Below are positions 1 through 64,000 of a DNA stretch of 64,000 nt, piece after piece. The notes beneath the pieces were generated by a model. That model was given only the letters and a program-made list of their open reading frames with translations, was not told the DNA's origin and did no database searches. The stretch is from Eledone cirrhosa. Taxonomy: Eukaryota. Each line of letters starts with the position of its first letter. Position 1 is the first letter of the stretch. Both the position numbers and the translations under genes were made by a program. The stretch spans positions 23,560,001-23,624,000 of the forward strand of contig OZ024764.1 in the NCBI GenBank assembly GCA_964016885.1. Reading direction: 5' to 3'.

Positions 1-23
1 ACACCTCAGACTATAATGTAAGT
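1..23 (+). promoter_or_regulatory. 3' end of putative non-coding exon 1 and splice donor (AAT|GTAAGT, GT at 18) of ZNF copy 1
   Basis: Same context as donors at 18210, 34204 and 53971, each about 100 bp downstream of the conserved promoter motif cluster. Confidence 0.6.
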
Positions 24-242
24 ATTATGTCTATTAATATTGTAGATTTAAGCTCACTTTTCACATCACAAATATATATTTTCTTGTTTTTTTCATTACT
101 GGAAATATAAAATGTTATCGTAATTATCTATATTTTACCTACCTCTAATTAATTAAAGTGAAAACTTTTGTTGTTGCTGAAAAATAAATTAACAAAACTA
201 AATATTTAAATATTGTAAAGGTCGTTTTTATATTATGTGATG

Positions 243-2061
243 ACCAAAAGACTGGTGCAGTAGCATCATTGTCAACTGCTACAAAGGTAAAGGCGATGCA
301 CTAGATAGAGGAAACTATAGAGGTATAAAGTTGATGGACCAGGTCATGAAAGTAACAGAAAGAGTTATAGCACAGCTGATTAGGGACCGGGTGAATATAG
401 ACGAGATGCAATTTGGGTTTGTTCCAGGGAAAGGCACCACTGATGCGCTCTTCCTTGTGAGGCAATTACAGGAAAAGTACCTAGCTAAAAGTAAGCCACT
501 CTACTTGGCATTTGTCGACCTTGAGAAAGCCTTTGACAGAGTTCCACGTGCAGTAATCTGGTGGGCTCTTAGAAAACTAGGAGTAGATGAATGGCTTGTG
601 AAAGCGGTACAAGCCATGTATAGGGGAGCAGTCAGCAAAGTTAGGATTGGCAATGAGTATAGCGAGGAATTTAGCGTACAGGTTGGGGTCCACCAGGGCT
701 CTGTTCTTAGCCCTCTCCTGTTCATCATAGTCCTGCAGGCAATAACGGAGGAGTTTAAGACCGGATGCCCATGGGAACTCCTGTATGCTGATGACCTCGC
801 ACTCATAGCTGAATCTATGGTAGAACTAGAGAATAAATTCCAAACCTGGAAGCAGGGACTAGAGAGAAAGGGCCTCAAAGTCAACATGACAAAGACTAAG
901 GTCCTTATAAGTAGACGAGAAAACAGAACCCAGATCCCCTCAGGGAAATGGCCTTGCTCAGTATGTAGGAAAGGTGTAGGTAGGAACTCCATTCTTTGCC
1001 CCAAATGCAAACAATGGGTACACAAGAGATGTAGCGGGATCTCAGGAAGCTTAATTAAGAATGTAGGATTCACATGCAGCAGCTGTGCTGAAACAGCAAG
1101 CAAACAGCCACAGGAAACAAGTACCACCAATCTCTGGGAGGGCCCTGTAGAAACAGTAGACAGCTTCTGCTACCTAGGTGACCGAATTAGCAACGGAGGT
1201 GGGTGCTCAGAAAGTACAATAACTAGGGTAAGAACGGGATGGAAGAAGTTTAGGGAACTACTACCACTGCTAGCTGCAAAAGGCTTCTCCCTCAGAATGA
1301 AAGGCAGACTGTATGATGCGTGTATCCGAACAGCGATGTTGCATGGTAGTGAGACCTGGGCGCTGAAGGTGGAAGACTTACGTAGATTAGAGAGAAACGA
1401 AGCCTGCATGCTCCGATGGATGTGTAACAGTAATATACGTGAACGACAAAGCATAAATGAATTGAGAGAGAGACTGAGCATAAGAGGAATCAAATGCTGC
1501 GTGCAGGAGAGGCGGTTACGCTGGTATGGACATGTGATGCGTATGAAGGATGACAGCTGCATAAAAAGGTGCAGAGCACTAGAAGTTGATGGAAACCGCG
1601 GAGTGGGGAGACCCAAGATGACTTGGGATGAGGTGATAAAAGCCGACCTTACCCAACTACACCTCTCAAAGTCAATGACACACGACCGTGACTTCTGGCG
1701 TCACGCAGTAATACAGGGTACCCGACCTCCCATGGGTACATGCTGAAGCATATAAACAATATGCCCCCCCCCCCCCCCCCACACACCGCAAGGTGGTCGT
1801 GGAGGTGCCACGGCAAAAAAGCACCCAGCCCACACTGTAAAGTGGACGTGTAGGCGCCACGAAAAAGCACCCAGCACTCACTGTAAATGAGGTTGGTGTT
1901 AGGAAGGGCATCCAGCTGTAGAAATCAAGCCAGATCAGTTCCTGTATGAGCAAGGCATGGTCAGCCGACCAGACACTGCCCACAACAGGACAACCCGTCT
2001 AACCCATGCTAGCGTGGAAGAACGGACGTAAAACGGTGATGATGATGATGATGATGATGAT
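243..2061 (+). mobile_element. 5'-truncated young RTE-clade LINE (family A), intact RT + PHD + C-terminus, (GAT)n tail
   Basis: ORF 331-1746 has FVDLEKAFD, GVHQGSVLSP, YADD and RRLRWYGHVMRM. (GAT)n tail ends at about 2061. The empty site ATGTGATGATATAATT is present in cassettes 2-4. Confidence 0.93.
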
Positions 2062-2371
2062 ATAATTAATATATTTTATTACAATTGTATAAATTTACAG
2101 TAGAATAACGTTGTAAATATGTTTTAAATATATACATAAATAACATAAGTGTGTAAATAACATTATAAATTGCTGGCAATTCCTTGAGAAAGACATTACA
2201 AATATATTGTCTAAACTGTGTATAATAATATAATTTATTGAACAATAATGATAAAGGAAAGAAAAACACAGTGGGAGATGGCAATTGACCACCAAGTGTG
2301 ATAATAGGTCACACCTCACACCTTAGGGGTTAACTACACACTTTGAGGCAAGCCAACACACTGGCAGCATT

Positions 2372-2530
2372 ACTAAGGTGTTGAAATAACCAGGTACCCT
2401 CACGGGTATCACCTGACACCTCGGTAAGGTGAGTCTAAGGGGCTGAAATAACCAGGTACCCTCACGGGTATCACCTAACACCTCGGTAAGGTGAGGCTAA
2501 GGTGCTGAAATAACCAGCTACCCTCACGAG
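2372..2530 (+). repeat. 62-bp minisatellite, about 2.5 units
   Basis: GAAATAACC recurs at 2383, 2445 and 2507. Confidence 0.9.
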
Positions 2531-2954
2531 TATTTTCTCTGGACCCCTCAGATACTTGCAATAGACGTTTTATTCCCCAGTATTAGGGTTAGGGTTTCCG
2601 TTTTCAGGAAGAAAAGTCGATTGCAAACATCTAAGAGGTCGAGAAATAAAATTAAGGAAAGATAATTATTTCCCAGCCACCTGGAGAAGTGTGTAGCTCT
2701 TCTAAACTCTGATAATCCTGTCTCCCACTTTTTATCTACAAATCTAGTCGTTTCCTGCTACTTTGAAGGCCCTATTTATTGATAACACCACTTGTAAATC
2801 TTTGTCAACTTTTCATACGTAAATTGTGAATCAGTTATTTTTAAACAAACTATCAAAGAAGTGATCTCACAGTAACTGTGTTTGATTCAATCAACTTATT
2901 CCCCCCCAAACATTGTCGACCTTGTGTCTAAATCAGAAACTATTATAAGATCTT

Positions 2955-3100
2955 AAATCAACCCCGTAAAGATGAAGGGCAAAGCTAACCTCGGCGGGAT
3001 TTCAACCCTTTATGTTATGAGTTCAAATCCCACCAAAGTTAACTTTGTCTTTCATTCTAACGGAGTGGATAAATTAAAGTTCCAGTAATCTACTGGGGTC
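2955..3100. mobile_element. Two head-to-head fragments of a tRNA-derived SINE
   Basis: GAGTTCAAATCCC B-box with a TTTGTCTTTCATTC..GATAAATTAAAG body on +, and its reverse complement just upstream. Same family as 43834-44011, repeated at about 35515-35660. Confidence 0.6.
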
Positions 3101-3158
3101 TGAGATATTAAGGTTTGAGTAGATTCTATCTTTTTGTGTGTTTGTATTTATAATCTTA

Positions 3159-3303
3159 CTAGAAACCCTGTGACCTGTTGGGTCACGTTCCCTTTAAAAA
3201 TAATATTTAAATAATTAAAATGTACACAGACATGTATATAATGTAAAATGAAATTAGTAGGCCCATGTATATATATATATATATATATATATGCGTGTGT
3301 GTG

Positions 3304-3351
<48 letters not shown>

Positions 3352-3625
3352 CACACACGTCACTTGTTATAATTTTATAACTTTGTTCAACAGCACCACC
3401 AGCTATCTCTCTGTCACACACCTATTATCTTTCTCTCTCTATTTATAAAGGTGCCAGAAGAACCCCATATCTCGGGAACCTGTGCATTGATTTACGTGAA
3501 ACTTATTTTATCCCATTTGTATTCCCATTTCAGGGTCAACTTCCTTTCAAACTATTTTCCCGTTATGCCCCGTTTTAGCTGTATTACATTACAGACAAGA
3601 CACAATCACAAAGTTTTAGGTTTAT
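3159..3625 (-). mobile_element. Non-autonomous Helitron (intronic copy) with internal (TA)/(TG) microsatellite
   Basis: Minus-strand 3' end CTAG|T (3159-3162) preceded by hairpin GTGACC-N5-GGTCAC (3170-3186). The body is a diverged reverse complement of 26057-26447. Confidence 0.7.
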
Positions 3626-3719
3626 AATGTTATAGTATCATGATAGGGTAATACAGTTATTTATAGACCTGTGGTAAATGTTGGTTCAGTCCACCCTGGG
3701 GGGTGTCAGTGTTGGTCAA

Positions 3720-4150
3720 TGATAACCTTTATAACTAGAGGCCTGTTGGTGAGGACAAGCTGGAAGTGGTGACATCTTTCTGCTACCTGTGTGACATGTC
3801 AGCTGGAAGTGGAGCCAAGTTCACTGCCATCGTGCTGTGCCACTCCACAGGTAACAAGTTTAGGCAGCTTCTCCTAATCCTCAAGACATGCTGGCTACCA
3901 TTAGACACCATGGGGCAGATTTATAACACCTGTGGGAGAAGTGTGTTGTTTCATGCCAGCGAGACCTGGGCCATGTTATCTGACTGTCTGAATTGACTCT
4001 GAAGAAATGACAGAGCTATGATCCACTGGATGTGTAGTGTGACCATTGAGGATGATGTCAGCTCAACTAAGCTCCTAAAATAACTGCTGATCAACAACCT
4101 CAAGGATGTGTTTCACAGGAGACACATGCACTGGTATGGCCATGTTGTGC
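3720..4150 (+). mobile_element. Old degraded RTE LINE 3' fragment
   Basis: Translates to VVTSFCYL..HASETW..RNDRAMIHWMC with stops. Duplicated at about 39240-39670. Confidence 0.7.
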
Positions 4151-6750
4151 ATTCTCTCTCAACTCATCTATGCTTGGTCGTTGATGCACATTGACATTGC
4201 ACATCCAACGGAGCATACTTGCTTCATTTCTCTCCAGCCATCGCATATCCTCCACAGTTGCTGTGCATGTCTCACTACCGTGCAGCATCACACATCTCAC
4301 GCAGGCATCACCAGCCATTCGTTCTTAGGGAGAAACCCTTCTTTGTCAACAGAGCAAGCAGCTCCCTAAACGTCTTCCAACCCGTCCTTATTCTAGATAC
4401 TATGGCCTCTGAGCACCCTCCTCCCATGCTAATTTGATCACCTAGATACCGGAAGCTATCAACCACTTCTATAGAACCTATCTGCATTTGAAAAATGTGT
4501 CTATCAATGCGACTTCTACTGTCAAATGTCCCTGTACATCTACTGCATATGTAGTTTTCCCTACCTGTTAGTTTGCCTGCTATCCCACTACATTTCTTGT
4601 GTACCCAAAATCTGCATTGTGTACATTATAGAATTTATGCCAGTTCCTTTTCTACATATTGAACAAGGCCATTTCCCTGATGGAATGACAGTTTTGTCCT
4701 CTTTTCTACTCAACACTTGTCTTAGCTAGGTTCACTCTCAGTCCTCTTGCTTCCAACTGCTGTTTCCATAGCCAGAATTTATGCTCTAGCTCCTCTACTG
4801 ATTCTGCTATAAGAACCACATCGTCAGCCTAGAGAAGTTCCCATGGGCAGCCAGTCTTAAACTCCTCTTTTATGGCTTGGAGGCCTATAATGAACAAGGG
4901 CGGGCTGAGGACCGACCCTGATGTACTCCTACTTGTATCTGGAATTCCTTATTAAACTCCATTCCTACCCTCACTTTACTGACAGCACCTCTGTACATAG
5001 CTTGCACTGTCCTCACAAACTATTCCTCTACACCTAGTTTCCTTAGGGACCACCAGATGACAGATTGGGGTACTCTATCAAAGGCCTTTTCTAGGTGAAC
5101 AAAAGCTAAGTATAGTGGTTTATTCTTCTCTAAGAACCTCTCTAGTAGTTGTCTCACTAAGAAGAGGGCATCTGTTTGACCCTTTCTCTAAGTTGCGCTA
5201 GTATTCTTTCTGTCACTTTCATAACCTGATCCATCAGTTTTATGCCCATATTATACTCCTCTCCAGAACATCCCCTTTACCTTTACCTCAATTTATGAGA
5301 ATACTGCTGCACCAGTCTTTGGGTATGACACCACCATATATAGCTTGATTAATGATGCATACAACCAGTTTACTTCCTACATCCCCTGATGCCTTCAGCA
5401 TCTCAGCAACTATCCCCAACAGTCCAGCAGACCTCCATTTTTCCTTTCCTTAATTACTCTTGGACCCTATAGTCGTCAATCTCAATAGCTGGTCCTTCTG
5501 TCGGGTCTACTGAAGGTAGACCCGACATTTCCAGGCCTCCCTTTTCTGATCATTCGTGACACTAAGTACATCGGCATCATCCCGTACAGATTTATCTCCA
5601 ACAACATCCTGATTTGCACTGACACACTGCCTTGCAATGTGGAACACTGCACGCCTCTGATCTTCCCGTCGCAGAACATTGGCAAACCTCCTACTCTCAG
5701 CCTCCCTGCATGCTAAGTAGACCTGACATCTAGCTTCTCTCTTAGTGGCTGTGTATCGGTCTCTACCCCTACAATTTTTCCAAACATTCCATGCTAGTCT
5801 TTTGTCTCTAATGGCTCTATCTACCGTGCTGTTCCACCACCAGGTCACCCTCTGTCTGGTTGGAGCTCTGCTCCAGCCACAAGTTTTATGAGTAACCTGC
5901 AGTAAGTTGTCACGTAAGAAATTCCAGTTATCATCTATGTCATACGACGCTAAAACGTCTTCTTTTTCATCATACACATCTTGAAGGGCTTGCCTAAATT
6001 TATATTTTAGTGAAAGGTCTTTTAGTTTCTAGACCTTCCTTTTTCACACCTTCTTGTATGTCTCTCTTTGTCTCTTGCTTACTGAGATATCACTAACGAC
6101 TAACCTATGTTGGGGGATTACATTGTTCCCTGGGGTATGCCTTAGTATTTGACACCATCTATCTGTCTTACTCCCTAACTAGCAAGAAGTCAATCTGTCT
6201 CATGTGCTCACCTGATTGGTAGGTTATTAGGTGGTTGGTAGGTTTCTTGAAGTGTTGCAAATGGTTAGTTCACTTGCATCACAAAATACAAGAAGCTTCA
6301 CTCCTTCGTTTCTTGAGCCATAACCATGACCACCATGTACCCCAGTGTATCCATCCTGGAGCTGTCCAACATGACCATTGAAGTCCCCTGCTATTATAAC
6401 TAGGTCTCTGTCCTTGTGGTTATCTCTACTTATTCCTTTTCTACATATGGAGCAGGGCCACTTTCCTGAAGGTGTCAGGGTCTTCTCTCCTATCCATTAG
6501 CACTTTAGTTTTGGCTAAGTATATTCTCAGAACTTACCATTTCAAATTCTATATCTATAGCTGGTCATCTACATAGAGAAGTTTCCATAGACAGCCAGTC
6601 TTAAACCTCTCTGTTATGGCTTGGAGAACTATGATGAACAACAGTGGGCTAAGAACTAAACCATGATGAACTCCTACCTGTACCTTCAATTCCTCACTAA
6701 ACATACTTTACTGACATCTTCTCACAAGCCATTCTTCTACACCTAATTTC
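4150..6750 (-). mobile_element. Degraded antisense RTE LINE (family C-like) plus a further RT fragment
   Basis: Minus ORFs 5507-5977 (TCGWSRAPTRQRVTWWWNS) and 4100-4318 (LHGSET..LERNEASMLRWMC), with many frameshifts. Confidence 0.88.
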
Positions 6751-6755
6751 TTTAA

Positions 6756-6963
6756 CCCTTTAGTATATAAACTGGCCATATCTGGCCAGAATTCTCCCAC
6801 ATCTTTCTGTTCAAACTGGCCGTAACTGGTCACTTATACTTATGTTAAGGTATTGTTCTCAAATTAAGTAACATCAAAATCTCATCGATTTGATATTATG
6901 TGAGATAAAGCATTTACTGTGAAAATATAATAGTAAATATAGAGTAATGTGAATACTAAAGGG
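6756..6963. mobile_element. piggyBac-type MITE (208 bp)
   Basis: TTAA|CCCTTTAGTAT ... ATACTAAAGGG|TTAA. Also at 42276-42483 and 58261-58466. Confidence 0.8.
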
Positions 6964-7497
6964 TTAATCTAATGTCACTAATAACTACTTGTATCAGTCA
7001 GTTTAATCTAATGTCACTAATAACTACTTTTATCTGTCAGTATAATCTAATGTCACTAATAACTACTTTTATCAGTCAGTTTAATCTAATGTCACTAATA
7101 ACTACTTTTATCAGTCAGCATAATCTAATGTCACTAATAACTACTTTTATCAGTCAGTTTAATCTAATGTCACTAATAACTACTTTTATCAGTCAGCATA
7201 ATCTAATGTCACTAATAACTACTTTTATCAGTCAGTATAATCTAATGTCACTAATAACTACTTTTATCAGTCAGTTTAATCTAATGTCACTAATAACTAC
7301 TTTTATCAGTCAGTATAATCTAATCTCACTAATAACTACTTTTATTAGTCAGTTTAATATAATGTCACTAATAACTACTTTTATCAGTCAGTTTAATCTA
7401 ATCTCACTAATAACTACTTTTATCAGTCAGTTTAATCTAATGTCACTAATAACTACTTTTATCAGTCAGTTTAATCTAATGTCACTAATAACTAACC
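6964..7497 (+). repeat. 39-bp satellite TTAATCTAATGTCACTAATAACTACTTTTATCAGTCAGT, about 13.5 units
   Basis: Direct tandem repeat. It yields the spurious 13-aa repeat ORF 6972-7505. Confidence 0.97.
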
Positions 7498-7619
7498 TAT
7501 GTTAGTCAGCACATTCTTCACCTAAGAAGGCCTTAGTATTTATTACAGTCCATTTATCAATATAGAAATATTATATGAAATTTGTACTGATGTATTACAA
7601 GTTTCTGAGTATCTTATAA

Positions 7620-7638
7620 TGTTCTTTTATTATTTCAG
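7620..7638 (+). promoter_or_regulatory. Putative 3' splice acceptor of the ZNF coding exon (TTCTTTTATTATTTCAG|AATACC)
   Basis: Pyrimidine tract plus CAG, conserved at 23241 and 42729. Confidence 0.6.
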
Positions 7639-8437
7639 AATACCAGAGGACATTGGCATTAAAGAGCACGTTACATCAGACATATCCTCAACATTAACCA
7701 TTTCTAATGAAAGACACTACCCATCATTTTCAAATAATTTTGAAAACACTCAACACTTTGAAGGGATTTAGTAATATAACTAAATTTCTCAGTATTAAGC
7801 TGCTATTTGGAACATAACTTTGCACAATCTCATGAAGTTACAATGGAAAGTTTTTAGATAAATATAAAGACTGGTATGAAAAGGATAAAACACTTTTATA
7901 TCAGTTGTTTCATCAACACTATTATTTAAAGACTAAAGGAAGCTGTTATACAGAACAGATACAACCTTGTTTATATAAATCTATGGGAGAAATACTGTGA
8001 AATATTTCTTGTAAACTCAATAACCCTTCTATTCTTTGCTGTCTGGAATATGTAGAAGATACAAAATAAAGCTGAAGAAATTTACACATGATTTTGTAAG
8101 ATCTTCATATATTGACAAAGTTGATAGTTGATGGAACTACAGGAGTAGAAATATTTCCATTTTTACAGGAATAACTAATCAAATGAAAACTAGAAAAATT
8201 AGATTCTTCACTGTCTGGAATATGTACAAGATGATTTTATATGTATATTAAACTTGAAGACATCAACAAAACAGTTTGTATCATCTTTAAATATAAAGAA
8301 AGACCAAGTTGATGGAAATATATCTGGAGGAATATGTTTTAGGAATAATATTATAAACATAAAGAAGAAAAATATCCATATATTGCGAGGAGAAAAATAT
8401 TAAAACTGTGAATTATGTGAGAAACTGGGGTGATTGA

Positions 8438-10456
<2,019 letters not shown>

Positions 10457-10724
10457 CTGTATCAATATCAAACTCATTACATCATACTACAACAACAACA
10501 ACAATTGTGTAGATCCATCATCCTTGCTAAAACTGGGGATAACCTTGTAGGTTTTACCTATGACAGGGATCATAAACACCAGGTTTCCATTTTTGAAGCA
10601 GTGTTTGAAGATTTTGTGTAAATTAAAGTTTTTCACATTAAAATTTCATTTATTATACTTTAACAGGTAAGATATATATTTGTATTTTTAGTAAAGTTGG
10701 GAACTTCTGTAATTTAAACCTGCC

Positions 10725-10730
10725 AATAAA
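10725..10730 (+). terminator. Putative polyadenylation signal AATAAA with downstream GT-rich tract
   Basis: About 270 nt after the TAG. Conserved at 24910 and 43784, followed by TTTGTTGTTG. Confidence 0.55.
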
Positions 10731-10899
10731 ATGAAAACGTTTGTTGTTGCTAGTCTGACATTGATATTAATTCTATTGTCCTGTACATTGTCTCAAATAT
10801 CACAGATTAAACAGATTTTAACAATAACAACAGAAATCAATAACTTGTAAGCCTAATATCTAGCTTCCATTTTAACCATTTGATATTGTTGTTCCCCTC

Positions 10900-12110
10900 C
10901 TGTCTCTTCAGGTCTTTTAGATTTCAACTTCTATCTACTGTACTATTCCATCACCAAGGCAACATTCATCTGGCTGGCAGCTTACATCAACTACAAATCT
11001 CATCAGTGGTTCACAACAGGCTGTCTGAAAGAAACTTCCAGATATCTTCTATGTCAGAGCCATCAATCTCCTCCTCCTTATCATATGTATCATGTAGAAC
11101 ATCTCTGAATTTATATTTAACAGGGAGATCTTTTACTGTCCCTACCCTTTTCTCTAGGTTGTCTTGTACCTCTCTCACAGTCCCTCTAGATCTTATATTT
11201 AACAGGGAGATCTTTTACTATCCCTACCCTTTTCTCTAGGTTGTCTTGTACCAGTCTCACAGTCCCTCTAGATCTTATATTTAACAGGGAGATCTTTTAC
11301 TGTCCCTACCCTTTTCTTTAGGTTGTCTTGTACCAGTCTCACAGTCCCTCTAGATCTTATATTTAACAGGGAGATATTTTACTATCCCTACCCTTTTCTC
11401 TAGGTGGTGTTGTATCTCTCTCACAGTCCCTCTAGATCTTATATTTAACAGGGAGATATTTTTCTATCCCTACCCTTTTCTCTAGGTGGTGTTGTACCTC
11501 TCTCACAGTCCCTCTAGATCTTATATTTAACAGGGAGATCTTTTACTATCCCTACCCTCTTCACTAAGTTGTCTTGTACCTCTCTCACAGTCTTTCTAGA
11601 TCTTATATTTAACAGGAAGATCTTTTATTATCTCTACCCTTTATTTAGGTTGTCTTGTACCTCTCTCACAGTCCCTCTAGATCTTATATTTAACGGTGAT
11701 ATTTTACTATCCCTACCTCTTTCTCTAGGTTGTCTTGTACCACCCTCACAGTCCCTCTAGATCTTATATTTAATAGGGAGATATTTTACTGGCCCTACCC
11801 TTTTCTCTAGGTTGTCATGTACCTCTCTCACAGTCCCTCTAGATCTTATATTTAACAGGGAGATCTTTTACTTTCCAACCCTTCTATCTCCAGATAGTCT
11901 TGTATATGTCAGTCCCTCTAGATATTACACCTAGTATCTAGTCTATGTTGAGTGGTACGTTCTTCTACAGTAAAGGAGTTAATATTCCCAACCATCTGTC
12001 TATCCTGTTTTCTGATGAGAATGAAGTCAATCTAGTTTATCTCTTCACATGATTGAAGTAACTAGATGGTTTCCTCTAAGTTAGTGCTGCAATGTTTGTG
12101 TCACCATGTA
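10900..12110 (-). mobile_element. Highly degraded antisense RTE fragment hosting the 82-bp minisatellite
   Basis: Minus strand reads like KYKFRDVLHDTYDKEEE..IWKFLSDSLL.TTDEICS, homologous to the RTE linker in ORF 47451-48254. Confidence 0.65.
11110..11930 (+). repeat. 82-bp minisatellite, about 10 units
   Basis: TATATTTAACAGGGAGAT recurs at 11112, 11194, 11276 and onward. About 5 units at 44346-44752, remnants at about 25150-25290. Confidence 0.92.
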
Positions 12111-12204
12111 AGGTTTATATCTATTAATATAGAGATGTAGTAAAGTTTTCACTGTTGTATCTCTATTTTCTAAATATCTTAATAATGTTTCTCTACTATT
12201 TCAG

Positions 12205-12590
12205 AATATCACATGACCTTGACAGAAAAGAGTCTTTTAAAGACAACAGAAAGATGTTACATACAAGTGATATAAACTTGTTTAGTCTGTGGTGAATTAT
12301 GGTGAAATATTTCTTCTGAATTGAGATAAATAACAACATTTTCCTTTTTCACTGTCTGGAATATTTACAAGATGATTTTACATTCTGATTAAACTTTGGA
12401 TATTTACAAAGGAGTTTTCAAAATATTTGGATATTGACAAAGATCACATTTGGTAAAATTATGAACAATAGAAATATTTACATCAACATAGGAATATTTT
12501 CCAGAAGAGATGGGAAAATCATTATACCACTGTAATATTTGTGGTAAAATATTCTCTCTTCTTTATATGTAGAACATCTAACTAAACACT
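12205..12590 (+). pseudogene. Decayed older ZNF exon (acceptor, UTR-like sequence and one broken finger MGKSLYHCNICGKIFS..HLTKH)
   Basis: TATTTCAG|AATATCAC acceptor. TTCACTGTCTGGAATAT..ACAAGATGATTTTA is shared with the main exon 5'UTR. ATG at 12510. Confidence 0.65.
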
Positions 12591-12700
12591 TTAATTAACA
12601 AACTATTGTGCTATAGAATTGACAAACTTGAGCAATGTTTAATAAATGTTACAGATTTCTCCAAACTATCATTTACTAACGTTAATTTGAAGCTATATTA

Positions 12701-12950
12701 TCTCTATACTACTAAAACTCTGTGATTGTGTCTTGTCTGTAATTTAATACAGCTAAAACAGTGCATAATGGGGAAATACTTTGAAAGGAATAAAACAAGA
12801 TTTGTATAAAATGGAGCACAGGTTCCCAAGATACGGGGGTTTCTGGATACCTTCATAAATATAGGGAGAGAATGAGATAGTGGTTGTGAGAGAGAGGGAG
12901 CTGTGGTGTTGTTTAATAAAATATGTGTGTGTATATATATATATATACAC
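12701..12950 (+). mobile_element. Non-autonomous Helitron, 3' terminus lost
   Basis: A|TCTCTATACTACTAAAAC 5' end matches 26057. Homology stops at the (TA)n tract. Confidence 0.65.
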
Positions 12951-13236
12951 TCTCTCTAACATATACATCAGATTTCCCTGCTAGCAAGGGTTTAATGAGT
13001 CTACTTCAACCAAGTAAGTACTGAAGTGCGGCTACTGATCTCCCAGACAGACCAAGGATCTGAGACTTATTTACATAAGGTCTCATTTGCTACTGAGTGC
13101 ACAGAAAAGGTTGTCATGTCTTTGTCATGATTGAAGGGTTCTCCGACACTATTGTCGGGCAAGCTTTCTATGACTAGATGTCCTTCACATGACCAACCAC
13201 ATTACAGCCTGTGTTGGGTGTGTTTATCATGTAGGT

Positions 13237-15282
13237 GAGACATAACAAACTGAGGGTTCCCCAAGGGCCACATAGGTCACATGTGTTGTCTGAGGGTTGC
13301 ACACTACAACTAATTATGTACACGACAACTTATTAGTCATTTAATAAAATATATTGCAGAAAGATTTGTTACTTAAATTTAGAAACATACAATGTACATA
13401 CAAATGTTTTAGCAGCATTCATGAATACAAAGTAATGAAGTAGTTTGATAAAAAAACTAAAATTTCACATGTCATCATATACTTGCAGATTGTAACATCA
13501 ACAAATACATTGTACACAAATAACAACAGTTGAAAACTGAACATTTATTTGCTACTATTCAACCATTTTTAGTCTTTTGTCCTGAGGCTTGACACTTCTT
13601 TCTGTTGACAATGTTTGGTATATCTGGCTGAAATGTCTGCACAGTTCCAACTTTAATCAGAAATGACAAGTGTTGATCTTTCAGCCTTGTTCTCTGAGAA
13701 GTTTTTGTTAAGCTAAGTACAGACTCAGTATGGGCAGTGATTTTCAGCTCTTTGCACATAAGAAAATGAATTAAATTTTCATCTGACAACGGAGACTTCC
13801 ATAAGCTAAGTTTTCTAATGAAGAACTTGATGTCATCATACAACTGAGTGATGGGTTTGTTTTTACCTTGTAATTTCAAATTAAGATCAGTTAATTGTGC
13901 AGTAATATCCACAAATAAAGCCAGATGTTGGAGCCAACTATTATCTTTTGTTTCATCTGTGTTTTGACCTTTCATCTCCAAAAACATAATTATTTCAACA
14001 AATAGCATCTTTTCAGCACTTTGTGACATGTCAACCAGCAGACTTCTGTGTAGAATGGAACATCGGTGAACTGATTATCCATATCTTCCAACAACTGGCT
14101 GAACTGACGGTGGTTGAGAGCACGGCCTCTGATTTCGTTCACTATCTTTGTGACCAAGCTAAGCACATGATGCAATTTTAAAATCTTTGAACATAAATTT
14201 TGCTGATGAATAATACAGTGAAAATGTGCAAATGATGAATCTAGATATGAGTTTTCTATTTTTGTTTGTAACTTGGCAGCAACACCATTATGTCTACCAA
14301 CCATATTTGCAGCACTGTCAGTAGATAAACATGCAAGTTTACTCAGATCAAAACCATGCAGACACTGCTTGACCTTCTCAAAGATGTCCTGGCTTGTTAT
14401 AGTGTCATGCATGGGGACCAGTTCAATCAGTTCTTCATAAATATTAAATTCACAGTCACAGGCCCTGATGAAGAATGCAAGCTGTACTATTCCAGTGATG
14501 TCAACAGTCTCTTCAATAGCAATAGAAACATGTTCAAACCTTGATGATACAGCCTTTAACTATTGTTTCAGATCACCTGACATTTCATTAATCTGTTCAG
14601 CAACAGTGTTCCTGGTTAATGAAATGTCTTTGAATAACTCTGCTTTCTCTGGACAATTTCAGCTGTTTTTACAAGACATTACTTTACAAAATCTCCTTCA
14701 CTGTAAGATTTCCCACTCATGGCAATCATTTGACTGAGTTCATAGCTTGCAGTTACGGAAGTGACATCCTCTTCCTGAATTAACATAAAACAGGTCTGTT
14801 GCTGTGTCAAGTTAGACTTCAATTCCTTGAGTCTTGAAACACACATTGGGCCTTCATATTTATCATAAGATTGATGGTTTGTTTCATAATGTCTTTTTAA
14901 ATTGTACTCTTTTGGCGTGGCGATGTAGTTGTTGCAAATTATACAGTGTATCTTTCTGTTCACCATTGGGCAAAAATACTGTAATTCCCACTTTTCTTGA
15001 AACACTTGCCCTTCTTCGTTCAATTTCCTTTTTCTCTTAGCTGGAGGAGCACTAACCATTTCAAAAACAAAATCTTTTGAAATTTTTAAAGAAAGTTTTC
15101 TGTTAATGAGCTGCACGTGATTAATGGAAGTTAAAAGTCGTTGACAAAATTTGCAAAAAAAAAATTATTGTATCGAAAATGTTTTAAATTTTATATTACG
15201 AAAATGAAATATGCTCGCACTGTAAAAACCTTTGTGTGGGCCGCAGGTTTGCTTGCCAAGGGCCGCATGTTTGACATGTCTG
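13237..15282 (-). mobile_element. hAT (Buster/Charlie/SPIN-like, GTF2IRD2-like transposase) DNA transposon, decayed
   Basis: 8-bp TSD ATGTAGGT at 13229-13236 and 15283-15290. Imperfect TIR CAGACATGTCAAAC. ORF pieces include FQEKW..C..C..KEYNLKRHYETNH, TDSAANMVG, HCIIHQQNLC and LNLKLQGK. Confidence 0.92.
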
Positions 15283-15429
15283 ATGTAGGTTACCAACACT
15301 AGGCAGGGCAGCATGTCCATCAGTGTCTTCTGCTACATTAACTACCAGGAGGTCACCACATGAGACAAAGACCAAAGACTACATTTCAAAGAAGGGTCAT
15401 AAAAGAACTAAATACAAAAGTCCTCGCAG

Positions 15430-15848
15430 CAAAAAACAAATAATTGAGCTTTGGGTCTAGGTCAAGGGGCTGAAGTGCTGTACCCTGTGGATAAGACTGC
15501 AAAAGTATTCGCGCCGGACAGTGACACCCACTGCAATAGCCACCCCAACCCCATGGGACTCCCTCTTCAGAAGGGCCACCAACGTTCTGATCTTACAGAG
15601 GAGCTTGGCAGTACAGGGTCCAAGTACTTCTGAGGTCTCGATGGTGACCGGTGTGAAGAGACCTACAATTGATGTCATCCCAGTTATGTTGGACTGTAAT
15701 ATACTGGGGTATAGAGAGGCCTTAACCTGTCTCAGCCGAGCCACCCAGGGTTGTGTCATCTAGGTACTAGACAGGGGTGACTAGACCATGTTGTCAACTG
15801 TCAGCACCAATAGGAGTGAGGCGAGTGGGTCCCCTTGCTAGACACCAT
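15430..15848 (-). mobile_element. Internally deleted fragment of a CRE-like RLE non-LTR retrotransposon
   Basis: Minus strand has a QGDPL-like RT remnant next to FTPVTIETSEVLGP (RLE C-terminus). Duplicated at about 30700-31110. Confidence 0.5.
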
Positions 15849-16090
15849 ATATAAAACGTATTTGCTAATTACTTTAATGAATAATTTGTTTCATACGTAA
15901 TTATTACTTTTAACACAATAGGATTTTGTACACGTGTTTGTTTGAAAACATCTTTCAAAGAAGTATGAGACAGTCTTTTGTCGTGTTTATTATAATAAAT
16001 TACTGTATGTTGAGCTGTTTTAACTTCTCCACCTTCTATTATTTCATATTGTTTTTGTAAAAAAACGAGATCTTTTTCATATATATATAT

Positions 16091-16300
16091 GAAGGCGTGT
16101 GGCTGAGTGGTTAGAGAATTGGATTCGGAATTGTGAGTTCGATTCTCAGACTGGGCGGTGCGTTATGTCCTTGAGCAAGACATTTTATTTCACGTTGCTC
16201 CTTCTACCTGGAGTTGCGACCGATAGATAGTATTAGCAATTGGAAAGACCAATGGAAACATTGTTTCCTCGGTCCGATTTGACGAAAAGTTGATCATAAA
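16091..16300 (+). mobile_element. tRNA-derived SINE (CORE-like body)
   Basis: A box TGGCTGAGTGG (16100), B box GAGTTCGATTC, TCCTTGAGCAAGACA body. Inserted in (TA)n. Confidence 0.8.
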
Positions 16301-17084
16301 AAATATATATATATAGAGAGAGAGAGAGAGAAAAACACACAAACATACACTACTGTATTACATATGTAAGGGGAGATAACTCTCGTTACATCCACCCTTC
16401 TTTTTGATATACGTACTTTAACTACTTTGTTCAATGGAATCTGCTTTATTTTGTCCTAAGTAGATTTCTGTTTAAGTATTTACGAGATTCACAATGATTC
16501 ACGTAACCAAGTTACTTACATAGAGATATATTTCACATAGAATCACAACAAATGAAAATATTAAGTCAACACTCTGTCAATCAGTCTCACATCACATGGG
16601 GTGCTGGAGTCTCCTTCTAATACTTTCTGCGACAGTCTTACCTCGAGTGATAGCAAGGCTAAGATGTTGGAACTACCAAACACCCTCATATGTATCACCT
16701 GAACACCTCGGTAAGGAGAGCTGCCAACGATAACAAGAACCTCGTTGTCAGGGACCTATCTCTTCCAAACTTCTCCAACACCACAGACTAGAATATTCTA
16801 CTCTTTATTCCGTATCAAATATATTTCAGTCTAGTCATTTGTCTTGTATCTTGTATATGTATTTTGAAAACTAACTGTCACATTTGTGAGACCCCAGTTA
16901 GTGATGTTTTCGTCTCCCTCCCACATCCTACATGCTGTAGTAAAAGTGAGGGTCACTGCTTCTGTAGACGAACGAAATAAAAGTTAAACTACCAGTAATT
17001 ATCGGCAAAGTATTTATTCCAGTCTGTGATGTTTGAGAAGCTGGGCTGCTGACAACGAAGTTGTGGTCACTGTTGGCGGCTGGC

Positions 17085-17342
17085 TTTACCGAAGTACCCG
17101 ATGACTCTTGTGAGGGTACTTAGCTGTTCTGGCGGTTTAGCCTCCATGACATGATTTTACTGAGATACCCGGTGATCTCTGTCAGGGTACTTAGCTGTTC
17201 TGGCGGTTTAGCCTCCATATGACCCGATCTTACCGAGATACCCGGTGATCTCTGTCAGGGTACTTAGCTGTTCTGGCAACTTAGCCCCCATATGACCCGA
17301 TTTACCGAAGTACCCGGTCATCTCTGTAATAGTACTTAGCTG
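17085..17342 (+). repeat. 70-73-bp minisatellite upstream of the promoter, about 3.5 units
   Basis: TTACCGAGATACCCGGTGATCTCTGTCAGGGTACTTAGCTG unit. About 4.5 units at 33662-33993 and about 1.5 at 53635-53750. Confidence 0.85.
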
Positions 17343-17994
17343 GGCATAGGTTAAGTTTTACGTCCTCGAAAATGAAACTAGGTTTTCTGACAAGTGAATG
17401 TGTTTTTTTTTTTTTTCCAATGAAATTTACGATACACTCTTTGTTTACTTACAACAGGTCTCTATAGTGATATGGTGTTAATTAGTATTGCGTGTGTGAT
17501 TATTTTCTCTTATATATATGTGTGTGGGTGTGTATATGTGTGTATATATATGTGCCTGTATGTATATATATATATGTGTGTTTGTATATATATATGTGTT
17601 TGTGTCATCATCATCGTTTACATGTTTTTACCCAAATCCCTTATCATTCTCTGTCCTTCCTATGACCCGGCCTTAATTTGTTTATAGTTGGTGCCAACTT
17701 TGGCAAGATATTACAAAAACATCTAAACGATGATGATGACACAAACACATATATATATACAAACACACATATATATATATATATATACATACAGACACAC
17801 ATATACACACCCACACATATATATATAAGAAATAATAATCACACACGCAATACTAATTAACACCATATCACTATAGAGACCTGTTGTAAATAAACAAAGA
17901 GTGTATCGTAAATTTCATTGTAAAAAAAAAAAAACACATTCACTTGTCAGAAAACCTAGTTTCATTTTCGAGGACGTAAAACTTAACCTATGCC
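17343..17994. mobile_element. Fold-back MITE (652 bp, ~285-bp inverted arms, 8-bp TSD; Merlin- or Mutator-like)
   Basis: CTTAGCTG|GGCATAGG...CCTATGCC|CTTAGCTG. Single CTTAGCTG empty sites at about 33986 and 53741. Confidence 0.9.
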
Positions 17995-18080
17995 CTTAGC
18001 TGTTCTATTTTAATTACATTTACTGATTTCAACTTTCATTTTTTATTACAAACTTTACATAATTTAATTCCGTAAAAATA

Positions 18081-18215
18081 TTTTACGTCACAAAAAAATC
18101 ATGAAGCATGCGCAGTGGTGCAGTTGTCGACTTCCTGTCCACGTGTCAGTCTTCCTACAACATCATTTAGACAACATTTCTGTAAATACTAAACACCTGA
18201 GACTATAATGTAAGT
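18081..18215 (+). promoter_or_regulatory. Putative promoter, non-coding exon 1 and donor of ZNF copy 2
   Basis: TTACGTCA (CRE-like), GCATGCGCA 18106 (NRF1), ACTTCCTG 18130 (ETS), CACGTG 18140 (E-box), GTAAGT 18210. Confidence 0.65.
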
Positions 18216-18742
18216 ATTATGTCTATTAATATTGTAGATTTAAGCTCACTTTTCACATCACAAATATATATTTTCTTGTTTGTTTCATTACTGGAAATAT
18301 AAAATGTTATCGTAATTATCTATATTTTACCTACCTCTAATTAATTAAAGTGAAAACTTTTGTTGTTGCTGAAAAATAAATTAACAAAACTAAATATTTA
18401 AATATTCTAAAGGTCGTTTTTATATTATGTGATGATATAATTAATATATTTTATTACAATTGTATAAATTTACAGTAGAATAACGTTGTAAATATGTTTT
18501 AAATATATACATAAATAACGTGTGTAAATAACATTATAAATTGCTGGCAATTCCTTGAGAAAGACATTACAAATATATTGTCTAAACTGTGTATAATAAT
18601 ATAATTTATTGAACAATAATGATAAAGGAAAGAAAAACACAGAGGGAGATGGCAATTGACCACCAAGTGTGATAATAGGCCACACCTCACACCTTAGGGG
18701 TTAACTACACACTTTGAGGCAAGCCAACACACTGGCAGCATT

Positions 18743-19083
18743 ACTAAGGTGTTGAAATAACCAGGTACCCTCACGGGTATCACCTGGTGCCTCGGTAAGG
18801 CGAGGCTAAGGTGCTGAAATAACCAGGTACCCTCACGGGTATCACCTGACACCTCGGTAAGGTGAGGCTAAGATGCTGAAATAACCAGGTACCCTCACGG
18901 GTATCACCTGACACCTTGGTAAGGTGAGGCTAAGGTGCTGAAATAACCAGGTACCCTCACGGTATCACCTGACACCTCGGTAAGGTGAGGCTAAGGGGCT
19001 GAAATAACCAGGTACCCTCACAGGTATCACCTGACACCTTGGTAAGGTGAGGCTAAGGTGCTGAAATAACCAGGTACCCTCAC
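18743..19083 (+). repeat. 62-bp minisatellite, about 5.5 units
   Basis: GAAATAACC at 18754, 18816, 18878, 18940, 19001 and 19063. Confidence 0.92.
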
Positions 19084-19440
19084 GGAAATGACTAGATTTG
19101 TAGAAAAAGTAGGGTGAAAGTATACGAAGAGATGTAGTTTCACAGATCTACTCACACCTCACGTTGGGTGGGAAATAATTATTTTTCTTAGATTTTTTTC
19201 TAGACCCCTTTTCAATATTTTCTCTGAACCCCTTAGATACTTGCAATAGACGTTTTATTCCCCAGTATTAGGGTTAGGGTTTCCGTTTTCAGGAAGAAAT
19301 GTCGATTGCAAAGATCTAAGAGCTCGAGAAAAATAATAAGGAAAGATAATTATTTCCCAGCCAACTGGAGAAGTGTGTAGCTCTTCTAAGCTCTGATAAT
19401 CCTGTCTCCCACTTCTTTATCTACAAATCTAGTCGTTTCC
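19084..19440. mobile_element. MITE-like element with TIR GGAAAYGACTAGATTTGTAGA and internal TTAGGGTTAGGG
   Basis: Terminal and internal inverted repeats. Also at 34959-35314, partial at 2531-2756. No TSD seen. Confidence 0.65.
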
Positions 19441-19521
19441 TGCTACTTTGAAGGCCCTATTTATTGATAACACCACTCGTAAATCTTTGTCAACTTTTCA
19501 TACGTAAATTGTGAATCAGTT

Positions 19522-22500
19522 ATGACAAATTCACCTCGTGGACGAGAATTCGAGCACTCCTCTTTGTTTCGACCGCGGACGGCTAACATAACCCCATCCC
19601 CGCCGTCCCCCACTGCCCGCACCCTCCAAACGCAATCCAAAACTTCAGAGTTGGTACCATAAATGTAGGCACCTTAAAGGGTCGCGCTAACGAGGTTGTA
19701 GAAATGCTTGAACGTAAGGAGGTCGATGTTTGTTGTAATCAAGAGACCAGGTGGAGGGGTGGGTCTGCTAGATTCATCGTGGGTAAAGAACGATGCTATA
19801 AGCTTTTCTGGGTGGGAAACGACGATGGGCTGGGTGGAGTAGGAATCATGGTAGCAGAAAAGTGGGCAGATAAGATAATAGACGTAAATAGAGTGAACGA
19901 CAGAATAATTAAAATAAGACTTGTCCTCAATAGAACTACGGTGACAGTAATATCTGCGTACGCGCCCAAATCCGGACTGCCTGGCGCTATAAAAGACAGA
20001 TTCTATGAGACACTGATGCTCACTACCTCCCAAATAACCGACAGTGACTATATAATTATTGCAGGCGACCTAAATGGTCACGTTGGACAACATTGTGACG
20101 GCTACGACGAAGTCCATGGAGGCTATGGGTTTGGTACCAGAAATGAGGAAGGCTCCAGAATCCTGGAATTCTGTGACGCAAATAACCTAACTATCTGTAA
20201 CACTAACTTCAAATAACGTGACAATCACCTGATCACCTATAGATCCGGGGAACACACAAGCCAGGTAGATTATATCCTTACCAGAAGACGTGACAAGAGT
20301 GTCTGTTGTAAACACTAAATCCCTCCCCCATGAAGAATGCACCTCCCAACATAGACTGATAATTAGCGACCTCATAGTCAGGACGAGACGTACTCGACAG
20401 CAGAAGAGGACTATCCTCAGGAGAAAAATATGGAAGCTAAAGGACCCCACAGCCAGAAATAAATTTCAAAGCATATTACTTGATGTTTTCGACAGTAAGG
20501 AAGAGCAATTAGAGTCGTACAAGGTAGAGGAACAGTGTACTTTGCAAGAAGGGAAGCAGAGGAAAGAAAGTTCAAGCATGTTCTACAACGCGAGGACCAA
20601 AAACGTGAGGTGTTCAGGATTGCTAGGCAATGTGTCAAGGAAAACCGTGATATTGGTCGGGGAGAAGTGTGTACTTAATGATGACGGCGTACTTGCCATC
20701 ACCGACGCTGATAAGAAGGTAGCTTGGCAGTGTCACTATGAAAGGCTACTAAATGAGGAGAATAAATGAGAGAAAGACAGTCTCCCCCATATCGACCCAA
20801 TAGAGGGACCAGCAGTGTTAGTCGAGGGTAGTATAATAAGTAAGGCCATCAAGGATATGAAGACGGGTAAGGCGGCTGGGCCTTCGGAAATAGTTACTGA
20901 GATGCTGAAGGCATCTGGCACGGTGGGACACACCATGGTCACCCGGATAGTTAACCAAGTCGTACAGAATGGGGTTGTTCCGAAGGACTGGCATAGCAGC
21001 ATCATCGTTAACTGTTATAAGGGTAAAGGAGATGCCCTAGATAGGAGTAACTATAGAGGCATTAAATTAATCGACCAGGTCATGAAGGTCACGGAAAAAG
21101 TAATAGCGCAACTAATCAGAGAGAGAATTGACCTAGATGAAATGCAGTTCGGGTTTGTGTCAGGCAAAAGTACCACAGACGCTCTTTTCATTGTACGTCA
21201 ACTACAGGAGAAGTACCTAGCTAAAGGTAAACCCCTCTACTTAGCTTTTGTCGACTTGGAGAAAGCCTTCGACAGAGTCCCCCGTTCCATTATCTGGTGG
21301 GCCCTTAGAAAACTAGGTGTCGACGAATGGCTTGTGAGAGCTATACAAGCCATGTATAAAGAAACAGCCAGCAAGGTTAGAATTAACGAATATAGTGAAG
21401 AGTTTAGCGTAAAAGTTGGCGTCCATCAGGGCTCTGTTCTCAGCCCCCTACTATTTATTATTGCCCTTCAGGCTATAACAGAGGAGCTCAAGACCGGCTG
21501 CCCATGGGAACTCCTATACGCAGACGACCTGACACTCATAGCTGAATCAATGGCCGAGCTAGAGAAGAAATTCCAAACATGGAAGCACGGCCTAGAATCA
21601 AAAGGCCTTAAAATTAACCTGGCTAAGACTAAAGTTCTAGTTTGTAGGAAAGAAAATAAGGCGGCGGTCCCTTCCGGGAAATGGCCATGCTCAGTGTGTA
21701 GGAAAGGCGTAGGTAGAAACTCCATTTTATGTCCCAAATGCAAAGTATGGGTGCATAAAAGATGTAGTGGGATCACAGGTAAGCTAACTAAGAACATAGA
21801 TTTTACATGTGGGCGGTGCTCTGGTGCAATAAGTAGCAGCGAGTGCCCACAAAATACTAGCTCTTACAACTGCGCAGAGGGCTCTATAGAAATAGTGGAC
21901 AGCTTCCGTTTCCTGGGTGACAAAATCAGCAGTGGGGGAGGGTACTCTGAAAGTACAGTAGCTAGAGTCAGAACTGGATGGAAAAAGTTCAGAGAGCTTA
22001 TACCACTATTAGCCGCTAAAGGGTTCTCCCTAAAAATGAAAGGCAGGTTGTATGATGCCTGCATACGAACAGCAATGTTGCATGGCAGTGAGACCTGGGC
22101 ATTGTGTGCAGAGGATATACGCAGACTAGAGAGGAACGAAGCTTGCATGCTCCGCTGGATGTGTAATAGTAATATACGTGAACGGCAAAGCATAAACGAA
22201 CTAAGGAAAAAATTAGAAATAAGAGGGATCAGATGTTGTTTACTCGAGAGAAGGCTACGTTGGTATGGACACGTGATGCGCATGAAAGTCGATAGCTGTA
22301 TAACAAAGTGCAGGGCAATAAAGATAGACGGTAGCCACGGAATAGGCAGACCTAGAAAATCCTGGGACAAGCTGATAAACTCCGACCTCACACACTTACA
22401 CCTCTCCAAGACAATGTCACTGGACCGAGACCTTTGGCGGTACTCAGTAATAAAGAAGACCCGCCTTGCCTAAATACATAGTAAAACCTACTACAGCGAG

Positions 22501-22856
22501 TAGGCATCTCTAACAAAATACACACCCGTCCCCCCCACCCCATCCACACCACCCCCTCCTATGTAAAGTTATGTTGGTGCCACACCATCCAGGCCGAAAC
22601 AAATGAGATCGTGTATGTGTCACGACAAAAAAACACACAGTCCACGCTGTAATGTGGCCGTGTAGGTAACACAGTAAAAACCTCCCAGTTCCATACTGTA
22701 AATGTGGTTGGTGTTAGGAAGGGTATCCAACTGTAGAAAACCCGCCAGACAGTCCTATGCGAGCAAGACAATCACTCTTGCCTCAAGTGGGTATACCCCC
22801 GTCCAAACCCATGCAAGCGTGGAACACGGACGTTAAACGTTGATGATGATGATGAT
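19522..22856 (+). mobile_element. Near full-length RTE LINE (family B), APE + RT + PHD, disrupted
   Basis: FRVGTINVGTL..QETRW and GDLNGHVG (APE), ORF 20815-22473 (RT, PHD), (GAT)n tail 22841-22856. Stops and an internal deletion near 20530. Confidence 0.93.
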
Positions 22857-22879
22857 AATGGGAGTGTCTCTCACAGACG

Positions 22880-23172
22880 CACACACACAAGTCTCTTGTT
22901 ATAATTTTAAAATTTTTCGTTCAACAACACCACCAGCTTTCTTACTCTATCTCTCTCTCTCTCTCTCCCTCTCTCTCTCTCTCTCTTTATGAAGGTACCT
23001 GAAAAACCCCATATCTCGGGAACCTGTGCTCTGATTTACATGAAACTTATTTTATCCCATCTGTATTCCCATTTCAGTGTCAACTTCCTTTCAAACTATT
23101 TCCCCATTATGCCCCGTTTTGGCTGTATTACATTACAGACAAGACACAATCACAGAATTTTAGGTTTATAAT
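22880..23172 (-). mobile_element. Intronic Helitron remnant (3' part lost at the RTE junction)
   Basis: Homologous to 3351-3625. Confidence 0.6.
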
Positions 23173-23447
23173 GTATCATCATAGAGTAATACAGTTATTA
23201 CAAGTTTCTGAGTATCTTATAATGTTCTTTTATTATTTCAGAATACCAGAGGACATTGGCATTAAAGAGCACGTTACATCAGACATATCCTCAACATTAA
23301 CCATTTCTAATGAAAGACACTAACCATCATTTTCAAATAATTTTGAAAACACTCAACACTTTGAAGTGATTTAGTAATATAACTAAATTTCTCAGTATTA
23401 AGCTGTGAATTATGTGAGAAACTGATTGATATCTTTTAGTAGGAGAT

Positions 23448-24647
23448 ATGTCGAAAAATATAGTAAAATCAACATTCCACTGTGATATCTGTGGTAAATC
23501 ATTCTCTCGTAGTGATAACCTAACTACTCACAAACGTATTCATACAGAAGAGAAGCCATATCAGTGTGATATCTGTGACAAATCATTCAGTCACAGTAGT
23601 AACGTCAGAGTTCACAAACGTATTCATACAGGAGAGAAGCCATATCACTGTGATATCTGTGGTAAATCATTCAGTCGCAGTAATACCTTAACTACTCACA
23701 AACGTATTCATACAGGAGAGAAGCCTTATAAGTGTGATATCTGTGGTAAATCATTCAGTTACAATACTAGCGTCAGAGTTCACAAACAAATTCATACAGG
23801 AGAGAAGCCATATCGCTGTGACATCTGTAGTAAATCATTCTCTGACAGAAGTAGCTTCCTTAAACATCAACGTATTCATACAGGAGAGAAACCATATCAG
23901 TGTGATATCTGTGACAAATCATTCAGTCACAGTAGTAGCGTCAGAGTTCACAAACGTATTCATACAGGAGAGAAGACATATCACTGTGACATCTGTGGTA
24001 AATCATTCAGTCAGAGTAATACCTTAACTACTCACAAACGTATTCATACAGGAGAGAAACCATATCACTGTGATATCTGTGATAAATCATTCTCTCGTAG
24101 TAATAACCTAACTACTCACAAACGTATTCATACAGGAGAGAAACCATATCACTGTGATATCTGTGGTAAAACGTTCTCTAAAAACAATAACCTAACTACT
24201 CACAAACGTATTCATACAGGAGAGAACCCATATCATTGTGATATCTGTGGTAAATCATTCACTTGTAGTCAGCACCTAACTACTCACAAACGTATTCACA
24301 CAGGAGAGAAGCCATATCAATGTGATATCTGTGATAAATCATTCAGTGACAGTAGTAGCTTCAGAGTTCACAAACAAATTCATACAGGAGAGAAGCCACA
24401 TCACTGTGACATCTGTGGTAAATCATTCAGTCACAGAAATACCTTAATTACCCACAAACGTATTCATACAGGAGAGATACCATATCACTGTGATATCTGT
24501 GGTAATTCATTCTCTCAGAGTAATCACCTAACTACTCACAAACGTATTCATACAGGGGAGAAGCGTTATCACTGTGACATCTGTGGTAAATCATTCTCTC
24601 CCCGTAGTAACTTAACCAAGCATGTGCGTATTCATACAGAAGTTTAG
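23448..24647 (+). CDS. Poly-C2H2 zinc-finger protein copy 2, 399 aa, 14 fingers, no effector domain
   Basis: Intact ORF with 14 CxxC..F..L..HxxxH repeats and TGEKPY linkers. Ends HTEV*. Confidence 0.93.
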   Translation: MSKNIVKSTFHCDICGKSFSRSDNLTTHKRIHTEEKPYQCDICDKSFSHSSNVRVHKRIHTGEKPYHCDICGKSFSRSNTLTTHKRIHTGEKPYKCDICGKSFSYNTSVRVHKQIHTGEKPYRCDICSKSFSDRSSFLKHQRIHTGEKPYQCDICDKSFSHSSSVRVHKRIHTGEKTYHCDICGKSFSQSNTLTTHKRIHTGEKPYHCDICDKSFSRSNNLTTHKRIHTGEKPYHCDICGKTFSKNNNLTTHKRIHTGENPYHCDICGKSFTCSQHLTTHKRIHTGEKPYQCDICDKSFSDSSSFRVHKQIHTGEKPHHCDICGKSFSHRNTLITHKRIHTGEIPYHCDICGNSFSQSNHLTTHKRIHTGEKRYHCDICGKSFSPRSNLTKHVRIHTEV

Positions 24648-25560
24648 CTGTGTCAATATCAACTCATTACATCATACTACTACAACAAATGTGTAGATCC
24701 ATCATCCTTGCTAAAACTGGGGATAACCTTGTAGGTTTTACCTAGGACAGGGATCATAAACACCAGGTTTCCATTTTTGAAGTAGTGTTTGAAGATTTTG
24801 TGTAAATTAAAGTTTTTCACATTAAACTTTCATTTATTAAACTTTAACAGGTAAGATATATATTTGTATTTTTAGTAAAAGTTGGGAACTTCTGTAATTT
24901 GAACCTTCCAATAAAATGAAAACTTTTGTTGTTGTTAGTCAGACATTGTCTCAAATATCACAGATTAAACAGATTTTAACAATAACAACAGAAATCAATA
25001 ACTTGTAAGCCTAATATCTAGCTTCCATTTTAACTATTTGATATTGTTGTTCCCCTCCTGTCTCTTCAGGTCTTTTAGATTTCAACTTCTATCTACTGTA
25101 CTATTCCATCACCAAGGCAACATTCATCTGGCTGGCAGCTTACATCAACTACAGATCTCCAACCCTTCTTTCTCCAGATAGTCTTGTATCTGTCAGTCCC
25201 TCTATATCTTATATTTAACAGGGAGATCTTTTACTCTCCAACCCTTCTATCTCCAGATAGTCTTGTATCTGTCAGTCCCTCTAGATCTTACACCTAGTAT
25301 CTAGTCTATGTTGAGTGGTACGTCGTTCTCCAGTAAATCTGTCTATCCTGTTTTCTGATGAGAATGAAGTCAATCTAGTTTATCTCTTCACCTGATTGAA
25401 GTAACTAGATCAAGTAACTAGATGCTTTCCTGTAAGTTAGTGTTGCAGTGTTTGTGTCACCATGTAAGGTTTATATCTATTAATATAGAGATGTAGTAAA
25501 GTTTTCACTGTTGTATCTCTATTTTCTAAATATCTTAATAATGTTTCTCTACTATTTCAG

Positions 25561-25945
25561 AATATCACATGACCTTGACAGAAAAGAGTCTTTTAAAGAC
25601 AACAGAAAGATGTTACATTCAAGTGATATAAACTTGTTTAGTCTGTGGTGAATTATGGTGAAATATTTCTTCTGAATTGAGATAAATAACAACATATTCC
25701 TTTTTCACTGTCTGGAATATTTACAAGATGATTTTACATTCTGATTAAACTTTGGATATTTACAAAGGAGTTTTCAAAATATTTGGATATTGACAAAGAT
25801 CACGTTTGATAAAATTATGAACAATAGAAATATTTACATCAACATAGGAATATTTTCCAGAAGAGATGGGAAAATCATTATACCACTGTAATATTTGTGG
25901 TAAAGTATTCTCTCTTCTTTATATGTAGAACATCTAACTAAACAC
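25561..25945 (+). pseudogene. Decayed older ZNF exon (cassette 2)
   Basis: Homologous to 12205-12590. ATG 25866, MGKSLYHCNICGKVFS. Confidence 0.65.
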
Positions 25946-26056
25946 TTTAACTAACAAACTATTGTGTTATAGAATTGACAAACTTGAGGAATGTTTAACA
26001 AATGTTACAGATTTCTCCAAACTGTCATTTACTAACTTTAATTTGAAGCTATATTA

Positions 26057-26447
26057 TCTATATACTACTAAAACTCTGTGATTGTGTCTTGTCCGTAATT
26101 TAATACAGCTAAAACAGTGCATAATGGTGAAATACTTTGAAAAGAATAAAACAAGTTTTGTATAAAATGGAGCTCAGGTTCCCAAGACACGGGGTTTTCT
26201 GGGTACCTTCATAAATATAGGGAGAGAAAGAGATAGTGGTTGTGAGAGTGAGGAGACCGATGGAAGAGAGAGAGAGAGAGCTGCTGGTGTTGTTTAATAA
26301 AATGTGTGCGTATATATATATACATATGTGTCTATATATATATATATGTCTGTATATTTTAACTACTTGAAAATTATTTTTAATTGAACATGATTTTAAA
26401 ATAATAGTTTTAAGGGAACGTGACCCAACAGATCGCGGGTGGTCTAG
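26057..26447 (+). mobile_element. Complete non-autonomous Helitron (391 bp)
   Basis: A|TCTATATACTACTAAAA 5' end, subterminal imperfect hairpin GTGACCCAACAGATCGC, CTAG|T 3' end. Sits between A and T with no TSD. Confidence 0.75.
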
Positions 26448-26854
26448 TTTGTTACTAAATACTAGATATTAGAGGGTCATGTTGTTCTAGATGTGCTGGA
26501 AGAGCCATTCCATCTCGTGAGGCTCACACCAGCAGCTAGCCACCTCAGCACCTATGGTGGTATATTTATTATATTATTTATTCTTTATCATTAACATTAA
26601 TATAAAAGATAATTATATATTTTTAGAGAAGAACCTCTAACTTCATATAGCTTTGGGCTTCAGTAGGTAAAAGTCTGGCCCTGCTTGTCTTGTATTTTTT
26701 AGGGGAGAAGTTAGGAAATACTGTTATTGTGTGAAAGTTTTCTAAATCTTCTTCAGCCACTAACGTGGAGAAGATATTTCAGTAAGAAGGTTCACGTCCT
26801 GACATCTATAGCTGTTAACAATGAGATTGGAATTCATTATTAAACAAATGTTAT

Positions 26855-27710
26855 ATCATCATCACTGTTTAACATCAGTTTTTCCACGCTGGCATGGGTT
26901 AGACGAGTTATCCTGTTGTAAGCAATGCCAGGTCAGGTGACCACGTGTTGCTCCTACAGAACAAATTTTGGTTTGGTTTCTACAGCTGGATGCCCTTCCT
27001 AGCACCAACCTTAATTACATTGAGTACTGGGTGCATTTTACCATCTTACCATCACGACCACTTTACAGTGTAGGCTGGGTGCTTTTTGTAGTGACACCTA
27101 CATGACCACTTTACAGTGTGGGCTGGTTGCTTTTTGTTGTGACACCTACATGACCACTTTATAGTGTGGACTGGGTACTTTTTGTTGTGACACCAATTCA
27201 AAGTTTTGGCTGGTTACTTTTTGTTGTCACCTACATGACCACTTTACAGTCTTGGCTGGGTGCTTTTTGCTGTGACACCTACGCAACCGCTTTATAGTGT
27301 GGGCTGGTTTCTTTTTGTCATATCACCTACATGACCTGTTTATAGTATTGGCTGTGTGTTCTTTACAGTGTGGGCTGGTTTCTTTTTGTCATATCACCTA
27401 CATGACCACCTTATAATATTGGCTGTGTGTTCTTTACAGTGTGGGCTGGTTTCTTTTTGTCATATCACCTACATGACCACCTTATAATGTTGGCTGTGTG
27501 TTCTTTGTAGTGTGGGCTGGTTTCTTTTTGTCATATCACCTACTTGACCACCTTATAATGTTGACTGTGTGTTCTTTGCAGTGTGGGTTGGGTGCTTTTT
27601 GTCATATCACCTACATGACCAGCTTATAATGTTGATTGTGTGTTCTCTACAGTGTGGGTTGGGTGCTTTTTGTCATATCACCTACCCAACCACTTTGCAG
27701 TGTGGGCAGT
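26855..27710 (-). mobile_element. Antisense RTE 3'UTR or RTE-related SINE with internally amplified ~40-60-bp tandem units
   Basis: (ATC)n tail and reverse complement of AACCCATGCCAGCGTGGAA and AGGAAGGGCATCCAGCTGTAGAAA. Repeated ACCACTTTACAGTGTGGGCTGG units. Shorter version at 46309-46730. Confidence 0.75.
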
Positions 27711-27739
27711 GAAATATCAGTAATGCACCAGCTCCAATA

Positions 27740-28250
27740 TTCAGTAATCAGAAGAAGGGAGGTAGGCATAAAAGCCAAACTTGCTGTCTTCAATTAGCTT
27801 TTTGTGCCAACCCTTACCTATGGTCACATATCTTGGGTAATGACCAAAAGAATATGATTGGGAATACAAGTGGCAGATATGGGATTCCTCTGCAGGGTCT
27901 TTGAAAGAACGTTTCTCAATAAAGTGCATAGCTCTGAGATCAGAGAGTCACTCCAGGTGGAGCTGTTACTTCTCCGAATTGAGAGATCACAGCTGCAATA
28001 CTATAGCCATGTGGTTAGAATGTCTGAGGAAAGAATCACTGGATAGATTTTACAGGCAAAACTAACCGGCAGGAGACCCAGGGGTAGACCTGAGCAAGAT
28101 GGTCACATAACATCCATGAGCTTGGCTGGTCTCTCTGGGAGATCCAGCCACATAAGTTGGAGTGGGTTGCTTCTGACAGGACCTGTTGAAGGGAGTGTTT
28201 GAGGACTCTGCCCCCAAGACCCTCTCTGGAATGAGTGGGTTAATAAGAAG
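27740..28250 (+). mobile_element. Degraded Expander/Rex3-like RTE 3' fragment
   Basis: Reads FVPTLTYGH..QVADMGFL..SSEIRESLQVELLLLRIERSQL..HVVRM..RPRGRP. Confidence 0.7.
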
Positions 28251-28532
28251 AGGTTGAGGTTACATCATCAACATCAGATTTCCCTGCTAGCAAGGGTTTA
28301 ATGAGTCTACTTCAACCAAGTAAGTACTGAAGTGAGGCTACTGATCTCCCAGACAGACCAAGGATCTGAGACTTATTTACATAAGGTCTCATTAGCTACT
28401 GAGTGCACAGAAAAGGTTGTCATGATTGAAGGGTTCTCCGACACTATTGTTGGGCAAGCTTTCTATGGCTAGATGTAGCTTCACATGACCAACCACATTA
28501 CAGCCTGTGTTGGGTGTGTTTATCATGTAGGT

Positions 28533-30559
28533 GAGACATAACAAACTGAGGGTTCCCCAAGGGCCACATAGGTCACGTGTTGTCTGAGGGTTGCACACTG
28601 CAACTAATTATGTACACGACAACTAATTAGTCATTTAATAAAATATATTGCAGAAAGATTTGTTACTTAAATTTAGAAACATACAATGTACATACAAATG
28701 TTTTAGCAACATTCATGAATACAAAGTAATGAAGTAGTTTGACAAAAAACTAAAATTTCACATGTCAACATATACTTGCAGATTGTAACAGCAACAAATA
28801 CATTGTACACAAATAACAACAGTTGAAAACTGAACATTTATTTGCTACTATTCAACCATTTTTAGTCTTTTGTGCTGAGGCTTGACACTTCTTTCTGTTG
28901 ACTATTTTTGGTATATCTGGCTGAAATGTCTGTACAGTTCCAACTTTAATCAGAGATGACAAGTGTTGATCTGTCAGCCTTGTTCTCTGAGAAGTTTTTG
29001 TTAAGCAAAGTACAGACTCAGTATGGGCAGTGATTTTCAGCTCTTTTCACATAAGAAAATGAATTAAATTTTCATCTGACAACGGAGACTTCCATAAGCT
29101 AACTTTTCTAATGAAGAACTTGATGTCATCATACAACTGAGTGATGGGTTTGTTTTTACCTTGTAATTTCAAATTAAGATCAGTTAATCGTGCAGTAATA
29201 TCCACAAATAAAGCCAGATGTTGGAGCCAACTTTCATCTTTTATTTCACCTGTGTTTTGACCTTTCATCTCCAAAAACATAATTATTTCAACAAATAGAA
29301 TTTTTTCAGCACTTTGTGACATGTCAACCAGCAGACTTCTGTGTAGAATGGAACATCGGTGAACTGATTATCCATATCTTCCAACAACTGGCTGAACTGA
29401 CGGTGGTTGAGAGCATGGCCTCTGATTTAGTTCACTGTCTTTGTGACCAAGCTAAGCACATGATGCAATTTTAAAATCTTTGAACATAAATTTTGCTGAA
29501 ATGTGCAAATGATGAATCTAAATATGAGTTTTCTATTTTTGTTTGTAACTTGGCAGCAACACCATTATGTCTACCAACCATATTTGCAGCACTGTCAGTA
29601 GATAAACATGAAAATTTACTCAGATCAAAACCATGTAGACCCTGCTTGACCTTCTCAAAGATGTCCTGGCTTGTTATAGTGTCATGCATGGGGACCAGTT
29701 CAATCAGTTCTTCATAAATATTAAATTCACTGTCACAGGCCCTGATGAAGAATGCAAGCTGTACTATTCCAGTGATGTCAACAGTCTCTTCAATAGCAAT
29801 ATAAACATGTTCAAACCTTGATGATACAGCCTTTAACTGTTGTTTCAGATCACCTGACATTTCATTAATCTGTTCAGCAACAGTGTTCCTGGTTAATGAA
29901 ATGTCTTTGAATAACTCTGCTTTCTCTGGACAATTTCAGCTGTTTTTACAAGACATTGCTTTACAAAATCTCCTTCACTCTAAGATTTCCCACTCATGGC
30001 AATCATTCGACTGAGTTCATAGCTGGCAGTAACAGAAGTGACATCCTCTTCCTGAATTAACATAAAACAGGTCTGTTGCTGTGTCAAGTTAGACTTCAAT
30101 TCCTTGAGTCTTGAAACACACACTGGGCCTTCATATTTATTGTAAGATTGATGGTTTATTTCATAATGTCTTTTTAAATTGTACTCTTTTGGCGTGGAGA
30201 TGTAGTTGTTGCAAATTAAACAGTGTATCTTTCTGTTCACCATTGGGCAAAAATACTGTATTTCCCACTTTTCTTGAAACACTTGAACTTCTTCGTTCAA
30301 TTTCCTTTTTCTCTTAGCTGGAGGAGCACTAACCATTTCAAAAACAAAATCTTTTGAAATTTTGAAAGAAAGTTTTCTGTTAATGAGCTGCACGTGATTA
30401 ATGGAAGTTAAAAGTAGTTGACAAAATTTGCACAAAAAAAATAATTGTATCGAAAATGTTTTACATTTTATATTACGAAAATGAAACATGCTCGCACTGT
30501 AAAAACCTTAGTGTGGGCCGCAGGTTTGCTTGCAAAGGGCCGCATGTTTGACATGTCTG
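28533..30559 (-). mobile_element. hAT (Buster/Charlie-like) transposon, segmental duplicate of 13237-15282
   Basis: Same TSD ATGTAGGT (28525-28532, 30560-30567) and same flanks. Confidence 0.92.
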
Positions 30560-31353
30560 ATGTAGGTTACCAACACTAGGGAGGGCAGCATGTCCATCAG
30601 TGTCTTCTGCTACATTAACTACCTGACACAAAGACTACATTTCAAAGAAGGGTCATAAAACAACTAAATATAAAAGTACCCACAGCAACAAGCAAATAAT
30701 TGAACTTTGGGTCTAGGTCAAGGGGCAGAAGTGCTGCGCCCTGTGGATAAGACTGCAAAAGTATTCGCCCCGGGCGATGGACAGTGACACCCACTGCAAC
30801 AGCCACCCCAACCTCATGGGACTCCCTCTTCAGAAGGGCCACCAACGTTCTGATCTTACAGAGGAGCTTGGCAGTACGGGGTCCAAGTACTTCTGAGGTC
30901 TCGATGGTGACCGGTGTGAAGAGACCTACAATTGATGTCATCCCAGTTATGTTGGACTGTAATATACTGGGGTATAGAGAGGCCTTAGACTGTCTCAGCC
31001 GGGCCACCCAGGGTTGTGTCATCTAGGTACCAGACAGGGGTAACTAGACCATGTTGTCAACTGTCAACACCAATAGGAGTGACGCGACTGGGTCCCCATG
31101 CTAGACACCATATATAAAACGTATTTGCTAATTACTTTAGTGAATAATTTGTTTCATACGTAATTATTACTTTTAACACAATAGGATTTTGTACATGTGT
31201 TTGTTTGAAAACATCTTTCAAAGAAGTATGAGACAGTCTTTTGTCGTGTTTATTATAATAAATTACTGTATGTTGAGCTGTTTTAACTTCTCCACCTTCT
31301 ATTATTTTATAATGTTTTTGTAAAAAAACGATATCTTTTTCATATATATATAT

Positions 31354-31572
31354 GAAGGCGTGTGGCTGAGTGGTTATAGAATTGGATTCGGAATTGTGAG
31401 GTTGTGAGTTCGATTCTCAGACTAGGCGATGCGTTATATACTTGAGCAAGACATTTTATTTCACGTTGCTCCTTCTACCTGGAGTTGCGACCGATAGATA
31501 GTATTAGTAATTGGAAAGACCAATGGAAACATTGTTTCCTCGGTCCGATTTGACGAAAAGTCGATCATAAAA
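31354..31572 (+). mobile_element. tRNA-derived SINE, duplicate of 16091-16300
   Basis: A and B boxes, same flanks. Confidence 0.8.
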
Positions 31573-31685
31573 AATATATATATAGAGAGAGAGAGAGAAA
31601 CACACAAACGTACACTACTGTATTAAATATGTAAGGGGCGACAACTCTCGTTACATCCACCCTTCTTTTTGATATACGTTCTTTA

Positions 31686-33002
31686 AATAATAATAATAAT
31701 GAAATTATTGTGTACAGTGCTCAGGTGCACTACAACTCATCAAAGGTGCATGTATAGTACATAGAATAATGTACAAATGTCAGGAAAATAAACAGTGTAT
31801 GAGTCATGATATAATAACAATAACAATAATGAAATATTGTGCACAGTGCCCAGGTGCACCACAACCCATCAAAAAAGTGCATGTACAGTACATAGGGCAA
31901 TGCACAAACATCAGTAAAATGAACAGTGCACACATGTGTGCATGTGTATGGAAGGGGCACATCAGGTGTAGTTTTGGCGTATTTCGGGAAGCATGAGTGT
32001 CTTAAAGGATGCAGTGTCTCGGCAGCTAACAATTGACGCAGGCAGTTTGTTCCATGTTTCAGCAACTCTGAGCGTGAAAAAATGTCTGCGAAAGTCATGG
32101 GAGCTGTGCTGTTTTCTTATCTTGTAGGCATGTCCACGTGTGTTAGATACATGGAGATCAAAGAGGCGCTCAGGGTTGCAGTTGGCGAGATGGTTAAAAA
32201 CTTTGTGGGTATTCACCAAGTCCACTGCCAGACGTCGGAGCTTCAATGAATCCATGCCCAGGGAAGCAAGGCGTTCAGAGTATGGTAGGTGTCTGATGGA
32301 GGGTATGCGCTTGGTTGCACGTCTCTGAACAGTTTCCAGGAGGTCAATGTTCCGAGCAAGATAGGGGTTCCAGACTGATGATGCGAATTCCAAGTGTGGT
32401 CGCACCATAGCTGTATACAGTTTTAAATAGATGGCTGGAGAGCGGCTAACAAAGGTCTTGCTGAGTGATGCCAAGACACCCTCGGCCTTCTTGACAATCT
32501 TAGAGACATGCTTTGTCCAACGCAAATCGTTGCTGACAGTGATGCCCAGGTCACGTTCACAAGAGGACTTTTTGATGTCAGTGTTGTGGAGGGAGTATGT
32601 GGACGCTGGATTTTTCCTTCCAAAATGCATGGTGGTACACTTGTCCACAGCCAGCTTCAGTTGCCAGTCTGTGATCCATTGCTGCATTGTGTCCAGGTCT
32701 GATTGTAGGAAAGAGTTGTAAATTTCAGGATCAGTCCTTTTGATTTCAAGGTACAGCTTGATGTCATCTGCATATTTTAGTACCGTGTCATTCTGTAAGT
32801 TGGCATCTATGTCATTAATATATGCCACAAACAAAAGAGGACCAAGAACAGATCCCTGTGGTACACCAGATGACATCTCATATGGTGAAGAATGCTGTCC
32901 TAGAACTGTGACTACTTCCTTTCGGCTGAGAATGAAGGATTTCAGCCAGTCGAAAAGATCATCCCTCACACCCATTGCAGAGAGTTTTGCCATAAGTCTT
33001 TT
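31686..33002 (-). mobile_element. 5'-truncated CR1-clade LINE with intact RT C-terminal ORF and (ATT)n tail
   Basis: ORF 31962-33017 has SGVPQGSVLGPLLF, YADD, ERDLG, VRPHLEFASSVWNPY, VQRRATK and RGH..K..FFTLRV..WNKLP. Absent at the equivalent sites near 16420 and 52968. Confidence 0.92.
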
Positions 33003-34073
33003 AGATACTTTGTACAATAGAACCTGCTTTATTTTGTGTCCTAAGTAGATTTCTGTTTAAGTATTTACGAGATTCACAATGATTCACGTAACCAAGTTAC
33101 TTACATAGAGATATATTTCACATAGAATCACAACAAATGAAAATATTAAGTCAACACTCTGTCAATCAGTCTCACATCACATGGGGTGCCGGAGTCTCCT
33201 TCTAATTCTTTCTGAGACAGTCTTACCTCGAGTGATAGCAAGGCTAAGATGTTGGAACTACCAAACACCCTCATATGTATCATCTGACACCTCGGTAAGG
33301 AGAGCTGCCAACGATAACAAGAACCTCGTTGTCAGGGACCTATCTCCTCCAAACTTCTCCAACACCACAGACTAGAATATTCTACTCTTTATTCCCTATC
33401 AAATATATTTCAGTCTAGTCATTTATCTTGTATCTTGTATATGTATTTTCAAAACTAACTGTCACATTTGTGAGACCCCAGTTAGTGATGTTTTCGTCTC
33501 CATCCTACATGCTGTAGTAAAAGTGAGGGTCACTGCTTCTGTAGACGAACGAAATAAAAGTTAAACTACCAGTAATTATCGGCAAAGTATTTATTCCAGT
33601 CTGTGATGTTTGAGAAGCTGGGCTGCTGACAACGAAGTTGTGGTCACTGTTGGCGGCTGGCTTTACCGAAGTACCCGATGACTCTTGTGAGGGTACTTAG
33701 CTGTTTGGGTGGTTTAGCCTCCATGACATGATTTTACTGAGATACCCGGTGATCTCTGTCAGTGTACTTAGCTGTTCTGGCGGTTTAGCCTCCACATGAC
33801 ATGATTTTACCGAGATACCCGGTGATCTCAGTCAAGGTACTTAGCTGTTCTGGTAGCTTAGCCTCCATATGACCCGATCTTACCGAGATACCCGGCGATC
33901 TCTGTCAGGGTACTTAGCTGTTCTAGCAACTTAGCCCCCATATGACCCGATCTTACCGAAGTACCCGGTGATCTCTGTAAGAGTACTTAGCTGTTATATT
34001 TTAATTACATTTACTGATTTAAACTTTCATTTTTTATATGACAAACTTTACATAATTTAATTCCGTAAAAATA

Positions 34074-34209
34074 TTTTACGTCACAAAAAAAACCTTGATG
34101 CATGCGCAGTGGTGCAGTTGTCGACTTCCTGTCCACGTGTTAGTCTTCCTACAACATCATTTAGAAAACATTTCTGTAAATACTAAACACCTGAGACTAT
34201 AATGTAAGT
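34074..34209 (+). promoter_or_regulatory. Putative promoter, non-coding exon 1 and donor of ZNF copy 3
   Basis: TTACGTCA, TGCATGCGCA 34099, ACTTCCTG 34124, CACGTG 34134, GTAAGT 34204. Confidence 0.65.
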
Positions 34210-34740
34210 ATTATGTCTATTAATATTGTAGATTTAAGCTCACTTTTCACATCACAAATATATATTTTATTGTTTGTTTCATTACTGGAAATATAAAATG
34301 TTATCGTAATTATCTATATTTTACCTACCTCTAATTAATTAAAGTGAAAACTTTTGTTGTTGCTGAAAAATAAATTAACAAAACTAAATATTTAAATATT
34401 CTAAAGGTCGTTTTTATAGTATGTGATGATATAATTAATATATTTTATTACAATTGTATAAATTTACAGTAGAATAACGTTGTAAATATGTTTTAAATAT
34501 ATACATAAATAACATAAGTGTGTAAATAACATTATAAATTGCTGGCAATTCCTTGAGAAAGACATTACAAATATATTGTCTAAACTGTGTATAATAATAT
34601 AATTTATTGAACAATAATGATAAAGGAAAGAAAAACACAGTGGGAGATGGCAGTTCACCACCAGGTGTGATAATAGGCCACATCTCCCACCTTAGGGGTT
34701 AACTACACACTTAGAGGCAAGCCAACACACTGGCAGCATT

Positions 34741-34958
34741 ACTAAGGTGTTGAAATAACCAGGTACCCCCACGGGTATCACCTGGTACCTCGGTAAGGCG
34801 AGGCTAAGGTGTTGAAATAACCAGGTACCCTCACGGGTATCACCTGACACCTCGGTAAGGTGAGGCTAAGGGGCTGAAATAACCAGGTACCCTCACGGGT
34901 ATCACCTGACACCTTGGTAAGGTGAGTCTAAGGGGCTGAAATAACCAGGTACCCTCAC
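34741..34958 (+). repeat. 62-bp minisatellite, about 3.5 units
   Basis: GAAATAACC at 34752, 34814, 34876 and 34938. Confidence 0.9.
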
Positions 34959-35715
34959 GGAAACGACTAGATTTGTAGAAAAAGTAGGGTGAAAGTATAC
35001 GAAGAGATGTAGTTTCACAGATCTACTCACACCTCACGTTGGGTGGGAAATAATTATTTTTCTCAGATTTTTTTCTAGACCCCTTTTCAATGTTTTCTCT
35101 GAACCCCTTAGATACTTGCAATAGACGTTTTATTCCCCAGTATTAGGGTTAGGGTTTCCGTTTTCAGGAAGAAAAGTCGATTGCAAACATCTAAGAGGTC
35201 GAGAAAAATTATAAGGAAAGATAATTATTTCCCAGCCAACTGGAGAAGTGTGTAGCTCTTCTAAACTCTGATAATCCTGTCTCCCACTTTTTATCTACAA
35301 ATCTAGTCGTTTCCTGCTACTTTGAAGGCCCTATTTATTGATAACACCACTTGTAAATCTTTGTCAACTTTTCATACGTAAATTGTGAATCAGTTATTTT
35401 TAAACAAACTATCAAAGAAGTGATCTCCCAGTAACTGTGTTTGATTTAATCAACTTATTCCCCCCAAACATTGTCTACCTTGTGTCTCAATCAGAAACTA
35501 TTATAAGATCTTAAATCAACCTCGTAAAGATGAAGGGCAAAGCTAACCACGGCGGGATTTCAACCCTTTATGTTATGAGTTCAAATCCCACCAAAGTTAA
35601 CTTTGTCTTTCATTCTAACGGAGTGGATAAATTAAAGTTCCAGTAATCTACTGGGGTCTGAGATATTAACGTTTGAGTAGATTCTATCTTTTGTGTGTTT
35701 GTATTTATAATCTTA

Positions 35716-35821
35716 CTAGAAACCCTGTGACCTGTTGCGTCACGTTCCCTTTAAAAATAATATTTAAATAATTAAAATATACACAGACATGTATATAATG
35801 TAAAATGAAATTAGTAGGCCC

Positions 35822-35864
<43 letters not shown>

Positions 35865-35886
35865 TGTGTGTGTATATATATATATA

Positions 35887-35953
<67 letters not shown>

Positions 35954-38900
35954 ACAGCGACGGCTTCAATAGAGTACATGGAGGCCATGGAGTTGGCACA
36001 AGGAATGAGGAAGGATTCAGATTTCTAGAATTCTGCGACGCCAATGATATGTCGATATGTAACACAAACTTTAAAAAACCCGACAACCACCTGATCACCT
36101 ATAGATCAGGGGAGCATTCTAGTCAGTTAGATTTTATCCTCATCAGAGGACGTGACAGATGGACGGTCGTAAACACAAAAGCCTTCCCTAGTGAGGAATG
36201 TACATCCCAACATAGCTTAGTTGTCAGCGACCTCACGGTCAGAACTAGACGAACCCGGAAACAGAGGCCAACCTGGAGAAGAAAGATTTGGAAGCTGAAA
36301 GTCCCCTCAACCAGTAACAGATTTAAAGATATTTTACTCAACGCCTACGACAGAAAAGAAGAACAGATAGAGACATTTAACGTAGAAGAGAACTGGGAGT
36401 TCCTATAAAATAACTTACTAAAGGTGACGGATGAGATCTGTGGCTGGAGTAAGACCTCAAGCAGGAGGAGAGTGACTTGGTGGTGGAACAATAAGGTAGA
36501 TGAAGCAGTTAAGGCCAAGAGACAGGCATGGAAAGAATGGAAGAACGGGGGGAGCAGAGTACATTACATAGAGACCAAGAGGGAAGCTAGGCGACAAGTA
36601 TACTTAGCTAGGAGGGAAGCAGAGGATAGAAAATTCAAGCATGTTTTACAACGTGGGGACCAGAAACAGGAGGTATTCAAGATTGCGAAGCAGTGTGTCA
36701 GAGATAGTTGTGATGTCATTGGAGAGAAGTGTATCCGGAATGATAAAGGTGAGCTTGCCCTCACAAGTGCTGAGAAGAAAGATGCATGGAAGAGTCATTA
36801 TGATAGATTACTAAATGAGGAGAATGCATGGGAAGAAGAGACCCTACCCCAAGTAGACCCTATAGAGGGACCAGCAGTACAAGTCAGCAGCAGCGTAGTA
36901 AGTAAGGCAATCAAAGATATGAAGATGGGGAAGGCAACCGGTCCATCGGGTATAGCTGCCGAGATGCTGAAGGCATCTGGGTCTGTAGGTCACACTATAA
37001 CCACACGTATCGTTAACCAGGTAATACTAGAAGGGGCCATACCAAAAGACTGGTGCAGTAGCATCATTGTCAACTGCTACAAAGGTAAAGGCGATGCACT
37101 AGATAGAGGAAACTATAGAGGTATGAAGTTGATGGACCAGGTTATGAAAGTAACAGAAAGAGTTATAGCACAGCTGATTAGGGACCAGGTGAAAATAGAC
37201 GAGATGCAATTTGGGTTTGTACCAGGAAGAGGCACCACTGATGCCCTCTTCCTTGTGAGGCAATTACAGGAAAAGTACCTAGCTAAAAGTAAGCCACTCT
37301 ACTTGGCATTTGTCGACCTTGAGAAAGCCTTTGACAGAGTTCCACGTGTTGTAATCTGGTGGGCTCTTAGAAAACTAGGAGTAGATGAATGGCTCGTGAA
37401 AGCGGTACAAGCCATGTATAGGGGAGCAGTCAGCAATGTTAGGATTAGCAATGAGTATAGCGAGGAATTTAGCGTACAGGTTGGGGTCCACCAAGGCTCT
37501 GTTCTTAGCCCTCTCCTGTTCATCATAGTCCTGCAGGCAATAACGGAGGAGTTTAAGACCGGATGCCCATGGGAACTCCTGTATGCTGATGACCTCGCAC
37601 TCATAGCTGAATCTATGGTAGAATTAGAGAATAAATTCCAAACCTGGAAGCAGGGACTAGAAAGAAAGGGTCTCAAAGTCAACATGACAAAGACTAAGGT
37701 CCTTGTAAGTAGACGAGAAAACAGAACCCAGATCCCCTCAGGGAAATGGCCTTGTTCAGTATGTAGGAAAGGTGTAGGTAGGAACTCCATTCTCTGCTCC
37801 AAATGCAAACAATGGGTACACAAGAGATGTAGCGGGATCTCAGGAAGCTTAATTAAGAATGTAGGATTCACATGCAGCAGCAGTGCTGAAACAGCAAGCA
37901 GCAAACAGCCACAGGAAACAAGTACCACCAATCTCTGGGAGGGCCCTGTAGAAACAGTAGACAGCTTCTGCTACCTAGGTGACCGAATTAGCAACGGAGG
38001 TGGGTGTTCAGAAAGTACAATAACTAGGGTAAGAACGGGATGGAAGAAGTTTAGGGAACTACTACCACTGCTAGCTGCAAAAGGCTTCTCCCTCAGAATG
38101 AAAGGCAGACTGTATGATGCGTGTATCCGAACAGTGATGTTGCATGGTAGTGAGACCTGGGCGCTGAAGGTGGAAGACTTACGTAGATTAGAGAGAAACG
38201 AAGCCTGCATGCTCCGATGGATGTGTAACAGTAATATACGTGAACGACAAAGCATAAATGAATTGAGAGAGAGACTGAGCATAAGAGGAATCAAATGCTG
38301 TGTGCAGGAGAGGCGGTTGCGCTGGTATGGACATGTGATGCGTATGGAGGATGACAGCTGCATAAAAAGGTGCAGAGCACTAGAAGTTGATGGAAACCGC
38401 GGAGTGGGGAAACCCAAGATGACCTGGGATGAGGTGATAAAAGCCGACCTTACCCAATTACACCTCTCAAAGACAATGACACACGACCGTGACTTCTGGC
38501 GTCACGCAGTAATACAGAGTACCCAACCTCCCATGGGTACAAGCTGAAGCATATAGACAATATGCCCCCACACCCCCCACTATAAAGTGGTCGTGGAGGT
38601 GCCACAGCAAAAAAAGCACCCAGCCCACACTGTAAAGTGGACGTGTAGGCGCCACGAAAAAGCACCCAGCACTCACTGTAAATGAGGTTGGTGTTAGGAA
38701 GGGCATCCAGCTGTAGAAATCAAGCCAGATCAGTTCCTGTATGAGCAAGGCATGGTCAGCCGACCAGACACTGCACACAACAGGACAACCCGTCTAACCC
38801 ATGCTAGCGTGGAAGAACGGACGTAAAACGGTGATGATGATGATGATGATACACACGTCACTTGTTATAATTTTATAACTTTGTTCAACAGCACCACCAG

Positions 38901-39117
38901 CTATCTCTCTCACACACACCCATTATCTTTCTCTCTCTATTACCAGAAAAACCCCATATCTCGGGAACCTGTGCATTGATTTACGTGAAACTTATTTTAT
39001 CCCATTTGTATTCCCATTTCAGGGTCAACTTCCTTTCAAACTATTTTCCCATTATGCCCCGTTTTGGCTGTATTACATTACAGACAAGACACAATCACAG
39101 AGTTTTAGGTTTATAAT
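35716..39117 (-). mobile_element. Intronic Helitron split by an RTE insertion
   Basis: CTAG at 35716 with hairpin. The body resumes at 38851 (ACACACGTCACTTG). Confidence 0.65.
35951..38850 (+). mobile_element. Young RTE LINE (family A), 5'-truncated within APE, one in-frame stop
   Basis: ORFs 35860-36408 and 36424-38547 are in the same frame, separated by one TAA. Near-identical to 243-2061. (GAT)n tail. Inserted in (TA)n. Confidence 0.95.
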
Positions 39118-39669
39118 GTTATAGTATCATGATAGGGTAATACAGTTATTTATAGACCTGTGGTAAATGTTGGTTCAGTCCACCCTGGGGGGTGTAAGTG
39201 TTGGTTCAGTCTACCCTGAGGGGTGTCAGTATTGGTTAATGATAACCTTTATAACTAGAGGCCTGTTGGTGAGGAAAAGCTGGAAGTGGTGACATCTTTC
39301 TGCTACCTGTGTGACATGTCAGCTGGAAGTGGAGCCAAGTTCACTGCCATCGTGCTGTGCCATTCCACAGGTAACAAGTTTAGGCAGCTTCTCCTAATCC
39401 TCAAGACATGCTGGCTACCATTAGACACCATGGGGCAGGTTTATAACACCTGTGGGAGAAGTGTGTTGTTTCATGCCAGCGAGACCTGGGCCATGTTATC
39501 TGACTGTCTGAATTGACTCTGAAGAAATGACAGAGCTATGATCCACTGGATGTGTAGTGTGACCATTGAGGATGATGTCAGCTCAACTGAGCTCTTAAAA
39601 AAACTGCTGAGCGACAACCTTAAGGATGTGTTTCACAGGAGACACATGCACTGGTATGGCCATGTTGTG

Positions 39670-42270
39670 CATTCTCTCTCAACTCATCTATGCTTGGTCG
39701 TTGATGCACATTGACATTGCACATCCAACGGAGCATACTTGCTTCATTTCTCTCCAGCCATCGCATATCCTCCACAGTTGCTGTGCATGTCTCACTACCG
39801 TGCAGCATCACACATCTCATGCAGGCATCACAAGCCATTCGTTCTTAGAGAGAAACCCTTCTTTGTCAACAGAGGAAGCAGCTCCCTAAACTTCTTCCAA
39901 CCTGTCCTTATTCTAGATACTATGGCCTCTGAGCACCCTCCTCCCATGCTAATTTGATCACCTAGATTCCGGAAGCTATCAACCACTTCTATAGAACCTA
40001 TCTGCATTTGAAAAATGTGTCTATCACTGCGACTTCTACTGTCAAATTTCCCTGTACATCTACTGCATATGTATTTTTCCCTACCTGTTAGTTTGCCTGC
40101 TATCCCACTACATTTCTTGTGTACCCAAAATCTGCATTGTGTACATTATAGAATTTATGCCAGTTCCTTTTCTACATATCGAACAAGGCCATTTCCCTGA
40201 TGGAATGACAGTTTTGTCCTCTTTTCTACTCATCAACACTTTAGTCTTAGCTAGGTTCACTCTCAGTCCTCTTGATTCCAACTGCTGTTGCAATAGCCAG
40301 AATTTATTCTCTAGCTCCTCTACTGATTCTGCTATAAGAACCATATCGTCAGCATAGAGAACTTCCCATGGCCACCTAGTCTTAAACTCCTCTGTTATGA
40401 CATGGAGGACTATAATGAACAAGAGCGTGCTGAGGACCGAAACCTGATGTACTCCTACTTGTATCTGGAATTCCTCACTAAACTCCATGCCTACCCTCAC
40501 TTTACTGACAGCACCTCTGTACATAGCTTGCACTGTCCTCACAAACTATTCCTCTACACCTAGTTTCCTTAGGGACCACCAGATGACAGATTGGGGTACT
40601 CTATCAAAGGCCTTCTCTAGGTCAACAAAAACTAAGTATAGTGGTTTTTTTCTCTAAGAACCTCTCTTGTAGTTGTCTCACTAAGAAGAGGGCATCTGTT
40701 TGACTCTTTCTCTAAGTTGTGCTAGTATTCTTTCTGTCACTTTCATAACCTGATCCATCAGTTTTATACCCCTATAATTACTCCCCTCCAGAACATCCCC
40801 TTTACCTTTACCTCAATTTATGAGAATACTGCTGCACCAGTCTTTGGGTATGACACCACCATATATAGCTTGATTAATGATGCATGCAACCAGTTTAATT
40901 CCTACTTCTCTTGATGCCTTCAGCATCTCAGCAACTATCCCCAACAGTCCAGCGGACTTACCATTTTTCATTTCCTTAATTGGACCCTATAGTCATCAAT
41001 CTCAATAGCTGGTCCTTCTGTCAGGTCTACTGAATGTAGCTCCCCTCCTATTCATTCTCCACATTCATCAGTCTCTCATAATGACATTTCCAGGCCTCCT
41101 TTTTTTTGAGAATCAGTGACACTAAGTGCACCAACATCCTGATTTACACTGACACACTGCCTTGCAATGTGGATCACCGCACATCTCTGATCTCCCCATC
41201 GCAGGACATTGGCAAACCTTCTAATCTCAGCCTCCCTGCATGTTAAGTAAACCTGACATCTAGCTTCTCTCTTAGCGGCTGTGAATCGGTCTCTACCCCT
41301 ACCATTTTTCCAAGCCTTTTGTCTCTAATGGCTCTATCTACCGTGCTGTTCCACCACCAGGTCACCCTCTGTCTGGTTGGAACTCTGCTCCAGCCACAAG
41401 TTTCTTCAGTAACCTGCAGTAAGTTGTCACGTACGAAATTCCAGTTATCGTCCATGTCATAGGACTCTAAATCGTCTTCTTTTTCGTCATACACATCTTG
41501 AAGGGCTTTCCTAAATTTATATTTTAATGAAAGGTCTTTTAGTTTCCAGACCTTCCTTTTTCACACCTTCTTGTATGTCTCTCTTTGTCTCTTGCTTACT
41601 GAGATGTCACTAACGACTAACCTATGTTGGTGGGGTACATTGTTCCCTGGGGTATGCCTTAATATTTGACACCATCTGTCTCTCTTGCTACTTAACTAGC
41701 AAGAAGTCAATCTGTCTCATGTGCTCACCAGCTTGGTACGTTATTAGGTGGTTGGTAGGTTTCTTGAAATGTTGCAAATGGTTAGTTCACTTGCATCACA
41801 AACTACAAGAAGCCTCACTCTTTCTTCGTTTCTTGAGCCATAACCATGACCACCATGTACCCCACTATATCCATCCTGGAACTGTCCAACATGACCATTG
41901 AAGTCCCCTGCTATTATAACTAGGTCTCTGTCATTGTGGTTATCTCTACTTATTCCTTTTCTACATATGGAGCAGGGCCACTTTCCTGAAGGGGTCAGGG
42001 TCTTCTCTCCTATCCATTAGCACTTTAGTTTTGGCTAAGTATATTCTCAGAACTTACCATTTCAAATTCTATATCTATAGCTGGTCATCTACATAGAGAA
42101 GTTTCCATAGACAGCCAGTCTTAAACCTCTCTGTTATGGCTTAGAGAACTATGATGAACAACAGTGGGCTAAGAACTAAACCATGATGAACTCCTACCTG
42201 TACCTTCAATTCATCACTAAACACACTTTACTGACAGCTTCTCACAAGCCATTCTTCTACACCTAATTTC
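39670..42270 (-). mobile_element. Degraded antisense RTE, segmental duplicate of 4150-6750
   Basis: ORFs 40108-40542 (GVHQ, YADD) and 41243-41494. Same junctions as cassette 1. Confidence 0.88.
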
Positions 42271-42483
42271 CTTAACCCTTTAGTATATAAACTGGCCATA
42301 TCTGGCCAGAATTGTCCCACATCTTTCTGTTCAAACTGGCCGTAACTGGTCACTTATACTTATGTTAAGGTTTTGTTCTCAAAATAATTAACATCAAAAT
42401 CTCATAGATTTGATATTATGAGAGATAAAGTATTTACTGTGAAAATATAATAGTAAATATAGAGTAATGTGAATACTAAAGGG

Positions 42484-42587
42484 TTAATCTGATGTCACTA
42501 ATAACTACTTTTATCAGTCAGTTTAATCTAATGTCACTAATAACTACTTTTATCAGTCAGTCTAATCTAATGTCACTAATAACTAAC
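42484..42587 (+). repeat. 39-bp satellite, about 2.5 units
   Basis: Same unit and flanks as 6964-7497. Confidence 0.9.
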
Positions 42588-42905
42588 CTATGTTAGGCAG
42601 CACATTCTTCACCAAGGAAGGCCTTAGTATTTATTACAGTCCATTTATCAATATAGAAATATTATATGAAATTTGTACTGATGTATTACAAGTTTCTGAG
42701 TATCTTATAATGTTCTTTTATTATTTCAGAATACCAGAGGACATTGGCATTAAAGAGCACGTTACATCAGACATATCCTCAATATTAACCATTTCTAATG
42801 AAAGACACTAACCATCATTTTCAAATAAAATATAACTAAATTTCTCAGTATTAAGCTGTGAATTATGTGAGAAACTGAGGTGATTGATATCTTTTAGTAG
42901 GAGAT

Positions 42906-43517
42906 ATGTCGAAAAATATAGTAAAATCACCATTCCACTGTGATATCTGTGGTAAATCATTCTCTCGTAGTGATAACCTAACTACTCACATACGTATTCA
43001 TACAGGAGAAGAGCCATTCCACTGTGATATCTGTGGTAAATCATTCTCTCAGAGTAATACCTTAACTACTCACAAACGTATTCATACAGGAGAGAACCCA
43101 TATCATTGTGATATCTGTGGTAAATCATTCCCGTGTAGTCAGCACCTAACTACTCACAAACGTATTCATACAGGAGAGAAGCCATATCAATGTGATATCT
43201 GTGATAAATCATTCAGTGACAGTAGTAGCTTCAGAGTTCACAAACAAATTCATACAGGAGAGAAGCCACATCACTGTGACATCTGTGGTAAATCATTCAG
43301 TCACAGAAATACCTTAACTTCCCACCAACGTATTCATACAGGAGAGAAGCCATATCACTGTGATATCTGTGGTAAATCATTCTCTCGTAGTGATACCTTA
43401 ACTACCCACAAACGTACTCATACAGGAGAGAAGCCATATCACTGTGACATCTGTGGTAAATCATTCTCTGTTAGAGGTAACTTCACCAAGCATGTGCGTA
43501 TTCATACAGAAGTTTAG
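42906..43517 (+). CDS. Poly-C2H2 zinc-finger protein copy 3, 203 aa, 7 fingers
   Basis: Intact ORF with the same N- and C-termini as copy 2. Confidence 0.92.
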
Positions 43518-43833
43518 CTGTATCAATATCAAACTCATTACATCATACTACAACGACACCAAATATGTAGATCCATCATCCTTGCTTAAACTGGGGTTAA
43601 CCTTGTAGGTTTTACCTATGACAGGGATCATAAACACCAGGTTTCCATTTTTGAAGTAGTGTTTGAAGATTTTGTGTAAATTGAAGTTTTTCACATTAAA
43701 CTTTCATTTATTATACTTTAACAGGTAAGATATATATTTGTATTTTTAGTAAAGGTTGGGAACTTCTGTAATTTAAACCTGCCAATAAAATGAAAACTTT
43801 TGTTGTTGCTAGTCAGACATTGATATTAATTCT

Positions 43834-44011
43834 TGTTTCTACTTTAGGCACAAGGCCAGCAATTATCCAGTGCATTACTGGTACTTTATTTTATCGACCC
43901 CGTAAGGATGAAAGGCAAAGTCAACCTCGGCGGGATTTGAACTCAGATCGTAAAGGGACGTAACTATGCTTGAAAGCATGTCGTCCGACCCTCTACCGAT
44001 ACTGCCAATCC
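43834..44011 (-). mobile_element. tRNA-derived SINE (Meta-domain-like body), cassette-3-specific insertion
   Basis: Minus strand reads TGGCAGTATCGG (A box), GAGTTCAAATCCC (B box), TTTGCCTTTCATCCTTACGGGGTCGATAAAATAAAGTACCAG. Absent at about 10775. Confidence 0.8.
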
Positions 44012-44345
44012 ATGTCCTGTACATTGTCTCAAATATCACAGATTAAACAGATTTTAACAATAACAACAGAAATCAATAACTTGTAAGCCTAATATCTAGC
44101 TTCCATTTTAACTATTTGATATTGTTGTTCCTCTCCTGTCTCTTCATGTCTTTTAGATTTCAACTTCTATCTACTGTACTATTCCATCACCAAGGCAACA
44201 TTCATCTGGCTGGCAGCTTACATCAACTACAGATCTCATCAGTGGTTCACAACAGGCTGTCTGAAAGAAACTTGCAGATATCTTCTATGTCATAGCTATC
44301 AATCTCCTCCTCCTCATCATATGTATCATGTAGAACATCTCTGAA

Positions 44346-44752
44346 TTTATATTTAGCAGGGAGATCTTTTACTGTCCCTACCCTTTTCTCTAGGTTGTCT
44401 TGTACCTCTCTCACAGTCCCTCTAGATCTTATATTTAACAGGGAAATCTTTTACTGTCTCTACCATTTTCTCTAGGTTGTCTTGTACCTCTCTCACAGTC
44501 CCTCTAGATCTTATATTTAACAGGGAGATATTTTACTATCCCTACTCTTTTCTCTAGGTTGTCTTGTACCTCTCTCATAGTCCCTCTAAATCTTATATTT
44601 AACAGGGAGATGTTTTACTGTCCCTACCTCTTTCTTTGGGTTGTCTTGTACCACCCTCACAGTCCCTCTAGATCTTATATTTAACAGGGAGATGTTTTAC
44701 TCTCCAACCCTTCTCCAGATAGTCTTGTATCTGTCAGTCCCTCTAGATCTTA
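44346..44752 (+). repeat. 82-bp minisatellite, about 5 units
   Basis: Same unit as 11110-11930. Confidence 0.9.
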
Positions 44753-45042
44753 CACCTAGTATCTAGTCTATGTTGAGTGGTACGTCCTTCTCCAGTAAAG
44801 GAGTTAATATTCCCAACCATCTGTCTATCCTGTTTTCTGATGAGAATGAAGTCAATCTAGTTTATCTCTTCACCTGATTGAAGTAACTAGATCAAGTAAC
44901 TAGATGTTTTCCTGTAAGTTAGTGTTGCAGTGTTTGTGTCACCATGTAAGGTATATATCTATTAATATAGAGATGTAGTAAAGTTTTCACTGTTGTATCT
45001 CTATTTTCTAAATATCTTAATAATGTTTCTCTACTATTTCAG

Positions 45043-45428
45043 AATATCACATGACCTTGACAGAAAAGAGTCTTTTAAAGACAACAGAAAGATGTTACAT
45101 ACAAGTGATATAAACTTGTTTAGTCTGTGGTGAATTATGGTGAAATATTTCTTTTGAATTGAGATAAATAACAACATATTCCTTTTTCACTCTCTGGAAT
45201 ATTTACAAGGGTATTTTACATTCTGATTAAACTTTGGATATTTACAAAGGAGTTTTCAAAATATTTGGATATTGACAAAGATCACATTTGATAAAATTAT
45301 GAACAATAAAAATATTTACATCAACATAGGAATATTTTCCAGAAGAGATGGGAAAATCATTATACCACTGTAATATTTGTGGTAAAGTATTCTCTATTCT
45401 TTATATGTAGAACATCTAACTAAACACT
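45043..45428 (+). pseudogene. Decayed older ZNF exon (cassette 3)
   Basis: Homologous to 12205-12590. ATG 45348. Confidence 0.65.
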
Positions 45429-45538
45429 TTAACTAACAAACTATTGTGCTATAGAATTGAGAAACTTGAGGAATGTTTAATAAATGTTACAGATTTCTCC
45501 AAACTGTCGTTTACTAACTTTAATTTGAAGCTATATTA

Positions 45539-45773
45539 TCTATATACTACTAAAACTCTTAATTGTGTCTTGTCTGTAATTTAATACAGCTAAAACGGTG
45601 CATAATGGGGAAATACTTTGAAAGGAATAAAACAATTTTTGTATAAATTGGAGCACAGGTTCCCAAGATACAGGGTTTTCTGGGTACCTTCATAAATATA
45701 GGCAGAGAAAGAGATAGTGGTTGTGAGAGTGAGGAGACAGATGGAAGAGAGAGAGCTGGTGGTGTTTTTTAAT

Positions 45774-45804
<31 letters not shown>

Positions 45805-45901
45805 ACGTATGTGTATATTTTAACTATTTAAAAATTATTTTAAATGACTTTTAAAAAATAGTGATAAAGGAACGTGACCCAACAGGTCCCGGGTGGTCTA
45901 G
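45539..45901 (+). mobile_element. Complete non-autonomous Helitron (363 bp)
   Basis: A|TCTATATACTAC ... GTGACCCAACAGGTCCCGGGTGGTCTAG|T. Confidence 0.75.
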
Positions 45902-46859
45902 TTTGTTACTAAATACTAGATATTAGAGGGTTATGTTGTTCTAGATGTGCTGGAAGAGCCATTCCATCTCGTGAGGCTCACACCAGCAGCTAGCCACCTC
46001 AGCACCTATGGTGGTATATTTATTATATTATTTATTCTTTATCATTAACATTAATATAAAAGATAATTATATATTTTTAGAGAAGAACCTCTAACTTCAT
46101 ATAGCTTAGGGCTTCAGTAGATAAAAGTCTGGCCTTGCTTGTCTTGTATTTTTTAGGGGAGAAGTTAGGGAATACTGTTATTGTGTGAAAGTTTTCTAAA
46201 TCTTCTTCAGCCACTAACGTGGAGAAGATATTTCAGTAAGAAGGTTCACATCCTGACATCTATAGCTGTTAACAATGAGATTGGAATTCATCATTAAACA
46301 AATGTTATATCATCATCACTGTTTTACATCAGTTTTTCCACGCTGGCATGGGTTAGATGAGTTATCCTGTTGTAAGCAATACCAGGTCAGGTGACCACGT
46401 CTTGCTCCTACAGAACCTATTTTGGTTTGGTTTCTACAGCTGGATGACCTTCCTAGCACCAACCTTATTTACATTGATTACTGGGTGCTTTTTACTATCT
46501 CACCAACTAGACCACTTCACAGTGTGGGCTGGGTACTTTTTAACTTTTTGTCATGACACCTACATGACCACTTTACAATGAGTACTGGGTACTTTCTGTT
46601 GTGACACCTACTTGACCACTTTACAGTGAGTACTGGGTACTTTATGTCATGACACCTACAGTACCACTTTACAGTGTGTCCTGGGTACTTTTTGTTGTGA
46701 CACCTACACGACCTCTTTACAGTGTTGGCAGTGAAATATCTAATGCACCAGCTTCAGTCATCAGAAGATCGCTGTTTTCTATATTATAATTTTATAATAT
46801 ACATATACACACACAAACACAAATATATATATATATATATAAATTTTTTTATTTTTTAT

Positions 46860-49800
46860 ATGACCATGCTGCAAAATGGAGGGGTAGAGAGGGCCCTTGC
46901 GTCTAGTAAGACATCCTCTCTAGTGCTGGTGGCACAAATAAAAGCACCCAGTCCATGCTGTAAAGTGGCGCTGGTGTTAGGAAGGGCATCCAACCAGTGT
47001 ATCAATGCCAAAACGCTTATCAGCACAGCAACAAATAGGAACAACAAAAAAATATGAAGACGTCGCATCTCAGAGTTGCAACACTTAATGTTGGCACTCT
47101 CACAGGTAGATCTGCTGAAATAGCGGAGATGCTGGAGAGAAGGCATGGAGATGTGTGCTGCGTGCAATAGGTGAGATGTAGAGGTGCCTCTGCGAGACTA
47201 GTCGTAGGCAAACATCTTAGCTATAAGCTTTTCTGGGTAGGTAAGGATGATCGGTTAGGGGAGTAGGCATTTTCCTGGCTGAGAGATGGATCAATAAGAC
47301 AATAGAGGTAGTTCGAGTTAGTAATAGAATAAGCTTAGATTAGTTGTAGGCAAGAGACGACTGACAATCATCTCTGCCTATGCTCCCCAGGCAGGCCTAG
47401 GCAAAGATGAGAAAGACTGCTTTTATGAGCAACTTTTACAAACAGCCGCAATGACAGAGGACGGAGACATCGTTATGCTAGTAGGGGACTTCAATGGTCA
47501 TGTTGGACAGCTCCAGGATGGATACACTGGGGTACATGGTGAGCACAGTTACGGGTCAAGAAATGAAGAAGGAGTGAGACTTCTTGAATTTTGTGATGCA
47601 GGTCCATTGACTATTTACAACACAAACTTCCAGAAACCTGTCAATCACCTAATAACCTACAAATCTGGCAAGCACATAAGCCAGATTGACTTCTTACTAG
47701 TTAGGCAGCGGGACAGGCAGATAGTGTCTAATACCAAGGCATACCCTGGGGAAGAATGTACCCCACAGCATAGGTTAGTTGTTAGTGATATCTCAGTAAG
47801 CAAGAGATGGAATGAGACATACAGGAAGGTGTGGAGAAGAAAGGTCTGGAAGCTAAAAGACCTTTCACTAAAATACAAATTTAGGAAAGCCCTTCAAGAT
47901 GTATATGACGAAAAAGAAGACGATTTAGAGACGTATGACATAGATAATAACTGGAATTTCTTACGTGACAACTTTCTGCAGGCTACTGATGAAACTTGTG
48001 GCTGGAGCAGAGCTCCAACCAGACAGAGAGTGACCTGGTGGTGGAACAGCACAGTAGATAAGGCCATTAGAGACAAAAGACTAGCATGGAAGGCTTGGAA
48101 AAAGGGTGGGAGTAGGGAAGAATATACAGCCGCTAAGAGAGAAGCTAGATGTCAGGTGTACTTAGCACACAGGGAGGTTGAGAGTAGGAGGTTTGCCAAT
48201 GTTCTGCGACGGGAAGATCAGGGTCAATGCAAATCAGGATGTTGTTGGAGATAAATGTGTCTGGAATGATGCCGGTGTACTTAGTGTCACGAATGATCAG
48301 AAAAAGGAGGCCTGGAAATGTCATTATGAGAGACTGATGAATGTGGAGAACGAATGGGGGAGAGAGAAATTACCCTTAGTAGATCCGAGAGAGGGACCAG
48401 CTATTGAGATTGACGAATATAGGGTCCAAGAGGCAATTAAGGAAATGGAAAATGGTAAGGCTGCTGGACCATCGGGAATAGTTGCTGAGATGCTGAAGGC
48501 ATCAGGAGACGTAGGCACTAAACTGGTTGCACGCATCATCAATCAGGCTATATATGGTGGTGTCATACCCAAAGACTGGTGCAGCAGTATTCTCATAAAT
48601 TGCTACAAAGGTAAAGGGGATGCTCTGGAGAGGAGCAATTATAGGGGTATGAAAGTGGCAGAAAGGATATTAGCACAACTAATTAGAGAACGGGTCAAAC
48701 TAGATGAGATGCAGTTTGGTTTTGTGCCTGGGAAGAGTACAACAGATGCCCTCTTCTTGGTGAAACAATTGCAAGAGAGGTTCTTAGAGAAAAATAAGCC
48801 ACTCTACTTAGCCTTTGTTGACCTAGAGAAGGCCTTTGATAGGGTACCCCGATCTGTCATCTGGTGGTCCCTAAGGAAACTAGGTGTTGAGGAATGGCTT
48901 GTGAGGACAGTGCAAAGTTTGTACAGAGGTACTCTCAGTAAAGTTAGGGTAGGAATGGAGTTTAGTGAGGAATTCCAGATACAAGTAGGAGTACATCAAG
49001 GTTCGGTCCTCAGTCCACTCTTGTTCATTATAGTCCTCCAAGTCATAACAGAGGAGTTTAAGACTGGCTGTCCATGGGAACTTCTCTATGCTGACGATCT
49101 GGTTCTTATAGCAGAATCAGTAGAGGAGCTAGAGAATAAATTCTGGCTATGGAAACAGCAGTTGGAATCAAGAGGACTGAGAGTGAACCTAGCTAAGACA
49201 AAAGTGTTGATGAGTAGAAAAGAGGACAAAACTCTGATTCCGTTAGGGAAATGGCCATGTTCGATATGCAGAAAAGGAACTGGCATAAATTCTATAAAAT
49301 GCACACAATGCAGATCCTGGGTACAAGAGATGTAGCGGGATAGCAGGCAAACTAACAGGTAGGGAGAAATATGTATGCAGTAGATGTACAAGGAAATTAG
49401 ACAGTAGAAGTCGCATTGATAGCCACTGTTTTCAAATGCAGGAAGGTGCTATAGAAGTGGTGGATAGCTTCCGGTACCTAGATCAGATTAGCATGGGAGG
49501 AGGGTGTTTCGATGCCATAGTAACTAGAATAAGGACAGGCTGGAAGATGTTTAGGGAGCTGTTTCCTCTGCTGACGAAGAAAGGTTTCTCCCTGCGTACG
49601 AAAGGCCGGTTTTATGATGCCTGTGTGAGCACCGCAATGCTGCATGGTAGTGAGACATGGGCAGCAACTGCCGAAATGAGACATCCTTTGGATGTGCGTG
49701 AACGACCCAGCATGAATGTTGAGAGAGAAACTGTGTCTGAGAGGGATAGAATGTAGTGTACGGGGGAGAAGACTGAGGTGGTATGGACATGTGATGCGCA

Positions 49801-50016
49801 TGGAGGATGACCGATGGGTGAAGAAGTGCCAGGAAATGCCAGTTGAAGGAAGACGTGGTAGAGGTAGACCACGAAAAACATGGGCGGGGGTGGTGAGAAC
49901 AGACCTCAGATCGTTGAAGCTCATGGTGGAGATGATGAAGGACCGTGATGAGTGGAGAGATGCTGTGCTGAATAAGACCCGTCCCACCCTTGCGAGCAGG
50001 GAATAGCGGACGTAAA

Positions 50017-50048
<32 letters not shown>
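46860..50048 (+). mobile_element. Apparently full-length but frameshifted RTE LINE (family C) with 5'UTR
   Basis: ATG 47054 MKTSHLRVATLNVGTL (APE). ORFs 47451-48254, 48178-49335, 49436-49756 and 49716-50006. (GAT)n tail right after the stop. The 5' boundary is approximate. Confidence 0.92.
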
Positions 50049-50049
50049 A

Positions 50050-52068
50050 CAGTGGTACCTTGACTTACGAGTGTCCCAACTAATCGGCTGATTTTTTGCG
50101 TTGAGTTCCAGGGTAAAATTCGGGTTGCGAGTCAGCTTCAGATGCCCCGCCACTAGTTGGCATAGCGACCGCCACAGGGAATACGATAACACCCGCCCAG
50201 CATCCCATGGCTTCGAAGAAAGTGAGGGCGAAGGACAGTTCTGAGAAGAAGAAGCAGATGATGTCTATTGAATTAAAGAAAGAAATTATAGAAAAACATG
50301 ACCAAGGTGTGTGTGTAGTGGACTTGGCGAAGCAGTACGAGCGTAGAACTTCTATGATATGTACCATACTGAAGTAGAAGGAGTTGATAAAGGCTATAAC
50401 CCCAGCTAAGGGTGGTAAAATAATTTCTAAACAGCGGACCTCTATCCATGAAAATATGGAGAAGCAGCTCGCAAGAGATACCGTGATGAAGATTATAATA
50501 TGTGAGAAGGCACGAGCTATTTACGCTGATTTGCTGCAGCAGACCCCAGGTACTTCTACGGACGAGCCAGCCATCGGCAAGCCCTTTAATGCCAGTCGGG
50601 GTTGGTTTGAGAATTTTAAAAAGAGGACCGGCATTCACTCCGTTGTCAGGCATGGTGAGGCAGCGAGCGCGGATATGAAGGCAGCTGAGGATTACCTCAA
50701 AACCTTTGCCGGAATTATAGCAGCCAAAGGATACATCCCTCAGCAAGTCTTTAACTGTGATGAAACAGGACTTTTTTGGAAGAAGATGCCAAGGAGGACT
50801 TATATAATGGCAGAGGAGAAGAGGATGCCTGGCCACAAACCCATGAAGGATAGGCTAACCCTCGCACTGTGTGCCACTGAGCGGCGAGTGTAAGATTAAG
50901 TTGCCGCTCGTTTATCATTCAGAAAACTCCAGAACCTTTAAGTCACATAAGATTCTGAAAGAAAAACTGCAGTTTATGTGGAGGGCAAACCCGAGGTCAT
51001 GGGTCACCAGGTAGTTCTTTGTGGAGTGGGTGAATTTGGTCTTTGGTCCTGACGTTAAAAAATATCTCCATGAAAATAACCTACCCCTGTAAACCCTTCT
51101 TGTCCTACATAATGCACCTGCTCACTCACCCACCCTCGAAGAGTTCAAGTTTATAAAGGTCCTCTACCTTCCACCAAACACCACCCCTATCCTACAGCCC
51201 AAGGACCAGCAGGTACCTTCTAATTTCAAGAAGCTCTTCACCAAGCACCTGTTCAGTCGCTGCTTTGAAGTGACGGGGAGCACAAACTTCACCCTTGAGA
51301 GGTCTGGAAGGACCATTATAACATCGTGATATGCCTCAGAATTATCGATATGACATGGCAGGGTCTTACAAAGAGGACCTTGACCTCTACATGGAAGAAG
51401 CTGTGGCCTGAAGTTGTGTCTAAAACAGACTTTGAAAGACTCGAACCCGAAGCGGCAGTGGTGGAGGAGATTGTACCCCTCGGTAAGTCCATGGGCCTGG
51501 ACATGGATGAAGGTGACATCAACGAGCTCATCGAGGAGCACCCCGAGGAAATGACAACGAAGGAATTAAAGGAGCTACAGACACAGCAACACACGGAGTT
51601 TTTGCAGGAAATAGGTGACACAGAGGAGGTTATCTCAACAAGTGAGATGAAACAAACCTTATTAGACAGGTTTTTATTGAAAATCCCTGCAGATAAAAGT
51701 GAGGAAAGCGTGGCGAAAAGAGCAAACATCAGCGAATAAGATTCAGTTATTCAGTTCATCCTTTCTCCTCCGTCAACATCCTCAAGTCGTCTGATCTCCA
51801 AGATAGATGCTGTACATTATACTTAATAAAACTAGTTTGTTGTAGTACATTCTATTGTATTGTTTTTTGTATACAATATTTGTCATTTATAAGTACATTT
51901 TTCTTATTTAAAAACACGTAACAAAACAAACTGTGGTTTTTTGGGGGTCTGGAACGGATTAACGGCATTTTATTTTATTTCAGTGGGGAAAATTGATTTG
52001 ACATACGAGTAATTTAAGTTACGAGGTCCTCCACGGAACAAATTAAACTGTAAGTCAAGGTACCACAG
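50050..52068 (+). mobile_element. Tigger/pogo (TIGD1-like) DNA transposon, decayed
   Basis: TA|CAGTGGTACCTTGACTTAC ... GTAAGTCAAGGTACCACAG TIRs. ATG 50207 begins an HTH. ASRGWFENFKKR, VFNCDETGLFWKKMP and KDRLTL motifs, with stops and frameshifts. Confidence 0.93.
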
Positions 52069-52096
52069 TGTGTGTATATATATATATATATATATG

Positions 52097-52268
52097 AAGG
52101 AACGATCGACTTTCGTCAAATCGGACCGAGGAAGCAATGTTTCCATTGGTCTTTGCAATTGCTAGTACTATCGGTCGCAACTCCAGGTAGAAGGAACAAC
52201 GTGAAATAAAGTGTCTTGCTCAAGGTCATAACGCATCGCCTGGTCCAGGAATCGAACTCACAACCTCA
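52097..52268 (-). mobile_element. 5'-truncated tRNA-derived SINE, same family as 16091-16300
   Basis: Reverse complement of GAGTTCGATTC..CCTTGAGCAAGACACTTTATTTCACGTTG..CCGATTTGACGAAAG, flanked by (TA)n. Confidence 0.8.
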
Positions 52269-53830
52269 AGATATATATATATATATATAAATGAAGAATA
52301 TAGAAATTATTGTAGCAAAAAGCCAACAGTATTCCATTATATATATGTATATATGTATATATAGTATAAAAGAGAAAACACAGGTAAGCATTAAGAGAAG
52401 GATTTTATCCAGGTATTTACGACCGTTTCATTGGTAAGTGCAACCTTATATTTCTATCCTGCAAATAACAGCCACTCAATTATAATTGTTGTTCACTGTC
52501 CAAATTTTCAAAATAGTAAGTTACTCTTGAAATAATTCTTAATATATAGAGAAAAACATTTATTTGGAATTGTATTTACTAGTATAGAGAGAGAGGAATC
52601 AGAAGGTGAGGGGACAGACGGAATAGTATAGAGAGAGAGGAAGGGGGAAGAGGTAGGAAGTAGAGTGACAAACTGAGATGGAGGGAGGGGTAGAGGTGGA
52701 AGGATTCTTTGGTCAGTTTTGACAGCAGACTTCATGTCGTGGAATGTAGTGAGTTAAAGAGAATTAAATTGATCATTTTTGGAGGGATGGATATATATAT
52801 ATATAGTTAAATATTAGACAGGAACAAAAAACAGGCAGTGCAAATGGTAGTTTATACCGAGAGAGAGACAGACAAACACATCTATACCCCTACTACGGTA
52901 AAACAAAACATATGTAAGGGGAGACAACTCTCGTTACATCCCCCCTTCTTTTTGATATACGTCCTTTATATACTTTGTTCAATGGAATCTGCTTTATTTT
53001 GTGTCCTAAGTAGATTTCTGTTTAATTATTTACGAGATTCACAATGATTCACGTAACCAAGTTACTTACATAGAGATATATTTCACATAGAATCACAAAA
53101 AATGAAAATATTAAGTCAACACTCTGTCAATCAGTCTCACATCACATGGGGTGCTGGAGTCTCCCTCTAATACTTTCTGAGACAGTCTTACCTCGAGTGA
53201 TAGCAAGGCTAAGATGTTGGAACTACCAAACAGCCTCATATGTATCATCTGACACCTCGGTAAGGAGAGCTGCCAACGATAACAAGAACCTCGTTGTCAG
53301 GGACCTATCTCCTCCAAACTTCTCCAACACCACAGACTAGAATATTCTACTCTTTATTCCCTATCAAATATATTTCAGTCTAGTCATTTGTCTTGTATCT
53401 TGTATATATATTTTCAAAACTAACTGTCACATTTGTGAGACCCCAGTTAGTGATGTTTTTCTCTCCCTCCCACATCCTACATGCTGTAGTAAAAGTGAGG
53501 GTCACTGCTTCTGTAGACGAACGAAATAAAAGTTAAACTACCAGTAATTATCGGCAAAGTATTTATTCCAGTCTGTGATGTTTGAGAAGCTGGGCTGCTG
53601 ACAACGAAGTTGTTGTCACTGTTGGCGGCTGGCTTTACCGAAGTACCCGATGACTCTTGTGAGGGTACTTAGATGTTCTGTCGGTTTAGCCTCCACGTGA
53701 CCCGATCTTACCGAGATACCCGGTGATCTCTGTAAGAGTACTTAGCTGTTCTATTTTAATTACATTTACTGATTTCAACTTTCATTTTCTTCATTACAAA
53801 CTTTACATAATTTAATTCGGTAAAAATATT

Positions 53831-53976
53831 TTTACGTCACAAAAAAACTTGACCTTTGACATTGAAGCATGCGCAGTGGTCCAGTTGTCGACTTCCTGTC
53901 CACGTGTTAGTCTTCCTACAACATCATTTAGAAAACATTTCTGTAATTACTAAACACCTGAGACTATAATGTAAGT
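53831..53976 (+). promoter_or_regulatory. Putative promoter, non-coding exon 1 and donor of ZNF copy 4
   Basis: TTACGTCA, GCATGCGCA 53867, ACTTCCTG 53891, CACGTG 53901, GTAAGT 53971. Confidence 0.65.
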
Positions 53977-54899
53977 ATTATGTCTATTAATATTGTAGAT
54001 TTAAGCTCACTTTTCACATCACAAATATATATTTTCTTGTTTGTTTCATTACTGGAAATATAAAATGTTATCGTAATTATCTATATTTTACCTACCTCTA
54101 ATTAATTAAAGTGAAAACTTTTGTTGTTGCTGAAAAATAAATTAATAAAACTAAATATTTAAATATTCTAAAGGTCGTTTTTATAGTATGTGATGATATA
54201 ATTAATATATTTTATTACAATTGTATAAATTTACAGTAGAATAACGTTGTAAATATGTTTTAAATATATACATAAATAACATAAGTGTGTAAATAACATT
54301 ATAAATTGCTGGCAATTCCTTGAGAAAGACATTACAAATATATTGTCTAAACTGTGTATAATAATATAATTTATTGAACAATAATGATAAAGGAAAGAAA
54401 AACACAGTGGGAGATGGCAATTGACCACCAAACGAGGTAAACATTTTCAACTTTCCCCTTTTTTTGCTTTGTCCGAGACAACTCAAAATATTCTTCAAGG
54501 AACTGGATTTTCCATTCGGTTGGATCGAACGGATTTTACCATTTATAATCTACGGAGAGGAATAACAGATGTTCGGAGGAAAAAAGAATTGTTTGTGGCA
54601 ACAACGTAGGGAACCAACCTGGAGCAATTGTATCACACAATTATACTTTCCTCCTTAACATACACTTACAATTTTTCAAAATCAAACCCCCCAAATATAA
54701 AATATAAATAATTATAAATGGCGAGGAACCATCCCATCTCCCTCTTGAAATAACCTGAATCTATTTATAGTCAGGTGTGACTGAAAGGTCAATCCATACT
54801 TCCATTCTATTTCACAGAATTAGAAGCTTTGACCACTTTATAGAATTCAGGTCCAGTAATGTAATCACTCCGTAATTGTAAACATCTTGTATCACTATC

Positions 54900-57598
54900 A
54901 TTCAGGTTTTGATTTTACTTAAGTCTTGCCCATGTTTTTTTTTTTTTCCTTTTTTTTTTACACAAACTCACAATTTCGGTTTTTACTGCGGATTTACCCA
55001 TGCGAACTATTACACAAACTCACAGCCTTAGATTTTGTATTTCTAGCGTTTTTATTTTCCTTCTCTTTGTATGTTCAGTGCTCTTTCTCTCCCACTGTAT
55101 TTATCTGCCTCTCACATGACCACACTCCTCTCCACGCACTCATCATCTTCTCACTCCTTCTACACCTTCCATCCCTCCCCTTGCTCAACCCTTACTTCCT
55201 CCTCGCGCACAGCCCACCTAGGTATTCGTTCAACCCGCCGGTGGCCCGATGTTTCGACCGAACTATCACCGGCGATTGCCGATTGCTAAAGTTGCCACCA
55301 CTTTAACCTAGTCCACTCTAGGTGGGGGTGGCATGCGTCGAACGACCAAGAGACTTGCTTGGTGGAACGACTAATGTGACAACCGGTCAGCCTTCGACCT
55401 CTCATTCTCCACCAACTGCAGCACGCACGAGAGGAGCTAACTTGACCCCACCTACCTCTCCTCTCCTTCACGGCAGATTCCGAACGAATCCAACCCGTCC
55501 AACCACACCACCCCTACAACTGTTAGCTCACCACACAACCTCCGCTTTACTCCCACCGTTAGAACCACTGCTGTCTCCTTTACTGACTCACTCCCTTCAC
55601 CGAATTCCAACGCTGGCCCTCTACTGCCGGCTGTTGCCAGCCCGCCACCTGATTGCGCCCTCTGTGCCCGCACTAACCAGTACTTAAAGACAATTAAATG
55701 TCACCTATGCCACGCAAGCTACCACAGAAGCTGTGTCGGCATCACCAAAGCTCAAGCTAAAAGGCTTCAACACTGGACCTGTCATCGGTGCCACTTCAGC
55801 TCTGACTATTCCGTGGGGATGACCAACACTCTACCGACGACTTTGCCACAGTGATGTGTGGCTGCTGTCCACGCTGCCAGAACATTTGCCAACTTGCCCT
55901 CCTCATCCCCCAAGGTCATCCTCAAACTTGACCTCAGGAATGCCTTCAACTCCGTCAGCCGCAACATCGTCCTCGGCTCAGTAAGAGAGAGGGTCCCACA
56001 ACTCTACCACTTTGCTTGGCAGGCTTATCGGGAGCCCTCCTACCTCTCTTTCAGTAACCAGATCATCACCTCTGCCTCAGGAGTCCAACAGGGTGACCCA
56101 CTCGGACCCCCCCCCCCCCCGCACTGGACATTGATGACGTCACCAAGATGGGGCTGAGTTGGACCTCAATGTCTGGTAGCTCGACGATGCCTGTTTGGGG
56201 GGAACTCCGGATATGGTTCTCGCCACTGCCAACAGGATGGTGGAGGAGCTTGGCGCCTGGGTCTCCAGATCAATAGCTCCAGATGTGAGCTCTGGATCCT
56301 CAACCACCCGGCTTCTTAACACCAACAGCTGATCGACCTGTTCGCAGAGTCCTTCCCTTCCATCACGGTCCCTCCCCCGTCAGCTTGGTGCTCCTTAGGA
56401 GCCCCAATCATAGACCTGGCCTTCGAGTCAACCATCCAATCGAAGATGGTTGGCCTTGAGCAGCTGCTGAGGAATATTGAAGATATCGAACCCCATCAAG
56501 GTTTCTTCTTACTCAGGAACTACCTGTCTATTCCTAAGCTTCTGTATCTACTCAGGGTCAGCCCCTCTCACAGATTTCCATCCTGCCTCCAACGCTTCGA
56601 CGACCTAATCTTAGAGAGACTCGAGTGTCTGGTCAATGTTAGTAAGTGTTCGTCCCTCTCTCTCCCCTGCTTCCTTTCCTCCACCCAAGCTTGCAGCATC
56701 CTCTCCTCTCCAACATGGACTAGTTCCAACAGGGAGTTGTGTGAAGCTCTCCAGCAATGGAATGAGTTGGGCTTGTCTCTTCCTGAGAAGGTGGAGGACA
56801 GTCGAAGTCAGAGAACTTGGGACAGGATACGTTGCAATGCCACCTTCGACTCCCTCTTCGTCCTCTCAGATCAGTCTGCAAGGTGCCGCTTACCATCTGC
56901 CAGCGCCAAATACTCCGGTGACTGGGTCGATGCCTTACCCGTGGCCAACGTTGGAGGCCTACTCAGCCTGGATGAACTTCGTGTCTCCATCACCCTCAGA
57001 GTGGGAGCTGACGTCTGCATGGGTTTGAGATGTGGCTAACTCCTCGACTCCACAGGCCTCCACGGTCTTTCTTGCCGCCTGAATGCCGGCCACTTTGCCC
57101 GTCACACGGAGCTAAACTTTATTCTGAAGAGAGCTTTGGCCCGGGCAAACATCCCCTCGGTCTTGGAACCATCTGGGTTGTCCAGAAGTGACGGCAAAAG
57201 ACCTGATGGCCTTACCATGTGGCCCTGGTGGAGAGGCAGGTGCCTAATCTGGGACGTCACTGTTAGTGACTCCTTTGCTCTTTCCCACATCCTTGATGCT
57301 GCGGTATGGACGAGAGCCACAGCTTCGGCAGCCGAGCGGAGTAAGACCCTCAAATACTCTGATCTGTCGGCCAGCTACATTTTTCAGCCTGTGGCTTTCG
57401 AGACGTTTGGGGGAGTCGGGCCGCTGACTGCGAGGTTCCTTTCTTGTGTGCTGGCTTGCCTCAAAACTCATTAGAGAGGTTTTCCAGTACCCCTCGTTGC
57501 TGTCTTTTGCTCTGGTGTTGGCTCCGTTGTCCACCCCTTCCTTTACATTTTCTTTAATATTGCAACATTGAAGGAATTTATCTTTCATTGTATCATCC
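54900..57598 (+). mobile_element. Decayed CRE-clade-like non-LTR retrotransposon (PHD, RT, restriction-like endonuclease)
   Basis: PHD at 55654-55791. RT motifs AAVHAAR..LKLDLRNAFNSVSR..GVQQGDPLGP. RLE motifs RH..LN, DGKRPDG..WDVT..K.LKY..FQPVAFETFG. Both ends are approximate. Confidence 0.82.
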
Positions 57599-57630
57599 TT
57601 TATCTACAAATCTAGTCGTTTCCTGCTACT

Positions 57631-58255
57631 TTGTTCCCTGGGGTATGCCTTAGTATTTGACACCATCTATCTGTCTTACTCCCTAACTAGAAAGAAGTCA
57701 ATCTGTCTCATGTGCTCACCTGATTGGTAGGTTATTAGGTGGTTGGTAGGTTTCTTGAAGTGTTGCAAATGGTTAGTTCACTTGCATCAGAAAATACAAG
57801 AAGCCTCACTCCTCCTTCATTTCTTGAGCCATAACCATGACCACCATGTACCCCAGTGTATCCATCCTGGAGCTGTCCAACATGACCATGGTAGTCCCCT
57901 GCTATTATAATTAGGTCTCTGTCATTGTGGTTATCTCTACTTATTCCTTTTCTACATATGGAGCAGGGCCACTTTCCTGAAGGTGTCAGGGTCTTCTCTC
58001 CTATCCATTTTAGTTTTGGCTAAGTATATTCTCAGAACTTACCATTTCAAATTCTATATCTATAGCTGGTCATCTACATAGAGAAGTTTCCATAGACAGC
58101 CAGTCTTAAACCTCTCTGTTATGGCTTGGAGAACTATGATGAACAACAGTGGGCTAAGAACTAAACCATGATGAACTCCTACCTGTACCTTCAATTCCTC
58201 ACTAAACACACTTTACTGACAGCTTCTCACAAGCCATTCTTCTACACCTAATATC
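57631..58255 (-). mobile_element. Remnant of the antisense RTE block (equivalent to 6123-6750)
   Basis: Direct homology to cassette 1 after a deletion junction. Confidence 0.8.
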
Positions 58256-58466
58256 TATAACCCTTTAGTATATAAACTGGCCATATCTGGCCAGAATTCT
58301 CCCACATCTTTCTGTTCAAACTGGCCGTAATTGGTCACTTATACTTATGTTAAGGTATTGTTCTCAAAATAAATAACATGAAAATCTCAGATTTGACATT
58401 ATGAGAGATAAAGCATTTACTGTGAAAATATAATAGTAAATATAGAGTAATGTGAATACTAAAGGG

Positions 58467-61400
58467 TTAATCTAATGTCACTAATAACTACTTTTATCAG
58501 TCAGTTTAATCTAATGTCACTAATAACTACTTTTATCAGTCAGTTTAATCTAATCTCACTAATAACTACTTTTATCAGTCAGTTTAATCTAATGTCACTA
58601 ATAACTACTTTTATCAGTCAGTATAATCTAATGTCACTAATAACTACTTTTATCAGTCAGTATAATCTAATGTCACTAATAACTACTTTTATCAGTCAGT
58701 TTAATCTAATGTCACTAATAACTACTTTTATCAGTCAGTTTAATCTAATGGCACTAATAACTACTTTTATCAGTCAGTTTAATCTAATGTCACTAATAAC
58801 TACTTTTATCTGTCAGTTTAATCTAATGTCACTAATAACTACTTTTATCAGTCAGTATAATCTAATGTAATAACTACTTTTATCAGTCAGTTTAATCTAA
58901 TGTCACTAATAACTACTTTTATCAGTGAGTATAATCTAATGTCACTAATAACTACTTTTATCAGTCAGTATAATCTAACGTCACTAATAACTACTTTTAT
59001 CAGTCAGTTTAATCTAATGTCACTAATAACTACTTTTATCAGTCAGTATAATCTAAAGTCACTAATAACTACTTTTATCAGTCAGTTTAATCTAAAGTCA
59101 CTAATAACTACTTTTATCAGTCAGTTTAATCTAATGTCACTAATAACTACTTTTATCAGTCAGTATAATCTAATGTCACTAATAACTACTTTTATCAGTC
59201 AGTTTAATCTAATGTCACTAATAACTACTTTTATCAGTCAGTATAATCTAATGTCACTAATAACTACTTTTATCTGTCTGTATAATCTAATCTCAGTAAT
59301 AACTACTTTTATCAGTCAGTTTAATCTAAAGTCACTAATAACTACTTTTATCAGTCAGTTTAATCTAATGTCACTAATAACTACTTTTATCAGTCAGTAT
59401 AATCTAATGTCACTAATAACTACTTTTATCAGTCAGTTTAATCTAATGTCACTAATAACTACTTTTATCTGTCAGTATAATCTAATGTCACTAATAACTA
59501 CTTTTATCAGTCAGTATAATCTAATGTCACTAATAACTACTTTTATCTGTCAGTATAATCTAATGTCACTAATAACTACTTTTATCTGTCAGTATAATCT
59601 AATGTCACTAATAACTACTTTTATCTGTCAGTATAATCTAATGTCACTAATAACTACTTTTATCAGTCAGTATAATCTAATGTCACTAATAACTACTTTT
59701 ATCTGTCAGTATAATCTAACGTCACTAATAACTAATTTTATCTGTCAGTATAATCTAGTGTCACTAATAACTACTTTTATCAGTCAGTATAATCTAATGT
59801 CACTAATAACTACTTTTATCAGTCAGTTTAATCTAAAGTCACTAATAACTACTTTTATCAGTCAGTTTAATCTAATGTCACTAATAACTACTTTTATCTG
59901 TCAGTTTAATCTAATGTCACTAATAACTACTTTTATCAGTCAGTATAATCTAATGTCACTAATAACTACTTTTATCTGTCAGTATAATCTAATGTCACTA
60001 ATAACTACTTTTATCAGTCAGTATAATCTAATGTCACTAATAACTACTTTTATCTGTCAGTTTAATCTAAAGTCACTAATAACTACTTTTATCAGTCAGT
60101 TTAATCTAAAGTCACTAATAACTACTTTTTATCAGTCAGTATAATCTAATGTCACTAATAACTACTTTTATCGGTCAGTTTAATCTAATGTCACTAATAA
60201 CTACTTTTAGCAGTCAGTATAATCTAATGCCACTAATAACTACTTTTATCAGTCAGTTTAATCTAATGTCACTAATAACTACTTTTATCAGTCAGTATAA
60301 TCTAATGTCACTAATAACTACTTTTATCAGTCAGTTTAATCTAATGTCACTAATAACTACTTTTATCAGTCAGTTTAATCTAATCTCACTAATAACTACT
60401 TTTATCAGTCAGTTTAATCTAATGTCACTAATAACTACTTTTATCAGTCAGCATAATCTAATGTCACTAATAACTACTTTTATCAGTCAGTATAATCTAA
60501 TGTCACTAATAACTACTTTTATCAGTCAGTATAATCTAACGTCACTAATAACTACTTTTATCAGTCAGTATAACCTAACGTCACTAATAACTACTTTTAT
60601 CAGTCAGTTTAATCTAATGTCACTAATAACTACTTTTATCAGTCAGTATAATCTAACGTCACTAATAACTACTTTTATCAGTCAGTATAATCTAATGTCA
60701 CTAATAACTACTTTTATCAGTCAGTATAATCTAACGTCACTAATAACTACTTTTATCAGTCAGTTTAATCTAATGTCACTAATAACTACTTTTATCAGTC
60801 AGTATAATCTAAAGTCACTAATAACTACTTTTATCAGTCAGTTTAATCTAATGTCACTAATAACTACTTTTATCAGTCAGTTTAATCTAATGTCACTAAT
60901 AACTACTTTTATCTGTCAGTTTAATCTAATCTCACTAATAACTACTTTTATCAGTCAGTATAATCTAATGTCACTAATAACTACTTTTATCTGTCAGTTT
61001 AATCTAATCTCACTAATAACTACTTTTATCAGTCAGTATAATCTAATGTCACTAATAACTACTTTTACAGTCAGTTTAATCTAATGTCACTAATAACTAC
61101 TTTTATCAGTCAGTATAATCTAAAGTCACTAATAACTACTTTTATCAGTCAGTTTAATCTAATCTCACTAATAACTACTTTTATCAGTCAGTTTAATCTA
61201 CTGCCACTAATAACTACTTTTATCAGTCAGTTTAATCTAATGTCACTAATAACTACTTTTATCAGTCAGTATAATCTAATGTCACTAATAACTACTTTTA
61301 TCTGTCAGTTTAATCTAAAGTCACTAATAACTACTTTTATCAGTCAGTATAATCTAATGTCACTAATAACTACTTTTATCAGTCAGTTTAATCTAATGTC

Positions 61401-61648
61401 ACTAATAACTACTTTTATCAGTCAGTTTAATCTAATGTCACTAATAACTACTTTTATCAGTCAGTTTAATCTAATGTCACTAATAACTACTTTTATCTGT
61501 CAGTTTAATCTAATGTCACTAATAACTACTTTTATCAGTCAGTTTAATCTAATGTCACTAATAACTACTTTTATCAGTCAGTATAATCTACTGTCACTAA
61601 TAACTACTTTTATCAGTCAGTTTAATCTACTACCACTAATAACTAACC
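58467..61648 (+). repeat. 39-bp satellite, about 81 units (3.2 kb)
   Basis: Same unit and flanks as 6964-7497. Source of the MSLITTFISQFNL ORFs. Confidence 0.98.
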
Positions 61649-62393
61649 TATGTTAGGCAGCACATTCTTCACCAAGGAAGGCCTTAGTATTTATTACAGT
61701 CCATTTATCAATATAACTAAATTTCTCAGTATTAAGCTGCTCTTTGGAACATAATTTTGCACAATTTCATGAAGTTACAATGGAAAGTTTTTAGATAAAT
61801 ATAAAGACTGGTATGAAAAGGATAAAACACTTTTATATCAGTTGTTTCATCAACACTATTATTTAAAGATTAAAGGAAGCTGTTATACAGAACAGATACA
61901 ACCTTGTTTATATAAATCTATGGGAGAAATACTGTGAAATATTTCTTGTAAACTCAATAACCCTTCTATTCTTTGCTGTCTGGAATATGTAGAAGATACA
62001 AAATAAAGCAGAAGAAATTTACACATGATTTTGTAAGATCTTCATATATTGACAAAGATGATAGTAGATGGAACTACAGGAGTAGAAATATTTCCATTAT
62101 TACAGGAATAACTAATCAAATAAAAACCAGAAAAATTAGATTCTTCACTGTCTGGAATATGTACAAGATGATTTTATATGTATATTAAACTTGAAGACAT
62201 CTACAAAACAGTTTGTATCATCTTTAAATATAAAGAAAGACCAAAGTTGATGGAAATATATCTGGAGGAATATGTTTTAGGAATAATATTATAAATATAA
62301 AGAAGAGAAATATCCATATATTGACTGAAGAAAAATATTAAAACTGTGAATTATGTGAGAAACTGAGGTCATTGATATCTTTTAGTAGGAGTT

Positions 62394-64000
62394 ATGTCGA
62401 AAAATATAGTAAAATCACCATTCCACTGTGATATCTGTGGTAAATCATTCTCTCGTAGTAATCACCTAACTACTCACAAACGTATTCATACAGGAGAGAA
62501 GCCTTATAAGTGTGATATCTGTAACAAATCATTCAGTCACAGTAGTAGCGTCAGAGTTCACAAACGTATTCATACAGGAGAAGAGCCATTCCACTGTGAC
62601 ATCTGTAGTAAATCATTCTCTTGCAGAGATAGCTTAACTGATCACAAACGTATTCATACAGGAGAGAAGCCACATCACTGTGACATCTGTGGTAAATCAT
62701 TCTCTTGCAGAGATAGCTTAACTACTCACAAACGTATTCATACAGGAGAGAAGCCATATCACTGTGATATCTGCGGTAAATCATTCGCTGACAGAAGTTG
62801 CTTAGCTACCCACAGACGTACTCATACAGGAGAGAAGCCATATCACTGTGACATCTGCGGTAATTCATTCTCTCAGAGCAATCACCTAACTACTCACAAA
62901 CGTATTCATACAGGAGAGAAGACATATCAGTGTGACATCTGTGGTAATTCATTCTCTCGTAGTGATAACCTAACTACTCACAAACGTACTCATACGGGAG
63001 ACAAACCATATCACTGTGACATCTGTGGTAAATCATTTGCTGACAGAAGTTGCTTAGCTACCCACAGACGTACTCATACAGGAGAGAAGCCATATCACTG
63101 TGACATCTGCGGTAATTCATTCTCTCGTAGTAATAACCTAACTACTCACAAACGTATTCATACAGGAGAGAAGACATATCAGTGTGACATCTGTGGTAAT
63201 TCATTCTCTCATAGTAATAACCTAACTACTCACAAACGTACTCATACAGGAGAGAAGCCATATCACTGTGACATCTGTGGTAAATCATTCTCTCGTAATC
63301 ACCTAACTCTCCACAAACGTACTCATACAGGAGAGAAGCCATATCACTGTGACATCTGTGGTAAATCATTCTCTCATAGTAATCTCCTAACTATCCACAA
63401 ACGTACTCATACAGGAGAGAAGCCATATCACTGTGACATCTGTGGTAAATCATTCTCTCAAAGTAATCACCTAACTCTCCACAAACGTACTCATACAGGA
63501 GAGAAGCCATATCACTGTGACATCTGTGGTAAATCATTCTCTCGTAGTAATCACCTAACTATCCACAAACGTACTCATACAGGAGAGAAGCCATATCACT
63601 GTGACATCTGTGGTAAATCATTCTCTCATAGTAATCTCCTAACTATCCACAAACGTACTCATACAGGAGAGAAGCCATATCACTGTGACATCTGTGGTAA
63701 ATCATTCTCTCAAAGTAATCACCTAACTCTCCACAAACGTACTCATACAGGAGAGAAGCCATATCACTGTGACATCTGTGGTAAATCATTCTCTCGTAGT
63801 AATCACCTAACTATCCACAAACGTACTCATACAGGAGAGAAGCCATATCACTGTGACATCTGTGGTAAATCATTCTCTCATAGTAATCACCTAACTCTCC
63901 ACAAACGTACTCATACAGGAGAGAAGCCATATCACTGTGACATCTGTGGTAAATCATTCTCTCGTAGTAATCACCTAACTATCCACAAACGTACTCATAC
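62394..64000 (+). CDS. Poly-C2H2 zinc-finger protein copy 4, at least 19 fingers, open to the window end
   Basis: ATG 62394 [17 protein letters not shown]. Hand-translated with no stop to 64000, which is why it is missing from the ORF track. Confidence 0.9.

What the first reader, a model, noticed from the sequence alone, without database searches (positions are those of the whole stretch)
1..64000. Duplicating cassette of effector-less zinc-finger genes embedded in transposons
Seen: four head-to-tail cassettes (donors 18, 18210, 34204, 53971), each encoding an ~8-aa leader followed only by fingers, with no KRAB, SCAN, ZAD or BTB. Gene skeleton and promoter are conserved while finger number (about 23, 14, 7, 19 or more) and TE content differ. 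Established: cephalopods have large clustered C2H2 expansions, and vertebrate KRAB-ZFP clusters co-evolve with TEs. Inference: this may be an independent, effector-free TE-recognition repertoire that grows by whole-gene duplication and diversifies by finger shuffling.
Basis: partly seen in the sequence, partly recalled or inferred. Interest (0 to 1): 0.75.

Follow-up and report, generated by a model that had tools for sequence, protein, structure and literature searches.

The report
Young 200-gene finger-only zinc-finger array
The window is a slice of a 4.7-megabase run of over 200 near-identical gene copies, likely from an octopus, whose proteins are nothing but reshuffled zinc fingers; they likely bind DNA and may recognise transposons, which is untested, already proposed for octopus, and could be tested here with one knockdown reagent.

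Summary
Observation confirmed and much larger than the window. The four cassettes belong to an array of at least 203 copies over about 4.7 Mb of one chromosome-scale contig of a cephalopod genome; flanks differ by only 3-4%. Effector-less is supported: a processed retrocopy on another contig and a contig of a public run both join non-coding exon 1 directly to the finger exon, and all 167 genes examined have an in-frame stop just before the ATG. 125 of 167 have full reading frames, with 137 different finger arrays built from shared modules. Cys/His changes are depleted; base-contact residues vary most (omega 1.3-2.1; the likelihood check is borderline); the youngest duplicates look neutral. The transposons are mostly co-duplicated passengers, so they give no evidence of TE recognition. 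Copy 1 is frameshifted; copy 4 lacks its acceptor. Known kind: finger-only tandem expansions are described in aphid and milkweed bug, and TE targeting by octopus fingers was predicted in 2023. The scan noted finger shuffling before on other DNA of this genome. Binding is untested, and the copy count may be inflated by assembled haplotypes.

The parts
1..17 (+). Copy 1, end of non-coding exon 1 (donor at 18; promoter lies just before the window)
7639..8455 (+). Copy 1, 5' UTR part of exon 2, long form (817 nt, 15 upstream ATGs)
   Evidence: long form is exonic in retrocopy L214
8456..10410 (+). Copy 1 finger array, about 23-24 units, disrupted (frame ends after 151 aa; two frameshifts); same lesions in a twin 1.0 Mb away
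12130..12560 (+). Relic of an older paralogue (acceptor, UTR, short leader, one decayed finger), carried in almost every cassette
   Evidence: 66-74% alike to the live gene's acceptor and UTR
17995..18140 (+). Copy 2 shared promoter (CRE-, NRF1- and ETS-like motifs; motif names recalled)
   Evidence: 40 scored copies 95-100% alike
18141..18209 (+). Copy 2 non-coding exon 1; 5' end taken from the retrocopy
23242..23447 (+). Copy 2, 5' UTR part of exon 2, short form (206 nt, 2 upstream ATGs)
   Evidence: joint 18209 to 23242, GT..AG
23448..24647 (+). Copy 2 ORF: 9-aa leader plus 14 C2H2 fingers, intact (399 aa)
25475..25900 (+). Older-paralogue relic, cassette 2
33986..34203 (+). Copy 3 promoter and exon 1
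42730..42905 (+). Copy 3, 5' UTR part of exon 2 (short form)
42906..43517 (+). Copy 3 ORF: leader plus 7 fingers, intact (203 aa)
44957..45390 (+). Older-paralogue relic, cassette 3
53741..53970 (+). Copy 4 promoter and exon 1
62394..64000 (+). Copy 4 ORF, open (594 aa, about 21 fingers, ends just beyond the window); canonical acceptor deleted near 61710
12965..16424 (-). hAT-type DNA transposon remnant, co-duplicated passenger (second copy 28271-31689, 95% alike)
   Evidence: (Spin-doc finger); family name recalled
4153..6414 (-). RTE-type LINE remnant shared with copy 3 (39673-41932) and other cassettes
   Evidence: clade name recalled
19523..22860 (+). Near full-length RTE-type LINE in the copy 2 intron; same family as the LINE fused to the retrocopy
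35950..38850 (+). RTE-type LINE in the copy 3 intron (3' part 97% alike to 243-2055 in copy 1)
31965..33056 (-). CR1-like LINE fragment, co-duplicated
   Evidence: clade name recalled
50276..51750 (+). pogo/Tigger-type transposon remnant, co-duplicated passenger
   Evidence: (HTH_Tnp_Tc5)
55322..57600 (+). Non-LTR element with PHD finger in the copy 4 intron, co-duplicated
58467..61645 (+). 39-bp intronic minisatellite, 81.6 copies (13.6 in copy 1, 2.6 in copy 3, absent in copy 2)

Best explanation
This is a young tandem array of over 200 two-exon genes encoding finger-only C2H2 proteins, amplified and reshuffled by what is likely unequal crossing-over, and likely working as a pooled repertoire of sequence-specific DNA binders whose main targets would be repeats. 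Shown: a cassette of about 18 kb (shared promoter, non-coding exon 1, one exon with a 9-residue leader and 2-25 fingers, plus passenger transposons) is repeated over 4.7 Mb; the message splices with no coding exon between; at least one copy was transcribed in a cell lineage that passes to offspring; finger modules recur in many neighbour contexts; zinc ligands are constrained and base-contact residues vary most. Inferred: crossovers between cassettes change gene number, crossovers in register within the 84-bp finger repeat change finger number and order without breaking the frame, selection per copy is weak (birth and death), and the near-identical promoters give co-expression. Inferred and untested: the proteins act by occupying sites or by recruiting cofactors through the fingers themselves, and the sites are enriched in young repeats (I put that last step alone at about 0.4).
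For: 203 exact matches of the start-codon motif; all 196 positions listed lie on C25 19.13-23.82 Mb, median spacing 18 kb. Retrocopy on C7 joins exon 1 to exon 2 exactly, 98% alike to the array, then continues into a LINE 5' end. Run X24 holds a contig with the same GT..AG joint. In-frame stop 1-12 codons before the ATG and no upstream in-frame Met in 167 of 167. 125 of 167 full ORFs; 137 distinct helix arrays; 106 helices found in 5 or more genes cover 1742 of 2222 units; 105 adjacent identical helices against 20 in shuffles. 103 of 147 site pairs between 5' and 3' flanks show all four gametes. The four most variable of 28 positions are -1, 3, 2 and 6. Cys/His omega 0.25 (33 against 130 expected), 0.42-0.51 on rare alleles only; stops 9 against 16-48; contact omega 1.3-2.1. 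Precedent: predicted octopus finger motifs are enriched in TE consensus sequences (PMC10547256, section 6); finger-only ZNF146 binds LINE-1 (PMC8896011, passages).
Against: No binding data and no motif prediction were obtained. In 40 youngest gene pairs omega is 1.01 (76 against 75.6). The likelihood check on 160 sampled fingers gave contact omega 1.55, only borderline against 1 (log-likelihoods -762.38 and -764.25, about p 0.05), Cys/His omega 0.64 not separable from 1, overall 0.89, and the linker fit did not move from its start value. Recombination between fingers can inflate apparent positive selection. 42 of 167 copies are disrupted. Long-UTR copies carry 12-18 upstream ATGs; protein was never seen. 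Run X24 is not on record as RNA. The embedded TEs are passengers. ZNF146 loss did not derepress L1 (PMC8896011), and in Hemiptera the finger-only expansion does not track repeat content (PMC6444547).
Confidence: 0.55

Rival explanations
1. The proteins are DNA binders that regulate host genes (neural or developmental), by competition at promoters or enhancers; repeats are not their main target.
For: Same anatomy and selection evidence. Expanded cephalopod C2H2 genes are expressed mostly in nervous tissue (PMC12513265, parts 1-2). Embedded TEs carry no signal.
Against: Very fast turnover (flanks 3-4% apart, 137 arrays in 167 genes, a quarter broken) fits poorly with stable host targets. Octopus-specific duplicates were highest in ovary in O. 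bimaculoides (PMC12513265), and the retrocopy implies germline or early embryo transcription.
Confidence: 0.2
2. The array is mostly a self-propagating tandem repeat that happens to hold a gene: a few copies matter, the rest drift, and the constraint pattern is inherited from the ancestor.
For: Omega about 1 in the youngest pairs; overall omega 0.74-0.95; 42 of 167 disrupted; promoter-less and acceptor-less copies and a dead paralogue carried in nearly every cassette; frameshifts only modestly depleted (18 contexts against about 29 by my arithmetic).
Against: Rare (recent) alleles still avoid Cys/His (25 against 58.5), Phe/Leu (4 against 18.2) and stops (9 against 23.9), and are in excess at contact positions (34 against 21.6). 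Homogenisation alone would not single out these positions.
Confidence: 0.17
3. The copy number is inflated because both haplotypes, or mis-joined repeats, were placed in one scaffold; the true array is smaller (this concerns the count, not the existence of the array).
For: 58 of 167 genes have a near-twin sharing over 90% of 21-mers, 37 of them at offsets of 0.9-1.1 Mb; ten twin pairs are 98.4-99.9% alike.
Against: Twins differ in finger number or stops in several cases; 109 of 167 have no such twin, and 116 distinct proteins occur among 125 full ORFs, so even halving the twinned part leaves well over 100 genes.
Confidence: 0.3
4. The product acts on RNA (long finger arrays as RNA binders) or the transcripts themselves are the functional product.
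For: Finger-only architecture; many upstream ATGs in the long UTR. RNA binding by some multi-finger proteins is recalled knowledge.
Against: Variation peaks at the four canonical DNA-contact positions, and TGEKP linkers typical of DNA-binding arrays are kept.
Confidence: 0.06
5. A hidden upstream coding exon supplies an effector through a second acceptor 9-12 nt before the ATG.
For: An AG-containing stretch just before the ATG is open in frame for 6 codons in 148 of 167 genes. Only the 15 best-supported joints were shown.
Against: Two independent records of the direct exon 1 to exon 2 joint; contigs of X24 run through the sequence upstream of that AG (table 4); the intron sequence common to all four copies is only about 450 nt and holds no Pfam domain; two older neighbours also start with a non-coding UTR and a short leader.
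Confidence: 0.04

Closest known systems
Hemipteran ZF271-like/APEZ expansions (pea aphid, Oncopeltus; PMC6444547, passages read)
   Same: Lineage-specific, finger-only proteins (3-45 fingers), tandem clusters, pseudogenes, finger shuffling, targets unknown.
   Different: There clusters of 4-8 genes with differing exon structure; here over 200 copies of one cassette with a near-identical promoter and start context, 3-4% apart. Independent origin is inferred, not tested by a tree.
Coleoid C2H2 expansions (PMC9068888 and PMC9795677, passages; PMC12513265, parts 1-2 of 7 and passages)
   Same: Cephalopod genome, chromosomal C2H2 clusters, lineage-specific clades of 104-495 genes.
   Different: The passages read date the octopod expansion to about 25-41 Ma and do not describe cassette anatomy, lack of an effector exon or finger-level selection. 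This array is far younger by divergence. Whether it matches one of their clades was not tested.
Zebrafish FiNZ-ZNFs and tetrapod KRAB-ZFPs (PMC10547256, sections 6 and 10, passages)
   Same: Clustered, fast birth and death, one finger exon, excess change in fingers; TE targeting shown there and predicted for octopus.
   Different: They carry an N-terminal effector exon; here exon 1 is non-coding.
Human ZNF146/OZF (PMC8896011, passages)
   Same: Finger-only protein; binds LINE-1, which shows that effector-less TE recognition exists.
   Different: Single conserved gene; its loss did not derepress L1.
PRDM9 finger minisatellite (recalled; lead from earlier finding e1-9557371)
   Same: 84-bp units recombined into new arrays with variation at -1, 2, 3, 6.
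   Different: No KRAB, SSXRD or SET domain; many paralogues instead of many alleles.

Membership tests
Tandem C2H2 (Kruppel-type) zinc-finger proteins | C-x2-C-x12-H-x3-H fingers joined by TGEKP-type linkers | tested here: met
Tandem C2H2 (Kruppel-type) zinc-finger proteins | Sequence-specific DNA binding | not testable with these tools
   Only indirect: variation peaks at -1, 2, 3, 6
Finger-only tandem expansions (ZF271-like/APEZ type) | No domain besides the finger array | tested here: met
Finger-only tandem expansions (ZF271-like/APEZ type) | Tandem clusters with pseudogenes and finger shuffling | tested here: met
Finger-only tandem expansions (ZF271-like/APEZ type) | Common descent with the insect family | not tested
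   No tree built; works like it, membership by descent not claimed
Coleoid C2H2 expansion | Cephalopod genome | tested here: met
   Molluscan hemocyanin domains, 39 matches; best single-unit PDB matches 4yd9_C 659 and 1js8_A 650 bits against 8tnv 460 and 1lnl 372 (that these are squid, octopus and gastropod entries is recalled). Octopus rather than squid is recalled from the finger consensus.
Coleoid C2H2 expansion | Falls in a published octopus-specific clade | tested here: inconclusive
   Two protein searches listed no cephalopod protein among the best 120; atlas gave generic C2H2 clusters
KRAB-ZFP / FiNZ-ZNF / ZAD, SCAN, BTB-ZF | N-terminal effector domain on an upstream coding exon | tested here: not met
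   Direct splice of a non-coding exon 1; no Pfam effector
KRAB-ZFP / FiNZ-ZNF | Positive selection on DNA-contact residues | tested here: inconclusive
   Counting omega 1.3-2.1; likelihood 1.55, borderline; 1.1 in youngest pairs
KRAB-ZFP / FiNZ-ZNF | Binds and silences transposable elements | not testable with these tools
   No binding or knockdown data; embedded TEs are passengers
PRDM9 | PR/SET methyltransferase with KRAB and SSXRD | tested here: not met
   two-exon structure

The most novel reading that the evidence does not exclude
A recombination-driven library of over 200 effector-free DNA binders, co-expressed from one promoter in the germline, that tracks young repeats and silences or stabilises them with no KRAB-like domain, through the fingers alone: PRDM9-style finger shuffling scaled up to a whole gene family. 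The subfamily with up to 18 near-identical fingers in a row would be its microsatellite-binding arm.
Probability: 0.25. Interest if true: 0.8.

Novelty: new member of a known kind. Interest (0 to 1): 0.47.

Why it matters
Whether cephalopod C2H2 expansions serve neurons or transposon control is stated as open (PMC12513265 discussion passage; PMC12988792 section 2.4). This array makes the question testable: 203 copies share the same 23 nt at the start codon and a 95-100% identical promoter, so one morpholino or a few CRISPRi guides would hit the family at once, as was done for zebrafish FiNZ genes. It also catches finger shuffling and birth and death at 0-4% divergence. If the proteins silence repeats without an effector domain, a cofactor route other than KRAB/TRIM28 must exist.

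Tried and rejected
Protein homologue searches with copy 2 and with the first 40 residues of copy 4 were swamped by vertebrate finger proteins; the atlas gave only generic C2H2 clusters. The run search listed no holder on record as RNA: no RNA holder listed, no evidence either way. Three runs of other organisms (X1, X3, X4) left exon 1 and most of the UTR uncovered at 85% likeness; not used as evidence. No read data were obtained for the finger exon, the 3' end or a DNA control, so the possible 3' UTR intron and the copy-number check stay open. A strict two-parent chimera test found only 2 of 137 arrays because finger gains and losses shift the register; shuffling rests on context counts and four-gamete counts instead, and the latter are also high within each flank (9 of 21, 25 of 36), so recurrent mutation or short conversion tracts contribute. 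The idea that the 5' UTR is a decayed effector-coding region found no support: no Pfam hit, and two older neighbours share the non-coding UTR and have unrelated 29- and 52-residue leaders. Target prediction from a recalled recognition code was not run, as too unreliable. TE density inside against outside the array was not tested (only 20 kb of control DNA fetched). Albertin 2015 was not held and is cited only second-hand. No structure or complex prediction was run. Supplements of PMC10547256 and PMC12513265 were not opened and may list orthologous genes or predicted targets.
Full report
Observation. A six-frame scan and self-alignment show four + strand cassettes. The donors at 18, 18210, 34204 and 53971 are identical, and promoter, exon 1 and intron start are 96-99% alike. 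Each ORF starts with the same 9-residue leader and then holds only C2H2 fingers: about 23-24 units (copy 1), 14, 7 and about 21 (copy 4, completed from the next stretch). Copy 1 is broken after 151 residues and has two frameshifts. Copy 4 has an open frame but its canonical acceptor is deleted. Only copies 2 and 3 are intact in both respects.

Extent. The window is G000:C25:23560001-23624000 of a 3.0 Gb genome. A 23-nt start-codon motif has 203 exact matches, none for the reversed control. The 196 positions that three listings gave all lie on C25 between 19.13 and 23.82 Mb, median spacing 18 kb, in 14 strand blocks; the few unlisted matches were not located. The right edge is near 23.878 Mb, beyond which lie older, more divergent finger genes. 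I fetched 140 of 176 listed genes outside a 584-kb contiguous stretch, plus that stretch, and extracted 167 genes from the 140 loci and the first 464 kb. Non-coding flanks differ by 3.3-3.8% on average, so the burst is young or is kept homogeneous by conversion. The genome has molluscan hemocyanin whose best single-unit matches are entries I recall as squid and octopus; octopus is my recalled reading of the finger consensus.

No effector exon. Run X24 (kind not on record) holds a contig that joins 18209 to 23242 across a GT..AG intron of 5032 nt, depth 170. A genome search for the exon 1 end not followed by G found 2 places, against 173 followed by G. One is an array copy with a mutated donor. 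The other, on C7, is a processed copy: exon 1 from 18141, joined exactly to exon 2, 98% alike over 481 nt of the long UTR, later followed by the 5' end of an RTE-type LINE. It fixes the splice, shows that the long UTR is exonic, suggests the start site, and implies transcription in a heritable lineage. The X24 contig differs from copy 2 at 2 places over 164 nt, as 26 array genes do, while the retrocopy differs at 3, so the contig more likely comes from array transcripts. The joint creates no ATG; all 167 genes have an in-frame stop 1-12 codons before the ATG and no upstream in-frame Met. Pfam finds no effector domain in 90 upstream or intronic frames or in the leaders of two older neighbours, which share the non-coding UTR. 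The finger-only design is therefore older than the burst.

Diversification. 125 of 167 genes have a full frame, with 2-25 detected units (median 13), 2222 units, 353 helices and 137 distinct arrays. 1968 of 2055 unit spacings are exactly 84 nt. 106 helices found in 5 or more genes make up 1742 units, and common ones have 5-23 left and 10-30 right neighbours. Adjacent identical helices number 105 against a mean of 20 in shuffles. 103 of 147 site pairs between 5' and 3' flanks show all four gametes, and both intron types occur with both downstream transposons. This is what unequal exchange between and within cassettes predicts; the strict chimera test found only 2 clear cases.

Selection. The four most variable positions are -1, 3, 2 and 6. 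Counting changes on a network of unique internal fingers, with rates from the flanks, gives omega 0.25 for Cys/His, 0.31 for Phe/Leu, 1.36 for contacts (1.67 in full ORFs) and 9 stops against 48. Using rare codons only, to limit recycling by recombination, gives 0.42-0.51, 0.21-0.34 and 1.6-2.1. Against this: 40 youngest pairs give omega 1.01, with Cys/His 7 against 12 and contacts 12 against 11; and a codon likelihood fit on 160 sampled fingers gives contacts 1.55 (borderline), Cys/His 0.64 (not separable from 1 on its own few synonymous sites, though its tree length is 7.5 against 44 for contacts), overall 0.89. I read this as real but weak constraint per copy, with suggestive, unproven diversifying selection.

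Transposons. In 584 kb with 30 promoters there are 24 hAT-type, 14 pogo-type, 18 PHD-bearing non-LTR and 11 CR1-like copies, nearly all in the same slot and mostly 91-100% alike to the window copy; junction probes recur 6-32 times, except one private to copy 1. They were copied with the cassette. A few RTE insertions are private or shared by few copies. Being embedded in transposons is thus no evidence for recognising them.

Caveat on number. 58 of 167 genes have a near-twin, 37 at 0.9-1.1 Mb offsets, 98.4-99.9% alike. These may be recent block duplications or two haplotypes. The array stands either way.

What is known. Cephalopod C2H2 clusters and octopus-specific clades are published (PMC9068888, PMC9795677 passages; PMC12513265 parts 1-2 of 7 and passages). 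Wells et al. predicted that octopus finger motifs are enriched in TE consensus sequences and showed TE derepression for zebrafish FiNZ genes (PMC10547256 sections 6, 10 and passages); a 2026 review repeats the argument (PMC12988792 section 2.4). Finger-only tandem expansions with pseudogenes and shuffling are described for aphid and Oncopeltus, without correlation to repeat content (PMC6444547 passages). Finger-only ZNF146 binds LINE-1 but is not needed to silence it (PMC8896011 passages). Three searches listed no paper on this array or on its two-exon anatomy; the library is partial and supplements were not opened.

Verdict. Real, well-defined and larger than reported. It works like the finger-only insect expansions and evolves like KRAB or FiNZ clusters, but fails their effector test. 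New member of a known kind. The value lies in its youth, the retrocopy that fixes the gene model, and the shared start context that allows a family-wide knockdown. TE recognition remains an untested hypothesis already in print. Interest 0.47.

Noticed in passing
L214 (G000:C7:49446627-49449645, minus strand): Chimeric retrocopy: about 550 nt of the spliced zinc-finger message (exon 1 plus long UTR), some 545 nt of unassigned sequence, then the 5' end of an RTE-type LINE 93.5% alike to window 19524-20000. Looks like a template switch during LINE insertion (known for L1; search listing only). The 3' end and target-site duplication were not seen.
   Followed up: partly
window 12130-12560, 25475-25900, 44957-45390: Each cassette carries a dead fragment of an older finger-only paralogue, so the duplicated unit spans one live and one dead gene.
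   Followed up: partly
window 24851-25069: Conserved GT donor about 200 nt after the stop codon and a good acceptor at 25069, with AATAAA at 24910 between them: possible 3' UTR intron (would invite nonsense-mediated decay) competing with polyadenylation. Not tested with reads.
   Followed up: no
G000:C25:20560953, 20706519, 20353478, 21572115 (L090, L096, L088, L125): Subfamily of about 10 genes with 6-18 near-identical Lys/Arg-rich fingers, mostly in runs; by a recalled code these would bind a G-rich triplet repeat.
   Followed up: no
window 23405-23406 against 7803-8408: A genomic deletion of about 600 nt shortens the 5' UTR and removes most upstream ATGs in 59 of 157 copies; the intact fraction is similar for short (45 of 59) and long (67 of 83) forms.
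   Followed up: partly
G000:C25:21.01-21.30 Mb against 21.90-22.05 Mb; 22.65-22.74 Mb against 23.74-23.82 Mb: Multi-gene blocks repeated at 0.87-1.08 Mb offsets with 98.4-99.9% identity, including an inverted block: recent higher-order duplication or assembled haplotypes.
   Followed up: partly
G000:C25:23877926, 23893938, 23936538 (L196, L198, L202): Right edge of the array: a last cassette with a different finger set, then older finger genes with the same non-coding UTR and leaders of 29 and 52 residues.
   Followed up: partly
G000:C25:23537817 and 23750895: Copies with no promoter or exon 1 between them and the previous cassette, likely products of unequal crossover.
   Followed up: no
window 58467-61645, 11111-11904, 17085-17342, 18744-19085: Cassette-borne minisatellites (39, 82, 73 and 62 bp) vary widely in copy number between cassettes, another sign of unequal exchange.
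   Followed up: no
G000:C1:173.74-173.91 Mb and C26:21.93-22.02 Mb: Hemocyanin genes at two loci, three copies on C1 and an inverted pair on C26, plus fragments on C27.
   Followed up: no

What the first reader, a model, noticed from the sequence alone, without database searches (positions are those of the whole stretch)
62394..64000. PRDM9-like minisatellite evolution of the finger arrays
Seen: finger scaffolds are nearly invariant even at synonymous sites, while recognition helices vary (RSNH, HSNL, QSNH, DRSC, CRDS, RSDN). Copy 4 has an exact 252-bp three-finger duplication (63341-63592 = 63593-63844) and a looser one (fingers 5-7 and 8-10). Copy 1 has a run of about 8 near-identical HSHH/HSNH-type fingers (8820-9490). 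Copy 3 fingers 3-5 match copy 2 fingers 10-12, implying loss or gain of 7 fingers. Inference: concerted evolution with selection at positions -1, 2, 3 and 6, probably with allelic length polymorphism.
Basis: partly seen in the sequence, partly recalled or inferred. Interest (0 to 1): 0.7.

Follow-up and report, generated by a model that had tools for sequence, protein, structure and literature searches.

The report
Finger-shuffling zinc-finger gene swarm
This is one of about 200 young, side-by-side copies of a DNA-reading zinc-finger gene in what is likely an octopus; the copies differ by whole fingers gained, lost or swapped, and likely were selected long-term for new DNA targets, a pattern known from mouse and fish clusters, while the recombination gene PRDM9 appears to lie elsewhere in the genome.

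Summary
In detail: the 252-bp duplication is exact, and copy 4 is an intact 21-finger ORF whose fingers 12-20 differ at only four bases, all changing residues -1, 3 or 6. It is one of at least 203 copies of a finger-only C2H2 gene clustered on one contig of a probable octopod. In 121 arrays (6-28 fingers, flanks about 3% diverged), whole-finger gains, losses and replacements (42 in 20 close pairs) outnumber contact-residue point changes (12). Contact-codon piN/piS is 2.3 (neutral simulations: at most 2.15), so long-term diversifying selection is likely, but the newest point changes show no excess. Against 'PRDM9-like': fingers are barely more alike within genes (0.83) than between them (0.82), no PR/SET or KRAB lies in the cluster, and a neighbouring non-coding minisatellite shows the same invariant-backbone pattern. 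A true PRDM9-like gene (KRAB-like, PR/SET, 39 fingers, 0.92) sits on another contig. Allelic polymorphism and expression are untested. Known kind (mouse KZFP, zebrafish FiNZ clusters); the scan reached the same verdict in two other genomes.

The parts
62394..64000 (+). Copy 4: finger-only C2H2 ORF (9-residue leader, 21 fingers, 594 aa; ends 178 bases beyond the window)
63341..63844 (+). Exact 252-bp three-finger tandem duplication; closest paralogues (L002, L003, L012) have 18 fingers, i.e. one copy of the triplet
63342..64000 (+). Recently amplified run, fingers 12-20 (the last lies just beyond the window): 97.8% identical, four segregating bases, all amino-acid changing, at -1, -1, +3, +6
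62757..63260 (+). Older three-finger duplication (fingers 5-7 vs 8-10; 12 differences in 252)
63261..63341 (+). Finger 11, 81 bp, one helix codon missing in frame; same 81-bp unit in L002, L003, L012
58467..61645 (+). Non-coding 39-bp minisatellite in the presumed intron (81 copies here; 0-145 in 11 copies examined); internal neutral control
53760..53976 (+). Block conserved upstream of 7 of 7 aligned copies, with a GTAAGT donor-like site at 53971; presumed promoter and non-coding first exon (inferred, no RNA support)
8456..10410 (+). Copy 1: 23 fingers, two frameshifts, probable pseudogene; near-identical twin 1.0 Mb away (L023, 99.96% over 5271 bases)
23448..24647 (+). Copy 2: intact, 14 fingers, 399 aa
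42906..43517 (+). Copy 3: intact, 7 fingers, 203 aa
11111..11904 (+). 82-bp non-coding tandem repeat downstream of arrays (also 44347-44752); 0-10 motif hits in 38 loci

Best explanation
Copy 4 is an intact member of a young tandem cluster of at least 203 finger-only C2H2 genes in a probable octopod, whose 84-bp finger units are gained, lost and replaced between close copies, likely by unequal exchange within arrays and between neighbouring genes, with likely long-term selection for new DNA-contact residues. Shown: the cluster, the spread of finger numbers (6-28), a finger pool shared across genes, mosaic flanks, excess amino-acid diversity at -1, 3, 6 (and 2). Inferred: the exchange mechanism, expression, DNA binding, and the target (transposons or other repeats, by analogy with vertebrate clusters). 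New binding specificities would arise mostly by re-ordering an old library of finger types; point mutation would feed the library slowly; many copies decay (32 of 121 broken).
For: 203 exact matches to the 23-base gene start and 175 to the gene end; all 100 listed places of each lie on C25 at 19.1-22.7 Mb. Upstream flanks differ by 3.4% on average (81 of 121 homologous flanks), yet 121 arrays give 107 distinct contact-residue strings and 949 of 1524 fingers occur base-for-base in two or more arrays. In 20 disjoint close pairs (flanks 0.8% apart) there are 28 unit gain/loss events in 12 pairs, 14 replaced fingers and 12 contact-residue point changes; 37 of 94 point differences have both states elsewhere in the same two arrays. 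12 of 121 arrays hold exact internal repeats of 168 bp or more. Four-gamete incompatibility among informative flank sites is 43-66% (40 arrays), as expected from exchange between paralogues. piN/piS: contact 2.34 (column bootstrap 1.6-3.65), helix non-contact 1.26, linker 0.29, Cys/His 0.07; neutral simulations gave a mean of about 1 and a maximum of 2.15, and omega 3-5 gave 1.9-2.5. Distinct single-step changes at contacts: 55 vs 36.5 expected (50 vs 25.3 in intact ORFs). Organism: highest-identity named homologues of the first 45 residues are Octopus proteins (72-78%); the C22 PR exon is 74% identical to an O. bimaculoides protein.
Against: The newest point differences show no contact excess (12 of 66, p=0.38) and scaffold purifying selection on young changes is weak (omega 0.4-0.8), so present-day evolution may be close to drift. 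Using helix-local piS (about 0.27, my sum of the columns) the ratio falls to about 1.8, reached by 1.5-3% of neutral simulations. Conversion that homogenises scaffolds more than helices could inflate the ratio and was not simulated. The non-coding 39-bp repeat puts 84% of its heterozygosity in 5 of 39 positions with 26 invariant, so concentration alone needs no selection. No RNA evidence of expression or splicing. Unit-indel counts depend on my gap penalty. 39 of the sampled loci were picked for likeness to copy 4's flank.
Confidence: 0.75

Rival explanations
1. Mostly neutral repeat instability: a selfish or redundant tandem amplification in which the finger array behaves like the neighbouring non-coding minisatellites, with only purifying selection on the scaffold; helix diversity is inherited from older fingers and merely reshuffled.
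For: 39-bp repeat: 0-145 copies, 96% identity, variation in 5 of 39 sites. 32 of 121 ORFs broken, with shared frameshifts in several copies. No contact excess among recent point changes. Finger 1 has lost a zinc-binding His in L002, L003, L012.
Against: The three most diverse codons are exactly -1, 3, 6, seen in 0-0.7% of neutral simulations; ratio 2.3 never reached. 89 of 121 ORFs remain open across all fingers.
Confidence: 0.2
2. A PRDM9-type recombination-site specifier (or a swarm of truncated PRDM9 copies) under hotspot-erosion selection.
For: Copy 4 has P(-1,3,6)=0.38, third of 121, near the 0.41 of the C22 gene; its fingers 12-20 give P=1.0.
Against: None of 14 PR-domain matches (21 of 21 candidates scored) is on C25; 13 N-terminal queries bearing KRAB, SCAN, PR/SET, BTB, ZAD or THAP by their Pfam lists gave 0 hits in 733,519 bases of the cluster and window, while the PRDM-type queries found the C22 gene; cluster fingers are only 63% identical to the C22 fingers.
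Confidence: 0.02
3. Assembly artefact: uncollapsed haplotypes and mis-assembled repeats produce the copies and the exact duplication.
For: Several pairs are 99.5-99.96% identical over 5-6 kb at 0.07-2.3 Mb distance and could be alleles placed twice. Nothing or 55 spans an array.
Against: 107 distinct strings in 121 arrays; identical rare indels recur in diverged copies (81-bp unit in four, 85-bp unit in copy 1 and L024); the duplicated run shades into near-exact neighbours; no N in the window. An artefact could explain some twins, not the family.
Confidence: 0.05

Closest known systems
Mouse KRAB-ZFP / MMSAT4 clusters (Kauzlaric 2017, PMC5363842; passages and section 7 read)
   Same: Young clustered paralogues; fingers duplicated in tandem and blocks of 2-7 fingers repeated within a gene; finger region less conserved than flanks; many decayed copies.
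   Different: No KRAB domain found here; invertebrate; any two fingers of the family are about 82% identical in DNA.
Lineage-specific poly-ZF expansions of vertebrates (Emerson and Thomas 2009, PMC2604467; passages) and zebrafish FiNZ-ZNFs (Wells 2023, PMC10547256; passages)
   Same: Selection concentrated at -1, 3, 6; whole-finger gain and loss among paralogues; Wells also predicts transposon binding for octopus ZNFs and reports contact residues among the most variable.
   Different: Emerson and Thomas found conversion short and limited except in chicken; here exchange between paralogues looks pervasive; no conserved N-terminal effector beyond a 9-residue leader.
Cephalopod C2H2 expansion (Albertin 2022, PMC9068888, passages; Holzinger 2025, PMC12513265, first part and passages; PMC12988792, passages)
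   Same: Hundreds to thousands of clustered C2H2 genes with octopus-specific clades of 104-495 sequences.
   Different: The passages read count genes and expression; they do not analyse finger-level turnover or contact-site selection.
PRDM9 zinc-finger minisatellite (Baker 2017, PMC5519329; passages, section 10 part 1, section 25 read)
   Same: 84-bp coding units, exact multi-finger duplications, diversity at contact residues; fingers 12-20 of copy 4 look just like it.
   Different: No KRAB, SSXRD or PR/SET; family median P 0.295 vs 0.33-1.0 for full-length PRDM9 in their Table 1 (human 0.687, mouse 0.910); homogenised across about 200 genes rather than within one.

Membership tests
PRDM9 | PR/SET domain upstream of the array | tested here: not met
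   0 of 14 genome matches on C25; 0 tblastn hits in 733,519 bases with positive control on C22
PRDM9 | KRAB and SSXRD domains | tested here: not met
   0 tblastn hits with KRAB- and SSXRD-bearing queries; the Pfam genome scans were insensitive (searches also missed the C22 KRAB-like exon), so they add nothing
PRDM9 | Fingers homogenised within the gene | tested here: not met
   within 0.833 vs between 0.824; copy 4 0.877; C22 gene 0.918. Met locally for fingers 12-20 (0.978)
PRDM9 | Diversity concentrated at contact residues, top of the genome's ZF genes | tested here: inconclusive
   copy 4 0.38 (0.47 with +2), family median 0.295, C22 gene 0.41 (0.52); no genome-wide ranking; which positions Baker counts was not stated in the text read, -1/3/6 assumed
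PRDM9 | Allelic length polymorphism; meiotic expression; hotspot specification | not testable with these tools
   only short contigs and 150-base reads available
Lineage-specific clustered poly-C2H2 expansion | Tandem C-x2-C-x12-H-x3-H fingers with TGEKP linkers | tested here: met
Lineage-specific clustered poly-C2H2 expansion | Many young clustered paralogues, with decayed copies | tested here: met
   203 start-motif hits; 3.4% flank divergence; 32 of 121 broken
Lineage-specific clustered poly-C2H2 expansion | Finger gain/loss among paralogues and excess change at -1, 3, 6 | tested here: met
   excess absent from the newest point changes
Lineage-specific clustered poly-C2H2 expansion | Binding and repression of transposons | not tested
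   analogy only (PMC10547256)
KRAB-ZFP / FiNZ-ZNF proper | N-terminal repressor domain | tested here: not met
   in-frame stop 7 codons before the ATG in copy 4; no KRAB/SCAN/BTB/ZAD hit; FiNZ not queried; an unseen spliced coding exon cannot be excluded without RNA

The most novel reading that the evidence does not exclude
An effector-less, invertebrate combinatorial DNA-recognition repertoire: some 200 genes act as one megabase-scale coding minisatellite that trades about 200 fingerprint types between genes, so that new specificities appear by shuffling faster than by mutation and differ between individuals, as a germline library against transposons; it coexists with a full PRDM9-like gene, for which the searches run found no cephalopod report.
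Probability: 0.25. Interest if true: 0.65.

Novelty: new member of a known kind. Interest (0 to 1): 0.38.

Why it matters
The cephalopod C2H2 expansion is well known as a gene count, but how its members acquire new specificities was not addressed in the papers read. This cluster is young enough to count the events directly, and shows whole-finger shuffling from a shared pool as the main recent route, convergent with mammalian KRAB-ZFP clusters but seemingly without a repressor domain. It makes the transposon arms-race idea testable in an octopod. The side find, a PRDM9-like gene with a 39-finger minisatellite, makes it testable whether cephalopod recombination hotspots are PRDM9-directed.

Tried and rejected
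Reads: the run search gave no RNA run of the best-matching organism. Laying four runs on copy 3's upstream region and four presumed RNA runs of other organisms on a compact paralogue showed no joint from the presumed first exon to the finger exon; uninformative, not evidence of absence. Contigs and 150-base reads cannot span a 252-bp exact repeat, so the artefact test was not possible. Depth figures were not used as copy numbers. The idea that crossovers fall specifically inside arrays (upstream vs downstream flank distances uncorrelated, rho 0.04) was dropped: halves of the same flank correlate only at 0.23-0.24 and incompatibility is as high within flanks. Copy 4 as a 5'/3' chimera is suggestive (fingers 1-2 match other arrays exactly; downstream flank 0.7% but upstream 2.5% from L002) but no upstream donor was found among the sampled loci. 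A five-fold CpG multiplier did not change the contact result. Pfam KRAB and SSXRD genome scans were insensitive. The bacterial promoter scan is irrelevant to an animal. Albertin 2015 was not held; its report of a 70-90 bp repeat beside C2H2 genes is recalled only. Tree-based dN/dS was not run because exchange violates it (Baker 2017).

Full report
Observation. A six-frame scan and repeat search find four 84-bp finger arrays in the window. Cut into units, they hold 23, 14, 7 and 19+ fingers. The 252-bp duplication is exact and lies in a 327-bp exact run; fingers 5-7 and 8-10 differ at 12 of 252 bases; copy 3 fingers 3-5 match copy 2 fingers 10-12 at 3, 0 and 5 differences. Copy 4 continues past the window to 21 fingers and 594 aa and matches only finger-type Pfam models among the 25 shown. 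Copy 1 is frameshifted twice.

Context. The window is G000:C25:23,560,001-23,624,000 of a 3.0-Gb genome; 40 scored candidates matched the 760 bases before the array at 97-100%, all on C25. A 23-base start motif occurs 203 times and an end motif 175 times; the 100 listed places of each are on C25, the rest were not listed. The organism is inferred to be an octopod from protein identity. I read 122 arrays: 39 loci chosen by likeness to copy 4's flank (including copy 4), 80 of the 81 unfetched listed places, and copies 1-3. L023 was dropped as a twin of copy 1, leaving 121; statistics use 1524 of 1592 inner units (those of 84 bp), terminal fingers excluded. Finger number is 6-28, median 13.5; 89 of 121 ORFs span all fingers.

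Turnover. Flanks differ by 3.4% but arrays give 107 distinct contact strings, 300 helices and 218 fingerprints, and 949 of 1524 units recur exactly in another array. Copy 4's nearest relatives have 18 fingers, so its triplet duplication is a recent gain. Larger exact repeats exist elsewhere (846 and 504 bases; 12 of 121 arrays at 168 or more). In 20 disjoint close pairs, 12 show unit gains or losses (28 events), 9 differ in finger number, 14 of 232 aligned fingers are replaced, and 94 point differences remain, 37 of them with both states present elsewhere in the pair. Flank sites are widely incompatible with one tree (43-66%), which points to exchange between paralogues along the whole repeat unit, not only in arrays. 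Unequal crossing-over or conversion is the inferred cause.

Selection. piN is highest at -1 (0.56), +3 (0.53), +6 (0.47); +2 is 0.38; piS is 0.21. Contact piN/piS is 2.34, other helix positions 1.26, hairpin 0.45, linker 0.29, Cys/His 0.07. In 646 neutral-helix coalescent simulations with matching piS the ratio averaged about 1 and peaked at 2.15. Counting each distinct single-step change once gives 55 vs 36.5 expected at contacts, 41 vs 41 at other helix positions, 14 vs 25 at Cys/His. Against: among the newest point differences only 12 of 66 amino-acid changes hit contacts (p=0.38); a helix-local piS lowers the ratio to about 1.8; conversion bias was not simulated; and the non-coding 39-bp repeat just upstream has the same look (76 units, 96% identical, 26 of 39 sites invariant, 84% of heterozygosity in 5 sites, 0-145 copies between paralogues). 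So the invariant backbone reflects recent common descent, while the coincidence of the variable sites with contact codons likely reflects older selection.

Is it PRDM9-like? As a process, locally yes: fingers 12-20 are 97.8% identical with four segregating bases, all non-synonymous at -1, 3, 6 (a stretch picked after seeing it). As a family, weakly: P(-1,3,6) is 0.38 for copy 4 and 0.295 at the median, against 0.33-1.0 for full-length PRDM9 and about 0.17-0.21 for teleost beta copies in Baker 2017 Table 1; within-array identity is barely above between-array identity. As a member, no: no PR domain on C25, no effector hit in 733,519 bases. The genome's own PRDM9-like gene is on C22: KRAB-like exon, zinc knuckle, PR/SET whose best solved-structure match is PRDM9 (E 3e-24), and 39 fingers at 0.918 identity, P 0.41, piN/piS 4.05.

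Gene model. A block with a donor-like site is conserved upstream; an in-frame stop precedes the ATG by 7 codons. A finger-only protein is inferred; no RNA evidence was obtained.

Known and new. Finger duplication, loss and contact-site selection in young clusters are described for mouse KZFPs, vertebrate poly-ZFs and zebrafish FiNZ genes, with predicted transposon binding for octopus ZNFs; the cephalopod expansion is described. Searches for zinc finger + minisatellite + cephalopod and PRDM9-like concerted evolution in invertebrates returned nothing; PRDM9 + octopus or cephalopod returned listings only, none on a cephalopod gene by title or abstract start; a cnidarian PRDM9 preprint does not mention molluscs (passages). 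Subscription papers and supplements (e.g. Wells Supplemental Fig. 8, Baker file 3B) were not seen and may bear on novelty. Two earlier scan notes on other genomes reached the same verdict. Verdict: real, well supported, a new and unusually young example of a known kind; interest 0.38.

Noticed in passing
G000:C22:11,539,695-11,554,100 (L132-L134, L041): PRDM9-like gene: KRAB-like exon (E about 4e-5 to deer and lamprey PRDM9 in 30 kb), zinc knuckle, two PR/SET exons (best PDB match PRDM9), then a 39-finger minisatellite (identity 0.918, contact piN/piS 4.05). SSXRD not established (one weak match, E 0.003). Orthologue-like partial protein in O. bimaculoides is named only 'zinc finger protein 391'. 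Possibly of more interest than the finding itself.
   Followed up: partly
window 8456-10410 and L023, L024: Copy 1 has a twin 1.0 Mb away (2 mismatches in 5271 bases) with the same two frameshifts; other pairs at 99.5-99.95% suggest recent multi-gene segmental duplications or uncollapsed haplotypes.
   Followed up: partly
L061, L076, L089, L092, L097, L109, L113: A subfamily with runs of up to 16 near-identical KNTKLTR-type fingers, a candidate binder of a simple or satellite repeat.
   Followed up: no
L066, L120: Five-finger and six-finger blocks repeated about three times (exact runs of 504 and 846 bases).
   Followed up: partly
window about 8901-8910; L036, L053, L056, L063, L065, L069, L084, L105, L120, L121: An 82-bp unit recurs 12 times, mostly from a 2-bp loss at the first Cys codon of the next finger, in different finger contexts: recurrent slippage, spread by exchange, or systematic error.
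   Followed up: partly
G000:C1132:436,392-447,107 (L042, L043): Two near-identical PR-domain exons 10 kb apart in opposite orientation on a small contig, similar to one on C1.
   Followed up: no
window 244-1743, 19587-22470, 35818-38544, 47328-49753, 31965-33056, 54550-57600: LINE-type reverse-transcriptase fragments in the presumed introns and spacers, and transposase-like remnants at 13562-15164, 29474-30507 and 50378-50890; family names not tested.
   Followed up: no
window 17085-17342, 18744-19085, 33662-33995, 34742-34960: 73-bp and 62-bp tandem repeats flank the presumed promoter block, also with variable copy number.
   Followed up: no
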